Assembly (NCBI GenBank): GCA_965218425.1
Contig: OZ244621.1
Coordinates: 4,160,001 to 4,224,000, forward strand
Source of the DNA: an uncultured Candidatus Binatia bacterium
GTDB lineage: Bacteria > Desulfobacterota > Binatia > UBA9968 > CAXXLF01
Direction of reading: 5' to 3'
Length of the DNA stretch: 64,000 nt
Below the pieces are notes generated by a model that did not search any database, was not told the DNA's origin, and saw nothing but the letters and a program-made list of their open reading frames with translations. Of the stretch, positions 1 to 64,000 are shown in pieces. Numbering within the stretch: position 1 is the stretch's first letter; each line of letters opens with the position of its first letter. Both the position numbers and the translations under genes were made by a program.

Positions 1-691
1 TAACGGCAAGGACCAGCACATCATCGGCTACCTGAGGGGATTTCTGTTCAGCCACAAGCGGACCACCACTCCTGTGGGGGGATTGTCGGGCGGCGAGTGC
101 AACCGTATCGTGTTGGCCAAACTCTTCACTCGACCTACTAACTTGCTGGTACTGGACGAACCTACCACCGACCTGGACATTGAGACTCTCGAAGTGCTCG
201 AGGAGCGATTATACGGATACAAAGGTACGTTGATTGTCGTCAGTCACGACCGTAGTTTTCTCGACAATATTGTGACAAACACTCTCGTGTTCGAAGACAC
301 TGGAAAGGTCCAGCCCTACGTAGGCGGATACAGTGATTGGCTGAGACGCGGCGGATCTCTCACTGAAAAAGACAACCCCACGCAGGTCAAGCGTCGTTCC
401 GATTCCCCAAGGACCGATCCACAGGATGGCAAGGGAGGTCAGCGAAAAAAACTCAGCTACAGACTGAAGATCGAACTGGAGCAACTGCCTGACAGGATAG
501 ACGCCCTGGAAAAAGAAGTGGCTGAGTTAGAAGAGCGAACAACTCGTCCCGACTTCTATACTAATTCGTTTGAAAAAGTCCGACCTATCCTCGACCGGTT
601 GACGGCGAAAAAAGGTGAACTTGAGCGGGCCATGGAGCGCTGGTCGGAATTGGAGGCCATGCAGCAGGAGTTGGGGGCTCAACCGGAGTAA
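1..691 (+). CDS. uup: ABC-F family ATPase Uup, C-terminal part (5' end outside the window)
   Basis: Open frame from base 2 (NGKDQHIIGYLRGFLF...). Signature LSGGE, Walker B LLVLDEPT, VVSHDR switch, and the Uup C-terminal coiled coil KKLSY...ELEQLP...RWSELE. Confidence 0.9.
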   Translation, partial: NGKDQHIIGYLRGFLFSHKRTTTPVGGLSGGECNRIVLAKLFTRPTNLLVLDEPTTDLDIETLEVLEERLYGYKGTLIVVSHDRSFLDNIVTNTLVFEDTGKVQPYVGGYSDWLRRGGSLTEKDNPTQVKRRSDSPRTDPQDGKGGQRKKLSYRLKIELEQLPDRIDALEKEVAELEERTTRPDFYTNSFEKVRPILDRLTAKKGELERAMERWSELEAMQQELGAQPE

Positions 692-700
692 TTTTCCCCA

Positions 701-792
701 CTAACACTTGCTCTCCTCGCCTAACACTTAACACCGCTCCTTCTCTCCCCTACCCCGAATACCCTATTCCCTATCGCTGGTCTTATCGCTTT
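701..792 (+). repeat. Mosaic pyrimidine-rich spacer (AACAC, CCCTA and GGTCTTATCGCTTT modules)
   Basis: CTAACACTTAACAC...CCCTACCCCGAATACCCTATTCCCTA...GGTCTTATCGCTTT. Same module order as 11341-11425 and 34980-35068. Confidence 0.8.
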
Positions 793-819
793 CTATAGAT
801 TTTCGCCCGCGAATTTGCC

Positions 820-848
820 TTGACAGTCACCTAAAATTCCAATAAAGG
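820..848 (+). promoter_or_regulatory. Putative sigma70 promoter for the ABC SBP gene
   Basis: TTGACA-N17-TAAAGG. Confidence 0.45.
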
Positions 849-1061
849 CATTACCCTGATCTAGCTGCCGGGCCTCGCTCCATTGTTAAAGCTACCTGCG
901 CCATTGGGAGGCCCAAACACAGGGTCGCGGAGCGGCCCTTGGAGGGGAGCAATGAACGGATACGATTCAAGCCAGGGCTCTGGTTTATTTTATTGCCAGG
1001 GTGTGCTGGCTTTTTTATTGCCTTTGAATCAAACGGTATAGAAAAAGGGAGGTAACAGGCT

Positions 1062-2615
1062 ATGAAGCGATTTTTCACGTACATTTCCATGGTAGGTTTA
1101 TTGATTGGCCTCACATACGTGTCGGCAAGGGCAGCGGATGAGCCCAAGCGCGGGGGCACTCTCACCATGGCCATCAGCAATAAGATGAAGATGATGAATC
1201 CTCTGGTAAGAACCAGTTCGGTGGAAAAGAGAATCCGCGATTTGATGTTCGAGTCGCTTCTGGTACTGGATTCAAAGGGCAAGGTACAGCCCAATCTGGC
1301 CGAGTCCTGGCAGATCTCCCAGGACGGCAAGACCTATACCTTTAGGCTCCGCAGGGGCGTGAAGTTTCACAACGGACAAGAAATGACGGCGGAAGACGCC
1401 AAATTCGCCATGGATTACACGATGAACCCCAAAAACGGTGCTTATGGGATTAAGGATCTAAACCAGGTGGAAGGGGTCGAAGCAGTGGACCGATATACCT
1501 TGAAGGTGTATTTAAAGAGGCCCACCCCGGTATTTCCCATCCTTCTGTCAGAGATTAGGTCCTTCTCGGTTATTCCCAAAGGATCGTTGGAGGAGAGCGT
1601 GAGGAAGCCTGTCACATTCCCACCGGGGACGGGACCTTTTAAGTTCGTGGAGTGGAAACCAGGACGTCAAATCGTTTTCGACCGGTTCGACGATTACTGG
1701 GGCCACAAGGCTTACGTGGATCGGGTCATTCTGAAGGTGATCGGAAATTCCACCGTGCGCTTCACTGCACTTCGGGCCGGGGATGTGGACGTCATCGTAC
1801 GTGTTCCCCATGAATGGATCAATACGGTGGAGCAAGGTAAAATCAAAGGGATTGGCTTCGCGGGGTCCTTTCCCGGGAATGCCAACAATATTGAGTTCAA
1901 CGTAGCGGATCCCCCTTTTAACAATAAAAAACTGCGCTTGGCCGTTGCCCATGCCCTGAATCGAAAAGAGATACTTCAAGGTGCATATTTTGGTATGGGT
2001 TCGATTGCGCGCCAGCGTTTTCCAAAAGATCACTACTGGTACTTTGAGGAGGCGCCTATCCCTTCCTACGACCTTGCCAAGGCTCGGGCGTTGGTAAAGG
2101 AATCCGGTTACAAAGGAGAAGAGGTTGATCTTATGATCAGTCGAGGTAACCCGGGGTATGAGGCCGAGGCCACCATCATTCAATCACAGCTGAAGAAGAT
2201 CGGCGTAAAGATGAAAATAACCCCATTGGAAAGAGCGTCCGCCCTGGATTACCGGCGCAAAGGCAAATTTCACTTCAAGCTGAGTGGTGGCAGCGCCTAT
2301 GCAGACCCCATACAGGCTTACAACGAGTACGAGTGCGAAGATCTCAGAAAGCGGCGGTCCAATGAGGCGGGTTACTGTGACAAAGAGTTTGATCGACTGC
2401 TGGCGAAAGCGGAGACGGAGCGGGATCCTGCCAAGAGGAGGGAATTGTTCAAGAAGCTGGTTCAGATGCTTAACAAAGAGATACCTCTTCTCCCCATTTT
2501 ATTCGCTACAAGGCATTTTGCATTTCGAGATTATGTGAAAGGCTTCACCACCGATGAAAACGCTCATTACCGTCACTATGGTGGAGGGTTGAACTACACC
2601 TGGATCGACAAGTAA
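1062..2615 (+). CDS. ABC transporter substrate-binding protein, family 5 (peptide/nickel type), orphan
   Basis: Signal peptide, LAESW..S.DGKTYTF.LR.GVKFHNG motif, GTGPFKFVEW, SD GGGAGG. Confidence 0.92.
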   Translation: MKRFFTYISMVGLLIGLTYVSARAADEPKRGGTLTMAISNKMKMMNPLVRTSSVEKRIRDLMFESLLVLDSKGKVQPNLAESWQISQDGKTYTFRLRRGVKFHNGQEMTAEDAKFAMDYTMNPKNGAYGIKDLNQVEGVEAVDRYTLKVYLKRPTPVFPILLSEIRSFSVIPKGSLEESVRKPVTFPPGTGPFKFVEWKPGRQIVFDRFDDYWGHKAYVDRVILKVIGNSTVRFTALRAGDVDVIVRVPHEWINTVEQGKIKGIGFAGSFPGNANNIEFNVADPPFNNKKLRLAVAHALNRKEILQGAYFGMGSIARQRFPKDHYWYFEEAPIPSYDLAKARALVKESGYKGEEVDLMISRGNPGYEAEATIIQSQLKKIGVKMKITPLERASALDYRRKGKFHFKLSGGSAYADPIQAYNEYECEDLRKRRSNEAGYCDKEFDRLLAKAETERDPAKRRELFKKLVQMLNKEIPLLPILFATRHFAFRDYVKGFTTDENAHYRHYGGGLNYTWIDK

Positions 2616-2675
2616 CCTGACAAATTAGAACGTAACATCTTCAAGTGCCCCCCATGGCAAAAGCGACAAACAAGA

Positions 2676-2719
2676 CCCAGGAGAGCGAAAAGGCGTTGGA
2701 ACCTTTTCGCTCTCCTGGG
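2676..2719. terminator. Perfect 18-bp hairpin, probable terminator
   Basis: CCCAGGAGAGCGAAAAGG-N8-CCTTTTCGCTCTCCTGGG, 60 nt downstream of the SBP stop. Confidence 0.65.
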
Positions 2720-2767
2720 AAAATCGTCGTTAGATCCTCAATCGTAACAAAGAAGGAGCGACGGTTT

Positions 2768-2974
2768 ATGAATAACCCAACTATTCGTCGTCTTATGGCA
2801 ATCCTAAAATCGATTCCTCTATTGGCACGAAGCTGGAAGGTGCGGGAAAGTGAATTCATGCGGCGAAACCCAGAGACCGCGTGCTCCATGGAAGCTTTCC
2901 TGCAGCTGAAGCCCAGGTATAGGGAGGACTGGTTTAGATTGGAGACGAGATGGATGGGCGGAGAAATGGACTGA
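2768..2974 (+). CDS. Small hypothetical protein (68 aa)
   Basis: AAGGAG SD before ATG (MNNPTIRR...). No recognisable motif. Confidence 0.35.
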   Translation: MNNPTIRRLMAILKSIPLLARSWKVRESEFMRRNPETACSMEAFLQLKPRYREDWFRLETRWMGGEMD

Positions 2975-3219
2975 AAGGACCTTTGACGATCACGTTGCCG
3001 GTTCGGCAGCGCATTAAATGGCATCTCCTCCCCGCTAATAGAGCCCGTCGAAACACGTTCCATTCACCCGTCGATTCCAAGTTCATGTTTTGCACCATGG
3101 CGAACAGATTCAACATAAAGTTCTCAAATTGATTCTCACGAAACGCTTCCTCTGAAGAGAGAATTACCAATTTTCGAACAGTTAGTATCTGTGTAATTTT
3201 TGCTCGTCATTAACGTATT

Positions 3220-3628
3220 ATGAAAAAGAAAATACTCATTGTCGGAGACGACCTGGCCCTCTCCCACGTCCTGGATATGCCCATCAAGAATTCCTATGAA
3301 ATTGTCCCGGCGAAAAACGGCAAAGAGGGTGTGGACATGGCCGCCTCGCAACTTCCAGATTTGATCCTCGTGGACATCAGGATGCCCGTGATGGACGGGT
3401 TACAAGCGCTCACATTATTCAAAGAGGATGACCTAACTGCGGCGATTCCTGTAATCTTCCGGTCGGGCAAAGTCGAGTCACGATATACCACAGGGTTTCA
3501 GAATGGGTGCGGGCCACTATATCACGAAGCCATTTACCAGCACTGAACTGCTAAGTGGAATCGATCTATTCCTGGCAGAAGACGAACCCATGGAATCGTC
3601 GATCCCGCATCATTTATTATCCGCCTAA
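3220..3628 (+). pseudogene. Stand-alone response regulator receiver domain, frameshifted near 3481
   Basis: KKILIV..D, PDLILVDIRMPVMDG. The C-terminal GAGHYITKPF continues in another frame to TAA at 3628. Confidence 0.8.
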
Positions 3629-3666
3629 CTCAACTCTCTCTACTCCCGATTTTACTTACCGTGCTA

Positions 3667-3799
3667 GCCTTTTCGCCTTTCGCTTTGCTCTCCGCTTCCT
3701 AGCAGTATGTAATCCTGGAGCAATTGATCTCTGACTTGCTGCCTTCCGCTCACTGTCTGCTGTCTTTCTCCCCCTGCCCCGTGCGCTATGCGCCTCGCC
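3667..3799 (+). repeat. Mosaic pyrimidine-rich spacer
   Basis: GCCTTTTCGCCTTTCGCTTT, GCCTTCCGCTCACTGTCTGCTGTCT and GTGCGCTATGCGCC modules. Confidence 0.65.
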
Positions 3800-3806
3800 G
3801 CGATCA

Positions 3807-4370
3807 TCAGGCTTCACCACTCTGGGGTACGAATTTTAGTACCACACCGTTGTTGCACCAACGGTCCCCCGTGGGCCGCGGTCCGTCACCGAAAATATGG
3901 CCGTGGTGGCCGCCGCAGCGTATGCAATGGTATTCGGTACGAGGCCAGATAAGCTTGTAATCCGTGCTAGTGCCGAAGACACCGGGTATGGTGGTAAAGA
4001 AACTAGGCCAACCTGTGCCACTGTCATATTTCATCTTGGAGGTAAAAAGCGGCAAATCGCACCCTGCGCATGCGTAAATTCCGGGGCGCTTTTCATCGTT
4101 CAGGGCACTCGACCAGGGACGTTCTGTCCCCTCCTCACGCAGAATATAAAATTGGGTTGGGTCAAGGCGCTCACGCCACCGCTCCTTTGACAACTGGAGC
4201 GGTTCGGATGCCAGCGGAACCTTTACATCTTTTCCAAGAAATTTCTTCCAATTCTTCTGGAGCTCTTCAATCCCATTCATTGAAGAAGGTGGAGCTGCAA
4301 CCCCCCGGCCCCAAATGCCACTCCAGATACCCAACGCAAGCAACCCACGCAAAAATCCACGTCGTGTCAT
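3807..4370 (-). CDS. msrB: Peptide-methionine (R)-S-oxide reductase with Tat signal peptide
   Basis: GTERPW, CAGC, KYDSGTGWPSF, C..CGGHHGHIF.DGP.PTG.RWCNNG. N-terminal TRRGFL twin-arginine motif. Confidence 0.95.
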   Translation of the reverse strand: MTRRGFLRGLLALGIWSGIWGRGVAAPPSSMNGIEELQKNWKKFLGKDVKVPLASEPLQLSKERWRERLDPTQFYILREEGTERPWSSALNDEKRPGIYACAGCDLPLFTSKMKYDSGTGWPSFFTTIPGVFGTSTDYKLIWPRTEYHCIRCGGHHGHIFGDGPRPTGDRWCNNGVVLKFVPQSGEA

Positions 4371-4489
4371 CAGCAGTCTCCTTTCCTTTTCGTAACATTC
4401 ACTGGCCTTCCAGGGACCATAGTATCAAACCAGATTGGCATATGATACATAGCCAGTTTCCCTTTTTCCAAAGCCGCATTTCGCACGGT

Positions 4490-4677
4490 CCTCTGCCTGC
4501 TGTCTTTCCTGGACTACGCTTTTGCCTTTTTGTTCTTACCCTGCTCCCGTCAATTTTCTATCCTCCATCCTGAACCCCAACTGGCTGAGAGCTAAAAGCT
4601 GACGGCTGATAGCGATCCTCACTCAGCACTCGTTACTCAGCTTTGAACTGCCGCTTTCTGCCCACTGCCTGCTGTCT
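4490..4677 (+). repeat. Mosaic spacer (CTGCC, TTTTGCC, CTATCCT, GCTGAGA/GCTGATA, CTCAGCA/CTCGTTA modules) overlapping a gene 3' end
   Basis: 4584-4638 aligns ungapped with 12708-12762 at 45/55 positions. Confidence 0.88.
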
Positions 4678-5767
4678 CAGTGATCAGTGTACCCGCCCCC
4701 CCCAGAAACTCCAAGGCATTTTTATAAGCAATCATCTCCTTTGTTTCCTGGCTCAGGTCTTCCCTTTCGAGGAGCAGGTCGATATGCGTCCGTTTAAGCA
4801 TCCCCACCTTGTCAGGGTCATGACCCCTGCCCGTGATGTCGCCGTGGGGATAGTCGGTTCCAAGCATGAGGTTCTTGGGCGGGATCCGTTGGCATAGGTG
4901 ACCAAGAGAAGCTTCGGTGGGATCAACCGTAACGTAAATATTCGAAAGCAAATATTCGGTGGGATGTTTTTGAGCCACCTTCCGCGAGTTGGGGTCCATA
5001 TCATAGGTTAGCGCCAAACGATCCCACATCCACAAAAGCCACGTGGCGCCCGCCTCCCCCAGACAGAACCTTAGATTGGGAAAGGTATCAAAAACGCCAC
5101 TGTAAATTAGCGAGCAAGTGATGGTCAGGTAGTCCGCGAGGGTGGCGACGAAAAAGCCCCAACCTATACCCATACGTTTTGGGTCGGCAACGGTGCCCCA
5201 GTCTCTGCTGTTGGCATGGACACTGATGGGGATGTTGTGCTCGTTGGCGAAGTCATACAGGGGCCAAAAGTACTGGTCATCGAAGTTCTTTCCTCCTTGT
5301 GCCGCCTTCATGAAAAAGGTTTGGAACCCCGCATCCACGGCTCGTTTAGCTTCCTCAAGAGAGGCCTTGATATTCTGCGTGGGAATCACGGCGCTGCCGA
5401 TAAACCGGTCAGGATGGACCCTGATGACATTGCCGATGGCCAGGTTTGCGGACTGGCACATAGCGGCTGCCAGCCGGGGCTCGGTTTCGTAGGCGTACTG
5501 GCCAAACTCAGGATTGAGCAACTGGCTCTCGATGCCTAGAGCATCCATGTCCTTGAGCCGGATCTCCGGGTCGAAGTCCCCCTTGATGCGCACCCGGGGG
5601 AGCAGTGTCCCGCTTCGCCGTGGCGGCTCGGGTAAGTTTGGCGCCACCAGTGCCACGCGTCCCTTTCCCTGGGGAAGCCACGCCGGCGCGAGGTGTCTGA
5701 ATTCATCCGGCATATGATCGAACTCGTCAATGGGTGCGAAATGCGAGTCCATATCGATGAGGCGCAT
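4637..5767 (-). CDS. Amidohydrolase_2 family metal-dependent hydrolase
   Basis: IDMDSH, ISVH, P.LRF.LGEAGATW, GTDYPHGD. Confidence 0.9.
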   Translation of the reverse strand: MRLIDMDSHFAPIDEFDHMPDEFRHLAPAWLPQGKGRVALVAPNLPEPPRRSGTLLPRVRIKGDFDPEIRLKDMDALGIESQLLNPEFGQYAYETEPRLAAAMCQSANLAIGNVIRVHPDRFIGSAVIPTQNIKASLEEAKRAVDAGFQTFFMKAAQGGKNFDDQYFWPLYDFANEHNIPISVHANSRDWGTVADPKRMGIGWGFFVATLADYLTITCSLIYSGVFDTFPNLRFCLGEAGATWLLWMWDRLALTYDMDPNSRKVAQKHPTEYLLSNIYVTVDPTEASLGHLCQRIPPKNLMLGTDYPHGDITGRGHDPDKVGMLKRTHIDLLLEREDLSQETKEMIAYKNALEFLGGAGTLITETAGSGQKAAVQS

Positions 5768-5850
5768 GGATATACCCTCCCTTTTGATAACCGCTCGATG
5801 GCGGAAGCGGTCGAGCGAGAACGCTTCCTGGCCGGGATCAGAACCGAATC

Positions 5851-5888
5851 ATCTTATGCCGATTTATCCCGGCTTGTCAATTTCCAGA
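5851..5888 (-). promoter_or_regulatory. Sigma70-type promoter carrying the shared TCTGGAAATTGACA motif
   Basis: Minus strand TCTGGAAA-TTGACA-N18-TAAGAT. Same 14-mer at 52627 and 56277. Confidence 0.7.
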
Positions 5889-6041
5889 GCTAGTGCCCAG
5901 GTCACTTATGAAATTACAAATCTGTACGCACAATTTACGTGGATGCCGATGGGGGGCATTTTGACAATTATTTGCCCTGAAGGAATTGCCCCTTAGATTC
6001 CTGGGCAGGAAAATTTCTTTGGAGTCCAAACAGTTATAGTC

Positions 6042-6057
6042 CGGCACTGCTCTTGCA
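6042..6057 (+). promoter_or_regulatory. Putative sigma54 -24/-12 promoter
   Basis: CGGCAC-N5-TTGCA (GG-N10-GC) just upstream of a response-regulator remnant. Confidence 0.5.
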
Positions 6058-6084
6058 AACCTATGATTCGAGGGAGGAAAAATA

Positions 6085-6135
6085 ACGAAAAAAAGATTCT
6101 CATAGTGCAAGACAACACGGACCTACCCCAAACGG
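6085..6135 (+). pseudogene. N-terminal remnant of a response regulator receiver
   Basis: KKILIVQDNTDL after SD GGAGG. The rest of the domain is absent. Confidence 0.5.
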
Positions 6136-6207
6136 CTTTCAGAAACCCTTTAGCGGTTTATGCCGTCTCTGATCCCTTTTCTTATTCGCATTGCCCTCCG
6201 ATGCAAT

Positions 6208-6256
6208 TTTCCGTCCGTCTGCCGTCAATTCTCTATCTTCAATCCTCTATTTTTTC
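6208..6256 (+). repeat. Spacer module CAATTCTCTATCTTCAATCCTC overlapping the MFS stop codon
   Basis: Homologous to 18643-18681 (TTCCCGTCCGCACGCTGCAATTCTCTATCTTCTATCCTC). Confidence 0.75.
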
Positions 6257-7507
6257 ATCGTCGTTCTGCCCGACTCCTTTCTCATTACCCGGCACCTGAT
6301 GGTAACGCTCGTTCCGTAGTGACTTGAGAAAGGAAAGAAATATTGCCGTGGTGAAAATCAAAGAGACCACAGAGGTAAGAGCCAGGCCAAGAGCGATACC
6401 AAAGAGAGCGATGAAGGCACCAATTGCCATGGACCCAACCGAGCGCATTCCCTGATCCATTTGAAAAACACTCATGACCCTCCCCAAGAAACCATAGGGG
6501 ACCCGCATCTGAATAATCACCCGGCTGATGGTTCGATAAGCGACTCCACTGGCACCCACTAGAGTCAAAAGCACGATGGAGAACAATAGGCTATTGGACA
6601 GGCTAAAAAGCAGGAGGAATACAGGCGTGCTTGTAGCAGCTATAAAAATCAACGTCTCCTTGTTCCACTTTTCCACCATGGGTGTGAGAAAACTTAGGGA
6701 AAGAATACCTCCAAGCCCCTGTGCTGCCATCAGCAACCCTAAGCCCCCAGGTCCCACATTCAGCACTTCCTTGGCATAGACCGGAAGAAATCTGTGATAG
6801 GTGCCCACAAAAACGCTTAAAATATATGCCGCGCCGATACTCACCAATATCACAGGCTCATGCCAGATATAACGGAACCCATCACTCACTTCTCGTAAAT
6901 AATTGTCCCGCCCACGGCGCAACTCATTTTTAGGTAAATGCATCAAGAGAAATCCCACTCCGGAAATCACCAAAAATACGGTATAGAACAGGAAACATCC
7001 CCCCGCACCGATCCACAGGATCATGGCCCCACCTAGAGAAGGACCTAAGACACGGGCGATATTGAATTCGATCGAAAATAGGGCCACCCCACTCACGAGA
7101 TCCTCCTTGGGGACCAGCTCACGAACGATCGAATGAGCGGTGGGAGGGTTAAGGACCCTGGTCACAGAATGGACAATCTGCAAAGTCAGGATATGCCAAA
7201 ACTCTAGCACCCCTGCGAAGTACAGAAGCGTTAAAATAAAAATAGGAATGGCAGCAAAAAACTGAACCAGTATCAGTATATGCTGACGGTTGTGGCGATC
7301 AACGAGGACGCCAATAAACGGGGTAAAGATTAGGCTAGGAGCCGCCTCGAATAACCCCAGGAGACCCAGTGCCATGGCGGACCCGGTAATTTCGTAAGCG
7401 AGCCAATAGACTGCAATCTCCTGAACAAAATGTCCTATGGAGGCGATAAAATCGCTGGTGCAAAAGAGAACGTAATTTTTATGCAGCAGGGCTCGATAGG
7501 TGCGAAT
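6239..7507 (-). CDS. MFS transporter (MFS_3-like). Probable start is ATT at 7507; the first ATG is at 7375.
   Basis: About 12 hydrophobic segments, GVLVDR..R motif. The frame upstream of 7375 (IRTYRALLHKNY...WLAYEITGS) aligns with the N-terminus of paralog 22925. Confidence 0.85.
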   Translation of the reverse strand: MRTYRALLHKNYVLFCTSDFIASIGHFVQEIAVYWLAYEITGSAMALGLLGLFEAAPSLIFTPFIGVLVDRHNRQHILILVQFFAAIPIFILTLLYFAGVLEFWHILTLQIVHSVTRVLNPPTAHSIVRELVPKEDLVSGVALFSIEFNIARVLGPSLGGAMILWIGAGGCFLFYTVFLVISGVGFLLMHLPKNELRRGRDNYLREVSDGFRYIWHEPVILVSIGAAYILSVFVGTYHRFLPVYAKEVLNVGPGGLGLLMAAQGLGGILSLSFLTPMVEKWNKETLIFIAATSTPVFLLLFSLSNSLLFSIVLLTLVGASGVAYRTISRVIIQMRVPYGFLGRVMSVFQMDQGMRSVGSMAIGAFIALFGIALGLALTSVVSLIFTTAIFLSFLKSLRNERYHQVPGNEKGVGQNDDEKIED

Positions 7508-7587
7508 TGAGTGATTCCCCTTTCCGGACCGGCGGACAGATCAGGGATCGAATTTCTCTTTTCAAAGCCCCTAGGAAATAGGGTTGA

Positions 7588-8075
7588 CTAGGCGGAATCT
7601 CTGCGAGCCTTGCGACCCTTCCTCGACTTGGCACGCGCCAACATTAACATGATCAGTTCCAGGCGGCCATCGTCGGAATAACTGAAGTGCACGCGGTGGC
7701 GCAGCCAATCGTAGCGATCCCATCCTCTGGAGTCCCCCCGTGCCCCCGGTGTGGGACCCCAGAGGAACTGGGCTTATCCAGTGCCCCACGAATCCTCTGA
7801 GGAGGGTCCCCGAAACTAATTCCCTTGGGAAGTTTGCTGGCAAACTGCGCGTAGCCGTTTTTCCCAAAGCGATTGAGAAAGATCGTCTCCACGACACGTT
7901 CCGGCCCGTATTTGACCTCAAATCCGCGACTGCGAGACATCAGATACCGCCGGTTAACAAAGGGCCATTCTTCGGGCTTGCAGCCCGCGCAGAGGGACGC
8001 CACGGGCTCGTCGTCGATTGTGAGCCCCAGGTACGCGGTCATCTCATCCATGCTGGGTATGCGCTTTTTCGCCAT
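7588..8075 (-). pseudogene. Hypothetical protein resembling DUF6392/immunity-type proteins, frameshifted near 7725-7760
   Basis: LPKGISFGD...LDKPSSSG, then GWDRYD...VHFSY continues in another frame after C-homopolymer runs. Confidence 0.45.
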
Positions 8076-8136
8076 AACAATCAGGTTCTGTGCCACTTAG
8101 CGAATCTTGCGGATTACGCTTAGGGCTTTGCGGCTA

Positions 8137-9264
8137 TCAGTAACTCCACTCATAGTTTTTATCTCGATAGGCCTCATCAGGCATCATGGACTTAAGGTTT
8201 CTTTTTGCTAGTTCTTCTTCGAACTTCTGCCGCACCCATGGTTCTTCGTCCGGATATTCGATCTGGTCGTTTGCCCGGTCCTGCACCTTTTCCGCGTGAC
8301 CAGAGAACTGTGGCAGAGGGTGCAAAGCTAGGTAGCGTCCAGGGGCGCCAGCGACATTGAAGTGCTGGTGAAACCAACGATTCGGCGGGGTGAAGAGACT
8401 TGCCTCGTGCCAGGGGACAACCACCTTTTCGCCCCCTTCCGGCCACATGACGGAATAGCCCTCACCCGAGGGTATTACGATGGCCCTTCCGGGACCGTGG
8501 CGGTGTCCCTTCTTGTATGTCTTTGCGGGAAAGACGGACATGTGACAGGAGGCCTCTGATTCAGCAAATTGGATCCAGACAACATGGCCCCCGGCTCCTC
8601 TTCCCTTAAACGGGTCCAGCCGGTCCCAGGCCCTCATGTCTGGAAAAAAGTTCCCATACCAAACGTTGCGTGCCCCCATGGCGCCATCGGCGTCTGTCAT
8701 GACCTTCGCCTCTGCGTATAGGCTGCCCAGGTCACTGTCGGCGCTTTGGGGCACGGTGTAACCGTTATTGAAGAAGAACGCTGGATCTTCGGTGGCAGAG
8801 AGGGCCACCGGCAGGTAGTTATAGTGCATCAACTTTACCGGCTTGTCTCCCTGGGTATTGCACAACTGATGATGGTAGTGTCGTGGTATCATGAACATGC
8901 TGTGCTTTTGCCACTCGAATGTCTTCTTGGCCCTACCCTCTCCGCTCCAGACGGTAGTTAGGCCACGACCTTCAAGGACGTAAACAATCTCATCGACTCC
9001 CATTTTGAAAGGCGGGAGCGTCTTGCCTGGAGCGATCTCGCTGACCCTGAGCTCGTTCACCCCTTCCATTCCCATGAGCTGCACAAAGGCGGTATTGCAT
9101 TCCCGGTAGGGCCACCATGCCAATTCCAGATCCCTCAAGTCCTCGATGTAATAACCCCGGTAGATCGGCAACCCCTGGGACTCCATCCACCGATCATAGG
9201 GAAATTGCCGTTTTCCGGCGGCAATCGCCCTCCTCGGCATCGCCTCTGTATTAGTCTGCGCCAT
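8137..9264 (-). CDS. Bicupin-domain protein (gentisate dioxygenase-like fold)
   Basis: Two cupin repeats: DEIVYVLEGRG...IPRHYHHQ and GHRHGPG...PPNRWFHQHFN. Confidence 0.85.
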   Translation of the reverse strand: MAQTNTEAMPRRAIAAGKRQFPYDRWMESQGLPIYRGYYIEDLRDLELAWWPYRECNTAFVQLMGMEGVNELRVSEIAPGKTLPPFKMGVDEIVYVLEGRGLTTVWSGEGRAKKTFEWQKHSMFMIPRHYHHQLCNTQGDKPVKLMHYNYLPVALSATEDPAFFFNNGYTVPQSADSDLGSLYAEAKVMTDADGAMGARNVWYGNFFPDMRAWDRLDPFKGRGAGGHVVWIQFAESEASCHMSVFPAKTYKKGHRHGPGRAIVIPSGEGYSVMWPEGGEKVVVPWHEASLFTPPNRWFHQHFNVAGAPGRYLALHPLPQFSGHAEKVQDRANDQIEYPDEEPWVRQKFEEELAKRNLKSMMPDEAYRDKNYEWSY

Positions 9265-9444
9265 AATAGTTCCTCCTCCTGGATAGGTGCTCGATCCTAC
9301 GCCCCATCTTCGGCTCTCGGTGACCCGATCGCCTTGATCAAAGGTTATCGAACTCTAAAACCGGTATTCGTTGAAGTCAAGGCCACTCGGTTTGCGCTCT
9401 CGGTCCGGCGCCCTGGTTGTCTGGGGTCCTGTGCCCATTCCTCT

Positions 9445-10170
9445 TCACGGCAACTCTTTGAGCAGGCGGCCGTAGTTTGCGGCGGGACGGTGTATACCGA
9501 AATGCTTCAATACGCTCCAGATTTTCACCGCCTGGGCATGGACCACGGGGACCTGCAATTCGGCTTCAAGAACCGGGGCTATTTCCATCACCCTCCAACC
9601 ACTTCCAAGCATATAGATCCCCTCCGTATTATTGGCATGTTTTAGAAATGCATCCTTGGCAAAGCTACTGATTTCCTCCTTTGGAACCTCATTGACCTTC
9701 CCGAAAGGAACCTTCATGCCCTCCATGGCCTGCACTTCAAAGCCCGCCTGGGTAAAATAATCGGCAAAGATCTTGTTGAGAGACTCCGGGAAGTAAGTAA
9801 GACCCAGGAAGCTTTTCACACCCAGTGCACGGAAGGCTTCACTCTGGGACCGACCAGCGGTGTAAATGGGAGTCCGGTACTTTGATTCCAGCATCTTTAC
9901 GAAATCTTCCTCTCCCTTGAAGCCATGCACCATCATCGGAGGAGCGCCACCCATGTGTATCATATCCACTTTCTTGCCTGCGAGTTCGGCGACCTTTTGT
10001 TCGTACACCCCTCTGGCTTGACGAAACTCTTCCTCAGTTCCGGAACGGATCCCAACACTGACCTGAATGACGCCGATTTCCCTGGGGAGAAGAGATTTTT
10101 CATAGCCCGCGGATTCACTTCTCCCTGTTGGACTGATGGCGCCCAATACTCGCTTTTGATTTTCAGCCAT
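9445..10170 (-). CDS. Asp/Glu racemase superfamily protein (maleate isomerase/arylmalonate decarboxylase-like), no cysteines
   Basis: AFRALGVK..LGLTYF, LEAEL.VPVV, YGRLL family motifs. Confidence 0.8.
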   Translation of the reverse strand: MAENQKRVLGAISPTGRSESAGYEKSLLPREIGVIQVSVGIRSGTEEEFRQARGVYEQKVAELAGKKVDMIHMGGAPPMMVHGFKGEEDFVKMLESKYRTPIYTAGRSQSEAFRALGVKSFLGLTYFPESLNKIFADYFTQAGFEVQAMEGMKVPFGKVNEVPKEEISSFAKDAFLKHANNTEGIYMLGSGWRVMEIAPVLEAELQVPVVHAQAVKIWSVLKHFGIHRPAANYGRLLKELP

Positions 10171-10180
10171 TTTGAATCCT

Positions 10181-10250
10181 TCCTTCCGGTCTGCTTTTTT
10201 CTGATCGCTTTTTTTCCTCTACGCTTTGTGACTTGCTCTATTTTCGATTC
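10181..10250 (+). repeat. Short pyrimidine-rich spacer
   Basis: CTCTACGCTTTGTG and CTCTATTTTCGATTC resemble modules of the other spacers. Confidence 0.4.
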
Positions 10251-10252
10251 AG

Positions 10253-11296
10253 CTAGATTTCAGTACCTATCCCGGCTACCCGGGCCTTGTCATAGGCCAA
10301 TTTACCCAGTGCCATGAACCCCACGCCCTGGTCACTGTTCTGCTTGAAGAGCGTGATCGCTTTCGGATCGGTTCGGCCGGGTATCTTTCCGGCAACCAGT
10401 GGCCCGAGTTCGCCGATCTCTTCCCATTGGAGAATTCCATTCGTGATGGGCTCGAGCAGGTCACCCTGCTCATCCTGTCTTGCCTGTTGTACCAGAGTTG
10501 CAACGATGAGATCGGCCCGGCGTAACACCTCGTCATCGATTTCCCGCCGCGGCGAAGAAACGAGGCCTTGCTCAAGCAGTTCTTTGTTGCTTCCGACAAT
10601 GGAGGTCACATGCACGCCCCGGCTCAACCACTCTCCGCAAAGAACCGGCACGTTGCTACCGGTGGCGCACACGACGAGGTGGACCCCTAAGGCCGCCATC
10701 TCCGGCCGATCCACGGGCTCTAGTTCAGCTTTGCTGTGCCTCTGCATCAATCTACAAAAGGCGCTACGGTTTTCGGCACTCCGGCTGTAGACCTTGACCT
10801 TCTCAATGGGACGAATGGCCTCCATGGTCATCAGGTGGCGCCGTGCCTGGCGGCCGGTGCCGTAAAGTCCCATGATCCGGGCGTCGGACCGAGCCAGAAA
10901 CTTTGTACCCACAGCACTCGTGAGACTCGTTTCGGTGGCAAAATGGTCCATGGGGCCATCAAAGTCAAAGAGCGGCAATGAACCCACAATGAGTGCCAGC
11001 AACTCGGCGGATTCACTGTCGTAGACAACGTAGACCCTATGTCCGGCGCGCGCATATTGCTGAGCCTCCCGGGTGTAGCTAAAGCGTTCGTAGTGGATGA
11101 AGGTACCGGCGACACCCTGGTTATGGCAGCCTCCTGGATGGATGGTGAGCCTGCGGTCCTCGTGCAGCATTCGGAGGCGGGGAAGGCTGAAATGGGGGAG
11201 CTCTCCTTGACCGCGAAATCCCTGTTCCACAGCAGCGATCGCCTCATCGATAGTGATCAACCCCTTGAGCTTCTCGGCTTTTATGATGAGGGCCAT
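10253..11296 (-). CDS. Ornithine cyclodeaminase / mu-crystallin family protein
   Basis: GLYGTGRQARRH, KVYSRS.E, VVCATGS..PV, G.IPGR.....ITLFK. Confidence 0.9.
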   Translation of the reverse strand: MALIIKAEKLKGLITIDEAIAAVEQGFRGQGELPHFSLPRLRMLHEDRRLTIHPGGCHNQGVAGTFIHYERFSYTREAQQYARAGHRVYVVYDSESAELLALIVGSLPLFDFDGPMDHFATETSLTSAVGTKFLARSDARIMGLYGTGRQARRHLMTMEAIRPIEKVKVYSRSAENRSAFCRLMQRHSKAELEPVDRPEMAALGVHLVVCATGSNVPVLCGEWLSRGVHVTSIVGSNKELLEQGLVSSPRREIDDEVLRRADLIVATLVQQARQDEQGDLLEPITNGILQWEEIGELGPLVAGKIPGRTDPKAITLFKQNSDQGVGFMALGKLAYDKARVAGIGTEI

Positions 11297-11329
11297 TCGT
11301 GCCTCCTCTCAACCTGTTTGACTGTTTTT

Positions 11330-11425
11330 TTCTGTGCCTTGCCTCTTTCTCTCTGCCTCAACACTTAACACCGTTTCTCCCCTCTTCCACGCCCTATCCC
11401 CTAATCCTATCGCTTTGCGCCATGG
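11330..11425 (+). repeat. Mosaic spacer (AACAC, CCCTA and TATCGCTTTGCGCC modules)
   Basis: GCCTCTTTCTCTCTGCCTCAACACTTAACACC...CCCTATCCCCTAATCCTATCGCTTTGCGCC. Homologous to 34980-35068. Confidence 0.85.
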
Positions 11426-11427
11426 GC

Positions 11428-12546
11428 TCAGTCCATCTCGTAATACGAAGCGCAATTGTCCCAAAGGATTTTTCTTTTATCCTCTTCCGGGATGCAAAGC
11501 TGCAAAAACCTCTCCACCGCGTTTGGAAACTTCGAGTCGCCGTGAGGATAATCAGTGGAGAAAACAATGCGATCGCTCCCCATGTAATCGATGACATATC
11601 TCACGGTCTCTTCGTCAGGCTCCACAGAGATATAACACTGCTGTTTGAAATACTCGCTTGGAGCCATCTGCAGGTCCGGCGCCCAAACGTCCCCTTCACG
11701 TTCCCATCCTTCATCCAGTCTCCAAAGCAGCCAGGGTAGCCAGGTACAATTCGCTTCCAGGAAGGCGACGCGCAACTTGCGGTGGCGTGCCAAGACACCG
11801 CCTGCGCAGATGCTTCCCAAAGCCAGCATCTGTTCCATGGGTTGAGCGTAGGTCCGGCGGAGCATGAAGTTTGGCACAAACTGCTCCCCCACATGGTGGG
11901 CTCCGGAACCCGTAGCCTCGTGCAGCCCCAGAGGGATCCGGAGCTCCTCCAGAACGCTCCAAAGAGGCTCGTAGTAGTCGTCGTGCCAGTTATGGTCATT
12001 CATGACGTTGGCTCTGATGAAGACGCCTCGGAAACCCAAATCGGTGGCACAGCGACGCACCTCTGACACGGCGTCTTCGATGGAGAATGGGGATATCATG
12101 GCGCCGCCAAATAACCGGTTGGGGTCGGTCTGGCAAAAATCGTATAACCAGTTGTTATAGGCTCGAGCAATGGCGGCCGCCAACCGAGGCTCCATGTGCG
12201 GTTCGGCCAAGGCGTGCAAGCCACGAGTAGGATACAGCACTGCCTTGTCAATCCCCTCCTGATCCATGGCTTCTAATTGCACCTCTGCCGTCCAACCCCG
12301 TTTTGCATGAGTTCGGTACAGCGTTTGGCTCTTACCAAAGTTATGTCCTCGAGTTACACCGCCGCGCGATTCGGACCCCCACCGTTTCCCATCAGGATGA
12401 ACTAATCCGGCTTCCCTCACGTTCGAACTCGTAAGACCCCGCGGCCCTTGCCCTTTGAATTCAGGATCAATATACCGCTCCCACAGGTGAGGTGGCTCCA
12501 TTACGTGCATGTCACTGTCCAGAACCTTAAAACCCTTCCTTGCCAC
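11428..12546 (-). CDS. Amidohydrolase_2 family protein
   Basis: GTG start after SD AAGGAG. LDSDMHVMEP, LGLHE, FLEANC.WLP, STDYPHGD. Confidence 0.92.
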   Translation of the reverse strand: MARKGFKVLDSDMHVMEPPHLWERYIDPEFKGQGPRGLTSSNVREAGLVHPDGKRWGSESRGGVTRGHNFGKSQTLYRTHAKRGWTAEVQLEAMDQEGIDKAVLYPTRGLHALAEPHMEPRLAAAIARAYNNWLYDFCQTDPNRLFGGAMISPFSIEDAVSEVRRCATDLGFRGVFIRANVMNDHNWHDDYYEPLWSVLEELRIPLGLHEATGSGAHHVGEQFVPNFMLRRTYAQPMEQMLALGSICAGGVLARHRKLRVAFLEANCTWLPWLLWRLDEGWEREGDVWAPDLQMAPSEYFKQQCYISVEPDEETVRYVIDYMGSDRIVFSTDYPHGDSKFPNAVERFLQLCIPEEDKRKILWDNCASYYEMD

Positions 12547-12645
12547 GATCCCTTCTCCTTTCAGAAACTCAGAAAGCCCCGGGGGCATTGTTCCTATGTC
12601 ACGACGCCTCAATCCCTACAATGAAAATACCGGACATTCAATCTG

Positions 12646-12768
12646 CGCTCTCCTCTCAGTCTCCTATCAATCCTCTATCCTCGACTCTCGCCTCTCGGTC
12701 CTACCTAGCTGAGAGCTGAAAGCTAATAACTGATAGCTATCCCTACTCAGTCCTCGTTACTCGTACTG
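12646..12768 (+). repeat. Mosaic spacer (CTATCCT, GCTGAGA and CTCGTTA modules)
   Basis: TCAATCCTCTATCCTCGA...GCTGAGAGCTGAAAGCTAATAACTGATAGC...ACTCAGTCCTCGTTACTC. Homolog of 4550-4638. Confidence 0.88.
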
Positions 12769-12793
12769 CCAGCATCGACCTTTGTATCTCAAG

Positions 12794-13666
12794 TCATGGA
12801 GATAGACTCGTTGTTGCGCTGTCTGCCTCTGCCCTTTGGGGTTTCGTGCCGTCCGGGAGTCGCCAGTGCTCCCTTTGCTTGCGGAATGGCAATACTAAAA
12901 GGCTCCCGATCCCGTTATCACCAGTTTGCAAATATGCCGGAACTCCGATCACCAGCTCCGCTTGCCTTATATTGAGTCGCAGGGTTCCGTGGATCCAATC
13001 CCACCAGCGAAAAACCACGGAAAAATTCGAATCCGTCTCTTCCCTAACAGCCGAGTGGTGGATCCCGTGCATGCGCGGCGTAACGATAATCCTGTTGAGC
13101 CATTGCTCGATTCTAATGGGCAAGCGAATGTTGCTGTGATGAAACACAGTGGCGCATTGGAACCCCAATTCGTAAATAACATAATTAAACGGCGATATGC
13201 CCAGGAGCAGGATTTGAAGGATACGGAACCCCGAGGAATAAAGCACCTCCCCGAAGTGAAAGCGAAAGGATGTAGAAACATCCAGGTCGGGGTCCACGTG
13301 GTGAACATTGTGAAACCTCCAGAACAGTGAAAGGACATGATTGACCCGATGCCAATAGTAAAAGGAAAGGTCCATGAGGAAGAAACCAATTATTACTTCA
13401 ACCGGTGCCCATAGATGGAAGAGATTTAACAGGCCAAAGCCGTTTTGTTCGCTCCAGGCCATAAGTTGAAAGACCAACGGCACAATCACAGCGGCTCCGG
13501 TCCCCAGGGCCAATGCCGAGAGGACGGAATTGACCGTGAAGCGTCTTATCCGCGACTGCTTCGGTTGGCGCAGCATGAACCGGGGCTCTAGCGTCCACAG
13601 CGCCAAGAAAACGACGGCAACGACGAAAACCGTGGAGATTTGAAGCCCAGCGACAGAGTCATCCAC
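12794..13666 (-). CDS. Sterol desaturase / fatty acid hydroxylase family protein
   Basis: His boxes HRVNH, HNVHH, FHHSN and HGIHH. Transmembrane segments. Confidence 0.92.
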   Translation of the reverse strand: MDDSVAGLQISTVFVVAVVFLALWTLEPRFMLRQPKQSRIRRFTVNSVLSALALGTGAAVIVPLVFQLMAWSEQNGFGLLNLFHLWAPVEVIIGFFLMDLSFYYWHRVNHVLSLFWRFHNVHHVDPDLDVSTSFRFHFGEVLYSSGFRILQILLLGISPFNYVIYELGFQCATVFHHSNIRLPIRIEQWLNRIIVTPRMHGIHHSAVREETDSNFSVVFRWWDWIHGTLRLNIRQAELVIGVPAYLQTGDNGIGSLLVLPFRKQREHWRLPDGTKPQRAEADSATTSLSP

Positions 13667-13816
13667 CAGGGGCCAGCTTAGTCCATTGAATCCATCGAAC
13701 CAACAGTTCCCCCCATGCTCTATTACTCAATTGAATGGTGAAAGCGAGTTGACAGGGCTCATGGCTTCTTCTACCATAACCCGATTTGTAAGATTTTCTA
13801 AAGATGAGGGAGCATT

Positions 13817-14263
13817 TTGATTATGCGTATTCGAAAGATCCTTTTTGCCACCGATTTTTCCTCTGCCTCCCGGCGCGCCCTCGATGCCGCCCTGGATTTG
13901 GCCAAGCAGAACAAGGCGGAACTGACGATTTTCCATTCGCTGATTCCCGCTGTCTTTTACTCGGAGGCAGAAACGGCTGTCTCCCTCTACGCGCAGATTG
14001 AAGCAGACACTCGCAAAAACGCGCAAACCGCGTTGTCGCGCCTCAAAGCCCGGGCCGACAAGGGCAAGATCAAAACACGGACCCAAATGCAAAAGGGATC
14101 TGCCGCCGTTCAGATTCTTCGCGCAGCGAAAAGCCGGCGTGTGGATGTCATTGTCGTTGGGACACAAGGACGCACGGGCCTGTCGAAACTCCTTCTCGGC
14201 AGCGTAGCGTCGCGGGTCATCTCAATGGCCGACCGCCCTGTTCTCACGGTTCCAGGCCGTTAG
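13817..14263 (+). CDS. Universal stress protein (UspA family)
   Basis: ILFATDFS..S..AL, DVIVVGTQGRTG...LLLGSVA..V...A..PVL.V. Confidence 0.93.
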   Translation: MIMRIRKILFATDFSSASRRALDAALDLAKQNKAELTIFHSLIPAVFYSEAETAVSLYAQIEADTRKNAQTALSRLKARADKGKIKTRTQMQKGSAAVQILRAAKSRRVDVIVVGTQGRTGLSKLLLGSVASRVISMADRPVLTVPGR

Positions 14264-14309
14264 AAACCATCGCGCTTGGCCCTCCCTTACCCCTGTTTCT
14301 TGGTTGCCG

Positions 14310-14590
14310 GTAGTTCCGTGGTTTGCGGTCCCCAATTGGTTGCCTTCTGCCCATTGCCTGCTCTCTTTCTTTGTGCCTGTAGTCTGTTGTCAGTACTCCG
14401 AGACTTGTCTGCGCCCAATGCCCTTTACCCCCTGCTCCCTATCATCGAAACTCAACTCCCTAGTCGTAGAACTTTACGCCACGCGCTTTGCTTCTTATCC
14501 CAGGCAATCGTCGATCTTCAATCCTCTATCCTAGATTTTCATTCCTTGTGCCTCAGCACTCAGTCCTGAACGCGCTTTGCTCTTTGCGTT
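14310..14590 (+). repeat. Long mosaic spacer
   Basis: TGCCTTCTGCCCATTGCCTGCT, CTGTAGTCTGTTGTCAGT and CGATCTTCAATCCTCTATCCT modules. 14539-14564 matches 34207-34232 at 25/26. Confidence 0.85.
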
Positions 14591-14685
14591 CCAGGCTTTG
14601 GAAGACACTTGACAACCATTGGAATTAGTCATATGGACAGGAATTTCCGGCACATGAGGCGATCTAAGGTCATGGAGGTGATGTC

Positions 14686-15765
14686 ATGAACGTAAAGGTA
14701 CTATTATTGGTTTTATTGCTAGGTACTTTAGTGCCAGCAACTGCCCAGTCATCATGGCAGGAGGAGTGGAAACGAGTCTTGGCAGCGGCTAAGCAGGAGG
14801 GTAAGGTAGCCGTCACCGGACCCACTGGGCCCCAAGCCCGCGATGTCCTCACAGGACCCTTCAAGAAGAAGTACGGCATCAATGTTGAATTCATTGGCGG
14901 ATCCGGGCGTTCGACCTCACCTCGCATCTTGACCGAACGCAGGGCCCGTCACTTCCTGTGGGATGTTTACGTTCACGGCACCACCACGGGCCTGAGTACC
15001 ATGTTGCCTGCGGGGGCGTTTGACCCTCTAGAACCGGCTCTCATCGTACCAGAGGTTACGGATTCCAAGCACTGGCGGGGGGGTGGCATAGAGTTCCTCG
15101 ATAAACGCCGTCAGCTGATGGTGATGACCCTTTCGCAGCGGGCCACAATTTTTATCAATACTAAACTTGCCAGGGTCGAAGATTTTACGTCTTACAAGGA
15201 CCTTCTGAACCCCAAGTGGAAGGGTAAGATTGTCGTGGACGACCCCCGGAAACCCGGTCCGGGCCAGGGTACTTTCCTCTTCCTCTATGAGCATCCGGAA
15301 CTAGGCATGGAATTCATCCGGGCCTTCGCGCGCCAGAAACCTTTGATCCTTAAGAATTACCGACAGGAAGTGGATGTCGTAGCTCAGGGAAAGTTTCCAA
15401 TCCTATTTGGTGGCTGGGAAGTGCCTGTTGAGACCATGATGAAAAAGGGGCTCCCTATCACCATTGTGTATCCCTCCCAACTTCGTGAAGGATCCGACCT
15501 GAGCCCCGTCAACGGCTCTCTGGCACTATTCAACAATGCTCCCCACCCCAATGCGGCGAAGGTATACATCAATTGGATTCTCTCAAAGGAGGGCCAGACC
15601 TTGTTTTCTCGAGCCATGGGCTATATCAGTACTCGGTTGGACGTGCCAACGGACCACTCGCCATGGCGGGTCCCAAAGCCGGGTGCGATCAAGACTTACA
15701 CACAAGAGGCGATGAGGGTAAAGGACAAGCTGGTTCCAATGCTGCAAGACGTGTTCCGTCGCTAG
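14686..15765 (+). CDS. Extracellular solute-binding protein (iron/thiamine-type ABC SBP), orphan
   Basis: Signal peptide, AAAKQEGKV, DLLNPKWKGKI, APHPNAAKVYINW.LSKEGQ. Confidence 0.9.
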   Translation: MNVKVLLLVLLLGTLVPATAQSSWQEEWKRVLAAAKQEGKVAVTGPTGPQARDVLTGPFKKKYGINVEFIGGSGRSTSPRILTERRARHFLWDVYVHGTTTGLSTMLPAGAFDPLEPALIVPEVTDSKHWRGGGIEFLDKRRQLMVMTLSQRATIFINTKLARVEDFTSYKDLLNPKWKGKIVVDDPRKPGPGQGTFLFLYEHPELGMEFIRAFARQKPLILKNYRQEVDVVAQGKFPILFGGWEVPVETMMKKGLPITIVYPSQLREGSDLSPVNGSLALFNNAPHPNAAKVYINWILSKEGQTLFSRAMGYISTRLDVPTDHSPWRVPKPGAIKTYTQEAMRVKDKLVPMLQDVFRR

Positions 15766-15925
15766 GCATTGGTGTTGGGCGGCCTATTGATTGCGAAATA
15801 CGAAATTTTATTATTTTCCTTTTCGTTGAGGTCCGTTTCTTCAATGCTAATAAGAATGTGACCAACGTTTTTTTGCTTCTCCATGGTTTTTCTCCTACTG
15901 GAATAAAGGAGCGTCTCTGGATAGC

Positions 15926-15961
15926 AAAAAGCACCGGCGGCCTTTTGCCTTGTACCGGTGC
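15926..15961 (-). terminator. Putative intrinsic terminator between convergent genes
   Basis: AAAAA-GCACCGG...CCGGTGC. The stem is followed by a U-run on the minus strand, but the loop is long. Confidence 0.35.
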
Positions 15962-16038
15962 CTAAGCGCTGCGCGCTACGATATCCCGTGCGCCTCTTCG
16001 TGGAGCCTGTCGATTGTCTGTACTAGGGGGCAACAGGG

Positions 16039-17127
16039 TCACAGCCCATAGAGCCTAGTAGGATTTTCTGAGAGAATTTTTTTCTTGGCCTCCTGGCTGA
16101 TTCCCTCCTGTCTCTGGAACTTCACGATGGCATTTGTTTCGCTGGAGGGGTCCGTATGCCCGTAATCCGTGCCGATCACCAGACTGTGGTCGCCGGAGTA
16201 ACGGAGAATATAGGGAACATCGTCATTTGTCTGGCAGGTGATGAAAATGTTGTATTCTCCAAAGACGTCTTTGGGAAGCTCCCTGCCGGCTACCCTGTAC
16301 CGGTTCACCACCTCATGGTAGATCCACGGGACCCATTGGGCCGAGGCTTCGATGAACCCCCATCGGAGCTTAGGGAATATCGTGGGGAGCTCGCTCATCA
16401 AGACGAAATAGCAACTGAGCACCGTCGGAGCCCGGAACATCGCCACGGTTCCCGAGGGCGCTGAGCGATAAAGTTCGCAATTGTCGGGATTGGCGTTGGC
16501 AATGTGGACGGCAATCGCCATATCGAGGTTGCTGGCTGCTTCGTACAGCGGGTAAAAGTACCGATCTGTTAGATGCCTCTCACCTTCCAGGGGTCGTAGA
16601 CAAACTGCCACCGCACCGTTTTCCTGCGCCTCCTTCATCTGTTCGATCGCCTCGTCCATCAGTGCCGCAGGCACCACGCACGTCCAGCGCAACCGCCCGC
16701 CGCCCTTGCGCCAGACATCACCAAGCCAGCGGTTCCAACTCCTGCACAGGGCGGATTCGACTTCAGGTCGACGCGACACCTGCTCTATCCACAGCGAATT
16801 GTGCATGACCTGGATATCAATCCCCAGCTCATCCATGTGTTTAAGCCTCAGCCCCACATCGTCGAGTTCGCGGGCGGGCTGAGGGGTTTCCACGCTCCTC
16901 CCGGTCTTCTCGGACATCGCCCTCAGTTCCCGGTCACCCAGGGTCTGGGTACGATGACCGCAAATCTCCCCATCCACGACCCAATACCACTTCCCGGGCT
17001 TGTCCGGGTAGGCGCGAAGCGACGGCCGAAATCTTTGTTCCGAGGGCTCCATGAAATCCCATGTGTGCTCGGTTTCTATCACGTGGGCATCCGCATCAAT
17101 TATGGGAGGTCTGTTTGGCAATGGCAT
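16039..17127 (-). CDS. Amidohydrolase_2 family protein
   Basis: IDADAHVIE, IAVH, FPKLRWGFIEASAQW, GTDYGHTD. Confidence 0.92.
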   Translation of the reverse strand: MPLPNRPPIIDADAHVIETEHTWDFMEPSEQRFRPSLRAYPDKPGKWYWVVDGEICGHRTQTLGDRELRAMSEKTGRSVETPQPARELDDVGLRLKHMDELGIDIQVMHNSLWIEQVSRRPEVESALCRSWNRWLGDVWRKGGGRLRWTCVVPAALMDEAIEQMKEAQENGAVAVCLRPLEGERHLTDRYFYPLYEAASNLDMAIAVHIANANPDNCELYRSAPSGTVAMFRAPTVLSCYFVLMSELPTIFPKLRWGFIEASAQWVPWIYHEVVNRYRVAGRELPKDVFGEYNIFITCQTNDDVPYILRYSGDHSLVIGTDYGHTDPSSETNAIVKFQRQEGISQEAKKKILSENPTRLYGL

Positions 17128-17350
17128 GAAATTTCCCTTTCTCTTTTTGTCTTCAAATGTCTGTGAAAGCTGATTCAAAAAGGTCCATACCGCTTTCGCA
17201 ATTCAGGGATTAATCGGTCCAAAGCAGCTCGCTCTTACGCCTTTTCTGGCCAAAAAAACAAAAACGCCGATATCCGGTCGCCTTGCCTTTGGGCTCTACG
17301 CCATGCCGTTTCCCCCACGCCTCAAGCAGGACTTTGATAACAAGTCACGG

Positions 17351-18553
17351 TCACTTTTTCTTACGCAGAATCTTTGCCAGCTGCCGCGCCAACTTGCGCA
17401 TCTCCGGGTGTTTGGCAACAAAGTCAGCGTCAATTTCTAACATTTCAACGCCTTTCGCTTTCAGGCCTTTCAGCTCCGCCACGGATTGCGACCCGGGCAT
17501 TAAATAATGGTCCGTATCGTAGCTTTCGTAAACAACCCTTTGACCTGCTTCGCTCATGGCCATGTTGATGAACAGCTTTGCTAGGTTCGGATACGCCGAG
17601 TTTCTTGGTAATCCCCAGTAGAAGAAAGAAACCGTGGCCCCGTCCTCTAGGATCACATGCCCAAGCGGCGCACCCTTTGCCCGCTGTTGCCGGACTGCGT
17701 AACTGCCGCAGCCCATGACCATCATGGTGAATTCGCCGCTGGCGATGCGGGAGAGCTCTCCACAACGAATAAGCCCAGCAACATAGGGCGAGAGCTTGCC
17801 CACAAAAGCCTTCATTTTCTCTGGGCTCCAAGTGGAGACAAAAGCAATGTTGTACAACTGCGCGGCAAAGGGTGTTGAGGCGATCTTCCCCTTCCACTTC
17901 GCTTGGAGCACATCCTCAAGTTTCCTAGGCGCTTCGGCAGCGGAAACAAGATTGGTGTTGTATACGACACCCGAGACGAACGTAGCCACCTCTACACCAA
18001 TACTAATGGAAGGAACGAATTTTTTTGTGATGCGCGGCGAGAGCCTAGTAAAATCATAATTTTCCAGCACATCCTTTTTCAGCAGTCGTCCAAAGTGAAT
18101 TTCGGTGCCCAGGAGGATATCCGTTGAGACCGCCTGACCGGCCGCTACTTCTTGGGTGACCTGAGCGACCATCTTGGACATCCTGGGGGCCGGGGTGAAA
18201 TTGACCTTTATGTTCATGTCATACATTCGATTAAAAAGATCTTGGAATAACTTGGCCCCCCTCGCCCCGCCAAAGGACTGCTGGCCCCAGCTCAGATTGA
18301 GCTCGCGCTCGCCCTTGTCGTTGGCAGCTGCAATTAGCCGTTTGACCTCTGTGGAATGCGCGATCCTCGCCGTTCTGTGGGCGGCGGCTAATCTAATCCC
18401 AGAGGGCATTTCTTGATCTCTAGCCCTTCGAACACCATCATTCAGTGCGCCGGCATGCAAACCATAGGGCCACAACCCTGCCAGCGCCAACAGGGTAGCG
18501 ATCCACAATCCATAGAAAAAATTTTTATTCATGCGTGTGCACCCTTCTCTCAT
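17351..18553 (-). CDS. Extracellular solute-binding protein (ABC SBP), orphan
   Basis: Signal peptide (start may be the second Met), YNTNLV...EAP..LEDVL..KWKGKI, PNLAKLFIN...SEAGQ. Confidence 0.87.
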   Translation of the reverse strand: MREGCTRMNKNFFYGLWIATLLALAGLWPYGLHAGALNDGVRRARDQEMPSGIRLAAAHRTARIAHSTEVKRLIAAANDKGERELNLSWGQQSFGGARGAKLFQDLFNRMYDMNIKVNFTPAPRMSKMVAQVTQEVAAGQAVSTDILLGTEIHFGRLLKKDVLENYDFTRLSPRITKKFVPSISIGVEVATFVSGVVYNTNLVSAAEAPRKLEDVLQAKWKGKIASTPFAAQLYNIAFVSTWSPEKMKAFVGKLSPYVAGLIRCGELSRIASGEFTMMVMGCGSYAVRQQRAKGAPLGHVILEDGATVSFFYWGLPRNSAYPNLAKLFINMAMSEAGQRVVYESYDTDHYLMPGSQSVAELKGLKAKGVEMLEIDADFVAKHPEMRKLARQLAKILRKKK

Positions 18554-18639
18554 CTGATTCGTGGGTTCAGTGACATCCTATGGTAGGTTCTCAGTCCATG
18601 TCAACAACCCAGACGGCAACTATGCGACAACAATCCATC

Positions 18640-18730
18640 CCCTTCCCGTCCGCACGCTGCAATTCTCTATCTTCTATCCTCGGTTCTCCCCCTGACTTCC
18701 CAACCCCCTACACTCTATTCCCTTCGCCAT
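18640..18730 (+). repeat. Mosaic spacer (CTATCCT and CCCTA modules)
   Basis: CAATTCTCTATCTTCTATCCTCGG...CCCAACCCCCTACACTCTATTCCCT. Confidence 0.75.
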
Positions 18731-19082
18731 GAGACCACAACATCCCGACCGCTGCCATGAGAATTATTCTTGAGACCACCGTCAAGGCTACCTAACCGAC
18801 TGTAACATGGCTTTCCAACTTCGACACAGCGCTCAGAGAGCCAGTAATCAAGCAGGACTTCTCAGCCTTTTCGAGCGGCCGATATCCCTTCTCCTTGTCC
18901 TGTGACTCGGGTAACTGCAAGTCTGCTCGGATCAGCATTTCTGCAAAACAGGTAACCCCATCCACCTTTTGAGCAATGGAAGTTGTGATTCTTCTTAGAT
19001 AAAGACCTTAACGGCTCCCACTCGTTAGGGAACGAAACTTGCTTCCCGTGGTGTCGGGTAACGTCCACGTTAGAAGGCAACC

Positions 19083-19349
19083 ATGCCAAACAAGACAGTG
19101 AGAGATGTAATGGACAATAAACCGGTAACTCTGCAACACCTTGACACCCTCGACCTGGCCAAAGACACCATGGAACTGAAGCATATTCGGCACTTTCCGG
19201 TAGTAGAAAAGGAAAATCCGGTCGGCGTGGTTAGTCAGCGGGACCTATATCGGGTTTCGTTGGGCTCGGGGATGCGACTCGACGAAATCACGCAAAAGGA
19301 GTTTCCTAAGACCGTTGCTGCCAAGGACGTCATGAGCCATCCCGTATAG
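19083..19349 (+). pseudogene. CBS-domain protein truncated at the start of the second CBS domain
   Basis: VRDVM...VTL...IRHFPVV....VGVVSQRDL...KDVMSHPV, then stop. Confidence 0.75.
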
Positions 19350-19415
19350 CTCTTTGCCCTCCGCACTAAGCACGATGCTCCATGCCGACGTATCCATCTT
19401 GCAATGGACCGCCTA

Positions 19416-20585
19416 TTATTTCCAAAGCTGCCTCGTGGCAAGACGTGCCCCTTCGGCCATGGCCTCGAACTTGGCCCACACCACGGTGGGATGGATTTCC
19501 GGCACTGTGGTGGCCTGGGATGAAAACCCGCAGTCACTCCCTGCGATAACGCGCTCACGGCCAACAAGATTGGCAAGTCTCACAATTCGCTCAGCCACAA
19601 GCTCCGGGTGTTCCACGATGTTGGTGGTGTGTGAAATGACCCCGGGAATGATTGCTTTTTCCTCCGAAAGCTTGACCCGCTCCCAAACATGCCACTCATG
19701 CTCGTGACGTGGATTGGCTGCTTCGAAGGAGTAAGCACCGGCGTTGATCTGCAAAATGAGATGCACCACATCCCTCAGTTCCACCTCATGGATGCGGGGC
19801 CCTATATTGATACCGTAGCAGGTGTGAAAGCGCACTTTGTCTGGCGAAATATCCCTGAGGGCATAGTTTAGCGCCGCAACCCGGAGCTCAGCCCATTCAA
19901 TACATTGCTTGACACTCACTCCCGGGTTCGAACAATAGTAACTCACCAGCCTGGGGTCGTCGATTTGTAGCAAGAAACCGGCGTCCACGATGCTCCGGTA
20001 CTCCTCCCGCATGGCGTCGGCTATGGCGTAGAGGTAGGCTTCCTGGGTTGGATAGTACTCGTTCCGTCGCGGGCCTTCGATGTTGGTGGGAGAAATGGCG
20101 GGCATGAACGCCTCCTGAACCGACCGCTCCTTCAAAGCAGCTGCAAAGTGATCGATTTGGCTCTTTAAGGATGCCTGTCCCTTGTACGTGATGGGCCCGG
20201 TGCACGCCATGGCAAAGGGAGCGGCAACTCTTCGGGCGGGTCCTTGTGCGTAGGATCGGTAGAATTCGGGGAATGCCAAGGCCTCCCGCGAGCCTGCCCA
20301 GGGTCCCTCAGAAGTCGGTATCTCTCGCGACTCGAAGCCGGTGAGACGCTCGCTCACATAGGCGAAAAACCCTGGCTTCCCCTGCTCCCCGTCGGACACG
20401 ATATCTACGCCAGCCTCCACCTGCTTGCCCACCACGTCGGCAACCGCGCCGCGTACCCGATTCATGTATGTTTCCTGATCGTAAGGCTGGCCACTTTCTT
20501 TGGCCCCCATCAGTTCCAAGAGCTCCGAAGGGCGCGCCAGGCTACCAGCGAAAGTGGTGAGAATGCGGTCAGTGCTACGTTTCAT
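19416..20585 (-). CDS. Cobalamin-independent methionine synthase II family protein (MetE C-terminal / epoxyalkane:CoM transferase-like)
   Basis: TT.AGSL.RP, GVDIVSDGE, LQIDDP, Zn ligands HTC..E..DCGF. Confidence 0.92.
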   Translation of the reverse strand: MKRSTDRILTTFAGSLARPSELLELMGAKESGQPYDQETYMNRVRGAVADVVGKQVEAGVDIVSDGEQGKPGFFAYVSERLTGFESREIPTSEGPWAGSREALAFPEFYRSYAQGPARRVAAPFAMACTGPITYKGQASLKSQIDHFAAALKERSVQEAFMPAISPTNIEGPRRNEYYPTQEAYLYAIADAMREEYRSIVDAGFLLQIDDPRLVSYYCSNPGVSVKQCIEWAELRVAALNYALRDISPDKVRFHTCYGINIGPRIHEVELRDVVHLILQINAGAYSFEAANPRHEHEWHVWERVKLSEEKAIIPGVISHTTNIVEHPELVAERIVRLANLVGRERVIAGSDCGFSSQATTVPEIHPTVVWAKFEAMAEGARLATRQLWK

Positions 20586-20589
20586 TCTT

Positions 20590-20804
20590 CTTCTCCCATC
20601 TTTCCTTTATTTCCAATTTTCGATCCTTGCCTATCCGTTCTGAGGGGGCTTTGACTCTTGCTCTCTTCCCTTAACACGTAACACGGCCTTCCTTGTTTGA
20701 CTTTCGCCTTTTTCCTTTAAACTTTTTACCTCTTTCCGCTCTGCCTGTTGCCATTTGCTTGCTGTCTTTCTCGTTCTCCGCGTTTACCCTTTGCCTGCTA
20801 ATTT
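20590..20804 (+). repeat. Mosaic spacer (AACAC, TTTTGCC and CTGCC modules)
   Basis: CCCTTAACACGTAACAC, TTTCGCCTTTTTCCTTTAAACTTTT, CTGCCTGTTGCCATTTGCTTGCTGTCT. Confidence 0.75.
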
Positions 20805-21383
20805 TTACTTATTTTTCTGTCCGCTCAAGCTACCTTGAAAAACCTTGACTATCTCGAACCTGAGTTCCAGCACAAGAGAGAGAAACGGCTCATCAATGAT
20901 TCGTTTTGAGAATACGTCAGCCAGAGCTCTGTAATACCACTCCTGTTGATCCTTCGGTCGATTAAAGCGAAGGAAGACATCGTCGCCCAGCTTCTCATAA
21001 TCAGCCCGGATATCTCTGATGTTGTTGAGCTTGTCTGCCAATGAGACATAGACTGCATCCACAGGAGCAGTCGCTAAAATGTCTATGGCGTGCTGCTTTC
21101 GGTTTTCCCAGGTATCTGACTTGTCCGGCTCGGAGGCACCTTCTACGAGCCGCGCAACCTCCTCGCCAAAGTCTCGGCGGATATCATCAGTGCCGGTAGA
21201 TGAGTCCTCCACCGTGTCATGAAGGAGTCCGGCCACAACCACGTCCTCAGAACAGCCGGCTTCAATCAGGATTTTAGCGACGCACAAGGGGTGGACGAGG
21301 TAGGGAATTTTAGTCCCTTTTCGAAACTGGCCGGTGTGTGCTTTGGCGGCGAATTCAACGGCCTGGAATACCCTCTGACTCAT
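20805..21383 (-). CDS. HD-domain protein, Mesh1/small alarmone hydrolase-like
   Basis: FAAKAH.GQ.RKG..IPY.VHP..V, AGLLHDTVED, ADKLNN. Confidence 0.9.
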   Translation of the reverse strand: MSQRVFQAVEFAAKAHTGQFRKGTKIPYLVHPLCVAKILIEAGCSEDVVVAGLLHDTVEDSSTGTDDIRRDFGEEVARLVEGASEPDKSDTWENRKQHAIDILATAPVDAVYVSLADKLNNIRDIRADYEKLGDDVFLRFNRPKDQQEWYYRALADVFSKRIIDEPFLSLVLELRFEIVKVFQGSLSGQKNK

Positions 21384-21397
21384 GCTTCAGTCCAAGA

Positions 21398-21424
21398 GCG
21401 TTAAGTGTTAAGCGTTAGGGGAGG
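21398..21424 (-). repeat. Inverted copy of the AACAC heptamer module
   Basis: GCGTTAAGTGTTAAGCGTTAGGGGAGG is the reverse complement of CCTCCCCTAACGCTTAACACTTAACGC. Confidence 0.8.
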
Positions 21425-21469
21425 AACTTACAGGAGGAATGCAAGGAATCCATCTAGTCGTAATGCCAG

Positions 21470-21566
21470 ACACGTAACACTCAACACTGATTTTACTTTG
21501 CCTTTTACGCTTTGTGCCGTCCTGTCCGTCTTTTGCCTTTTTTTCTAACTTTTCACTTTTCTCTTT
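21470..21566 (+). repeat. Mosaic spacer (AACAC and TTTTGCC modules)
   Basis: ACACGTAACACTCAACACT, TTTTGCCTTTTTTTCTAACTTTTCACTTTT. Confidence 0.75.
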
Positions 21567-21568
21567 AA

Positions 21569-22660
21569 TCACAATCCGTAGAACTTCTGCGGGTTATCAG
21601 AAAGAATTTTATCTGTAATATACCCTGGAACATCTTCCCGTGACTTCATGGTCTTTACCAGTTCACGTTCCTCTGATGGATCGTTATGGCCATAGTCAGA
21701 GCCGATGATCATGTTGTCTTCGCCAATGTAATGAGAGAGATAGTCTATGTCCTCGTCCGCCTCGCAAGCGATGTAGATACGGTATCTCTTGAAGAGGTCC
21801 TTCTGGGAAAAATCACCACCCCTTTGCTGAATCTGTCTTTTCAGGGAATGCAGTACAAAGGGCACCCATCCTGCAGATGCCTCCAGGAATCCAATTTTCA
21901 AAGTCGGGAATCGCTCGGGAATCTTGTTGGCCACAAGATTCCGAAAAGCAATCAGCGGCGGAACTCTCCCATGGCCAAAGGCGGAATGTCGCTCGACGTA
22001 AAACAAACTCGATAGAATGGGCGAACCCATCCCAGTATGGATGCAAATGGACAAGTCATGATCCATGGCCGCCTGGTAAATGGGGAAAAAATACGGATCA
22101 TCCAGGTTGAGATCTTTCTCGATGCCTCGAAAGAAAAGCCCCACCGCACCGTGTTCCTTGACCCATTTGATCTCTTTGATGGTTTCCTCAACGGATCGGA
22201 GCGGGGGAATGGCAACCCATCGCAATCTGTCCCCTCCCTTCGAACAAGCCTCGCTGATCCAGCGGTTATAGGCCTTGCACAATGCAACCTCCAGGTTCAC
22301 ATCATCGGTCAAATAGACCAAGAACAAGGTCGGGAAGACGATTTGAATATCCACCTTCAAACGATCCATGTCCTTGATTCGCAGGTGAGGATCCCTCAGC
22401 TCCCTCGATTCCACAGGTATATCGTTCCTGGAGGTTTGAAATTTAGCTGCGGAGGGCGTAATCAGCGTGCTACCCGCTCTCCCGGCGGGTTTGGGAACAA
22501 TATTGCCGTCAATTAGCCAAAAGGCATTGCGTGCTCCGTATTGTGTATCATCCGGGGCCGACATGAGAATGGGTCGCTTCGGGTACAACTCCTTCTCAAA
22601 CAGCGCCCACATGTGTTCCGACTCTGCAACATGAGTGTCTGCATCGATTATAGGTCCCAT
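21569..22660 (-). CDS. Amidohydrolase_2 family protein
   Basis: IDADTHVAE, ICIHTG, FLEASAGWVP, GSDYGHND. Confidence 0.92.
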   Translation of the reverse strand: MGPIIDADTHVAESEHMWALFEKELYPKRPILMSAPDDTQYGARNAFWLIDGNIVPKPAGRAGSTLITPSAAKFQTSRNDIPVESRELRDPHLRIKDMDRLKVDIQIVFPTLFLVYLTDDVNLEVALCKAYNRWISEACSKGGDRLRWVAIPPLRSVEETIKEIKWVKEHGAVGLFFRGIEKDLNLDDPYFFPIYQAAMDHDLSICIHTGMGSPILSSLFYVERHSAFGHGRVPPLIAFRNLVANKIPERFPTLKIGFLEASAGWVPFVLHSLKRQIQQRGGDFSQKDLFKRYRIYIACEADEDIDYLSHYIGEDNMIIGSDYGHNDPSEERELVKTMKSREDVPGYITDKILSDNPQKFYGL

Positions 22661-22924
22661 GATATTTCCTCCAATTCTTCCCGATTTCCGGGCATCACCT
22701 TTACAACGCTGATTACGCTTTTACGATTTAGCCGCTTAACAGTCAAGCAACGTTACCCGTTTCTCTCAACTTTCTATTCATAAGTATACCATTGTCCCCC
22801 CACAGTGATCTGTAGTACGTTGGGGATTAGACCTCTTGGAATGCCACGGGTCCTCCTACCCGCCGCGAATTCCTGTAGGAACTTTTAACACGATAATAAT
22901 GTCAAATATAGCTGGACGGACCCC

Positions 22925-24178
22925 ATGAGATTGGGCCCCCTACGATATCGCAACTTCAGACTCATCTGGACGAGCTGGGCCCTTGCTGCCACCAGTTCGT
23001 GGATCCATCAGGTGGTAACTAACTGGTTGATCTTCGAACTCACCGATTCCCCTTTGATGCTCGGGCTGAATGGGATATTCACGTCGATCCCTTTTCTCAT
23101 CACCTCCCTCTATGGGGGCGCGTTGGCTGATCGTATGGACCGGCGAAAGATATTGGTCATTTCCCAGGTGGTCAGCACCGCACTGGCCATCATCCCCGGT
23201 ATCTTAACGGGCTTCGATTTAATCCGGGTCTGGCATCTCTACGCCCTCGGTCTTCTCAACGCCACCATCACAGGCTTTGATGGCCCCGCACGCCAGGCCT
23301 TGATCCCTACCCTGGTGCCGCGCGGCGAGCTGATGAGGGCCGTGGCCCTCACCTCAGCGGTTCGGCGCAGCACGGCCTTGGTGGGTCCAATGATTGGTGG
23401 ACTCGGAATATCTCTGCTGGGAGTCACCTGGACTTATTTCATTTATGCAGGATTCCATGGGTTGGTCCTACTTGCTCTTTTTTTGATGCGAATGCCCGCC
23501 GTGGAAACGCCCATTGAAAGAAAATCCATGACCCGATCCATTATGGACGGCTTTCGGGCGGCCTTTGATAACCGGGTCATCTGGGGGATTTTGAGCATAG
23601 AGGCGGTTCACACCTTCTTTGTCACCTACCGGGTCCTGTTACCGGTATTCGCCCGGGACATACTCAGCGTCGGGCCTACGGGACTTGGCCTCCTCTATTC
23701 CGCCCCGGGGATCGGTGCCATCACCGGGTCGGCGCTGGCCATCGCCATGGGTGACGTGAAAAAGAAAGGACGGCTGTTTACCATCTCAGCCTTTACCATG
23801 CCCCTGGCGCTAATTCTCTTTGCTTTTTCCAAGTGGATGCCCGCCTCTCTTGTATTCCTAGTGCTGGCGGGTTTGCTCGACATTGTTGGGGGAACCGTGC
23901 GTAACACCATGCTTCAGCTGTCCGTCAACGAAAGGATGCGCGGGCGGGTCATGTCGATGAACATGATGGTCCACCGGGGGATCGGCCCCCTGAGCCATCT
24001 ACAGTCCGGCGCCGTTGCTTCGTTCATAGGAGCACCATGGGCGGTAGCCGGCACATCAATATTTTTTATAATCTACGGCGCTTATATGCTGCTCCGTCTT
24101 CCGGAGCTATACCGCTATCGGCAAGGCGCCCCGCAACCAGACCCACCACATCCCTCAGAGCCACAACAGCGCCGCTGA
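22925..24178 (+). CDS. MFS transporter (MFS_3-like)
   Basis: GGALADRMDRR, RGRVMS, about 12 TM segments. Confidence 0.92.
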   Translation: MRLGPLRYRNFRLIWTSWALAATSSWIHQVVTNWLIFELTDSPLMLGLNGIFTSIPFLITSLYGGALADRMDRRKILVISQVVSTALAIIPGILTGFDLIRVWHLYALGLLNATITGFDGPARQALIPTLVPRGELMRAVALTSAVRRSTALVGPMIGGLGISLLGVTWTYFIYAGFHGLVLLALFLMRMPAVETPIERKSMTRSIMDGFRAAFDNRVIWGILSIEAVHTFFVTYRVLLPVFARDILSVGPTGLGLLYSAPGIGAITGSALAIAMGDVKKKGRLFTISAFTMPLALILFAFSKWMPASLVFLVLAGLLDIVGGTVRNTMLQLSVNERMRGRVMSMNMMVHRGIGPLSHLQSGAVASFIGAPWAVAGTSIFFIIYGAYMLLRLPELYRYRQGAPQPDPPHPSEPQQRR

Positions 24179-24182
24179 GTAT

Positions 24183-24281
24183 TTGCGTTTCGCTTTCTGC
24201 GCACCGCTTGCCGTTTTGCTTTTTCCCGTAGTCACGTTGTCAGCGGTTTGTGACTTGCCGCTTACTGCCTACTGCCTGCTC
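24183..24281 (+). repeat. Mosaic spacer (GTAGTC and CTGCCTA modules) overlapping the methyltransferase stop
   Basis: CCCGTAGTCACGTTGTCAGCGGT, GCTTACTGCCTACTGCCTGCT. Confidence 0.7.
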
Positions 24282-25123
24282 GGTTTCTGAAACTTCAACG
24301 TCATTCGATCACTTTCACCAATGGCGAGATATTTTTGCCTATCCTGGTCTTTCAGGCGCAGGCTAGGCGGCAGGGTCCACACGCCCCTCGGATGATCTGC
24401 GGTGTCTTTCGGGTTTGCATTGACCTCCGATTTTTCGAACAGCTTAAAACCCGCATCTTTGGCAAGCTCAATCATCTTCGCCTCAGTCATGTAACCGGAT
24501 TTGATCATATTTTCCAAAGACATCCCGGGTTTAGCGCGGTGTTCCACCACACCTAAGAAACCGCCCGGCTTGAGTGCATCATACATGGCCTTGAAATAGG
24601 GCTTTGAATCTCTCTTCAGCCAGTTGTGCACGTTGCGAAAGGTCACCACAAGATCGGCCGTCCCCGGAGGAGAAATCCTTGTATACTGAGGTGGTGTCAA
24701 ATACGAGATTGTAACGGCGCCATAGATCTGAGGGTTATCCGCGATTTTCTTGTTGTAGGCGCGCTGGCGCGGGTAGCGATACTTTCGTTGACCTGGCACA
24801 TCCAGCGCATTGCCGGCCGCATAGAGCTTGCCTCTTTTAAGAAGTAGCGGTGCGATGACATCGGTATACCATCCTCGACCCGGCGCCACTTCCACCACCG
24901 TCATGTTGTCTGCGAGACCAAAGAACACCAGGGTTTCGGCGGGATGGCGGTAGCGGTCCCTGGCTCGATTCTTATCGCTTCGGTGTGATGCGGACAGAGT
25001 GGCCCGAATCTCCTCCACTGAAAACACCTTTGCCGTCACGGATAGCGTGGGTATAGCGGCAACTAGAAACCCGAAGGTAACCAGTGATGCAAAAAACTTC
25101 ACCATAAATTGAGTCCTCCTCAT
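24269..25123 (-). CDS. Predicted exported class I SAM-dependent methyltransferase (COG4798-like)
   Basis: Signal peptide, RDRYRHPAETL.FFG, VVEVAPG.GWYT, TFRNVHNW, IGESDRMTLKF.KP. Confidence 0.9.
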   Translation of the reverse strand: MRRTQFMVKFFASLVTFGFLVAAIPTLSVTAKVFSVEEIRATLSASHRSDKNRARDRYRHPAETLVFFGLADNMTVVEVAPGRGWYTDVIAPLLLKRGKLYAAGNALDVPGQRKYRYPRQRAYNKKIADNPQIYGAVTISYLTPPQYTRISPPGTADLVVTFRNVHNWLKRDSKPYFKAMYDALKPGGFLGVVEHRAKPGMSLENMIKSGYMTEAKMIELAKDAGFKLFEKSEVNANPKDTADHPRGVWTLPPSLRLKDQDRQKYLAIGESDRMTLKFQKPSRQ

Positions 25124-25194
25124 TAAATACCTTGAATCGCCAAGTCAGTTGTTCCCCAGGCTTAAAATGATTTGTTCCCTTTCGTCGGATCGCG

Positions 25195-27438
25195 TTATGC
25201 TAAACCACGAAGGATCTTCTCAGGTGTAATGGGAGTTTCCATTAACCGCACTCCTGTAGCGTCGTATACAGCATTCGCTACGGCCGGCGCAATGATGCTG
25301 ATTCCCGCTTCAGCCACGGCTTTGGCCCCAAAGGGGCCGGGCCCCTTATGGGCCTGGACCAAAGTTGTGGTTAGCCTAGGAATGTCCTTAATGGTGGGGA
25401 TCTTGTAATCCCCCAGATTTAAAGTGAGTATTCGCCCCTCGTCGAAGGCCATCTCTTCCATTACAGTAAAGCCCAGACCCTGAATAATGGCGCCTTCGAT
25501 TTGACCCTGGTGGATAACGGGATTGATGATCCGGGTCACATCATAGGCAAAATGGAGCTTCTGCACATGGATCTCCCCCGTCTCCCCGTCCACTTCCACG
25601 TCGGCTACCACCGCCTGGAATGAGTATACGTCGGGTTTTTCCTCAGCTTTGTAGTGGCCAAAACCACAGATGGGAACGTGGCATGTTCGGGCGATTTCTT
25701 TCAGACTGATGCTTTGACGAGTCTTACCTTTTGATAACTGTGCCTTGCCGTCACGCCATACTGCCTCCTCCGGGTCCACCTGCCACAGGGCGGCAGTCTC
25801 TTCACACAGTCGCTTGATGAATGCCTCGGCGGCCCGGTAAACCGCTTGCCCCTCCACATGGACCCCCCTCGCCCCTCTCACACCTTCGTCGAAGGGTCCT
25901 GTGTCCGTACCCTTAACGTCGACCCGAACCAGATTCGGATCAATCCCAAGCACCTCCGCGGCAACCTGGCGATGCATGGTGTAGGCGCCTGCGCCCTGGT
26001 CCCTGACCGATGTGGTCAAGCGTAGATTCCCATCCGGTTCCAGAAACAATTCGGCACTGGACTCCCCGTGTCCCACATGACGATCACCCAGCGCCAACCC
26101 CCGGCCGATCAATCTCTTGCCATTTTTCTCCCTGCGTACCTGTTGTCCCTTCCAGTTTGCTAGACTGGCAGCCTGGAGCAACGTTTCCTGTGCTCTGGGA
26201 TCGGAAATGGATTCTCCCGTGCTTCTCGTGTCCCCCTCTTTAAGAGCATTGCGCATGCGGAACTCTAAAGGGTCCATTCCCAGAGCCTCCGCCATTATGT
26301 CCATGTGCGATTCCACGGCGAACATGGTTTGCACCTCTCCTGGGGCGCGGTAGTAACCGCAGGGAATCCGATTGGTATACACCGCATACCCTTCCATCCG
26401 TACATGGGAAACGGAATAGGAGCCGGCTAGCATGAATGTACCGTTCATATTGGCCCTGGGGCTGGGCTTGCGCGCCGCGTAGGCACCGCCGTCGTAGTAA
26501 ACTTTTCCATCCCACGCCACGAGGCGTCCGTTGTTTTTTAATCCCGTCTTCAGGGTCATCACTGCGGCATGCCGCGGCTCGCCATCCATCAATTCGTCCG
26601 CATAGGTGGCCACGACTTTAACGGGTCGATTCGAGGCCTGAGCCAGGTAGTAGGCGCACAGGGCTTCTTCATAGCCCTCTTTTCCGCCAAAGGACCCACC
26701 CATAGTCACCGGATGAACGATGATCCTTTCCTCCGGAATGCCGATATGAGTGGCCAGCCAATGACGCACTCGAAAGCTGGATTGATGTCCGAACCAAACC
26801 AAGATTCTTCCGCTCTTGTCTATTTCCACCACGCAGGCACGAGGCTCAATAAAACCCTGGTGAACCATATGGGTCCTAAAGGTGTTTTCAAAAACCCTGT
26901 CGGATTCGGCAAATCCCGCTTCCGTATCCCCCTTTGACGCAACCACGACGGTCTGAACATTTTTCATATAGGGGGCCATGTTGGGAGGACCAAGGTACGA
27001 TGGATAGTCGGGGTGAAGGACTGGAGCCTCAGGTGTCAACGCTTCAAACGGGTCAAAAACCGCCGGCAGTTCATCGTATTCTACGTCAATGTGATTGAGG
27101 GCCTCTTCTGCAATGTCTTTATCCATAGCTGCGACACCCGCGATCTTCTCGCCCACGTAACGTACTCGGTCCAGAGCAAAAACGGGCTTGTCCTGTAAAG
27201 TGTACCCTTCCAGCCGCGGTGATATGTCTTTTCCGGTAACAACCGCCTTCACTCCGTGAAGGCGAAGGGCCCGGCTCACATCGATATTCAGGATTCGCGC
27301 GTGGGAGAAGGGACTGCGGAGATATTTGCCCCATAGGGCGGAAGGCCTGATGACATCCGCCGTGTAAACACATGTCCCTCCCACTTTGGATACACCTTCC
27401 ACCCTGGGCAACCCCCGACCAACGGAATTTCGCGTCAT
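25195..27438 (-). CDS. Xanthine dehydrogenase family molybdopterin-binding (large) subunit, orphan
   Basis: RSPFSHARI, GGSFGGK, YRAPG, QIEGAIIQGLG, GPFGAKAVAE. Confidence 0.93.
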   Translation of the reverse strand: MTRNSVGRGLPRVEGVSKVGGTCVYTADVIRPSALWGKYLRSPFSHARILNIDVSRALRLHGVKAVVTGKDISPRLEGYTLQDKPVFALDRVRYVGEKIAGVAAMDKDIAEEALNHIDVEYDELPAVFDPFEALTPEAPVLHPDYPSYLGPPNMAPYMKNVQTVVVASKGDTEAGFAESDRVFENTFRTHMVHQGFIEPRACVVEIDKSGRILVWFGHQSSFRVRHWLATHIGIPEERIIVHPVTMGGSFGGKEGYEEALCAYYLAQASNRPVKVVATYADELMDGEPRHAAVMTLKTGLKNNGRLVAWDGKVYYDGGAYAARKPSPRANMNGTFMLAGSYSVSHVRMEGYAVYTNRIPCGYYRAPGEVQTMFAVESHMDIMAEALGMDPLEFRMRNALKEGDTRSTGESISDPRAQETLLQAASLANWKGQQVRREKNGKRLIGRGLALGDRHVGHGESSAELFLEPDGNLRLTTSVRDQGAGAYTMHRQVAAEVLGIDPNLVRVDVKGTDTGPFDEGVRGARGVHVEGQAVYRAAEAFIKRLCEETAALWQVDPEEAVWRDGKAQLSKGKTRQSISLKEIARTCHVPICGFGHYKAEEKPDVYSFQAVVADVEVDGETGEIHVQKLHFAYDVTRIINPVIHQGQIEGAIIQGLGFTVMEEMAFDEGRILTLNLGDYKIPTIKDIPRLTTTLVQAHKGPGPFGAKAVAEAGISIIAPAVANAVYDATGVRLMETPITPEKILRGLA

Positions 27439-27671
27439 GGATTCTTACCTCTTCTGATTCACACACTCCAGCTATTGTACTTCTAAAGGTTTACGAGTCG
27501 CTACCCCCATCTCCGGATTCTTAAATGGTCGATCTGCTATCCTCTCCTGGAGCGGGAAAATAGAGATATAAAGTGAGCGCCCATACTCCTATTACCTTGC
27601 CTGAACGGGTGAGCTTAAAGCACGAATTGCAGTTTAGGCGGTCTAACGTTGGCCTGTCAATTACGTCTACG

Positions 27672-27862
27672 GCTTACTGCCAACACCCTGTTGCCTTTTT
27701 TCTCCCGGCGCATTGTGCCATGCGCTTTGCGTAGTCCTCTTGGTGTCTATCTGAGATTACTTTTCTCCTTTCCTTTTCTATGTTCGATCCTCTATCCTCC
27801 ATCCTTGATTCTACCCGCTCAGTCGTCAATCCTCGTTACTCAGCACTAAATGCTCTTTGCTT
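27672..27862 (+). repeat. Mosaic spacer between divergent Mo-enzyme genes
   Basis: GTGCCATGCGCTTTGC, CGATCCTCTATCCTCCATCCT, CCTCGTTACTCAGCACT. Ends just before TTGACA. Confidence 0.8.
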
Positions 27863-27964
27863 CCCGATTGACAGACACTAGAAACAAAGCTAGAGGAGAG
27901 TAATTGTGACCTGCAAACCTTGGTTCAACCCTAGGTGCCATGCCAACATGAAACTAACCAACCC

Positions 27965-28491
27965 ATGAAACCGGCCAACTTTCAATACTATGATCCCACG
28001 ACCATCGGGGAAGTAGTGGATCTGCTTTCCCAATTGGGTGACCAGGCTCGTCCCCTGGCGGGGGGACAGAGTCTCGTCCCCCTAATGAACTTTCGTCTCC
28101 TCAGGCCGGCGCATCTGATCGATCTCAACGGAGTGAGAGAACTCAGCTATTTGAGAGTGAGAAACGGTGAGCTGCGGATTGGCGCCATGACCCGCCAGCG
28201 TCAGCTAGAGCGCTCAACTGAGGTGGCAAGAAGTTTTGGGGGCACCACGGATTGCAATGCGGGTTTTGTACACCAGGAATCCTGTTGACAGCACAAGCTC
28301 TCCTCACGGAAAAGCCGGACCCAAGCGAGGAGGACATTCACCAGTGGATCAGCGGCAACCTGCGCCGCTGTACCGGTTATAAAAATATTGTGACCGCAAT
28401 CCGAGAAGCGGCAAAGGCCCTGGCGGCTGAACAACCGTCAGATCTTTGCGGGGTTAACACAGCAGATGGCATACATTGGCGCGAGAGTTAG
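27965..28491 (+). pseudogene. Deletion fusion of a CoxM-like FAD subunit (first ~90 aa) and a CoxS-like 2Fe-2S subunit (C-terminal half)
   Basis: MKPANFQY.DP...LAGGQSLVPLMNFRL.RP..LIDLN switches frame near 28232 into FWGHHGLQCGFCTPG...GNLRRCTGY. Confidence 0.85.
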
Positions 28492-30772
28492 ACGAAAAGA
28501 AGACTTAAGGCTACTGCGGGGCACGGGAAAGTACGTTGCCGATATCCACCGTGTCGGCATGGTTCATGCGGCCATTCTACGCAGCACCCATGCCCATGCC
28601 CGCATTATCAATATCGACGCCACGGCAGCGACAAACCTTCCGGGGGTTATCGGTATCTTGACCGCGGCAGATATCCCCGGTATGAAGACCATCCCTATGC
28701 GCACCGGACGCATCGATGGCATGGAACGGTCGCAACAGACGCCGCTGGCCACCACCACCGTTCGTTACGTTGGTGATCCGGTGGCAGTGGTGGCGGCGGA
28801 AACCCGATACCTTGCCGAAGATGCCCTGGAGCTCGTTGAGGTGGAATACAAGCCGCTGGGCGTAGTAACAGACTCCCGGGAGAGCATGCAAGCGGGCGCC
28901 CCGCAACTCCACGAGACCGTGCCCAACAACACCCCGGCTGACTTTCAGGTCAATGTGGGGGATGTGGAAGCTGCCTTCAAGGATTCCGATCTGATCTTGG
29001 AGGAAGAGTTCTCGACCAATCGTCATGCGGCGGTGCCACTGGAAACCCGTGGTCTGGTGGCCGAGTACGACGAAGGGCGCAGACAACTCACGGTGTGGGG
29101 CCCCACCAAGATGACCCACACGAATTGGCGCATGCTCTCAGACCACCTTGGTCTGCCGCAGAGCTCCATTCAGTTTATCGAACCAGACGTGGGCGGCGGT
29201 TTCGGTGCACGGGGAGAATTTTATCCCGAAGACTTTTTGATTCCCTTCGCCTCCATCCATTTTCGTAGGCCCATCTGTTGGATCGAAGACCGTTCAGAGA
29301 ACCTGAAGGCCATGAACCAGTCGCGCCAGCAAAAGTATCGAGTCAAGGTAGGAGTTAAAAAAGACGGCACCATCATGGCACTGGATGCCGAGATGTTGTT
29401 CGATATGGGCGGTTATACGAGGACCCATGGTGGAACTCCGGCAATATCCGCCTCCTCCATTCTAAGAGGTCCCTATCGCATTAAGAACTATCGCCTCGAC
29501 GTGTTCTGCGTGCTCACGAACAAGACTCCGGTTGGCACTTACCGCGCCCCGGGACGTTACGAGGCCAATTTCGTACGCGAGCGCTTGTTAGACATGGTGG
29601 CAGGCCGCCTGGGATTGGATCCTGCTGAACTTAGAAGGCGCAATTTGATTCGCCACGACGACATGCCCTACGACCTTGGCAAGCATCCCTTTAACTCCTG
29701 GGTTTTGGATACCGGTGATTACCCCGCACAGTTTGAGAATGCCCTCGCGCGCATCAAATACGAGAAGCTCAAGGTTGATTGCCTCGCGGCAAAACGAGAG
29801 GGCCGTGCCCTTGGGATTGGAATCGGCTGTTTTGTCGAAAGCAGTGGCATCGGGCCCTGGGAGTACGCACGAGTAGAAGTGGATAATACGGGTCAGGTGG
29901 TACTCTACTCGGGCTGCAACTCCCTGGGACAGGGCATTGCCACTGCCCTGAGCCAGATTGTGGCAGACGAACTCCTGGTATCCATCGAGGACGTACGGGT
30001 CGTTCATGGGGATACCGCAAAGGTCCCCTTTGGCAACGGCAGCAACGCCAGCCGCTCAGTGGTTATGGCGGGTAGCGCCGCCGTGGGAGCATCACGCAAA
30101 GTCAAGGAGAAGCTCCTGCAGCTGGCCTCCATCGCACTGGAGATCCAACCAGCAGATCTTTTCCTTCGGAACGGAAGGGTCGTGGCCCAGGGGGCGCCGG
30201 GACGTTCCATGGGATTTGCCGATCTTGCGCGATTGGCATTGCCCGGGACGGCGCTAAAACAGGGCGTCACACCGGGCATATCCGAGGAAGACTTTTTCGC
30301 CAGCGACAAGCGCCCTTTCCCCTATGGTGCGCACATTGCCGTGGTGGAAGTGGACCGGATAACCGGCACTGTCAAAATCCTGGAATACCTGGTGATAGAA
30401 GACGTGGGCAGAAAGATCAATCCTATGATTGTGGAAGGACAGGTGATGGGCGGTCTGGCCCAGGGCATTGGCGGCGCGCTGCTGGAAGAATTCGTGTACG
30501 ACAGCGATGGCCAACCCCAGGCCACCAGCTTTATGGATTACCTGATGCCCACAGCCATGGAGATGCCCAAGGCCGTCCATCTGATTTCCACCGAGGATTT
30601 TCCCACGCCCCTCAATCCGCTGGGGGTCAAAGGTGCCGGTGAGGGGGGGATCAGTGCCGCCGGTGCAGCCCTGGCCAATGCGGTATCCAATGCCCTCGGT
30701 GTGAACGTAACCAAACTACCCTTGAAACCCGATTACCTCTGGGAATTGATCAAAAAGAGTAACGTTCGATGA
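28466..30772 (+). CDS. Xanthine dehydrogenase family (CoxL-like) molybdopterin-binding subunit
   Basis: RRKEDLRLLRG.G.Y, VGGGFG, active-site loop TYRAPGR, NPLGVKGAGEGG. Confidence 0.93.
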   Translation: MAYIGARVRRKEDLRLLRGTGKYVADIHRVGMVHAAILRSTHAHARIINIDATAATNLPGVIGILTAADIPGMKTIPMRTGRIDGMERSQQTPLATTTVRYVGDPVAVVAAETRYLAEDALELVEVEYKPLGVVTDSRESMQAGAPQLHETVPNNTPADFQVNVGDVEAAFKDSDLILEEEFSTNRHAAVPLETRGLVAEYDEGRRQLTVWGPTKMTHTNWRMLSDHLGLPQSSIQFIEPDVGGGFGARGEFYPEDFLIPFASIHFRRPICWIEDRSENLKAMNQSRQQKYRVKVGVKKDGTIMALDAEMLFDMGGYTRTHGGTPAISASSILRGPYRIKNYRLDVFCVLTNKTPVGTYRAPGRYEANFVRERLLDMVAGRLGLDPAELRRRNLIRHDDMPYDLGKHPFNSWVLDTGDYPAQFENALARIKYEKLKVDCLAAKREGRALGIGIGCFVESSGIGPWEYARVEVDNTGQVVLYSGCNSLGQGIATALSQIVADELLVSIEDVRVVHGDTAKVPFGNGSNASRSVVMAGSAAVGASRKVKEKLLQLASIALEIQPADLFLRNGRVVAQGAPGRSMGFADLARLALPGTALKQGVTPGISEEDFFASDKRPFPYGAHIAVVEVDRITGTVKILEYLVIEDVGRKINPMIVEGQVMGGLAQGIGGALLEEFVYDSDGQPQATSFMDYLMPTAMEMPKAVHLISTEDFPTPLNPLGVKGAGEGGISAAGAALANAVSNALGVNVTKLPLKPDYLWELIKKSNVR

Positions 30773-30812
30773 GGCGTCCAGAGATATACGGCAGTGTGAG
30801 GGCTCCACGAAA

Positions 30813-31319
30813 ATGGCACCCATGAACGAAAGTGCGGCCACAACCGTAGTGGAAGGCCTGAAGGCGGTTGGTGTCAGGTTGATTGTGCACCTCCCGGACA
30901 GCTGGCTTTCAGACATCGGAGAAGTGGCCGCCGGTGATCCGGAGATTCGCTATGTTCCCGTGGCCAATGAAAGCGACGGAGCGGCCATCTGCGGTGGCGC
31001 ATGGCTGGGCGGGTTGAAGGCGGCCATGGTCATGGAAAACAGCGGGCTCCTTGTTTCCACCTATGTACTGACGAGATTTCATTTGACCTTCGGTATTCCG
31101 ACCCTTCTGATTGTTTCCTATCGCGGGGACTTTGGCGACGGGAACTGGTGGAGCTCCTCTGTAGGGCACGTCACCGAACCGGTCCTTGGTTCTCTCGGGA
31201 TAGGGTATGAGGTGGCTCGTTCCAGAGACAGTATAAAGCCCGCCATTGCAAAGGCTGCCAAAAGCGGAGCGGCTTCCCTTGCCCCTACGGCGGTTCTACT
31301 GGGTATAGGGTCCATATGA
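30813..31319 (+). CDS. TPP-dependent decarboxylase alpha subunit (sulfopyruvate decarboxylase ComD-like)
   Basis: LPDSWL, VANESDG.AIC.GAWLGG, MENSGL, YRGDFGD. Confidence 0.85.
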   Translation: MAPMNESAATTVVEGLKAVGVRLIVHLPDSWLSDIGEVAAGDPEIRYVPVANESDGAAICGGAWLGGLKAAMVMENSGLLVSTYVLTRFHLTFGIPTLLIVSYRGDFGDGNWWSSSVGHVTEPVLGSLGIGYEVARSRDSIKPAIAKAAKSGAASLAPTAVLLGIGSI

Positions 31320-31942
31320 ACTCGCGCTACGAGTACCTGACCCTCTTGAACCGAGAATTGCGCGACGAGTTGATCGTGTGCAATAGCGGCGGCACACAAT
31401 ACGAACTGTTCAATATCAACGATCGGAAGGCCAACTTCTACGCTCCAGGGGTAGGCGTCGTTTGCCAGGTGGCCTTGGGAATGTCCCTTGCCGTACCCGA
31501 ACGGAAAGTCATCGCCCTGGACGGAGACGGCAGTCTTCTTTTAAATCTTGGTATCCTTCCCGTTCTAGGTCATGAGCGGCCCTCTAACCTGTTGATCATC
31601 ATCTTCGACAATGGGTTTTACGAGGCTGGAGGCAACAAGCGAAGCTTGGCAGGCTTCGAGACGAGAGTAGAGGATTTGGCGAGGGGAGCAGGAATTGATT
31701 CGGTGATGCTCATTTCGGATCTGGCGGAATTTGAAATCCATATAAAGACCAACCTCACCAGTCCCGGATTCTGCTTTTTCGTCGTAAAGACCCAGCCAGG
31801 TCGAGTCGGGGGCGATCCAAAGACCAATTCCGGAATGGAAATCAAATTTCGCTTTGCCCGCTATGTGGAAGAGAGCCTGGGACGAAGCATCTTTCAAGCA
31901 CCTACGCAAAGCTTTAAAAACGCAAATCCTAGCAGTAAATAA
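31316..31942 (+). CDS. TPP-dependent decarboxylase beta subunit (ComE-like)
   Basis: TPP motif DGDGSLLLNLG...DNG.Y. ATGA overlap with the alpha subunit gene. Confidence 0.87.
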   Translation: MNSRYEYLTLLNRELRDELIVCNSGGTQYELFNINDRKANFYAPGVGVVCQVALGMSLAVPERKVIALDGDGSLLLNLGILPVLGHERPSNLLIIIFDNGFYEAGGNKRSLAGFETRVEDLARGAGIDSVMLISDLAEFEIHIKTNLTSPGFCFFVVKTQPGRVGGDPKTNSGMEIKFRFARYVEESLGRSIFQAPTQSFKNANPSSK

Positions 31943-31993
31943 AACTCATCATAGTCTGCAAAGCGCCATCCGTTAAAGGAGGAGGGGACCCCA

Positions 31994-32836
31994 ATGATTA
32001 TTTCAGAAAATTCTGAGTCCTATCGGATGATTACCCAAAACGACCATGGCGATCTGGCCGGTCAGTTTGCCGCCCATTGGGGAAACGAACTATTTGCGAG
32101 ACTCAATCCCTACCAACCCATGGTTCTGGCGGCAGAGGCCCACGACAACGGCTGGTGGGATTGGGACATTCATCCTTCCATTGATGACGAGGGGGCACCC
32201 CTTACCTTCACGCGAACGCCGCGGGAATTCAGGTCACACTTTTACGGCAAAGGGATCGATAACGTTATTGAGAGAGATCTCTATGCGGGTCTCATTGTCA
32301 GCATGCACGGAACCGGATTGGTTCAACAACGATACGGGACCATGCCCTCCATGGTGAACCGGGAAGATGCATACTCCAAGAAATTCGTGTCCGAGCGTGA
32401 GCCCACCCATGAGGGCATGATTGAAAAACTCCGCAGGATGGAACCCTATGCGCTGTTAACCAGCAAGGAGCAGATCTGGCACAATTACTTGATGATGCAG
32501 GTCTTCGACCGCCTATCTCTGTTTTTTTGCTCCAACTATGACATTATGGCAGTTGCCACCAGCGGGTCCCATACCAAAGAAGGGGGGAGCTATTACGGAC
32601 CGTCCATCCAACCAACTCCTGTGAAGCCTGGTGAATCGGAAGCTGAGCTAACACTTCAAGTTCTGGACAATAAAACCGTCATCGTGGACCCTTACCCCTT
32701 CGATGAAACGCCGCTCAGGACAGGCGTTCGCGGCAAGTTGATTCCCAAGGTCAGGTACAACTCACAGGAAGAGTTCCGAGAAATCTTCGGCAAAGCGCAG
32801 CGCCAACTGTTCGAGTTTACGCTTCGGGCCAGGTAA
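31994..32836 (+). CDS. DUF3891-like protein
   Basis: ITQ.DH..LAGQFA.HWG, HDNGW, LIVSMH, D.LSL.FC, VDPYPF. Confidence 0.75.
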   Translation: MIISENSESYRMITQNDHGDLAGQFAAHWGNELFARLNPYQPMVLAAEAHDNGWWDWDIHPSIDDEGAPLTFTRTPREFRSHFYGKGIDNVIERDLYAGLIVSMHGTGLVQQRYGTMPSMVNREDAYSKKFVSEREPTHEGMIEKLRRMEPYALLTSKEQIWHNYLMMQVFDRLSLFFCSNYDIMAVATSGSHTKEGGSYYGPSIQPTPVKPGESEAELTLQVLDNKTVIVDPYPFDETPLRTGVRGKLIPKVRYNSQEEFREIFGKAQRQLFEFTLRAR

Positions 32837-33000
32837 TCAGGACGGCTGGTGATCTTTGGAAGTGTACTTCGCCCATGGCATGAGTTCTTCCCCCGTTGTC
32901 AGAGATCTAATCATCCGTGGTGAGACAATTTTCTTGGATTCTCGACATTTAGAGAATTGGCTTGAACCTGCCCGAGTCGTCAAGATAGTATGAACCAGAT

Positions 33001-34119
33001 ATGAAAGACCGAAACCAGAAATCATCCCCCACCATTGAGATCCGAGGACTATCCAAACGTTTTGTCAGTCAACGCGATCGAGTCATTGCCGTAAAAGACC
33101 TCAACCTGGACATCAAAGCAGGTGAGTTAGTAGCCTTTTTAGGGCCTTCCGGCACGGGCAAGACTACCTTACTGCGCCTCATTGCAGGCTTCGAGAGACC
33201 GGACAGCGGGACCATCAGCATTGATGGGCGACCTGTCGTGGACGTGAGCGGCGATATTGATGTCACTCCTGAGCGACGCAACGTGGGCATGATCTTTCAG
33301 GACTATTCCCTCTTCCCCCACCTGACGGTTGTTGACAACGTAGCCTTTGGGATCAAAAACCTCGCGGACAGCCAGCGTCGAGTGCTAGAGGTATTGGAAT
33401 TGGTGGGTCTCGCCGGCATGCAAAATCGCTACCCCCACCAACTGTCCGGAGGACAGCAACAGCGGGTTGCCCTTGCACGGACCCTTGCACCCCACCCCTC
33501 TGTGATCCTCATGGACGAGCCATTCAATGCTCTGGATGCAACCCTGCGCCCCCAGGTACGGGAACAGGTGGAGGAGATTCTCAGACAAAGCGGGACCACC
33601 GCGATACTAGTGACCCATGATGCTGAGGAAGCCATGATCATGGCAGACCGGGTTGCTGTGGTTTGCAATGGTGGACTGGAACAGGTGGGAACACCGGAGG
33701 AGGTGTACTATCATCCGAAAACCCTGTTTGTTGCCAAGACCGTGGCACAGGCAGACCCTCTGCCGGGAGTCGCTTTTAACGGCAATATACACACAGAGGT
33801 GGGTGATTTTCCATGTCCGTCCAATATCCCCCCGGGAGACGTACACGTTGCGGTCTACCATGACGCGGTGAGTTACAAATCCGGCGGAATATGCGCCACG
33901 GTGGAGAAACGGGCGTTTAGGGGAGAGTTGATTTACCGCCTGCGTCTTGCCTCAGGGACCATCATACATATGGAGCAACGAACCCGGGGCACATGGTCCG
34001 TAGGAGAGCAGATATCTATTGGGGTCTCCTTTCCTAATGTCATCGTATTTCCAGCTCAAAGTGCAGAGAAACCCACTGTCTACAGCCACCTACGGGAACA
34101 GCCCGAGAAGGCCGAATAG
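33001..34119 (+). CDS. ABC transporter ATP-binding protein (FbpC/PotA type), no adjacent permease
   Basis: GPSGTGKT, LSGGQQQRVALAR, LMDEPF, TOBE-like tail. Confidence 0.92.
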   Translation: MKDRNQKSSPTIEIRGLSKRFVSQRDRVIAVKDLNLDIKAGELVAFLGPSGTGKTTLLRLIAGFERPDSGTISIDGRPVVDVSGDIDVTPERRNVGMIFQDYSLFPHLTVVDNVAFGIKNLADSQRRVLEVLELVGLAGMQNRYPHQLSGGQQQRVALARTLAPHPSVILMDEPFNALDATLRPQVREQVEEILRQSGTTAILVTHDAEEAMIMADRVAVVCNGGLEQVGTPEEVYYHPKTLFVAKTVAQADPLPGVAFNGNIHTEVGDFPCPSNIPPGDVHVAVYHDAVSYKSGGICATVEKRAFRGELIYRLRLASGTIIHMEQRTRGTWSVGEQISIGVSFPNVIVFPAQSAEKPTVYSHLREQPEKAE

Positions 34120-34145
34120 AAAATTACCTAGAGCAGTTTCAGATG

Positions 34146-34235
34146 GCTTTGCGCCATGTTCTGCAATCTCTGATCCCTACTCCTATTTATCCTCCAGCCT
34201 CGAATCTCATTCCTTGTGCCTCACCACTCAGTACC
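34146..34235 (+). repeat. Mosaic spacer between convergent genes
   Basis: GCTTTGCGCCATG...TATCCTCCAGCCTCGAATC-TCATTCCTTGTGCCTCACCACTCAGT. Confidence 0.82.
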
Positions 34236-34252
34236 AAGCGCCTTGGCGCTTA

Positions 34253-34630
34253 TTATCCGTGGGTGGACTGACTTCCCGGAACTGTCACCGTAATATGCGA
34301 CATGGAAGAGTCTGCCTTCGCGCCATGCCAATGACGCTCGCCAGCCTTGATGTGCACCACATCCCCCACCGTTATCTCACTCTCTTCTTTGTCGGTGGCC
34401 ACCATGCCTCTGCCGGCAGTGATTATTAAAATCTGGTCACAGTTGTGAGTATGCCATCCCGTGGTGGCACCCTTGTGGAAGTTGACCATGTTAGAGCGAA
34501 AGTTATTGGAATCCTCCTCACCGATAATAACTTGCCGTGTCCGGCTTACCTCGCCGCCGGTCCACCCGGGAATCGGAGTTGCGCTGTCCATGGGCTTTTC
34601 GGGCAACTTCTTAATTGTAAGTACACGCAT
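34253..34630 (-). CDS. Cupin_2 domain protein
   Basis: SD AAGGAGGTG, WHTH..DQIL..T.G.G, GDVVHI.AGE.HWHGA. Confidence 0.9.
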   Translation of the reverse strand: MRVLTIKKLPEKPMDSATPIPGWTGGEVSRTRQVIIGEEDSNNFRSNMVNFHKGATTGWHTHNCDQILIITAGRGMVATDKEESEITVGDVVHIKAGERHWHGAKADSSMSHITVTVPGSQSTHG

Positions 34631-34735
34631 ACGTATTGTCACCTCCTTATTTTTTTGGCAGTCTATTTCCCGCAGGACATGAATGTCAATTCCAATAAGT
34701 TTTGGTCGGAGCAACGACTTCACTCAATATGGCTT

Positions 34736-35068
34736 TCCCTCTGCTTGTTGTTCATCTCGATTTACGTATTTTGCCTTTTTCCTTTTAACGTGTACTTTTT
34801 CTCATCTCATTCTCATCAATTCTCGATCCTTTATCCTCAATCTTCGGCTCGTTCCCCGAATTCTCTATCCCCTACTCCCTTGTTCTAGTCCTTTGCTCTT
34901 TTTTCCTTTGATTACGAGCACGAACACGTCCTTTCCCCTTGTCCATCGTCCCGTAGTCCAGCTGTCTTTCCCGCTCTATGCTTCTTTCCCTCTCTCCCTA
35001 ACACTCAACACTTAACACCTCTCCGCCTACACCCAACCCTCTAATCCCTGGTCTTATCACTTTGCGCC
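34736..35068 (+). repeat. Longest mosaic spacer, about 10 modules in series
   Basis: Contains CTGC, TTTTGCC, CGATCCT, CCCTA, ACGAGC/ACGAAC, GTAGTCC, AACAC and GGTCTTATCACTTTGCGCC modules. Confidence 0.9.
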
Positions 35069-36514
35069 CCTGTCAAGCCATCAAATAATCTAACCCTAGC
35101 CGGGTTCGTTGCGTCATGACAAAATCTAACCGAACTTCTGTGACATCTGTCGTTTTATCTCCTGTTGCTGGCCCTGCAGTTTCTTGCTAAACGTCCACTC
35201 CCTCCACGGCGTGTGTTTCAGAGGCGGCCTTTCCCGCGGTGCTCTGTCTGAATGGCTGGCCAGCTTGTAGAGCCCCTGAAGTTGCTCATCGATTCGGCCA
35301 CAGAGCTCAAAGGGATCGGTTGTCTTAAGCGTGTGACTGAGGGCTGCCAGCTTTTTGGGATCTCCCTTTCGGGACTCCACCACTCGCTCAAGGGGGCTAC
35401 GGGGCATGTCATAGCGGCGAATCAGTCGAGAGCCTTTACGGATTTTACATTGTAGCTTCATCGAGGGCTGGAACAGATTGTGGAAGATCCTAAGCTCATC
35501 ATAGAGTCGGTTGGTAACCTCTAAGGCCTTTGCCGTGTCGTAGCGGTCCCAGCCTATAAGCTTTCTGACATGGGTCCAGTTTTTCTGCTCGATGTGGGCG
35601 TTGTCGTCCTTTTTGTAGGGGCGTGAGCGGGTGAACTGGATGACGCGGCCAGATGGGCGTTGTTGACACAAGGTAAGAAGTTGGTTGTTGATGAACTCGC
35701 TGCCGTTGTCGGAGTCGATCCCCTTGAGGGGGAAAGGAAGTTGGTGTTCGATCTCGGTGACCGCATTCAAGATACCGAGGCTGCCCTTACCCATGACAGC
35801 CTTGCGCTGTACCCAGCAGGTGGTAATGTCCACGCAGTCCAGGCTATGAATAAACTCCCCAACCGCTGAGGCCCCTGAGTGTAACACCAGGTCAATCTCC
35901 AGATAGCCCGGAGTGTTCACGTCCCAATGATCGGTCTTGATGGGAATCATCTGCTTTAGCAGTGATCCGGGCCGGGTGGTGCCATAGACTCGCCGTTTCG
36001 CCCTGTGCTTGGTTGCCCTCAGGCGCCGATCCATCTGACGGGCACTGATAGCCAATAGCTGGATCTCTAACGGTTGGCTCAGCTCGAAGTGTTGCCTTAT
36101 CCAGGGCAGCCAGTGCACCAGGGCGGCCTTCAGACGTTGGGAGCACAGATACCCCGAGGCCTCCCACACCTTTGCCAAAATCCTTACCATCGCCTGACTG
36201 TATGCAGGCGAGCGAGATACACTTCGTTTGCGTACGGCTACTTCGGGCACAGGGCGGTTTAACAGCCAGATGGCATATTTACGGTTGTAGCCGCAAACCT
36301 TGCAGAATTGCTCCAGGATCATCCCCTTCTCCGCCCGTGGTGCGTGCTGGTAGCGGTCATAGATGGATCGTAAATACTCCCGCTTGGATCGTCGTGCCAT
36401 GATGAATCCTTCCATGGTTGCCCTCCTTGAGCCCTAAAATGAGCCCTTGGAGGGTTAGAATTACAAATGGCGCAACGAATGGTCTTAGGGTTAGATTATA
36501 CATGGCGCAATACG
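35069..36514 (-). mobile_element. Insertion sequence with DDE (rve-type) transposase and bipartite terminal inverted repeats
   Basis: Each end has two copies of a GCCAT-N4/5-AATCTAACC-like unit (35077-35131 and inverted 36452-36510). Candidate 5-bp target duplication GCGCC at 35064-35068 and 36515-36519. Exact ends are uncertain by a few bp. Confidence 0.85.
35126..36415 (-). CDS. DDE-type transposase (integrase core, ISNCY/IS481-like)
   Basis: GYLEIDLV.H, IDSDNGSEFIN, FTRSRPYKKDDNAHIEQKN. N-terminal HTH GYNRKYAI. Confidence 0.92.
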   Translation of the reverse strand: MEGFIMARRSKREYLRSIYDRYQHAPRAEKGMILEQFCKVCGYNRKYAIWLLNRPVPEVAVRKRSVSRSPAYSQAMVRILAKVWEASGYLCSQRLKAALVHWLPWIRQHFELSQPLEIQLLAISARQMDRRLRATKHRAKRRVYGTTRPGSLLKQMIPIKTDHWDVNTPGYLEIDLVLHSGASAVGEFIHSLDCVDITTCWVQRKAVMGKGSLGILNAVTEIEHQLPFPLKGIDSDNGSEFINNQLLTLCQQRPSGRVIQFTRSRPYKKDDNAHIEQKNWTHVRKLIGWDRYDTAKALEVTNRLYDELRIFHNLFQPSMKLQCKIRKGSRLIRRYDMPRSPLERVVESRKGDPKKLAALSHTLKTTDPFELCGRIDEQLQGLYKLASHSDRAPRERPPLKHTPWREWTFSKKLQGQQQEIKRQMSQKFG

Positions 36515-36519
36515 GCGCC

Positions 36520-36548
36520 TTGACCTCATGAACCTTATGGAATACCCT
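36520..36548 (+). promoter_or_regulatory. Putative sigma70 promoter immediately outside the IS end
   Basis: TTGACC-N17-TACCCT. Confidence 0.4.
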
Positions 36549-36599
36549 TGATCCGAAGTTGGCGCAGGGTCGGAGGACTCATTGAAGGGAGGGAACTCC

Positions 36600-37502
36600 A
36601 TGAGCATGAGACTCGTTTTGGAAACCACGGCTCCTTTCCAGGGGCTACCAGAATTGGTGGCTCATAAGGAGGGATTGTTCGCCGCCGAGGGGTTGGAGGT
36701 GGAGTTTGTCAAAAGAGGCGAGAACGCACCCACAAAGGTGGACCCCACCATCACAAGCCACACCGCCGCTAACGCGTTCGGGAGCCATGGAAGCAGTGCG
36801 GAGCAGGGGAAAGCGGCCATGTTCAACGCCTGCGAGTGGGGCAACTATTGCCGTGTGGAGCAGTCCTCTACTGGCGGCCGCCAGCTGGGCCGTCGAGCCA
36901 TCGTCACTTACGGTGCCATCGCAGTTGCGCCGGATTCCGATATTTATACGCCCCAACAGCTTGCGCACAAAACCGTGGGTGTGCCCTACTACGCCGGTAC
37001 TCACTACCTCGCAATGCTAATGTTGGAAGGGTTCCTCCCGCGGGAGGCAGTCAAGACCTGCCTTGCGCCCAACGGCGCCAAGCTTCGATTGGCTGCCCTG
37101 CTGAACGACGAAATGGACGCTACCACCATCACCGAGCCCTACATCACCGTCGCCGAGCGCAAGGGCTGCCGCATCGTTGTGGAGGCCCCCTATCACGGAA
37201 CCGAGGTGGCCAGTCCGTCGGTGGACGGAGCAACCTACGCTGCCTTCAACCGCGCCGTACGGGAAGCGGTTCATCGTATCAACACCAACAAGCGAAAGTA
37301 CCTCCAATATTTTATCGACCATCACAAGGCCGACCCAGACGTGGCGGCGCTCAACGTGGACGATTTGCGGCCTTCGCGGCTGATTGTCGTAGAGCCCGGC
37401 CCCATCCCAGAGGACGAGTTGCAGCGAACCTACGAGTGGATGCGTGGTTGGAATTTGCTGGGGGAGATGGACTGGCGGTCCCTGGTTGCCAATCGCCAGT
37501 AA
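36600..37502 (+). CDS. SsuA/THI5 (NMT1)-like substrate-binding-fold protein, no signal peptide
   Basis: LPELVA..EGLFAAEGLEVEF, SDIYTPQQLA.K.VGV, DATT..EPY...AE..G.R. Confidence 0.8.
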   Translation: MSMRLVLETTAPFQGLPELVAHKEGLFAAEGLEVEFVKRGENAPTKVDPTITSHTAANAFGSHGSSAEQGKAAMFNACEWGNYCRVEQSSTGGRQLGRRAIVTYGAIAVAPDSDIYTPQQLAHKTVGVPYYAGTHYLAMLMLEGFLPREAVKTCLAPNGAKLRLAALLNDEMDATTITEPYITVAERKGCRIVVEAPYHGTEVASPSVDGATYAAFNRAVREAVHRINTNKRKYLQYFIDHHKADPDVAALNVDDLRPSRLIVVEPGPIPEDELQRTYEWMRGWNLLGEMDWRSLVANRQ

Positions 37503-38323
37503 CACGTCTCCCGCAGCTCGGCTACCATCCACCCCGGTCATCAGAGGTGGAGATCAAAGACTTAACCATGGGCTCAATAATCATCTTGTTGGTGGCGTTG
37601 GTGTTGCCTTGTGCGGCTAATGCCACCGGACTCAAACGTTGTATAGACCGCAGGTAACAGCATCAGCAAGCCAAACTCAATGTCTTGAGGTCCGGCCGGC
37701 GGCCTGAGCGCATCGATAAAATGCATATGCCGCCCCTAGCGCAGGCGGTCCTCGAGATTTACAATGTGGCCTTTAGTCCGAAGTAGGCAAAGTTAGAAGT
37801 ATGGCCGGGTCCTCGAAAAGAGGCGTCCCTCTTTACTCAGTGGACTTCGCGGCGGCCACGCATCGAGCACGAAGTTTCAGATTACGCTACCCCATGAGCC
37901 CGGTAGGTAGTGTTGGGAGGTTAGCTTTAGACAGACCGACGATGGTCGTATGATCCCGGGGGAGCCAAAAAAGCTTTGTACCTTACTGAAAACAAAACCA
38001 ATAACCTGCTCTTCCGCAGAAGTGACCCCAAATCCTTCAGTACTAAATTGCTGCTGTCACTTCCATCTCCAACAGGCTTGTGTCCCCGGCAAATCCGTCC
38101 ACGAAGACGAATTCAAGCTGAGGCACTTCAGCTCTGTTCGCTTTCTTGAGAACCCCCTGGAGTGTCTCCAACCTCTGAGTGCGACTGAGATGCGAAAATT
38201 TATATATAGTTATACCCGGTTAAGGTGAGATCAAATGACTGGTCGTGCGGCCCACTATGCCAACGGCAGATTAAGCTTCAACCATTCCGCACAACCTTCC
38301 AGCTATAAAATATCTAAATCAAT

Positions 38324-39427
38324 CTACCTCAGGCCCAGCAGCTTGAAGTAGAAAGTTTCAGATTTTTTCAGCACCTCTTCGGTAAAGATCTTGGAGATCT
38401 CATCCGGCGGTGGGATATCTGCGTTTTCAATTGTGGCTCCCTGTTTGGCCAACCAGTCCATCAACCTGCCCTGCTTGGCCTTTTTGTTTAGCGGAAAATT
38501 AGCGCCTACCTTGTCCGTGTGCTCGAATTGTCCTTCCGGCGAAGTCATGTAATCAATAAACAACCAGGCGGCCGCCGGGTGAGACGCGTACTTGGGCACC
38601 GATAGGGTGCGGTACCCGCCATGAAACTTGGGAAAAGCGATAATGCCGATGGGCGCCTTTTTGAGGGCGAGACGCACAGGAGGGCCCGGGGCTACAAACC
38701 AGAAGGCTTCCAGTTCGCCGGAAGCAATACGATTCATTCCGCCCCTATACCCACGAGCCACCAGTGGCTTCTGATTCTTAACGAGTTTCTCAAAGAAGTC
38801 GAAGGCTCGCTTCCAGTTGAGCTTCCTGTTTTCGCGCCACAGCCAGGCAAGGTTGGCAGGGATCTCTTCACTTGAGCGAGAGAGCAGGGCTTTCCCATTC
38901 CATCGAGGATTGAGCATATCCTCCCAGGACCTCGCAACCTCATGGCGAGGAACAAGGTCCGTATTGTACGCCCCTTGAAACCGGGGGAAGGAGGTCATGG
39001 CCACGTAAAGTCCATGGGAAGGCTGACTATTCGGAAAAAAATCTTTTAAATGAGGGAACGTCATTTTCTGCACGATACGGCGTCTTGCCAGTGTCTCGCC
39101 TCCATCGTCGCCCACATGGACCACATCAATACTGGATTTTTTGACGCGATTTTCCAAAAACACTCTATTGATGGTGTCTCTAGTATTGGAAGGTCGCGCC
39201 TGGACTTTGAGAAAGGGATACCTTTTTCGAAACCCTTTGAACTCATCGCGCCATTGATCCACCTGGCTTCCGGCAAGTACCACCCTTCCCTCTTTTTTTG
39301 CCTGAGCGGTCATTTTATCTCGAAGAGACTCAGCTCTCGCATGAGTACCAACGACCGGTAACAACACAAAAGAAAGAATAAGGACCAGGGCAATTAGCCT
39401 GGAACTAATAAATTTTGTCGCTCCCAT
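38324..39427 (-). CDS. Extracellular solute-binding protein (ABC SBP), orphan
   Basis: Signal peptide, AKKEGRVV, YNTDLV, SWEDMLNPRW.GK, HPAAAWLFIDY..SPEGQ. Confidence 0.9.
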   Translation of the reverse strand: MGATKFISSRLIALVLILSFVLLPVVGTHARAESLRDKMTAQAKKEGRVVLAGSQVDQWRDEFKGFRKRYPFLKVQARPSNTRDTINRVFLENRVKKSSIDVVHVGDDGGETLARRRIVQKMTFPHLKDFFPNSQPSHGLYVAMTSFPRFQGAYNTDLVPRHEVARSWEDMLNPRWNGKALLSRSSEEIPANLAWLWRENRKLNWKRAFDFFEKLVKNQKPLVARGYRGGMNRIASGELEAFWFVAPGPPVRLALKKAPIGIIAFPKFHGGYRTLSVPKYASHPAAAWLFIDYMTSPEGQFEHTDKVGANFPLNKKAKQGRLMDWLAKQGATIENADIPPPDEISKIFTEEVLKKSETFYFKLLGLR

Positions 39428-39659
39428 AGGGCCGATCCTCCTTTTGGAATGTGTTTCCCAAGTCTCTTTTACACCCTTATCTTGAGTACGTTTAAATCTA
39501 ACTAAACCTCGCGGTTACGCACTGCCCACTCTGGCAGGGTCCCGCGCAACTGTCAAGGTACGAGTATGTGGAGATGTTTCCAAAGTTTCAATTTTACCGC
39601 CCTAAAAGCCATGGTGTTCCTTCTTTATTTTAGTGCGAAGGATCGAGTGCACGTCGCTT

Positions 39660-39775
39660 ACTATCCCTCACCTTCCTCGCTTAAGACTTAACACTGTTGT
39701 CGCCGCCTTCTGCCCGTCTCCCTCCCTGCCCTCTGCTCCCTGGTTGTCAGTAGTCCTGTGGTCATCTGTTTGAAG
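39660..39775 (+). repeat. Mosaic spacer
   Basis: CTTAAGACTTAACACT, GCCTTCTGCCC, GTTGTCAGTAGTCCTGTGGTC. Confidence 0.7.
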
Positions 39776-39782
39776 AAGGGAT

Positions 39783-40004
39783 ATGATCGTCGTAACTGGT
39801 GGGGCGCCACCACCAGCGGGATCCGAGTATTTCTGTGGGTGCGAAGGCCCGGTAAAGAGCCGTATGGAGTTCGATGCTGATAACAAGGTTACTCGAATTG
39901 AGATCCTCGAAGGCCCTTTTTTTAGCGTGACGTCGCAGAGAGCACGCTTATGGGTCCAGCAAAGGGCACAGCAAGAAACCCATGGCAGAACTAAAATAGC
40001 ATAG
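39783..40004 (+). CDS. Small hypothetical protein or gene fragment
   Basis: Purine-rich SD-like sequence before ATG. Fills an otherwise empty gap. No motif. Confidence 0.25.
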   Translation: MIVVTGGAPPPAGSEYFCGCEGPVKSRMEFDADNKVTRIEILEGPFFSVTSQRARLWVQQRAQQETHGRTKIA

Positions 40005-40140
40005 CAGGGAAGGCGGGGCATAAAGCCATATATTCATGTTTGACTTGACCCGCAGCTGACAGTCGAGGTAAAAATCGATGCTCCTAGTCTGTCAGTTGAA
40101 AGAGGGACGAGAAACCGTAGAGGCCTGCTCCGCCGCCCGT

Positions 40141-40581
40141 TTACAATCGAAACCACTCCAGCAGCATTGGTTGTGGAAAGGGAATGACAAAAATATAACC
40201 TAGCAAATAGATCACGCTCCCCAGGACCACCCCTACCAGCAACCCAAGCAACCAACGACGCGTTTCCAGCGTAATGTAGAGCCAGGGGAACATGACGGCC
40301 ATTGTGACGAAGCCAGCCAATACGATTATACAGAGGGCAAACACCGCTCCTCCTACGATTAGGGCGAGCCGACGTGCTTCTTGCTGAAATTCATGCCAAT
40401 GCAGGCGGGGAACGGACGGATCCACAATGATTCTTATTCCTGCGATGGTGACCAGGACCAATAGAACAGAGCCGATCGACCATGGCACTAGACTGGCAAT
40501 CTTTCCGTGGGAAAAACCAGCGCCAATAAAAACCAATGTGAGGACTAAAATTGCCAGTAGGAATAAATTTTCGGCTTTCAT
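40141..40581 (-). CDS. tctB: Tripartite tricarboxylate transporter small permease
   Basis: About 146 aa, several TM segments, C-terminal F.IPFP, directly downstream of tctA. Confidence 0.75.
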   Translation of the reverse strand: MKAENLFLLAILVLTLVFIGAGFSHGKIASLVPWSIGSVLLVLVTIAGIRIIVDPSVPRLHWHEFQQEARRLALIVGGAVFALCIIVLAGFVTMAVMFPWLYITLETRRWLLGLLVGVVLGSVIYLLGYIFVIPFPQPMLLEWFRL

Positions 40582-40588
40582 ACTCCGC

Positions 40589-42073
40589 TCATGACTTCCT
40601 TCGCAAAAGACTAAGCACGGGTCGGTACACGAGCATGGACAAACACAGGATAACGAGAATCCAAGCAATGGGGGAAGAAAACATAAACAAGGGCCCAAAG
40701 GCTGCCTGTGCTAATTTATAATTTCGCTCCGCGAGGCCACCCAGAATAAAACCAAGCAGGAAGGTCGCCTTGCTGTAACCAAACTTGCTCATGGCGTAGC
40801 CAAAGAAACTGAACAGAAACAGCACCAAGTAGTGTCCCAACTCTTGTGAGGCCAAATAGGTACTGAGGAATGCAAAAACCAAAAGCGTCGGGGCCAGAAT
40901 GTAACCTGGGAAATAGGCTAAACGGGCAATGTGTGAAGCCAACAATCCAACACCCAAAGCGGCCAGGGCGTTGCCCCAGATGATAATCCAAAGCAAGGTG
41001 AAGGAAATCTCAGGGAACTTCCAAAGCATTCCTGGTCCGGCGGGTAATCCAGCAAGCATGAAAGCGCCAATCAAGATCGCCCAGGTGGCACTTCCTGGTA
41101 CCCCAAATGCCACGGTGGTCAAGAAACCGCTGGCCTCCCCCGATTCGTTTGATGTTTCAGTGGCTATTACCCCTTCCACGCATCCCTTACCGAACTCCTG
41201 CGCACGGCCCGAAGTTTGTCTGGCGTGCCCATAGGCCAGCCAGATCCCAACCACGGATCCGACCCCGGGGATGAGTCCTGTGAAACATCCGATAGCGGTA
41301 GCCCTCAACCAGAGCCCAAAATGGCGGAAGAGGTCTTTGACTCCTTCCAACATGTCACTGAAGGGAAGATGAATTGGTGCGTCCCGGCTCGTCTTAAAAG
41401 AAGGTTCCAAAGCGAGTTCGATTGCCGCAGGAACCGTAAATATCCCCATGACCACGGGGATAATGGGAACACCTTCCAACAGGTAGGTTTGGCCAAAGGA
41501 AAAGCGATAGACACCCGAATAAGCATGAAAGCCAACCGTCGAAAGCAGCAAACCTAAAAACCCGGCAATGAGAGCCCTGAGTGGATTTTCTCGGCCTAAC
41601 TCCGCAATAAACAGGATACCAAGCAGGATGACCAGGAAGATCTCGGGCGATCTGAAAGAAAAAACTAAAGGGCGGATCACAGGAACGAGCGGCAGGATCA
41701 TGAATCCTCCAACCAAGCCACCCAAGCCCGAGGACGCCATGGCCGCCCCTACGGCCCTGGCCCCCTGGCCTTTTTGTGTCATTGGATAACCCTCTATGAT
41801 AGTGGCTACATTGGTTACTGTCCCCGGCACGCCAAACAAGATGGAAGTGACGGCACCACCAATGGAACTCGCCACAGTGAGAGCGGCAAGAAAACTCAAC
41901 CCTTACTCAGGAGGCAAGACAAAGGCCAGTGGTAATACCAAGCCGTAGATGTGAAATGCACCGATGCCTGGAATGGCCCCTAAAACGGCGCTAATGACGA
42001 GGCCAGCCAAGACAAAAGGAAAGATATGCAGTTGGAACGGCGCAATAATGCCGTGAAGAAACGCTTCAAGCAT
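40589..42073 (-). pseudogene. tctA: Tripartite tricarboxylate transporter large permease with in-frame TAA at codon 57
   Basis: MLEAF...LGAIPGIG...LPPE*GLSF (stop at 41903-41905). SILFGVPGT, EGYPM.QKG.G.RA, EGVIATETSN. Confidence 0.88.
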
Positions 42074-42117
42074 CTAATGTCAAAGGGAGTTGGGTTGAGC
42101 CGGTCTTTCCTGCGCCT

Positions 42118-43197
42118 CTATGGTACGTAACTATTGACCAAACCGGCAAGCCACTTCAGGTCTTTTTCGCCAATGCGCTGGTTCAACAAGCCTTTTATCC
42201 GTTTCTCTGTGGCGATCCCTCCGGTAAAGTTTTCAATCACTGCGTCTTTCGATCCAATTCGCTTCTGGAAGAGCTCCTGGATCTTGGGATCGGCATAGGT
42301 CTCCTCGATGACCTGTCTCATGAACTGCACCAGGTGATCTGGCGTCCCTGGTGGCATGACCCAGCAAAAGCCCCCGCTCTGGAGAGACTCCATCCGTTTG
42401 GCCCAAGACTTATAAGGTTCTTGCCATTTATTCCCGCCCAAGTCCCACCAGGTGGGAATGTCGGGAAAAAGTGGCGCGCGTTTTGCCGCGGTGATTGCAA
42501 ATATGCGCAGGTCGCCCTTCTTCAGGGCCTCTCTTTCACGAACCGCAGTTAATGTCGCTGTAGCGCCGTATAAGTCCACCTCTCCCGTTTTCAAAGCGAG
42601 GAGACCCGGAGCAGCTCCACGATAGCCCAGGACAAAACGACACTTTAAACCGAAGTTTTTGCATGCCAATGCATAAGTGACCGGGGTCGTCGAAAATCGG
42701 CCTCCGCCTCCTAGCCTAATGACGGCGGCTTTTTTCAGATCATTGTAGTTTTTATAGGGAAGACTTCCGCGCATGAAGAGTATGTTGCCGATGGGAGAAG
42801 CGCTTGACAACCACCGGAACTTAGCCAGGTCGTAGTTAACTCCTGGGGCCTTGGTGATCTGATTCCAAAGCACAACAGGTCCGTTAATATGCATCAGGTG
42901 CAGGCCTAGTTTCCTCGATCGAGCAAAGACATTTGCCGAGGCGATGAATCGGCGCAGGTCGCTCTGGATAATCACCGCCTTGGTTCCGGTAACCTTTCGC
43001 AAACGGCTACTGATGAGGCGCGGGATCAGGTCAAAGGTGCCGCCAGGGGAAGCCGCGACTTTCACGGTAATGGTCTTACCCTTATAAAACTGGCGCGCTT
43101 GCTCGGCCGAACTTGCCATTTCCTGGCCGTAGGCCCTAACGCTAATCAAAGTAAAAAGTAAAATTGTAGCGCAGACTGATTTCATTAGATGATTCAC
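42118..43197 (-). CDS. tctC: Tripartite tricarboxylate transporter substrate-binding protein (Bug/TctC)
   Basis: FYKGKTI...V..SPGGTFDL..R, V.GY.G.....LAL..GEVD, PDIPT..DLG. GTG start after AAGGAGG. Confidence 0.85.
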   Translation of the reverse strand: MNHLMKSVCATILLFTLISVRAYGQEMASSAEQARQFYKGKTITVKVAASPGGTFDLIPRLISSRLRKVTGTKAVIIQSDLRRFIASANVFARSRKLGLHLMHINGPVVLWNQITKAPGVNYDLAKFRWLSSASPIGNILFMRGSLPYKNYNDLKKAAVIRLGGGGRFSTTPVTYALACKNFGLKCRFVLGYRGAAPGLLALKTGEVDLYGATATLTAVREREALKKGDLRIFAITAAKRAPLFPDIPTWWDLGGNKWQEPYKSWAKRMESLQSGGFCWVMPPGTPDHLVQFMRQVIEETYADPKIQELFQKRIGSKDAVIENFTGGIATEKRIKGLLNQRIGEKDLKWLAGLVNSYVP

Positions 43198-43643
43198 AAG
43201 ATTCCTCCTTTCTCTCTGTACGCTCACCTCTAAAATCGCCTTGACAATAATTTCATCCCACGCCCATCGCCGAAACTTATTTAATCCAACGGTCTCAGAT
43301 TACAAGGGAAACTATCCGATAATCGGGCCTCATGTCAACCAAAGTGTACTGGATCAGTACGTTCAGGACGACGAAGACTTGACTCCGACGAAACGGAGAA
43401 ATAGAGAGCTTTGTAAAGATGACCTAGGGTTGTGTTTTCAGATTTGACTTGACCGGCAGTTATGGGTATTGTCCACTCAAATGGAAGCGCAGGCAGAGCA
43501 TTTTTGGAGCCTGCGGGGCCATGTGAAGGGTCTGCAGTCAGTGGTTGGTACCATAATTTTCAATTTCCGGTGGCTATCTCTCAATGGCAAATTTCGATTA
43601 ATTTGATGACCAGTGGGCCGGGATGTTTCAGAAAGGAGTCAAT

Positions 43644-44771
43644 ATGAAAAGGACTTATGGGTGGTTTACATCTGTTCTCGGCGTAGTGATTTTTATCCTT
43701 TTTTCGGTTCCATCCGTTGACAAAGTAAAGGCTCAAGCAGCCGGGGGAGCGGAATGGGAAAAGATTGTCGAAGGGGCCAAGAAGGAAAAGCGACTTGTCA
43801 TTTACGGAAGCTCTAGTTATCAACAGGTCTTTTACGAGTTTCAAAAGAAATACCCCGAAATTAAAGTGGTAGGCTTTTTTTCCCGGGGCAGGAGGGTTGC
43901 GCAAAGGATGCTTGCGGAACGCAGAGGCGGGAAATACCTTGCGGATATTTACATTAACGGTGCCTGGACGGGGTACGGAGTCATGTACAAGAGCAGGGTC
44001 CTTGATCCCATGCCGCCCGCCCTGGTCTTACCCGAGGTTGTGGATAAATCGAAGTGGTGGAACGGCGAGCACCACTACGTGGACGACGACGGGAAATATC
44101 TTTTGGGTTTTAACGGTGTGAGTTTCATGGCCAACTCCTACAATACCAACATGGTAAATCCGAAGGACTTCAAATCCTACTGGGACTTTCTTGATCCGAA
44201 ATGGAAGGGGAAAATCGCAATGTTGGAGCCGACGTTTGCTCCGGCGGGTCCCTCGGTTTCGCATATATACTACGATCCCACTCTTGGCCCGAAATATCTC
44301 AGGAGACTTTTGACCGAGATGGATGTCACCATTAGTCGCGACTCCCGTCAGATCGGAGACTGGTTGGCCTCGGGAAAATATGCCATTTCAATGTTTAACG
44401 TGATAGGAAGAGCTGATATCGACCTGGCCAAGAAACAAGGGCTTCCGGTGGACTGGTGGGGACCGGAAGCATTTAAGGAAGGCGTACCCATGAGTGTCAC
44501 CAGTGGACTTGTAGCTCTCATCAACAGGGCACCCCACCCCAACGCCGCGCGGTTGGGAATCAACTGGCTCCTTTCCCGGGAAGGCCAGATGGCATACCAG
44601 AAGGTCACTGAAGGCAACTCCCTGAGAGTCGATATTCCAAAAGACGATGTACCCTCCTATGCCCTAAGAAAAAAGGGCATCAAATATGTCAAAACGGAGC
44701 AGCCTCGGTATCTCGACATGACGCCGATTCGCAAGCTCGTTAGCGACGTGCGGAAGAAGCAAAGAAGGTAG
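43644..44771 (+). CDS. Extracellular solute-binding protein (ABC SBP)
   Basis: Paralog of 14686. Signal peptide, DFLDPKWKGKI, APHPNAA...INWLLSREGQ. Confidence 0.9.
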   Translation: MKRTYGWFTSVLGVVIFILFSVPSVDKVKAQAAGGAEWEKIVEGAKKEKRLVIYGSSSYQQVFYEFQKKYPEIKVVGFFSRGRRVAQRMLAERRGGKYLADIYINGAWTGYGVMYKSRVLDPMPPALVLPEVVDKSKWWNGEHHYVDDDGKYLLGFNGVSFMANSYNTNMVNPKDFKSYWDFLDPKWKGKIAMLEPTFAPAGPSVSHIYYDPTLGPKYLRRLLTEMDVTISRDSRQIGDWLASGKYAISMFNVIGRADIDLAKKQGLPVDWWGPEAFKEGVPMSVTSGLVALINRAPHPNAARLGINWLLSREGQMAYQKVTEGNSLRVDIPKDDVPSYALRKKGIKYVKTEQPRYLDMTPIRKLVSDVRKKQRR

Positions 44772-44841
44772 CGGTAGTTTCCGGCGTGACAGCTAGCTTT
44801 TCCATGGGAGTAGCGCTAACCCAAAATTCGGAGGAAAAACC

Positions 44842-45912
44842 ATGACGGTACTAGATGCTGACGGGCACGTAGAAGAGTCTCAAGCGATGTTTAGCTTTCT
44901 CGACAAAGATTGTTATCCGAGGAGACCCATCCCACTGGGATTTGCATCCGACACGGTTTACGGAGAATGTAACGCGGTCTGGCTTATCGATGGCAAGAGC
45001 TATCCGAAACTCACCGGAAAGGGGGGCGTCCGTTTCGTGACCCCCACTCTCATGGAACGCGCAAGAAAGAAGCCTTTTTCCATTCCAGCGCAAGAGCTAA
45101 CAGACGTAGCGGCGAGGCTCGGGGACCTGGACAGAGCTGGGATCCACAAGCAGGTGGTTTATCCCACACTCTTCTTGACCACTACCACCGACGATCTGAA
45201 GCTCGAGGCGGCTCTGTTTCGAGCCTACAATGATTTCATGGCCGATGCCTGTAATAAATCTGGAGGTAGAATAAAGTTCGCCGCACAGGTTCCCATCAGA
45301 GACATTCAGGAATCCATGGCGGAACTGCGAAGAACCAAACAACTCGGGGCGGTGTCGGTAATGCTGCTGGGAGTGGCCTGGGACAAAAGCCTGGGAAAGG
45401 AGGACCTGTATCCCTTCTATGAAGAGGCTGCCAGTTTGGATATGCCGGTTTGCATCCACTTCGGGTGGGGTTGTCCTGCCATCACGGACGCCTTTGACGC
45501 CACCGACACCTTCAACAGCGCGGTCCTTCCGGTGCTGATGGGCTTTCGCAGCGTTATGGCAACGGGGCTACTGGAAGCCATTCCCAAACTACGATTTGGA
45601 TTTCTGGAGAGTGGTTCTCAATGGGTGCCCTATCTGATTCATCAATTAAAGCGGGGCGGAAGACTAAGCAAAGATCCGGCTGAATATTTTAAGGAAGGAA
45701 GGGTTTATATCGCTTGCGAGGCAGACGAGGACATTAATTATCTGACCAATTTGATTGGTGAAGACGCGCTGGTGACAGCGTCCGACTACCCTCACGGAGA
45801 CCCCTCTCACGAAGAAAATATGGCCCAAGCCATCATGGCGCGGGAGGATGTGCCGCTGAGAGTGAGGGAGAAAGTTCTCTCCACCAATCCTCAGAGGTTG
45901 TATGGATTTTGA
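44842..45912 (+). CDS. Amidohydrolase_2 family protein
   Basis: LDADGHVEE, VCIH, FLESGSQWVP, SDYPHGD. Confidence 0.92.
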   Translation: MTVLDADGHVEESQAMFSFLDKDCYPRRPIPLGFASDTVYGECNAVWLIDGKSYPKLTGKGGVRFVTPTLMERARKKPFSIPAQELTDVAARLGDLDRAGIHKQVVYPTLFLTTTTDDLKLEAALFRAYNDFMADACNKSGGRIKFAAQVPIRDIQESMAELRRTKQLGAVSVMLLGVAWDKSLGKEDLYPFYEEAASLDMPVCIHFGWGCPAITDAFDATDTFNSAVLPVLMGFRSVMATGLLEAIPKLRFGFLESGSQWVPYLIHQLKRGGRLSKDPAEYFKEGRVYIACEADEDINYLTNLIGEDALVTASDYPHGDPSHEENMAQAIMAREDVPLRVREKVLSTNPQRLYGF

Positions 45913-45947
45913 ATGATCGAGGCGAAGAGAAAAACACATTCACATAG

Positions 45948-46781
45948 GTGGAAAAACCCATGAACCCTTATAAGCACGAGACCCTGACTGTGGGGGATAT
46001 CGAAACCCACTACCTGGAGGCCGGCAAGGGACCCCATCTCGTACTGCTCCATGGGGGAGAATACGGAGCGTCGGCGGAGACCACCTGGAAGTTCAACATG
46101 GAGTCTCTGGGAAATGATTTCCATGTGATTGCCCCGGACCTGCTGGGATACGGGCAAACCGACAAGATCTATTCCTTTTCCGATCCCGCCGGCTTCAGGA
46201 TTAAGCACCTCAGCCGCTTCCTGAAAACCATTGGAATGGAAAGGGCCTATTTCGTCGGGAACTCAGCGGGCGGAGGATTAGCTCTTCGCGCCGCCGCAAT
46301 GAACCCTTCACCCTTCCCAATCGAAAAAATAGTGACCGTCTGCGGCAATGCTGGCCTCTTCAAAACCGAAGCCCAGAGTCGTCTGCAAAATTACTCCTCA
46401 AGTCTGCAGAGCATGGAAGAAATCATGGGACTTCTCTTTCACGACCGAGAGTCCTTGTCTAGAGAACTGATTCAAGAGCGATTCGAGGTTTCACTGATTC
46501 CGGGATCCTGGGAGACCCTTTCCGCCGCACGGCTGAAAAGACCAGGCTACGAAAGGACTCCCTTTACCGACACCTTTGTAAAGCAGCTCGCATCCATCAA
46601 AATCCCTCTTCTCATCATATCCTGCGCCCACGACCAGCTCAACCCCAGGGGCTGGGACAATCAATTGCAAGATATGATTCCGGACTCGAAGATTCACCGC
46701 TTCCTCAACTCCGCCCATGAACCGCAAATCGAAGAGGCCGAAGAATTTGCTCGCGCGCTTCGAAAGTTTCTGACCGACTAA
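45948..46781 (+). CDS. Alpha/beta hydrolase (meta-cleavage product hydrolase-like)
   Basis: LVLLHGG, APDLLGYG.TD, nucleophile GNSAGG, SAHEPQIE. Confidence 0.9.
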   Translation: MEKPMNPYKHETLTVGDIETHYLEAGKGPHLVLLHGGEYGASAETTWKFNMESLGNDFHVIAPDLLGYGQTDKIYSFSDPAGFRIKHLSRFLKTIGMERAYFVGNSAGGGLALRAAAMNPSPFPIEKIVTVCGNAGLFKTEAQSRLQNYSSSLQSMEEIMGLLFHDRESLSRELIQERFEVSLIPGSWETLSAARLKRPGYERTPFTDTFVKQLASIKIPLLIISCAHDQLNPRGWDNQLQDMIPDSKIHRFLNSAHEPQIEEAEEFARALRKFLTD

Positions 46782-46954
46782 ATGCGATTCTTTCCACCTT
46801 GCAATGGAGCCGAACCTGTCCTAAAGCAACGGTCATGAAGTTAGGAAACTCCGAACGAGAGTTAAAGAACCAATCTGAAGTCCATGCCCTTAACCACCCC
46901 GGGTACCGTTACGAGCATGAACACGACTCCACTTGAGCTGTCAAGGAGGACACC

Positions 46955-48043
46955 ATGGCCGAACTAAGCCGCGCAGTGACCTTAACGGCCCCCAATCGTC
47001 TCGAGCTCCGCGAATATCCGCTCCCGGACATTCCCCCGGACGGCGGGGTTGTCGCCGTAGAGATGGGTGGCGTCTGTGGCACAGATGTCAAATACTACCA
47101 TGGCAAGATAGAGCTTCCTCTGCCCATCATTCTGGGACACGAGATCCTGGGGCGCGTAGCCAAGCTGGGAAAGGAGGCGGCTCGGATCCATGGTCTCAAG
47201 GAGGGAGACCGGATCATTCTCAAAGGAGCGTTGGGTTGCGGCCGTTGCGCCGACTGCCGGCGGGGCGCGGCACGATTCTGCACGAAGAGAACCAGCTATG
47301 GAGGACGCACCCCTTGCACTGAACCGCCGCATCTATTTGGCGGGTTTGCCGATTTTATTTATCTGGCCCCGGATGTCCTTGCCACAAAAGTCAGTAATGA
47401 TCTTCCCGCTGAAGCAGCGGTGCTTATTGGATCTGTCATGGCCAACGGTTTTCAGTGGGCCATCCGTCAGGGAGGAGTGAGGATGGGGGACTTCGTTCTC
47501 ATCCAGGGGCCCGGGCAGCAAGGATTGTCTTGTACCTTTGCGGCCGCGCAGGCAGGGGCGGCCCGAATCTTTGTCACTGGTATCACCAGAGATCCGGAAC
47601 GCCTTGAGTTGGCCAAACGGTTCGGTGCCCATCGAACCATCAACGTCGAAAGGGAAAACGTTCTCGATGTCATTGCTGCGGAAACCGACGGCGCCATGGT
47701 GGATGTGGTGGTGGACGTTTCGGGAAATCCGGCGGCCATCCAGACATCCATTGACTGCCTGCGGCGCCAGGGAACTATGGTACTCGCCGGATTGACCGGC
47801 GGCGCGACGTCAACACCCATTGTGACGGACAAATTTGTTTGGAAGGAGATTCGACTTCAGGGAGCGTTTACAGCCGACAACGATGCCACGGAAGCCTCCA
47901 TGCGCTTGCTGGAGGCGACGAAGTTTCCTGTCCAGGAGATGGTTAGCCATGTATTTCCCCTGGAGGAAACCGAACGCTGCATTCAGGCCGTGGGAGGCGA
48001 AGTTTCTGGACTCTATCCCACCAAGGCGCTGATCAAACCTTGA
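46955..48043 (+). CDS. Zn-dependent alcohol dehydrogenase (MDR family)
   Basis: GVCGTD, GHE, structural Zn CGRCADC...C, QGPGQQG. Confidence 0.93.
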   Translation: MAELSRAVTLTAPNRLELREYPLPDIPPDGGVVAVEMGGVCGTDVKYYHGKIELPLPIILGHEILGRVAKLGKEAARIHGLKEGDRIILKGALGCGRCADCRRGAARFCTKRTSYGGRTPCTEPPHLFGGFADFIYLAPDVLATKVSNDLPAEAAVLIGSVMANGFQWAIRQGGVRMGDFVLIQGPGQQGLSCTFAAAQAGAARIFVTGITRDPERLELAKRFGAHRTINVERENVLDVIAAETDGAMVDVVVDVSGNPAAIQTSIDCLRRQGTMVLAGLTGGATSTPIVTDKFVWKEIRLQGAFTADNDATEASMRLLEATKFPVQEMVSHVFPLEETERCIQAVGGEVSGLYPTKALIKP

Positions 48044-48108
48044 CCCTTTGTTAGTAGCGGGCCCTAGCCTGGCGTCAAATTCTTGGGAAGATGGGTTTAG
48101 AGGGTCGC

Positions 48109-49281
48109 TTATGTGGGGATATCCTGTAAAAACATTTCCTTGGGCAAGTCCTTACCCAGACCCAGTTTCCTGGCGTTGTCATAGATTCGGCCACCCACGC
48201 TTGCAAACTGGATCCCCTGAATGCCTGAGCTCGCCCCGATATCCCCCTCCAGGGTGCCAAAGGACTGGGTAGCAAGGGTCGTGATTTCGTCATCCCGGGT
48301 TCTCTGGTAACGCTGACCTTTTTCCCAGTTCATGCAATCAACATAGCGCGCATTGGGATAGCGCTCATCCCCCTTGGAGTTCTGGGAACGCCCGCCCCCC
48401 TTTGGAATCTTAGCCCGTTCATGGGGTTGCCCGGCCAGATAACACATGGTGTTCACCCTAAGAGCAAAATCGTCGTCGATGAAACCCGCCACTGAAGGCG
48501 CCCTGCGGCGAACCAGAAGCCCCACCGTATTGATTCGTTGGTAGGCATCGGGGCTCAGCTCCGACGCCATGACGTTTGCGATATGAACCCCTGGCTCAAG
48601 CCACTCCCCTTGGATCACGGGGCTGTAGGAATTCGTACAGGCTGCAACGATGTCGGCGCCGCGCAGGGCCTCTTCGGGTCTGCTCACCGGGATCACCTCG
48701 CACTCCAGAACCTGGGAGACTTCGTCTGCATATTTTCTCAAGTTGGCCTGTGTGGGGCTGTACACCTTGATGGTGCTGATGTCGCGGATGGCGCAAAAGG
48801 CTTTGGCAAAACTACGAGCCATGCCGCCTGATCCAATCATGGCCAGAACCTTTGCTCCTGGTCGCGCAAGATACTTCGCCCCGATAGCAGCGGTGGAAGC
48901 CACGCGCAAGTGCTGTACGAACCCGTCGTTCATGATGGCGAGAAGCTCCGCGTTGTGGACGCTGAACAACATGACCAACCCACCGTAGAGTCCCGGTTCG
49001 GAACAATAGGTAACCCGTCGCCGCATACCGTTTACCATGGGCCACGAGATGATGTCGGGTTTGATGCGCAACGCGTAATAGCCTGGCTCTTTCATACCCC
49101 CTTCCATGGAGCTGAAAGAAAAAAATTCATCTGGACGTTTTGACGGGATGAGGTTGTCCACCCGAGGACGCCGGATGGCATCGCCCCGGGCCATTTGCCG
49201 GATGCCGTCTTCCAGCGCCTCAATGGCCTCCTGCGACGTAATGCATTGTTCCTGGTCCTGATTGCTTAAAAACAGTGCCAT
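48109..49281 (-). CDS. Ornithine cyclodeaminase / mu-crystallin family protein
   Basis: IGSGGMARS, KVYSPT..N, ADIVAACTNS..PV..GEWLEPG.H. Confidence 0.9.
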   Translation of the reverse strand: MALFLSNQDQEQCITSQEAIEALEDGIRQMARGDAIRRPRVDNLIPSKRPDEFFSFSSMEGGMKEPGYYALRIKPDIISWPMVNGMRRRVTYCSEPGLYGGLVMLFSVHNAELLAIMNDGFVQHLRVASTAAIGAKYLARPGAKVLAMIGSGGMARSFAKAFCAIRDISTIKVYSPTQANLRKYADEVSQVLECEVIPVSRPEEALRGADIVAACTNSYSPVIQGEWLEPGVHIANVMASELSPDAYQRINTVGLLVRRRAPSVAGFIDDDFALRVNTMCYLAGQPHERAKIPKGGGRSQNSKGDERYPNARYVDCMNWEKGQRYQRTRDDEITTLATQSFGTLEGDIGASSGIQGIQFASVGGRIYDNARKLGLGKDLPKEMFLQDIPT

Positions 49282-49313
49282 GACACCTCCTCGTTTCTCC
49301 TAGCACCGGGCCT

Positions 49314-50348
49314 TTAGAGCCCATACAAGGCTCTTGGATTTGCATCGAGGATCTTTTCCACGGCATCACGGGACACCGATGACTCCCGCCTCAGCGTTTG
49401 CAACGCCTCCAACTCGGTGGAGTTGTCCGAGTGTCCGTAGTCGGTACCCAACACGATGTTGTCCTCGCCGGCGTATTTGAGCACATGGGGGAGGTCATCG
49501 TCCATCTGGCACGCAACATAAATCCTGCTGTCACGGAACAAATTGTAGGGGATCTGGCTATCACGCTTGTGCTCCCCTCTGGGCCTCCCGATGGAATGCA
49601 TGAGGTAGGGTACCCACTGCGCGCTGACCTCGACAAAGCCGAACCGAAGGTCGGGAAAACGATCGGGGATTCCGCCGGAAACGATGGTCTCAAAGGCACT
49701 GATCACGGAAAGCTTGAACTTCATAAAGCCACCTCCGCCGGGAGCCTTATTATACAATTCGAGCAGTTCGGCTGAGCCGATGCCCGCATGGAAGCACACG
49801 GGCATGTTCAAGCGACTTGCCTCCTCGTAGAGAGGGAAGAAGTAAGGATCGGAAGGATGCCGGTTACCCTCGAACCCCCGATGCAACAAACCGCACGCGC
49901 CGTTATTCTTTGCAATGTTCAATTCTTCGATTGACCTATCAATGCTCATGAGCGGCATCACGGCGACCCATCGCAGTCGCCCCTTCCCCTGCCGCCAGGC
50001 ATCACCAAGCCACCGGTTGTAGCTCCGGCAGATGGCGAGCTCCACTTCGGGATGGCTGAAGATCACACTTGTCCAGATGGACGGATAGAGCACCTGGATA
50101 TCGGTCCCCAGCTCATCCATATGGCGCAACCGCGCGGCAACGTCGGAGAGTTCCCGGCATTCCTTGAAGGCATCACGTCCCACGTTTCCGCCCCTGTTCC
50201 GTGCCTTGCCCTCGATAACCCAAAATTGCCTGGGGGGATCCGTCTGGGAGATGACGGGAAGGGGTCTGTACTGAGCATCGGGGCCTTCCATATACTGCCA
50301 GGTGGCATCGGTTTCGATAACGTGACTATCCGCGTCAATGGTCGCCAT
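49314..50348 (-). CDS. Amidohydrolase_2 family protein
   Basis: IDADSHVIE, VCFHAG, FVEVSAQW, GTDYGHSD. Confidence 0.92.
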   Translation of the reverse strand: MATIDADSHVIETDATWQYMEGPDAQYRPLPVISQTDPPRQFWVIEGKARNRGGNVGRDAFKECRELSDVAARLRHMDELGTDIQVLYPSIWTSVIFSHPEVELAICRSYNRWLGDAWRQGKGRLRWVAVMPLMSIDRSIEELNIAKNNGACGLLHRGFEGNRHPSDPYFFPLYEEASRLNMPVCFHAGIGSAELLELYNKAPGGGGFMKFKLSVISAFETIVSGGIPDRFPDLRFGFVEVSAQWVPYLMHSIGRPRGEHKRDSQIPYNLFRDSRIYVACQMDDDLPHVLKYAGEDNIVLGTDYGHSDNSTELEALQTLRRESSVSRDAVEKILDANPRALYGL

Positions 50349-50495
50349 GGTTCGCCTCCAAAATCAAGTTCTTTGTTCTTATCAGTGATGATTGTACCCC
50401 TCAGCCCAACGCGTTCACCCTCCACCCGGATGGCGTCTTTCGTTGAGGAAGAAGCTCCGTATTCATAGTCCGAGTCCCCTGAGTCTCCGAAAGAT

Positions 50496-51254
50496 CTAGC
50501 CGCTCTTGAACCACCACACGTTGCTGGGGTCCTGATCAAGTTGCAGTTTGTCGTCCACACGCCGCACGTAAAATCCCGAGAACTCCATGGGCGCTTGCGC
50601 CGCGAGCAGGTAAGTAGTTCCCACCAACCCGGGACCTGGCATACGGCTTCGCACATCTTCAGGGGCCTCTTCCGTAGCGATGGCACCGCCGGGCCCCGCG
50701 ATGACAACACAGACACCGTGGTCGCGAACTTCTTCCGCCACAAACCTGGTGAAGGTACGTAGGGCATCCTTGCTGACCATATAAGCACAGGCTCCAACAC
50801 GCTTTGCGGTGGCTGCCCCTCCATGGACGTTGATGATATGCCCGGACCTCTGCTTGATCATTTGAGAAAGCACATGCTTCGTACACAGCATGGTACCGGT
50901 CAGGTTGGTTTCGATCACACGATCCCAGAAGCTTTTCTCCATCTCCACGATGGGTCCCCAACTCTTCGTCCATGCCGGGTGAGTCACAAGGCCGGCATTG
51001 TTCAAGAGCACATCGATACGCCCAAAGCGTTCACTCACCGCCCTGGTTGCTCTTCGGATCTGCTCCTCACTACGGACATCCACCTGTAGAGGCAAGACTT
51101 CAACCCCTTTTTCCTCCAATTCCTTCGTAGTGTTCTCCTCCAGGACGATATCCCAAATGGAGACTTTGGCCCCGGCATCCGCATATACATTCGCCGCGTA
51201 ACGTCCAATCCCCTTGGCACCACCTGTTACAATTACGACCTTTCCATTGAGCAT
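50496..51254 (-). CDS. Short-chain dehydrogenase/reductase
   Basis: TGGAKGIG, NNAG, YMVSK. Confidence 0.93.
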   Translation of the reverse strand: MLNGKVVIVTGGAKGIGRYAANVYADAGAKVSIWDIVLEENTTKELEEKGVEVLPLQVDVRSEEQIRRATRAVSERFGRIDVLLNNAGLVTHPAWTKSWGPIVEMEKSFWDRVIETNLTGTMLCTKHVLSQMIKQRSGHIINVHGGAATAKRVGACAYMVSKDALRTFTRFVAEEVRDHGVCVVIAGPGGAIATEEAPEDVRSRMPGPGLVGTTYLLAAQAPMEFSGFYVRRVDDKLQLDQDPSNVWWFKSG

Positions 51255-51435
51255 CGTAGGCCTCCCATGAGCATTAATCAGTGTATACCCGCGTTCCCTT
51301 GGCTTTTTCCATATGTATATGTAAAGGAGACATCACGCTCCTTTTTTAACCTCGTGTTAACGATCCCGGAGGTCCAAGAGACAAATGGAAGTTACCATAA
51401 CAAGGGCGGGCATTGAACGCCAATCACGTGTGAGT

Positions 51436-52482
51436 TTACAAGCGATAAAATCTTCGGGCGTTATCCACAAGGATAGCCGCCTTGTCCTCTTCCGACAGTT
51501 CCGGGTGCTCAAGGATCTCATTTATTTCGTTATGAATCTGGCCGGGACCGATTTCGTGAGGAAAATCGCTGGCAAAGAGGAAATGCTGATTCCCTACCCG
51601 TTCTATTTGGTACGCCAAGCCTCCCTCGCCGCCTTCACACCCGATCCACACATTACCATTGCAAAGGTAGTCCGCCGGTTGCTCCTGTGCAGTCGGGCCT
51701 CGGTACTTCCTGCCCAATTCATAGTATGCACCGTGGGATCGCTCCATTCGGTCCATCCAAAAGCTGGCCCAACCTGCCCCACCCTCAAGGAACCCTATCC
51801 GCAGTTGCGGATACTGTTTGAAAACTCCGTGGTAGACCATGCCTGAAAAGGCCACCATGAGGCTGAACGGATGCCCGAGAGCATGAATCGGCGTGAACGC
51901 GTCTAGCGTATCAAGCGCCATCCCGTGGTGCGCGCCTCCATGGACTCCCAGCGCACATCCCAACCGCTCTGCCTCGGCATAAACGGGCCAATAAGTTTGA
52001 TGGCCGAGATCGTAGGGAAGGCCACGGGAAGGAAGCATGGCTGCAACCATCCCCAGCTCTTTAATCGCGCGTCGCAACTCCACCACGGCCTCATCCACGT
52101 CTTGTAAAGGCAACAAAGCGACCCCCTTGAAGCGCGAATTCGCCTTCACATATCGCTCATGCAACCAGTCGTTATAGGCTTGGCAGAACATGCAAGCCCA
52201 ATCGGGATTGCTCACGTTCCCGATGGATAGTCCCTGTGTGGGATAAAGGACGGCGCACTCAAAGTTGGCGTACTCCATGAACGCCAACCACTCCTCGGGA
52301 CCAAGCCTCTTACCCCCGCCAAAGGCTTCCGAGCTACGCGGTCGATGCATGGGTAGATGATGAAAATCCAGGGAGGGCAGCAGTTTATCGAAGGACTGTT
52401 TCCTGTAAGGACCATCGATAAAATCCAATAGCGACTCGTCGGTAAATACATGCCCGTCGGCATCGATCACTTTTACGTTCAC
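51436..52482 (-). CDS. Amidohydrolase_2 family protein
   Basis: IDADGHV, LGVHGG, FLEGGAGW, ASDFPHE. Confidence 0.92.
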   Translation of the reverse strand: MNVKVIDADGHVFTDESLLDFIDGPYRKQSFDKLLPSLDFHHLPMHRPRSSEAFGGGKRLGPEEWLAFMEYANFECAVLYPTQGLSIGNVSNPDWACMFCQAYNDWLHERYVKANSRFKGVALLPLQDVDEAVVELRRAIKELGMVAAMLPSRGLPYDLGHQTYWPVYAEAERLGCALGVHGGAHHGMALDTLDAFTPIHALGHPFSLMVAFSGMVYHGVFKQYPQLRIGFLEGGAGWASFWMDRMERSHGAYYELGRKYRGPTAQEQPADYLCNGNVWIGCEGGEGGLAYQIERVGNQHFLFASDFPHEIGPGQIHNEINEILEHPELSEEDKAAILVDNARRFYRL

Positions 52483-52602
52483 CCCTAGACCTCCTCCGGT
52501 GCTCTGCCACTTTCTGTGGGCGCACAGTTCGGCACACCTGTGGAACCATTCCGAAAGCGGAATGGCGTTCGTCCGACCACTGACCTTAAAAAAGTAAGAT
52601 AG

Positions 52603-52640
52603 ATCTTATGCGGGTTAGTACTGAATTGTCAATTTCCAGA
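52603..52640 (-). promoter_or_regulatory. Sigma70-type promoter carrying the shared TCTGGAAATTGACA motif
   Basis: Minus strand TCTGGAAA-TTGACA-N18-TAAGAT. Confidence 0.7.
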
Positions 52641-52663
52641 ACCAGCGCTCTTTGACCCAAATA

Positions 52664-54007
52664 TTACCGGGTTCCTTCCAGGGCAACATCGAGAAATAGC
52701 GCCGCGGTCCAGGAAAAGTTATCGGTTCCGTAGCCTTTCCCGGTGTAGGGATCGAAGTACTCGTAGAATCCGTAGCGTTTGACCAGAGTAATCATGTCGC
52801 GGCGCACGCTTTCGGCTTTTTCTTGAAAGCCATACCGGCTGAGTCCCTGCAACAACAGCCAATTGGTATTGATCCAGACCGGACCTCGCCAGTAGTTGGA
52901 GGTGTCCAGATAATCCCCTTCCAGATTATAGTTCGGTATGGAAAAGCAACGCGCATCATCCATGGTGCAAAAGGCCCGTGACTCGAGAAACTCGTACATG
53001 ACTTTGGCTTGTGCATCTGTAGGAGCGCCGCACAGTAAGGGCATAAATCCCGCCGCGGTCAATGTCCCGATGGGCTCTCCGGCGCGCAGATCAAAAACGT
53101 CAAACGCTCCATGGTTAGCGTGCCAGAGCTTGTCCCTTAGGGATTGTGCCGTCTGATCATACCATTCTCGGATCTGGGCCGTGTCCTTTCCCAAGGTCTT
53201 TCCGATTTCCATCAGATCCTCCTCAGCCTTACAGAGAATACTGTTCAATAGCGGTTCCTGTATCAGAAACGGGCACTCCTGGTAGATGGCCTTTTCGTCG
53301 TAGTTCAATCTTCTAAATAGATCCACAAGAAACACGTACCGATCGTAGTCGTCATCCGACGGCCGCTGAGACCTTGGAATACCCTTTTTTAAATCCTGCC
53401 GTTGGTAGGAAGGCAGCGTCGTTTTGTCAATCTTCATGGCCTTCAAAGGAGGGTCCCAGGTTGGGGCATTGTCCAAACCCGATTCCCACGGGTGACGGAT
53501 ATAGACAAGCCCTTCTCCTTCTGGATCTCGATCACGGAAGAAAAACTCATGCAATTTAAAGATTCGAGGGTAAAGATACTCCAACCATTCTCGAGCGCTA
53601 TCGCCGTCCCGTGCATGACTCAAGACGCTGAGAGCAGCCATGGCATGCACCGGTGGCATGGTAATCCCTGAAGTGAGGACGTTTTCAGGGTAATGGCGCG
53701 AGCGCTCCCCTTGCCAGAAGTCGGGTTCAGGAAAATACCCTCCCAAGACCTTAGGGTTGAATACAATCTGGGGAAGCATCCCGTTGTGCCATTGACCGGC
53801 AAAGAGCGAGGAAAGCTCCTGCTGCGCCCTAAACTGATCATATCGCGCATATCCAATGGCAATGAACCCGGAATCCCAGTTCCATTGATGGGGATAAAGA
53901 TGGGGCGAAGGCTTGGTGGACTGACCTAGCCAATTTCCATCCAAAACCGCCTTGGCCCGGTGGATCAGATCGTCCAATGTCTCAGCCATTCCTTTTGCTA
54001 CTTCCAT
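52664..54007 (-). CDS. GH63 / MGH1-like glycoside hydrolase (glucosyl/mannosylglycerate hydrolase-like)
   Basis: LYPHQWNWDSGF, HPWESGLDN.P.WD, YWRGPVWIN.NW, FYEYF, FSWTAAL. Confidence 0.88.
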   Translation of the reverse strand: MEVAKGMAETLDDLIHRAKAVLDGNWLGQSTKPSPHLYPHQWNWDSGFIAIGYARYDQFRAQQELSSLFAGQWHNGMLPQIVFNPKVLGGYFPEPDFWQGERSRHYPENVLTSGITMPPVHAMAALSVLSHARDGDSAREWLEYLYPRIFKLHEFFFRDRDPEGEGLVYIRHPWESGLDNAPTWDPPLKAMKIDKTTLPSYQRQDLKKGIPRSQRPSDDDYDRYVFLVDLFRRLNYDEKAIYQECPFLIQEPLLNSILCKAEEDLMEIGKTLGKDTAQIREWYDQTAQSLRDKLWHANHGAFDVFDLRAGEPIGTLTAAGFMPLLCGAPTDAQAKVMYEFLESRAFCTMDDARCFSIPNYNLEGDYLDTSNYWRGPVWINTNWLLLQGLSRYGFQEKAESVRRDMITLVKRYGFYEYFDPYTGKGYGTDNFSWTAALFLDVALEGTR

Positions 54008-54160
54008 GTCTTACTGTCTTCAACTTACCAGTGGCCTGCATACAACTAAAGACAACAGACCTCCTGTCCTGCAAGAGTAACAATCGCTACAGAGGATACG
54101 CTCCTGACAGGCTGGAAAGGGGGATCAGTTGACCGCCGCAAGAGAACGATGGTCAACGGA

Positions 54161-54566
54161 TTATGCAGGAACCGTGTTCAGAATACCAGTGAACTGCTTC
54201 AGTAGCCTCTCGATGCAGTCGCTCATCTCCTTAACCGTGAATGGCTTTGCTATAAAATCGTCACACCCGCTGCGAAAACAATTTCTCTTGTCGTCCATGG
54301 TGACCCCAGCCGTCATTGCCAGGATCAGTATGAAACGGGTTTCTGGATTCTCTCGAATCACACGGGTAGTCTGAGACCGTCCATCACAGGCAGCATGATG
54401 TCCATCAAGATGGGATCTGGCATTTGAGAAATGGCCAAATCCACTGCCTCATTACCGTTTACCGCCACAACCGTGTCATAGCCCAATCGGTCGAGAAACG
54501 TTCGAATGATAAGGCACAGATCCATATCATCGTCCACGATGAGGATTTTTTTCTCATTCTCATTAT
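54161..54566 (-). pseudogene. Stand-alone response regulator receiver with two frameshifts
   Basis: KKILIVDDD...ILMDIMLPVMDGL and ILAMTA...GCDDFIAKPF lie in different frames. The start is out of frame across an A7 run. Confidence 0.8.
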
Positions 54567-54590
54567 GAGACCACCTAAAGTTTACTTAAC

Positions 54591-54606
54591 GGCAAAAGGG
54601 ATGCCA
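54591..54606 (-). promoter_or_regulatory. Putative sigma54 promoter
   Basis: Minus strand TGGCAT-N5-TTGC upstream of the decayed response regulator. Confidence 0.55.
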
Positions 54607-54770
54607 TGCCATAACCAGATGATTTTTAATGGCTATTTTTTTGGGACGATAATTGAGGCTGTTCCATTGATGCAAAAATATGGAAAAAATGACTTACCCA
54701 TGGCATCCTAAATGATTTCCTATATTCCCTTCGCTGCCGGCGGAATAATCAACACTAGCATAACAAGGCT

Positions 54771-55075
54771 ATGGGGAGCTTTGAATTGGAAACCATGATT
54801 GACGAAATAGATCTTCTAAATAAAAACGTGACCGTGACACTAGGTGACTATAGGGAAACCATTGCTGGGGCGAATTCGTCAGGGAAGACGGCAAATTGCA
54901 ATACAAAAACAAATCTGGAGGCATCACGCAAATCCAAATCCGTGATGATGGAAGATATACCGTTAAAGCCAAAAGATCAGACGTAGGTAGCCTGAGTCGA
55001 GTGAACCCCATAAATTTCCACCTACAGATGGGCGACTACCAAGGCTACCAATGCCCCTTTGACCGCATTTTTGAT
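54771..55075 (+). pseudogene. Frameshifted remnant of a beta-rich extracellular domain
   Basis: IDLLNKNVTVTLGDYRETI and QYKNKSGGITQIQIRDDGRYTVKA...FHLQMGD read as one protein-like sequence split over two frames. Confidence 0.35.
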
Positions 55076-55128
55076 AGGCAGTCCTGTGGACCATTGCGTC
55101 TGCGTCCCCCGCAGGGGCCTTCGATGGG

Positions 55129-56205
55129 TTAACTCAGTCCGAAGAGCGCCTTGGGATTATCATAGATAATCTTGCCGTATTGCGCCGCGCTGATACCGCC
55201 GTGGTTTTTCAAGTTGCGCAGGGCCTCGATCTCCGTGGATTGATCGTTGTGGCCGTAATCGGTGCCAATGACGATATTGTCCTCCCCTGAATATTTGAAA
55301 ACCTGGTCCACATCATCATCGGTCTGGCACGACACGTATTGCCGGTATTCCTTCATGGGATTATCTGGCAGCGTTTTTCCCGCCGCCCCCCAGCGCCTCT
55401 GCAGATCCTTAATCACATAAGGGATCCACTGCGCCGCTGCCTCGGCCCAATGAAACCGAAGCTTGGGAAATAGCATCGGCACCTCGCTCATGATCACTGA
55501 ATGAAACGCGCCGATCACGGGTATGCGGAACTTCCAGAAGCTGCCGCCGCCGTTGTACTGCGAGACCAGGTCGATGTTTTGCGGGTTGCCGTTGCCCACG
55601 TGAACGCCCACGGCCAGGTCGAGACGACTCGTTTCCTCGTATAGAGGATAAAAATAGGGGTCGGTAATGAGTCGATGGCCTTCCAGGCCGCGCATAAACA
55701 CACCGCAGGCTCCGTTGGACTTGCAAAACTTGAGCTCCTCCAGCGCCGCACTCATATCAAGGAGCGGCAGAACACAGATCCACCTGAGCCGTCCCTGACC
55801 CTGCCGGTGAATGTCGGCCAGCCAACGGTTGTAGCCCTTGCAGATGGCGATTTCCCATTCCACTTTGTCGGTTACCTGCTCGATGAACATGGTGGGATAG
55901 AGCACCTGGACATCGATCCCTAATTGATCCATATGCTTGAGGCGGGCGGGAACGTTTTCCATCTCTCGGGTTTCACGCGTAGTCGCCATGTCGCGGCCCG
56001 TGCGCTCTGCAATCTCATGGAGCTGCTGGGCAGTCAAAACCACGCGTACCAAACCGCGAATCTTACTCTCCACGAACCAGTATTCTCCGCCCCCCTTACC
56101 TTGCGGCCGGACGATGAGGGGCCGATACTTCTGGTGGGCCGGATCCATGAAATCCCATGTACGCTCCGATTCCACAACATGAGCATCGGCATCAATGGTC
56201 GGCAT
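55129..56205 (-). CDS. Amidohydrolase_2 family protein
   Basis: IDADAHVVE, VGVHVG, AEAAAQW, GTDYGHND. Confidence 0.92.
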   Translation of the reverse strand: MPTIDADAHVVESERTWDFMDPAHQKYRPLIVRPQGKGGGEYWFVESKIRGLVRVVLTAQQLHEIAERTGRDMATTRETREMENVPARLKHMDQLGIDVQVLYPTMFIEQVTDKVEWEIAICKGYNRWLADIHRQGQGRLRWICVLPLLDMSAALEELKFCKSNGACGVFMRGLEGHRLITDPYFYPLYEETSRLDLAVGVHVGNGNPQNIDLVSQYNGGGSFWKFRIPVIGAFHSVIMSEVPMLFPKLRFHWAEAAAQWIPYVIKDLQRRWGAAGKTLPDNPMKEYRQYVSCQTDDDVDQVFKYSGEDNIVIGTDYGHNDQSTEIEALRNLKNHGGISAAQYGKIIYDNPKALFGLS

Positions 56206-56253
56206 GGCGTGCAACCTCCCTTCCGCCTGACAGAAACTCCTTGACGGGCAAGA

Positions 56254-56290
56254 ATTTTAAACCCGCAGGGCGCCCATGTCAATTTCCAGA
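56254..56290 (-). promoter_or_regulatory. Sigma70-type promoter carrying the shared TCTGGAAATTGACA motif
   Basis: Minus strand TCTGGAAA-TTGACA-N17-TAAAAT. Confidence 0.72.
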
Positions 56291-56500
56291 ACTAACAAAT
56301 TTGCCACTTGTGAAATCTCATGACTCGATTGTTGAATCAACCAAGCTTTCGTTTGTCAGCAAGGCGGTCCGTTCGAAAGCAAGAAAAAATAGATATTCAA
56401 ATTTGGCTTCAGAGACTACCCAACGAATTGCAAAAGGTGCGATTTTGACACCCACCCGGTTCCGTGATAGTCGTTGCTGATCCATTAACCTGGAATACCC

Positions 56501-57721
56501 TTGATAAATAAAAAAATCGCAGTTGTTTTGTCTCTGGCATTTCTGGTCACCTTCGGCTATGGCCTCATCCTGCCGAGCTTATCCCTTTACGCCCACTCTC
56601 TGGGTGCAAGCCGTTCTTTTATCGGCATCATTGTCTCCATCTACGCCCTGGCCCAGCTTTTAACCCAGATTCCGGCGGGTCGATACGCGGACCGTCTCGG
56701 CCAGAAAACCCTGTTGATTCTTGGCTTTACCGGGATATCCGTGGCCGCCATGCTCAATAATTTTGGCACCGGCCCAAACCATTTCTTTGTATTCCAGGCC
56801 CTGGCGGGTGCATCTACAGGTTGCCTCTGGCCATCCCTTATGGCGGTGCTCAGTGAAGAGTCCAGGCCCAACACCAGAGGAAAGCTCATGGGGACTTTCG
56901 GTACGATCTTCTTCTTGGGCATGGGCGTTGGACCTTATGTTGGCGGCCAAATCTCCACCACCTACGGATTTCTGGCGTCATTTAACCTGTGGTCGTTGAG
57001 TGCGGTTGCGGGTGGAATAGTCAGCGCGTTGACTTTGCAGGCGGCACCCAAGAAAACATCAGTTCAAGGATGGGGACAATCCTCAAGTAGATCCGGCAAG
57101 CTGATTCAGCCGGGCTTACTTTCCTCGTTCCTAGTAAGCTGCGTGATGCGCACCCGTGGGGGATTCTGCGCCAGCTTCACCAATTCCATTCTGCCCCTCT
57201 ACGTTGCCGTATTATTCAATGCCACGCCAAAAATGATTGGCACCTTGATGCTGGTGCATTCTCTAGGCTTGGCCTTCTTCAATATTCCGGGAGGTATCGT
57301 CGCCGACCGTGTTGGGTGCAAGTGGCCCGCCATAGCGGGGGCACTGGTAGCCACCTCGGGGGTATTCTGGTACAACTTTCCCAGCGCCTTCTGGATGCTC
57401 ATCGCAGCAGTGGCGCTCGCAGGTGGAGGCTCTGCGTTTGCAACGCCGGCCCTTTCGGCATTGACGGCGGATATCTCCAATCCCGAGAGGCGCGCAGAGG
57501 CGTTTGGCTATTTTCTGACCTCCTTCCACGTGGGCGTGATCATGGGATCAACGATATTTGGTGCGGTGGCCGACTTAATCGATCTCTCGGGTGCGGTTTT
57601 GGCCTGGTCTTTTACCAGCTTCTTGTTATCCCTCCTCGGGTTTCTGATTCGTGAGCGCGGCTCGGTGCCTGTCACAGTCACCCTACCCCAAGAAACAGCC
57701 CCGGGTGCCGCTCACTCCTAA
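56501..57721 (+). CDS. MFS transporter (MFS_1)
   Basis: GRYADRLG.K, RGKLMG, GIVADRVG, about 12 TM segments. Confidence 0.9.
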   Translation: MINKKIAVVLSLAFLVTFGYGLILPSLSLYAHSLGASRSFIGIIVSIYALAQLLTQIPAGRYADRLGQKTLLILGFTGISVAAMLNNFGTGPNHFFVFQALAGASTGCLWPSLMAVLSEESRPNTRGKLMGTFGTIFFLGMGVGPYVGGQISTTYGFLASFNLWSLSAVAGGIVSALTLQAAPKKTSVQGWGQSSSRSGKLIQPGLLSSFLVSCVMRTRGGFCASFTNSILPLYVAVLFNATPKMIGTLMLVHSLGLAFFNIPGGIVADRVGCKWPAIAGALVATSGVFWYNFPSAFWMLIAAVALAGGGSAFATPALSALTADISNPERRAEAFGYFLTSFHVGVIMGSTIFGAVADLIDLSGAVLAWSFTSFLLSLLGFLIRERGSVPVTVTLPQETAPGAAHS

Positions 57722-57927
57722 ACCCATCTCACTGCTTTCCCTCCGCCCCCAACGAAACCGTGATTTATAAAATCTCTGAAGGGAACGTGTGGCTCGATAC
57801 CGAGTTGTGGGCATTTATGGCGATTGGTTGATGATAAAGTCTAAACACGGCAAGATGCCCGGCTTTATTAGAAAACAAGCCTCGCTTCCATAAGAAACCA
57901 GCTAACTATTCCTTTTGCGGACGGCTG

Positions 57928-58054
57928 CTCTCATCCCTCTTCCCTTGAAACTCAACACTCTTCTTGTCTTTTTCTAAACCCTATCCCCAACACCCTACTC
58001 CCTAGTCTTGACCCTTTCATCCTTTGATTACGATCCCGAACACGCCCCTCCCCT
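57928..58054 (+). repeat. Mosaic spacer (AACAC, CCCTA and ACGA modules)
   Basis: CCCTATCCCCAACACCCTACTCCCTAGTC. 58020-58044 matches 34904-34928 at 23/25. Confidence 0.82.
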
Positions 58055-58125
58055 GAGAGCGTGTGAGCAAATTGCTAGTATGCGGTATTGAAACAGCAGT
58101 TCCTTTACCGTCTGATTGTCTGAAT

Positions 58126-58152
58126 TTGACAAACGAGGTGTTTGTCTAATAT
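58126..58152 (+). promoter_or_regulatory. Promoter with overlapping palindromic operator candidate
   Basis: TTGACA overlapped by GACAAAC-N5-GTTTGTC, followed by TAATAT. Confidence 0.4.
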
Positions 58153-58176
58153 TTTCTTTCCAGGTTGGAGACGCTC

Positions 58177-59736
58177 ATGAGCCAGACTGATTCGGAGACT
58201 AGCAAGGTGAACTGGGACTACACTGCGGATGTCGTCGTGGTTGGGACGGGGGCGGCGGGCCTCCCGGCTGCCGTTATGGCACGGGATCTCGGGGTCAATG
58301 TAATCGCTGTTGAGGAGAACCATGATATCGGCGGTCACGGGATGTTAAGCGGTGGGAGACTCCCCCTTGGTGGCGGGACGAGTTTTCAAAAGAAGTATGG
58401 CATCGAGGATTCGGTGGACCAGGTCTTTTTAGACCACACGACTTACCTCAGCCTCCAAGCCAAGTACAGTGACAGAGACCTTGTAAGCGTTTGGGCCGAG
58501 GAAAATGTTCCGACGTTTGAGTTTCTGGTGGACAACGGTGTCAAGTTTGCTGATAATCCACCAATAATCGCACCGGACGAGACTGTTCCCAGACTAGCTG
58601 TGATCCGGCCTTACTCAGACAACCTCAACGAAACCATCAATGGCAGGAATGGCTCAGGCCTTGTCAGGCATCTGGAGGCCAGTGCCCGTGCAAAGGGCGT
58701 GCAGTTTCTACTGAGTCACAAGATGACCCGCATTATTAGAGAATGCGACATCACCGGAAGGGTGCTTGGAATCAGAGCAATCTACCAGGGAAAAGAGGTA
58801 AACATCCAGGCACGACGAGGCGTCATTATCGCTACGGGCGGTCATACCAGCAACGTGGAGTTTCGTAGAATGTTTGACCCTCGGCTGACCGAGGAGTACC
58901 AGACTGCCGGCGAACCCTGGTCCAAACAAACCGGTGACGGAGAGATACTGGCCATGGAAATTGGGGCATCCCTGTGGGGGACTGCCAACCAGACCACGGA
59001 GGGTGGACGAGCTGTTTCCAAAACAAAACACATCGGGTGCCGGTACGGTTATGTCAGCCTGAAGTGGAAGCCTGACAGCCCCATGTTCCATCTCGCCGGC
59101 GCCTCCGGCCTTACCGTAAACGATTGGCAAAACGTAATTCTTGTAAACCAGTTGGGCTTGAGATTCTGGGATGAGCTCGATGATTCATACGCGTTTCTAA
59201 ATGCTGCCCTGGGACTGAATGGGAATGAAACCAACGGGGGTGGACCCATATGGGCGATATTTGACGCAGGTACCGTACAGCGAGAGGGATGGAAACCAAA
59301 GCCGCCCGACATAGATCCCAACGGTTGGTTCTTCAATGCCGACACCATTACCGAGCTAGCCCACAGGATCGTCAACCCATACCAGAAACAGCCTATGCCG
59401 GCGCGCACCTTGGAAGAAACGGTGGCAAAGTACAACTCCTTCGTGGATGCGGGAGAGGATCCGGAGTTTGGCAGAACTCCTCCCCTGTATAAAATTCAGA
59501 CACCACCCTTCTACGCGGCGTGGTCCACACCCATACTCCATGACTCTCTGACTGGACTGAGAATTAACACCAAGTGCCAGGTAATTGACATGAAGGGTCA
59601 GGCCATCCCGGGCCTGTACTGCGCCGGGGAATCGGCGGGTGGATTCGCCTTGCACGGCCTGCCCAGATGCTGTGTCTTTGGCCGCATAGCGGGCAGGGAA
59701 GCTGCCCTTGCCCATGCAGAAAGACCACGACGGTGA
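58177..59736 (+). CDS. FAD-dependent oxidoreductase, fumarate reductase flavoprotein / ketosteroid dehydrogenase (FAD_binding_2) family
   Basis: DVVVVGTGAAG, GVIIATGG, TGDG...AM.IGA, GLRIN...QV....G..IPGLY.AGE.AGG. Confidence 0.9.
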   Translation: MSQTDSETSKVNWDYTADVVVVGTGAAGLPAAVMARDLGVNVIAVEENHDIGGHGMLSGGRLPLGGGTSFQKKYGIEDSVDQVFLDHTTYLSLQAKYSDRDLVSVWAEENVPTFEFLVDNGVKFADNPPIIAPDETVPRLAVIRPYSDNLNETINGRNGSGLVRHLEASARAKGVQFLLSHKMTRIIRECDITGRVLGIRAIYQGKEVNIQARRGVIIATGGHTSNVEFRRMFDPRLTEEYQTAGEPWSKQTGDGEILAMEIGASLWGTANQTTEGGRAVSKTKHIGCRYGYVSLKWKPDSPMFHLAGASGLTVNDWQNVILVNQLGLRFWDELDDSYAFLNAALGLNGNETNGGGPIWAIFDAGTVQREGWKPKPPDIDPNGWFFNADTITELAHRIVNPYQKQPMPARTLEETVAKYNSFVDAGEDPEFGRTPPLYKIQTPPFYAAWSTPILHDSLTGLRINTKCQVIDMKGQAIPGLYCAGESAGGFALHGLPRCCVFGRIAGREAALAHAERPRR

Positions 59737-59740
59737 GGTT

Positions 59741-60856
59741 ATGGCAAAAAACGGTTCAAAGATCCTCGACAGTGATATGCATGTGTTTGAGCCCCCTGAC
59801 CTGTACTTGAAATACATGGATCCTAAATGGGGGGACCGCATCCCCAGGGCGGAGCCCAGGAAAAAGCACGGGGCGACCCGGTACAGGCTGGGGGATGGAA
59901 CACCCATCCGATCCCCCAGTCGTGCGGTTGTTTTCCATGAAGAGAAAAACGCCCACCGTTACGACAAACCCCTAAGTAGGAACTATGACCCGGCTTCCCA
60001 ACTCGACGCCATGGACGTGGAGGGCCTGGACGCGGCGGTACTATTCCGCACCTCCCCCTTACATACCGACGAGACCTTCGAGGCAGAGTACGCCAATGAC
60101 CTCTGTCGTGCTTGGAACAGTTGGATGAGCGACTTTTGTAAGGAAGATCCTAAAAGGCTCATGGGTTCAGCGTTGATTACTCTGCACGATGTAAACCTTG
60201 CCGTGGAGGAAGCGCGACGGGCGGTTAAGGAATTGGGCGCGGTGGGTTTGTCCCTGTGCCCGGAGCCCATCAACGGTAGGCAAATCCACGACTTCTACTT
60301 TGATCCGCTATGGGCGGAGGCAGAGCGGTTAGGAGTACCCATTTGTTTTCATCCACCCGCCAACCCCAACCAGCTTCAGGTCTCACAGCGTTTCAAAGGT
60401 CATCCCAATCAAGACCTTCTGGTCAATCCACTTCGCAACCCCGTTGAACTGATATTGGCCGTTAGCAGCTTCTGCGCCGGCGGAGTTCTAGAGCGGTTTC
60501 CCAAGATGAATGCGGCTTTTCTCGAAGGGAACTGTGCCTGGCTTCCCTGGCTGCTCTATCGCCTTGATGAATACTGGGAGATCCAGGGGGCCTTGGCCGA
60601 TGTACCGCTTTGCCAAAAGCCGAGCAAGTATTTCCACCAGCAGTGTTTCATTTCGGTGGATGTGGACGAAAGCCTGGTGGTGAAGGTCATTGATTATCTA
60701 GGCGACGACAATATCGTGTTCTCCACCGATTACCCGCACATCGACTCCTGCTGGCCCCACGCAGTGGATAATTTTATGTCTCTTCAGGGGATATCCGAGG
60801 AGTCCAGGCGAAAAATCCTGTGGGACAACTGCGCCAGGCTCTATAACCTTGCATAA
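59741..60856 (+). CDS. Amidohydrolase_2 family protein
   Basis: LDSDMHVFEP, ICFHP, FLEGNCAWLP, STDYPH.D. Paralog of 11428. Confidence 0.92.
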   Translation: MAKNGSKILDSDMHVFEPPDLYLKYMDPKWGDRIPRAEPRKKHGATRYRLGDGTPIRSPSRAVVFHEEKNAHRYDKPLSRNYDPASQLDAMDVEGLDAAVLFRTSPLHTDETFEAEYANDLCRAWNSWMSDFCKEDPKRLMGSALITLHDVNLAVEEARRAVKELGAVGLSLCPEPINGRQIHDFYFDPLWAEAERLGVPICFHPPANPNQLQVSQRFKGHPNQDLLVNPLRNPVELILAVSSFCAGGVLERFPKMNAAFLEGNCAWLPWLLYRLDEYWEIQGALADVPLCQKPSKYFHQQCFISVDVDESLVVKVIDYLGDDNIVFSTDYPHIDSCWPHAVDNFMSLQGISEESRRKILWDNCARLYNLA

Positions 60857-60976
60857 TCCTGTGGTTGTCTGCTACTAGTGCTTGACGGGTCTTTCCCATG
60901 TGATAGGGCTGCTTTCCAATAGCCTCCCCCAGCTTTGACAGGCTTGCAGTGATTTCTGAGGTCATAGAGGGGGAAA

Positions 60977-61223
60977 TGATTCTTCTACAAAAGGTCAGTC
61001 ATCCACGTGAATTTTATTCGCCAGGGTGTGCTGGCTTTGCAGTGGGACGCCTGAGCAGTCTTTTCGCGTGGACGTTACGGAGATGGGCAAGGTCCATGAA
61101 ACACAGATGCGCCGGCCGGGGGTTGAATACATGATGATCGTTCATGACCCGGAACTCCAGAAAAAGCGTCCCGAGGCAGAGAAATTCGTGGAGCAGCTTT
61201 ACAGCAAGCGCCAAGGCGGATAG
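60977..61223 (+). pseudogene. Possible decayed small (lipo)protein gene
   Basis: SD GAGGGGG plus ATG. PGCAGFAVG and TPEQSFRVDVTEMG... lie in different frames. Confidence 0.25.
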
Positions 61224-61254
61224 AGACATCCGCAGAATTATTGAGGAGTAATCG

Positions 61255-61345
61255 TAGTCCTATTGTCAGTGGTTCGTCGTCGGTTCCCCGTACGCTTTGC
61301 ACTCTGCGCCATGCGTTTTGCAGCTCTGCGTAAATCTGCGGTTAA
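61255..61345 (+). repeat. Mosaic spacer
   Basis: GTAGTCCTATTGTCAGTGGT, TACGCTTTGCACTCTGCGCCATGCG, TCTGCGTAAATCTGCGGTT. Confidence 0.7.
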
Positions 61346-61403
61346 GTATCCAGGCCTGACTTCGGTGAGGTAGTCCTTGTTCGTCTTGCACCCCGCGTTA
61401 GGC

Positions 61404-62192
61404 TCACGGCTTGTTTTCGAACCCTTGACCTCCCCCGAGTCGCTCTTCCAAACGCGCCAGGGATTCCCGGATATCCGTTAGATCGTCCCTTTCCTGAGTT
61501 GCGGCAGACTGAAGGTTGCTAACGATCACGCCGACGAAGAAGTTGAGCGTGACGAAAGTCCCAAACAGGATGAAGGTGACAAAGTAAATCCAGGCAAAGG
61601 GAGCATGGGGTAACACTTCTTCCATGATCGTGATCCACCCCTCAAGGGTGATCACGCTGAAGAGCGTTAGAACGCTCTGATGCAAAGTAGCGAAATACTT
61701 GGGCGAGATCTCGTTGAAAAGGGAAGTACCAATGGCGGCGTAAACGTACATGAGAAGTCCAAGAAGCATAGCGATGTGACCGAGCGAGGGGAGGCTTCGG
61801 AGCAGCGCGGTCACGATTGTTTGAAGGTTCGGGAGCACGCTCACCGCGCGCAGCACTCTCAATATCCTGAATAGCCGGGCCACGGTAAAAAACTGCGAGG
61901 CGGGAAGATACCCTGTGGCGACGATGACGAGATCGAATACATTCCAGCCGTTCTTGAGGAATACGGCTGGCGAGCCGACGGCCACAAGGCGGAGACTCAG
62001 TTCGAGAGTAAAAAGATAAAGGATCGTGCGATCCGCTAGATCCAGGAGCCACCCAAAGTCGGCCGCAACCTGGGGGTAGGTTTCCAGCCCGACGATGACG
62101 GCGTTCAGGACGATCAAAGAGATTACCACCCGGTGAAAAAACACGGACTCGACAATCGACTCCACCCGGCTTGCCGCAACAGCTTTGTTCAT
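61404..62192 (-). CDS. Bacterial voltage-gated cation channel (BacNav-like, 6TM)
   Basis: S3 WNVFD, S4 RLFRILRVLR, pore filter TLEGW, S6 FVTLNFFVGVIV. Confidence 0.92.
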   Translation of the reverse strand: MNKAVAASRVESIVESVFFHRVVISLIVLNAVIVGLETYPQVAADFGWLLDLADRTILYLFTLELSLRLVAVGSPAVFLKNGWNVFDLVIVATGYLPASQFFTVARLFRILRVLRAVSVLPNLQTIVTALLRSLPSLGHIAMLLGLLMYVYAAIGTSLFNEISPKYFATLHQSVLTLFSVITLEGWITIMEEVLPHAPFAWIYFVTFILFGTFVTLNFFVGVIVSNLQSAATQERDDLTDIRESLARLEERLGGGQGFENKP

Positions 62193-62266
62193 CTCGCTAG
62201 TTTCCTCCTACGGAACCAGATCAGAGTAAGGAACCGGCTACCTTTTAATGACTTATGACCGATCGG

Positions 62267-63394
62267 TCAGGTACCCTGGTCGGACCCGGCGCACTGATCA
62301 ACAGAGAGTCCATAGAAGCGCGCCGAGTTGGAGAAAAGGATCGCGTTCTTGTCCTCCCTCGTAAGCCCCGGGTACTCCAGGAGCTCCCCGAGTTCGGCCC
62401 GGCAGGTCTTCGCATCCACTTCGTGTGGATAGTCGGAGGAAAAAATAAAAGGCTTATTACCGACCAGACGGATTGCATCACCGATTGTCAACTCGTTCCC
62501 TTCGATTCCGATGAAGATTCTCCCCTCGTTGATGTGGCGAATAATGTAGTCCCCCATGGTCTCCCCGTCCCGAAGCTTCAAGAAGCGACCGCGCGGATCG
62601 AACTGCACGTGACTGGCCCAGGACTTGGTGAAGCGCTCCATACATGTTAGCAGCCAGGCGCAACCCGCTTCAAGAAAGCCGATACGCACCCCGGGGAATT
62701 TGTCGAAGATGCCGTTAAAGATGATGCCGGCGAAGTTAACCATTTGACCAAAGGGATGGCCCAACGCGTTCACCGGTGCGTAAGGACTCATGTCATCCAT
62801 CTGCATGCCTTCGTGTGAGCCGCCGTGAACGCCCAGCGCGCATCCGAGGCGCTGGGCCTCCTCATATATGGGCCAGAACTGCTCGGAGCCAAGGTGGGAC
62901 ATGTTTGCCCCTGTGGATGGAAGCATGGCCCCACACATCCCCAGCTCTTGCACGATCCGCCTTAGCTCGTCCACCGCCTTGTGGGGCTCCTGGTAGGGAA
63001 TAAGTCCCATGGCGCGAAAACGCTGGCTCTTGGACAAGTAGGTATCGCAGATCCAATCGTTGTACGCATGGGCGAGCTCGATGGCCCAGTCCCGACTCAC
63101 GATTTTTCCGAAGCTCAGGCCCGCGCTGGTGTAGAGCACTGTGGATTCGATGCCCACTTCATTGAGAAACACTTCCCAACCTTCACACCCCACATTGGCG
63201 AAGGCGCCTCGGGGAGTGAAGTGACGGTTTGCCGAGTGCAGGTGGTCCACAGGCGGAAAAGGGTTACGGCCCCTCATGTCAGAGAAGCTGCGACCGACAT
63301 ACTCCTGCGGCATATACTTCCAGATTGAGACGAGGTCCTCCATCACGTGACCATCGCCGTCGATGATCCTTTGGCTATTATGCGAACTCTTCAT
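62267..63394 (-). CDS. Amidohydrolase_2 family protein
   Basis: IDGDGHVME, LGVHGG, FLEAGCAW, SSDYPHE. Confidence 0.92.
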   Translation of the reverse strand: MKSSHNSQRIIDGDGHVMEDLVSIWKYMPQEYVGRSFSDMRGRNPFPPVDHLHSANRHFTPRGAFANVGCEGWEVFLNEVGIESTVLYTSAGLSFGKIVSRDWAIELAHAYNDWICDTYLSKSQRFRAMGLIPYQEPHKAVDELRRIVQELGMCGAMLPSTGANMSHLGSEQFWPIYEEAQRLGCALGVHGGSHEGMQMDDMSPYAPVNALGHPFGQMVNFAGIIFNGIFDKFPGVRIGFLEAGCAWLLTCMERFTKSWASHVQFDPRGRFLKLRDGETMGDYIIRHINEGRIFIGIEGNELTIGDAIRLVGNKPFIFSSDYPHEVDAKTCRAELGELLEYPGLTREDKNAILFSNSARFYGLSVDQCAGSDQGT

Positions 63395-63443
63395 TGTTTA
63401 ATCCCTCCCCAAGCCATAGGCCATCTTTTAGGCAATCCCACCG

Positions 63444-64000
63444 TCAGCCATTTCCCGGTACCGGCAGCTCGATTCTCATGCCGCGGCCATGCTCTCTTGC
63501 TTTCCGGTAAACGTGCATCGCTAGGGCGAGGTCAGCGGCTGCTGTGCCGTTGTTGTTCGCGTGGTAGGTTACCTGTTCGTCGTTTGTGCGGCCGGGAAAA
63601 CTGCCGTTCAGGATTTCGCCAAGCTCGTGAATCTTCTCCCAGGTGATGATACGGGCTTGCAGTGGATCCCAAAGACCCGCCTGCTGATCTTGAATCACCG
63701 ACTCGCGGTTATTCGTGACGATGAAGTCCGCCCGGCGAACAGTTTCGTCATCATTCTCACGGCGACCAGCCCCGATCCACCCACCTTTGACCAGCGCTAC
63801 GTTCGAGCCAACCACAGTGGTGATGTGTTGACCGGGTTCGATCCAACTACCGTCGAACACCGCTACGTTGCTGTTGGTTGCGCACACCACGATGTCCACT
63901 CCACGCATGACCTCCCTTGGACTACTCACCGGACTCATCGGCGTCTCGATCAATGGACTCATCCGTTCGCAAAAGGCGCGCCGGTTTTCCGGATTGCGGC
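63444..64000 (-). CDS. Ornithine cyclodeaminase / mu-crystallin family protein, C-terminal part (5' end outside the window)
   Basis: DIVVCATNSN..VFDG.WIEPG.H, RE.DDETVRRAD, PGRT.DEQVT. Paralog of 10253. Confidence 0.88.
   Translation of the reverse strand, partial: RNPENRRAFCERMSPLIETPMSPVSSPREVMRGVDIVVCATNSNVAVFDGSWIEPGQHITTVVGSNVALVKGGWIGAGRRENDDETVRRADFIVTNNRESVIQDQQAGLWDPLQARIITWEKIHELGEILNGSFPGRTNDEQVTYHANNNGTAAADLALAMHVYRKAREHGRGMRIELPVPGNG

Follow-up and report, generated by a model that had tools for sequence, protein, structure and literature searches.

Introduction

Sedentary chromosomal integrons (super-integrons) are long arrays of single-gene cassettes with attC hairpins and the integrase IntI. 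CRISPR arrays show polarised acquisition beside a fixed point, with the repeat duplicated. In complex class 1 integrons, ISCR/IS91 elements capture neighbouring DNA from one end by means of a HUH enzyme; ISCR carries the gene for its Y2 enzyme within the array and grows one way over a few kb. STRR are reportedly bacterial heptamer repeats. The available text on Beggiatoaceae likewise gives TAACTGA as a bacterial heptamer repeat (PMC4679880). TIRtrons, as far as their published description goes, have GGGGWSAS ends, solo, paired or clustered TIR copies, and TIRs facing inward around the transposase (PMC3733652); the associated TIRYT is TnpA-Y1 subclass 2.1.2 in the account of that group (10.1101/279083). 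Within these two accounts no gene array, polarity or activity is described for TIRs, and cleavage is proposed as future work (PMC3733652; 10.1101/279083).

Here, we propose that the window (the whole 64,000-nt stretch of DNA analysed) is probably an aged outer section of a two-armed array of accessory genes that grew from a single central slot. In its working the array resembles a super-integron: it is a long series of single-gene units with trans-dependent turnover, an age gradient from the insertion point, inversion-free shuffling of order, toxin-antitoxin genes near the insertion point, and a group II intron targeting the repeats. The age gradient speaks for growth polarised from a single site here too, but on both sides; the array differs in its two mirror arms, in genes that run both ways, many with promoter-like sites, and in non-folding mosaics in place of attC hairpins. 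IntI (TIGR02249) scored over the cut-off in 0/5 family genomes, IntI-like pieces in G001 (C4) and G002 (C2, 0.38 Mb) lie far from the arrays, and PF00589 tyrosine recombinases have no match within any array. Judged by the folding of six tract or head stretches, which behave like shuffles (z -0.94 to 0.76), no attC hairpins were seen, and the genes are not co-oriented.

The array shares with CRISPR polarised acquisition at a fixed point and repeat duplication, but adds whole-gene units, carries long degenerate mosaic repeats and grows both ways. With ISCR/IS91 it would share a HUH enzyme, one-ended capture and end segments duplicated in direct orientation, whereas the Y2 enzyme within the array and the short one-way growth are peculiar to ISCR. 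As in TIRtrons as described, there are GGGGWSAS ends, at heads near the array centres and at the ends of intact Y1 genes elsewhere, which are TIR-flanked and have a DnaA-C-like tail in G000 and G001, and TIR copies are solo, paired or clustered; unlike in TIRtrons, solo TIRs here head gene units, face outward about a centre and carry arm-specific cores, and a Y1 gene between inward TIRs occurs only in trans, not in any array. IVS-type (PF05635/TIGR02436) and GxxExxY (PF13366) cassettes have the same alphabet of arm modules, with paired arms elsewhere in G000, but here the arms are unpaired, stacked and gene-less, with positional polarity over hundreds of kb. TnpA-REP (subclass 2.1), of the same transposase subclass, was proposed with prochlorosin clusters as a gene-array diversifier, a causal claim that its authors withdrew; its transposase genes lie scattered among members of a single gene family, and that account, as available, contains no mirror array (10.1101/2020.03.09.984088). 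No mirror, centre-out gene array was found in the literature searched (mostly open-access main texts), in which just two papers mention TIRYT, and centre-out two-armed growth seems to be a mode of accessory-genome building for which we found no description.

Spacer tracts in the window

The window holds mainly single-gene units (amidohydrolases, solute-binding proteins, MFS transporters, oxidoreductases) separated by tracts (Table 1), which the original prediction took for mosaics of shared 6-7 nt tandem modules, oriented one way. For statistics we delimited 16 tracts, in which pyrimidines make up a fraction of 0.60-0.79. At lag 7 they reach an identity of 0.432, where 200 dinucleotide shuffles give 0.298 (z 14.5), and there are excesses at lag 14 (z 9.5) and lag 21 (z 8.4). 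No excess appears at lag 6 (z -0.7), which makes the alphabet in essence one of heptamers. Different tracts have 97 10-mers in common (11.9 +/- 4.4 expected; shuffle maximum 26, n=200) but only 2 in antisense (0.64 +/- 1.3 expected). The mosaics are therefore real and exceed composition-matched shuffled DNA, and the predicted block repeats were reproduced exactly (45/55, 25/26 and 23/25). Tandem Repeats Finder misses nearly all tracts, and exact heptamer doublets were uninformative genome-wide.

A 9-mer dictionary, partly trained on the window's tracts and applied with a coverage threshold of 26, marks 19 segments on + and 0 on -. This bears out the one-way orientation regardless of flanking genes; tracts occur at ++, --, convergent and divergent junctions alike, as had been claimed (tract 14345 was scored divergent only because the 148-aa left-hand gene was under the length filter). 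Of the tracts originally listed, 18640 is marginal and 39660 is a single weak module missed by the dictionary. The window's one opposite-sense AGYGTTA run (~21397-21417) and the tract that follows it at 21475..21563 are a surviving inverted pair. The passenger transposase has 5 near-identical copies in G000; the three others examined with their flanks have no tract, and the IS was rejected as the source of the tracts.

Table 1. Features of the window and Y1 genes elsewhere. Tract rows give the strand of the purine-rich reading, directed outward from the array centre.
Feature	Position	Strand	Basis	Same site in G001
Whole window (outer, old arm A)	1..64000	.	Orthologue positions, tract mapping	
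Mosaic tract, AACACT + CCCTAYT modules, ++ junction	707..792	-	Dictionary	Different modules plus IS
Mosaic tract (TTTCGCC, CTGCC..CTGTCTTTC, GCGCTAT), convergent junction	3665..3793	-	Dictionary	
Mosaic tract, seven modules, overlapping amidohydrolase ORF 3' end	4491..4677	-	Dictionary, G001 comparison	Remodelled, polarity unchanged
Short CTATCYT tract, MFS gene end	6222..6250	-	Dictionary	
Mosaic tract	11347..11424	-	Dictionary	Largely kept, 85% over 107 nt
Mosaic tract (CTATCCT, CTGAnAG, CTCAGTC/CTCGTTA)	12647..12763	-	Sequence, G001 comparison	Other modules, GxxExxY-type
Long mosaic tract 5' of promoter-like TTGACA	14345..14588	-	Dictionary	76% conserved
Weak, decayed tract	18660..18730	-	Dictionary coverage 23, below threshold 26	
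Mosaic tract	20657..20799	-	Dictionary	
Mosaic tract	21475..21563	-	Sequence, G001 comparison	Conserved
Mosaic tract, convergent junction	24191..24268	-	G001 comparison	21 kb more genes
Mosaic tract, divergent junction, 5' of promoter-like TTGACA	27672..27863	-	Dictionary	
Mosaic tract, convergent junction	34146..34234	-	Dictionary	
Window's longest tract, ~300 nt, adjoining IS end	34773..35069	-	Dictionary	
Passenger DDE transposase, weak IS481/IS3-like matches	35126..36415	-	Similarity	
Single weak AACACT-type module	39660..39700	-	Missed by dictionary	
Mosaic tract, ++ junction	57930..58033	-	Sequence, G001 comparison	Additional gene, other modules
Mosaic tract incl. GxxExxY-type arm module	61252..61350	-	Dictionary, cassette-arm comparison	
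Y1 gene	G000 1404080-1405048		HUH, Y---NP, flanking TIRs	
Y1 gene	G000 2583264-2584241		HUH, Y---NP, flanking TIRs	
Y1 gene	G001 C7 1761366-1762337		HUH, Y---NP, flanking TIRs	

Two mirror arms around one centre

The window's own genome (G000) was compared with the same-genus genome G001, with G002 from another genus and with L262, a metagenome contig; the three genomes belong to one family and are not independent of each other. Arrays measure 130-400 kb. The window belongs to arm A of G000 (4.13-4.28 Mb), and its orthologues in G001 lie 160-260 kb from the centre; the G000 centre (~242.6-243.8 kb) and arm B (244-300 kb) are both outside it, the array having been broken in two by an IS-bounded rearrangement.

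Between 1.144 and 1.467 Mb of G001, 40/41 tracts are pyrimidine-on-+, and from 1.470 to 1.535 Mb, where the dictionary had not been trained, 23/24 are reversed (p 3e-6). G002, entirely outside dictionary training, gives 7/9 and then 19/22 reversed (Fisher p 0.0013). Polarity flips at a single centre, in mirror fashion, in G001, G002 and L262, and the position of the flip is orthologous between G001 and G002. In G000 arm B is polarised at only 14/19 (p 0.06), and the 175-243 kb segment is mixed (2 + / 5 -). Genes take both orientations (146 - / 99 + in arm A of G001).

Lineage-specific genes and long tracts lie close to the centre, while farther out the genes are common to the genomes compared and follow roughly the same order. 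Among G001 genes less than 30 kb from the centre, 3/36 have an orthologue in the G000 array, against 138/224 farther out (p 7e-10, in a pooled test that omits the 30-100 kb bins of arm A, 6/44). Orthologues in G002 and G001 keep their arm (41/41), their outward orientation (39/41) and their distance from the centre (rho 0.85), and their identity drops with distance (rho -0.50, p 9e-4). Order is broken at 27/32 points in arm A, mostly without inversion, against 18/91 and 0/52 in control regions. Low-copy recent duplicates peak in the 200-250 kb bin of G000 (12/102 hits), with none in 4.15-4.30 Mb.

The original prediction took the spacers for possible junction or landing sites of a cassette-accretion system acting in trans. 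Accretion is supported at the scale of the whole array by the polarity domains, flip, age gradient and inversion-free shuffling. Landing sites in the window's arm are not supported: tracts occupy 12/34 of its gain/loss junctions and 11/35 of its conserved junctions (p = 0.80), and without enrichment at gain/loss points they look like decayed relics, not active sites. Contigs from 4 runs of 2 studies match the G000 centre near letter for letter and contain no convincing excision or circle joint, in assemblies that lose rare variants.

Neither a conserved gene nor an enzyme gene marks the centre (90 proteins around the G001 centre; orthologous centres compared), and an Rfam search of G001 found no family there except introns. 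A tRNA-anchored genomic island was rejected: 13 loci around the four centres contain no tRNA, and no integrase lies there. An ancient inverted duplication was rejected as well, as only 4/75 arm-B proteins have a match of at least 60% in arm A, 3 of them IS copies, with uncorrelated distances.

Heads, terminal repeats and Y1 genes

Young units open with a TIRtron-type terminal repeat, GGGGWSAS, that mostly reads outward. Next come an arm-specific linker and stacked cassette arms, and then one to a few genes in either orientation. The arm-A core has 14 copies in all of G001, every one within 1.395-1.467 Mb, on one strand and in direct orientation. L262 supplies a further centre, with five stacked arm-B TIR heads, one gene and an arm-A head; its next gene sits 52 kb out in G001. 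Around the G001 centre TIRs face 22 out / 7 in and 9 / 3, so that about a quarter face inward; in G000 the bias is no longer present (3 / 4 and 3 / 3), and TIR clusters elsewhere in that genome have no mirror heptamer array.

Intact Y1 genes (HUH, Y---NP, DnaA-C-like tail) lie between inward-facing GGGGWSAS TIRs in G000 and G001 and fit TIRYT as described, but none is inside any array; in G001 the nearest copy and the centre are ~300 kb apart. A group II intron found at the G001 centre was rejected as the cause of the array, since it has ~40 or more copies genome-wide, targets TIR-like sites, and occurs in neither G000 nor G002.

Proposed growth of the array and alternative explanations

Growth from the centre outward is, on the evidence of polarity and age, well supported and likely. 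A HUH-transposase step as its driver is a suggestion that may hold, at slightly under even chances; the catalyst would be, we infer, a TIR-acting HUH transposase working in trans. Every new gene would enter at the centre, displacing its predecessors outward along both arms. The innermost repeat pair would face outward around one gene, as an inside-out TIRtron, and a TIR-acting HUH (Y1) transposase encoded elsewhere would nick at the TIR ends. One-ended or rolling-circle copying, or integration of a single-repeat circle, would then duplicate the head and add DNA on its centre side, in either arm. Exchange between direct-repeat heads would shuffle genes within an arm without inversion, and with distance TIRs would decay and heads shrink by deletion to short mosaics like those in the window. 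Taken as a whole, we tentatively envisage an integrase-free, bidirectional gene-capture organ, in which the inside-out TIRtron pair could be the slot, a domesticated HUH transposase could load genes in trans, arms of up to several hundred kb could record the order of acquisition, and stacked cassette arms could be leftover recombination heads. The genes loaded might be foreign or copies from the same chromosome.

If true, a single growth point would have produced up to ~1/15 of these genomes. Each gene could be dated by its place in an arm, so that the arms would chronicle how an uncultured bacterial class acquired metabolic genes (amidohydrolases, binding proteins, oxygenases). TIRYT, an unstudied subclass among the HUH transposases, would gain a concrete job and a testable substrate pair; heptamer repeats, GxxExxY arms and TIR clusters would be tied together; and there would be a single-strand route to ordered gene stacking without an integron integrase.

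An unlikely alternative keeps the centre-out array and leaves it to the host, head-bearing circles or fragments joining the youngest heads through RecA or break repair. TIRs, introns and ISs are then passengers in a repair hotspot. The heads are indeed direct repeats of 100-300 nt with 80-95% identity, the donor sites of gene fragments copied to the G000 centre show no bounding TIRs, the group II intron and an IS merely target TIRs, and G002 (97% complete) has no intact TIRYT, its sole Y1 copy being degenerate and lacking the second His. Similarity between units, however, begins sharply at GGGG, and the TIR type varies ahead of a constant core, which points to end-specific cutting; nor does homology by itself give a reason for two arms.

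Rather improbable, too, is sorting by deletion, in which palindromic cassettes and TIR elements insert at random in a dispensable region and the mirror is the end state of loss. A left end before a right end is an excisable unit, so the stable layout is right ends followed by left ends; no dedicated growth point is implied. In keeping with this, modules outside the arrays are usually inverted pairs, purine-then-pyrimidine in 27 spacers and the opposite in 0, a pair missing from the array order, and the centre has no enzyme gene. Such sorting does not, however, predict an orthologous flip in two genera, the age gradient, the 14 arm-specific direct-repeat cores or tandem heads stacked beside a central gene, and it requires end pairing across 100 kb.

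We give very little credence to transcription signals selected gene by gene (Rho rut sites, terminators or RNA-binding-protein sites). Many tracts do have a stop codon no more than 60 nt away, and some sit immediately 5' of TTGACA, but their orientation is independent of gene direction, the flip follows chromosomal position, orthologous sites show turnover of tract content, and the tracts are non-folding.

A replichore-oriented protein-binding code, KOPS- or Chi-like, had been raised as the other option and has next to no likelihood left; for G000 it is refuted. In the window the leading strand is the purine-rich one, G434 has one module in a long run on the same strand, and in all three genomes replication skew is weaker in whichever arm is physically on the right. 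Yet strand mapping across the genome showed local polarity domains that do not flip at ori or ter: outside the arrays, G000 tracts are 69 + / 75 - without replichore bias (right 22 + / 32 -, left 47 + / 43 -), and the flip falls within a single replichore, at a great distance from both the parS-like sites (1.776-1.779 Mb) and the skew extremes (1.82 and 3.82 Mb). An origin or terminus at the centre was rejected on skew and on consensus patterns for parS, dif and DnaA boxes.

Module origin and other carriers

The tract modules are, by sequence comparison, identifiable as arms of four-helix-bundle and GxxExxY cassettes, and the link originally pointed out proved right. In five genomes these types of module form inverted arms on either side of PF05635 and PF13366 genes; arm types were matched by eye in the flanks of 20 PF05635 and 12 PF13366 loci and at G000 1432733. 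Four-helix-bundle cassettes have heptamer arms and GxxExxY cassettes 9-11-mer arms. Only for the downstream arms of GxxExxY cassettes does dictionary coverage exceed the reversed control, so the exact words vary from taxon to taxon. The GTAGTCC family is the downstream arm and points outward in both intact cassettes seen, so a simple rule of all left ends outward fails. No repeat-armed small cassette gene occurs among the 54 window proteins or the 90 around the G001 centre, and the arms are unpaired; G000 has two four-helix-bundle genes, outside the window, and no GxxExxY gene.

Single modules occur in 15/301 genomes of the phylum and 15/121 of the class, mostly fragmented assemblies, and the GxxExxY-type module has 0 or 1 copy in five complete or near-complete relatives. 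G434, of another family, has 63 copies of one module and no mirror array within the 400 kb examined (3.0-3.4 Mb), and in G437 module copies are scattered on both strands.

Spacers built from a shared alphabet

The genome containing the window (G000, 4.46 Mb in one contig, with the window at 4.160-4.224 Mb) carries there chiefly single-gene units (amidohydrolases, solute-binding proteins, MFS transporters, and oxidoreductases) and, between genes, mosaic spacers of approximately 7-nt modules, here called tracts. The original prediction described these tracts correctly. Its quoted block comparisons were reproduced exactly, its heptamer modules are real (lag-7 identity of 0.432 versus 0.298 in shuffles, z = 14.5, with no lag-6 signal in the same 16 tracts), and its common alphabet is evident in 97 10-mers shared by tracts versus 11.9 expected. 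As it stated, tracts are non-palindromic (folding was not found) and point one way independently of the genes, occurring at tandem, convergent, and divergent junctions. Just 2 10-mers were common in antisense, and a dictionary trained in part on the window's own tracts found 19 segments on the + strand and 0 on the - strand of the window.

Tracts are spread over the entire genome (115 versus 8 in reversed DNA; 193 versus 9 with a wider dictionary). The suggestion that their polarity, meaning the strand with the pyrimidine side, is a replichore-oriented code is rejected because, outside two regions, tracts are unbiased on both replichores (69 + and 75 -), and because the skew reaches its extremes at 1.82 and 3.82 Mb, with parS-like sites at 1.78 Mb. 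The longest same-strand run comprises 17 of 143 spacers, a length reached in 0 of 5000 permutations. Outside the arrays of G000, spacers with both senses have the purine arm leading in 27 cases and the opposite order in 0, the same order as in gene-less palindromic cassettes.

A link of such repeats to four-helix-bundle (PF05635) and GxxExxY (PF13366) genes, mentioned in the original prediction, is borne out by tract-type inverted heptamer and 9-11-mer arms around 20 PF05635 and 12 PF13366 loci in five genomes. Two PF05635 genes occur in G000 itself, one of them between GCGCYWT arms; no GxxExxY gene was found in it.

A two-armed, mirror-image array

Comparison between genomes gives good support to an architecture that is both real and unusual, with an enzyme that we infer. 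A same-genus genome (G001) is syntenic with the window, and its gene content is far larger. On its contig C7 (1.08 Mb scanned), 40 of 41 tracts are pyrimidine-on-+ at 1.144-1.467 Mb, and the opposite polarity is seen in 23 of 24 at 1.470-1.535 Mb, a stretch kept out of dictionary training. A genome from a second genus of the family (G002), kept out of training altogether, has its flip at 1.492-1.496 Mb (7 of 9 tracts before it, 19 of 22 reversed after it; p = 0.0013). This point lies between genes orthologous to those bordering the G001 flip. We call the flip the centre and the halves on either side arms A and B (see table for G000). Contigs of 4 runs (2 studies) match the G000 centre, evidence against misassembly. 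Between the arms, most spacer matches are in the mirror sense (520 of 609), and best partners have similar ranks counted outward from it (rho = 0.50, n = 51). An inverted duplication was ruled out as the source of the arms.

The arms show an age order. Among G001 genes within 30 kb of the centre, 3 of 36 have an orthologue in the G000 array, versus 138 of 224 farther out (p = 7e-10, in a pooled test omitting the arm A bins at 30-100 kb, where 6 of 44 do). All 41 orthologues of G002 and G001 lie on the same arm, 39 of them in the same orientation; their distances correlate (rho = 0.85) and identity declines with distance (rho = -0.50). Neighbour order between these genomes is broken in 27 of 32 cases in arm A, compared with 18 of 91 and 0 of 52 cases in the control regions, with orientation preserved at 23 of 27 arm A breaks versus 10 of 18 control breaks (p = 0.04). 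Recent low-copy duplicates peak around the G000 centre and are absent from the window, whose orthologues lie 160-260 kb out from the G001 centre.

Three of ten orthologous spacers of the window and G001 are still alignable, and the others have different modules with unchanged polarity, as differential decay of long heads (the terminal repeat, linker or core, and cassette arms at a unit start) or direct-repeat conversion would give. The idea that spacers are landing or junction sites gained nothing from the window's arm: tracts lie at 12 of 34 gain/loss junctions versus 11 of 35 conserved ones.

Young units and a candidate enzyme

Near the G001 centre, toxin-antitoxin and other small genes occur with tracts of up to 300-600 nt, and units have a sharp boundary at their start, formed by GGGGTCAGG, GGGGACGTT, or related ends. 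At other places in G000 and G001, the same ends bound intact Y1 HUH genes whose tails are DnaA-C-like; these elements are TIRtrons (PMC3733652; 10.1101/279083). These terminal repeats (TIRs) read mainly outward in G001 (22 out and 7 in; 9 and 3) and in the long arm of G002 (8 and 2); no such bias was found in G000, and no intergenic TIR is left in the window. A 20-nt core has 14 copies in the entire G001, all on one strand within the innermost 73 kb of arm A, and a single copy in G000, where it sits at arm A's broken inner end; a metagenome scan with it gave 6 loci, 5 sharing head context. One of these, on a metagenome contig (L262), spans a further centre: a stack of five arm-B TIRs whose heads are repeated, one AAA_14-DUF4143 gene, and then an arm-A head. 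The MFS gene next in it is 90% identical to one 52 kb out in G001, a position that would fit either later insertion in G001 or deletion in the lineage of L262. The innermost TIRs of G001 and L262 form an inverted pair facing outward, with one gene between.

We infer that the TIRtron transposase (TIRYT), acting in trans, may nick at the TIRs that face outward in the centre. Either arm would then gain a head with further DNA on its centre-facing side, through one-ended copying or by way of circles with a single TIR. No array contains a Y1 gene, G002 has only a degenerate copy, fragments that reached the G000 centre as copies lack TIR boundaries at their donor sites, one module family violates the rule that left ends face outward, and excised circles, which the original prediction proposed to look for, were not seen in contigs of 4 runs from 2 studies (contigs drop rare variants). 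Host recombination in place of TIRYT stays a rival, as does a sorting of ends by deletion.

The array works like a super-integron but is not one: it lacks hairpin sites, holds genes both ways round, and has two arms, and none of five genomes has an IntI above cut-off. No tRNA anchor was found at the array centres. The two-armed array is so far known from one family and the unassigned contig L262, and was not found in 400 kb of a genome from another family (G434). Its parts are known; of the mirror, centre-out arrangement we found no description in the literature searched.

Additional observations

Coordinates of features in the array and elsewhere
Feature	Genome	Position	Strand	Remark
Arm A	G000	4.13-4.28 and 0.18-0.24 Mb		divided at copies of one IS
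Centre	G000	~242.6-243.8 kb
Arm B	G000	244-300 kb		polarity 14/19, p = 0.06
Inner piece	G000	175-243 kb		polarity mixed
Receiver-domain gene	window	3220-3546		truncated/frameshifted
Molybdo-dehydrogenase FAD subunit	window	27935-28288		truncated/frameshifted
DDE transposase, 429 aa	window	35126-36415	-	no Pfam match; 5 near-identical G000 copies
NMT1-like frames, overlapping	window	36582-37657		truncated/frameshifted
dnaA	G000	18056-19354		~1.8 Mb off skew minimum and parS-like sites
Duplicated gene pair	G000	224661-226611; 2766757-2768716		first copy in inner arm A
Gene-less TIR-bounded element, ~430 bp	G000	669016-669443; 670244; 1193574		two distinct end types; ~40 more ends
Islands of this element	G000	0.66-0.73, 1.18-1.21, 1.56-1.58, 1.93-1.95 Mb
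Tracts changing strand	G000	1.966-2.071 Mb		mainly + at 1966-1990 kb, all - at 1997-2071 kb
Group II intron	L052; L160-L189 (G001)	L052:8690-10720		~40 or more copies; 765-nt ORF-less derivative
IS, 487 aa	G001 C7	1415.9, 1429.5, 1432.1 kb		directly inside TIR ends
Palindrome ACGCAATTAA...TTAATTGCGT	G001 C7	1236-1257, 1459-1461 kb		imperfect; species-specific blocks between single genes
One-heptamer-module loci	G434 C1	2.48-3.20 Mb		11 consecutive, same strand over 0.7 Mb, no mosaic tracts

The group II intron and the 487-aa IS are passengers that use TIRs as targets. In 1.08 Mb of G001 the intron has 16 copies, all on one strand and at TIR-like sites; the inner array accounts for 9 of the 16. 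It begins GTATG and lies within TIRtron-type ends, two bases ahead of the terminal C run, and can be likened, as a TIR-targeting intron, to attC-targeting introns. The 429-aa transposase is also present at the orthologous G001 site. Its upstream end is doubled in tandem in both copies from G001 and in 2 of the 4 inspected in G000. The damaged window genes are consistent with decayed old cargo. Translations of the duplicated gene pair resemble, we presume, Cas2 and a Cas4-Cas1 fusion. The palindrome is possibly another cassette site.

Two dnaA genes pass the cut-off in G001 (C6 and C7). Fourfold-site replication skew is weaker in the physically right-hand arm in all three genomes (G000 244-320 kb, G001 1.47-1.58 Mb, and G002 1.494-1.598 Mb), at -0.024, -0.012, and -0.004 versus -0.054, -0.047, and -0.093 on the left. 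The strand change at 1.966-2.071 Mb of G000 is possibly a second, older flip; the G002 array has orthologues of this region on its flanks.
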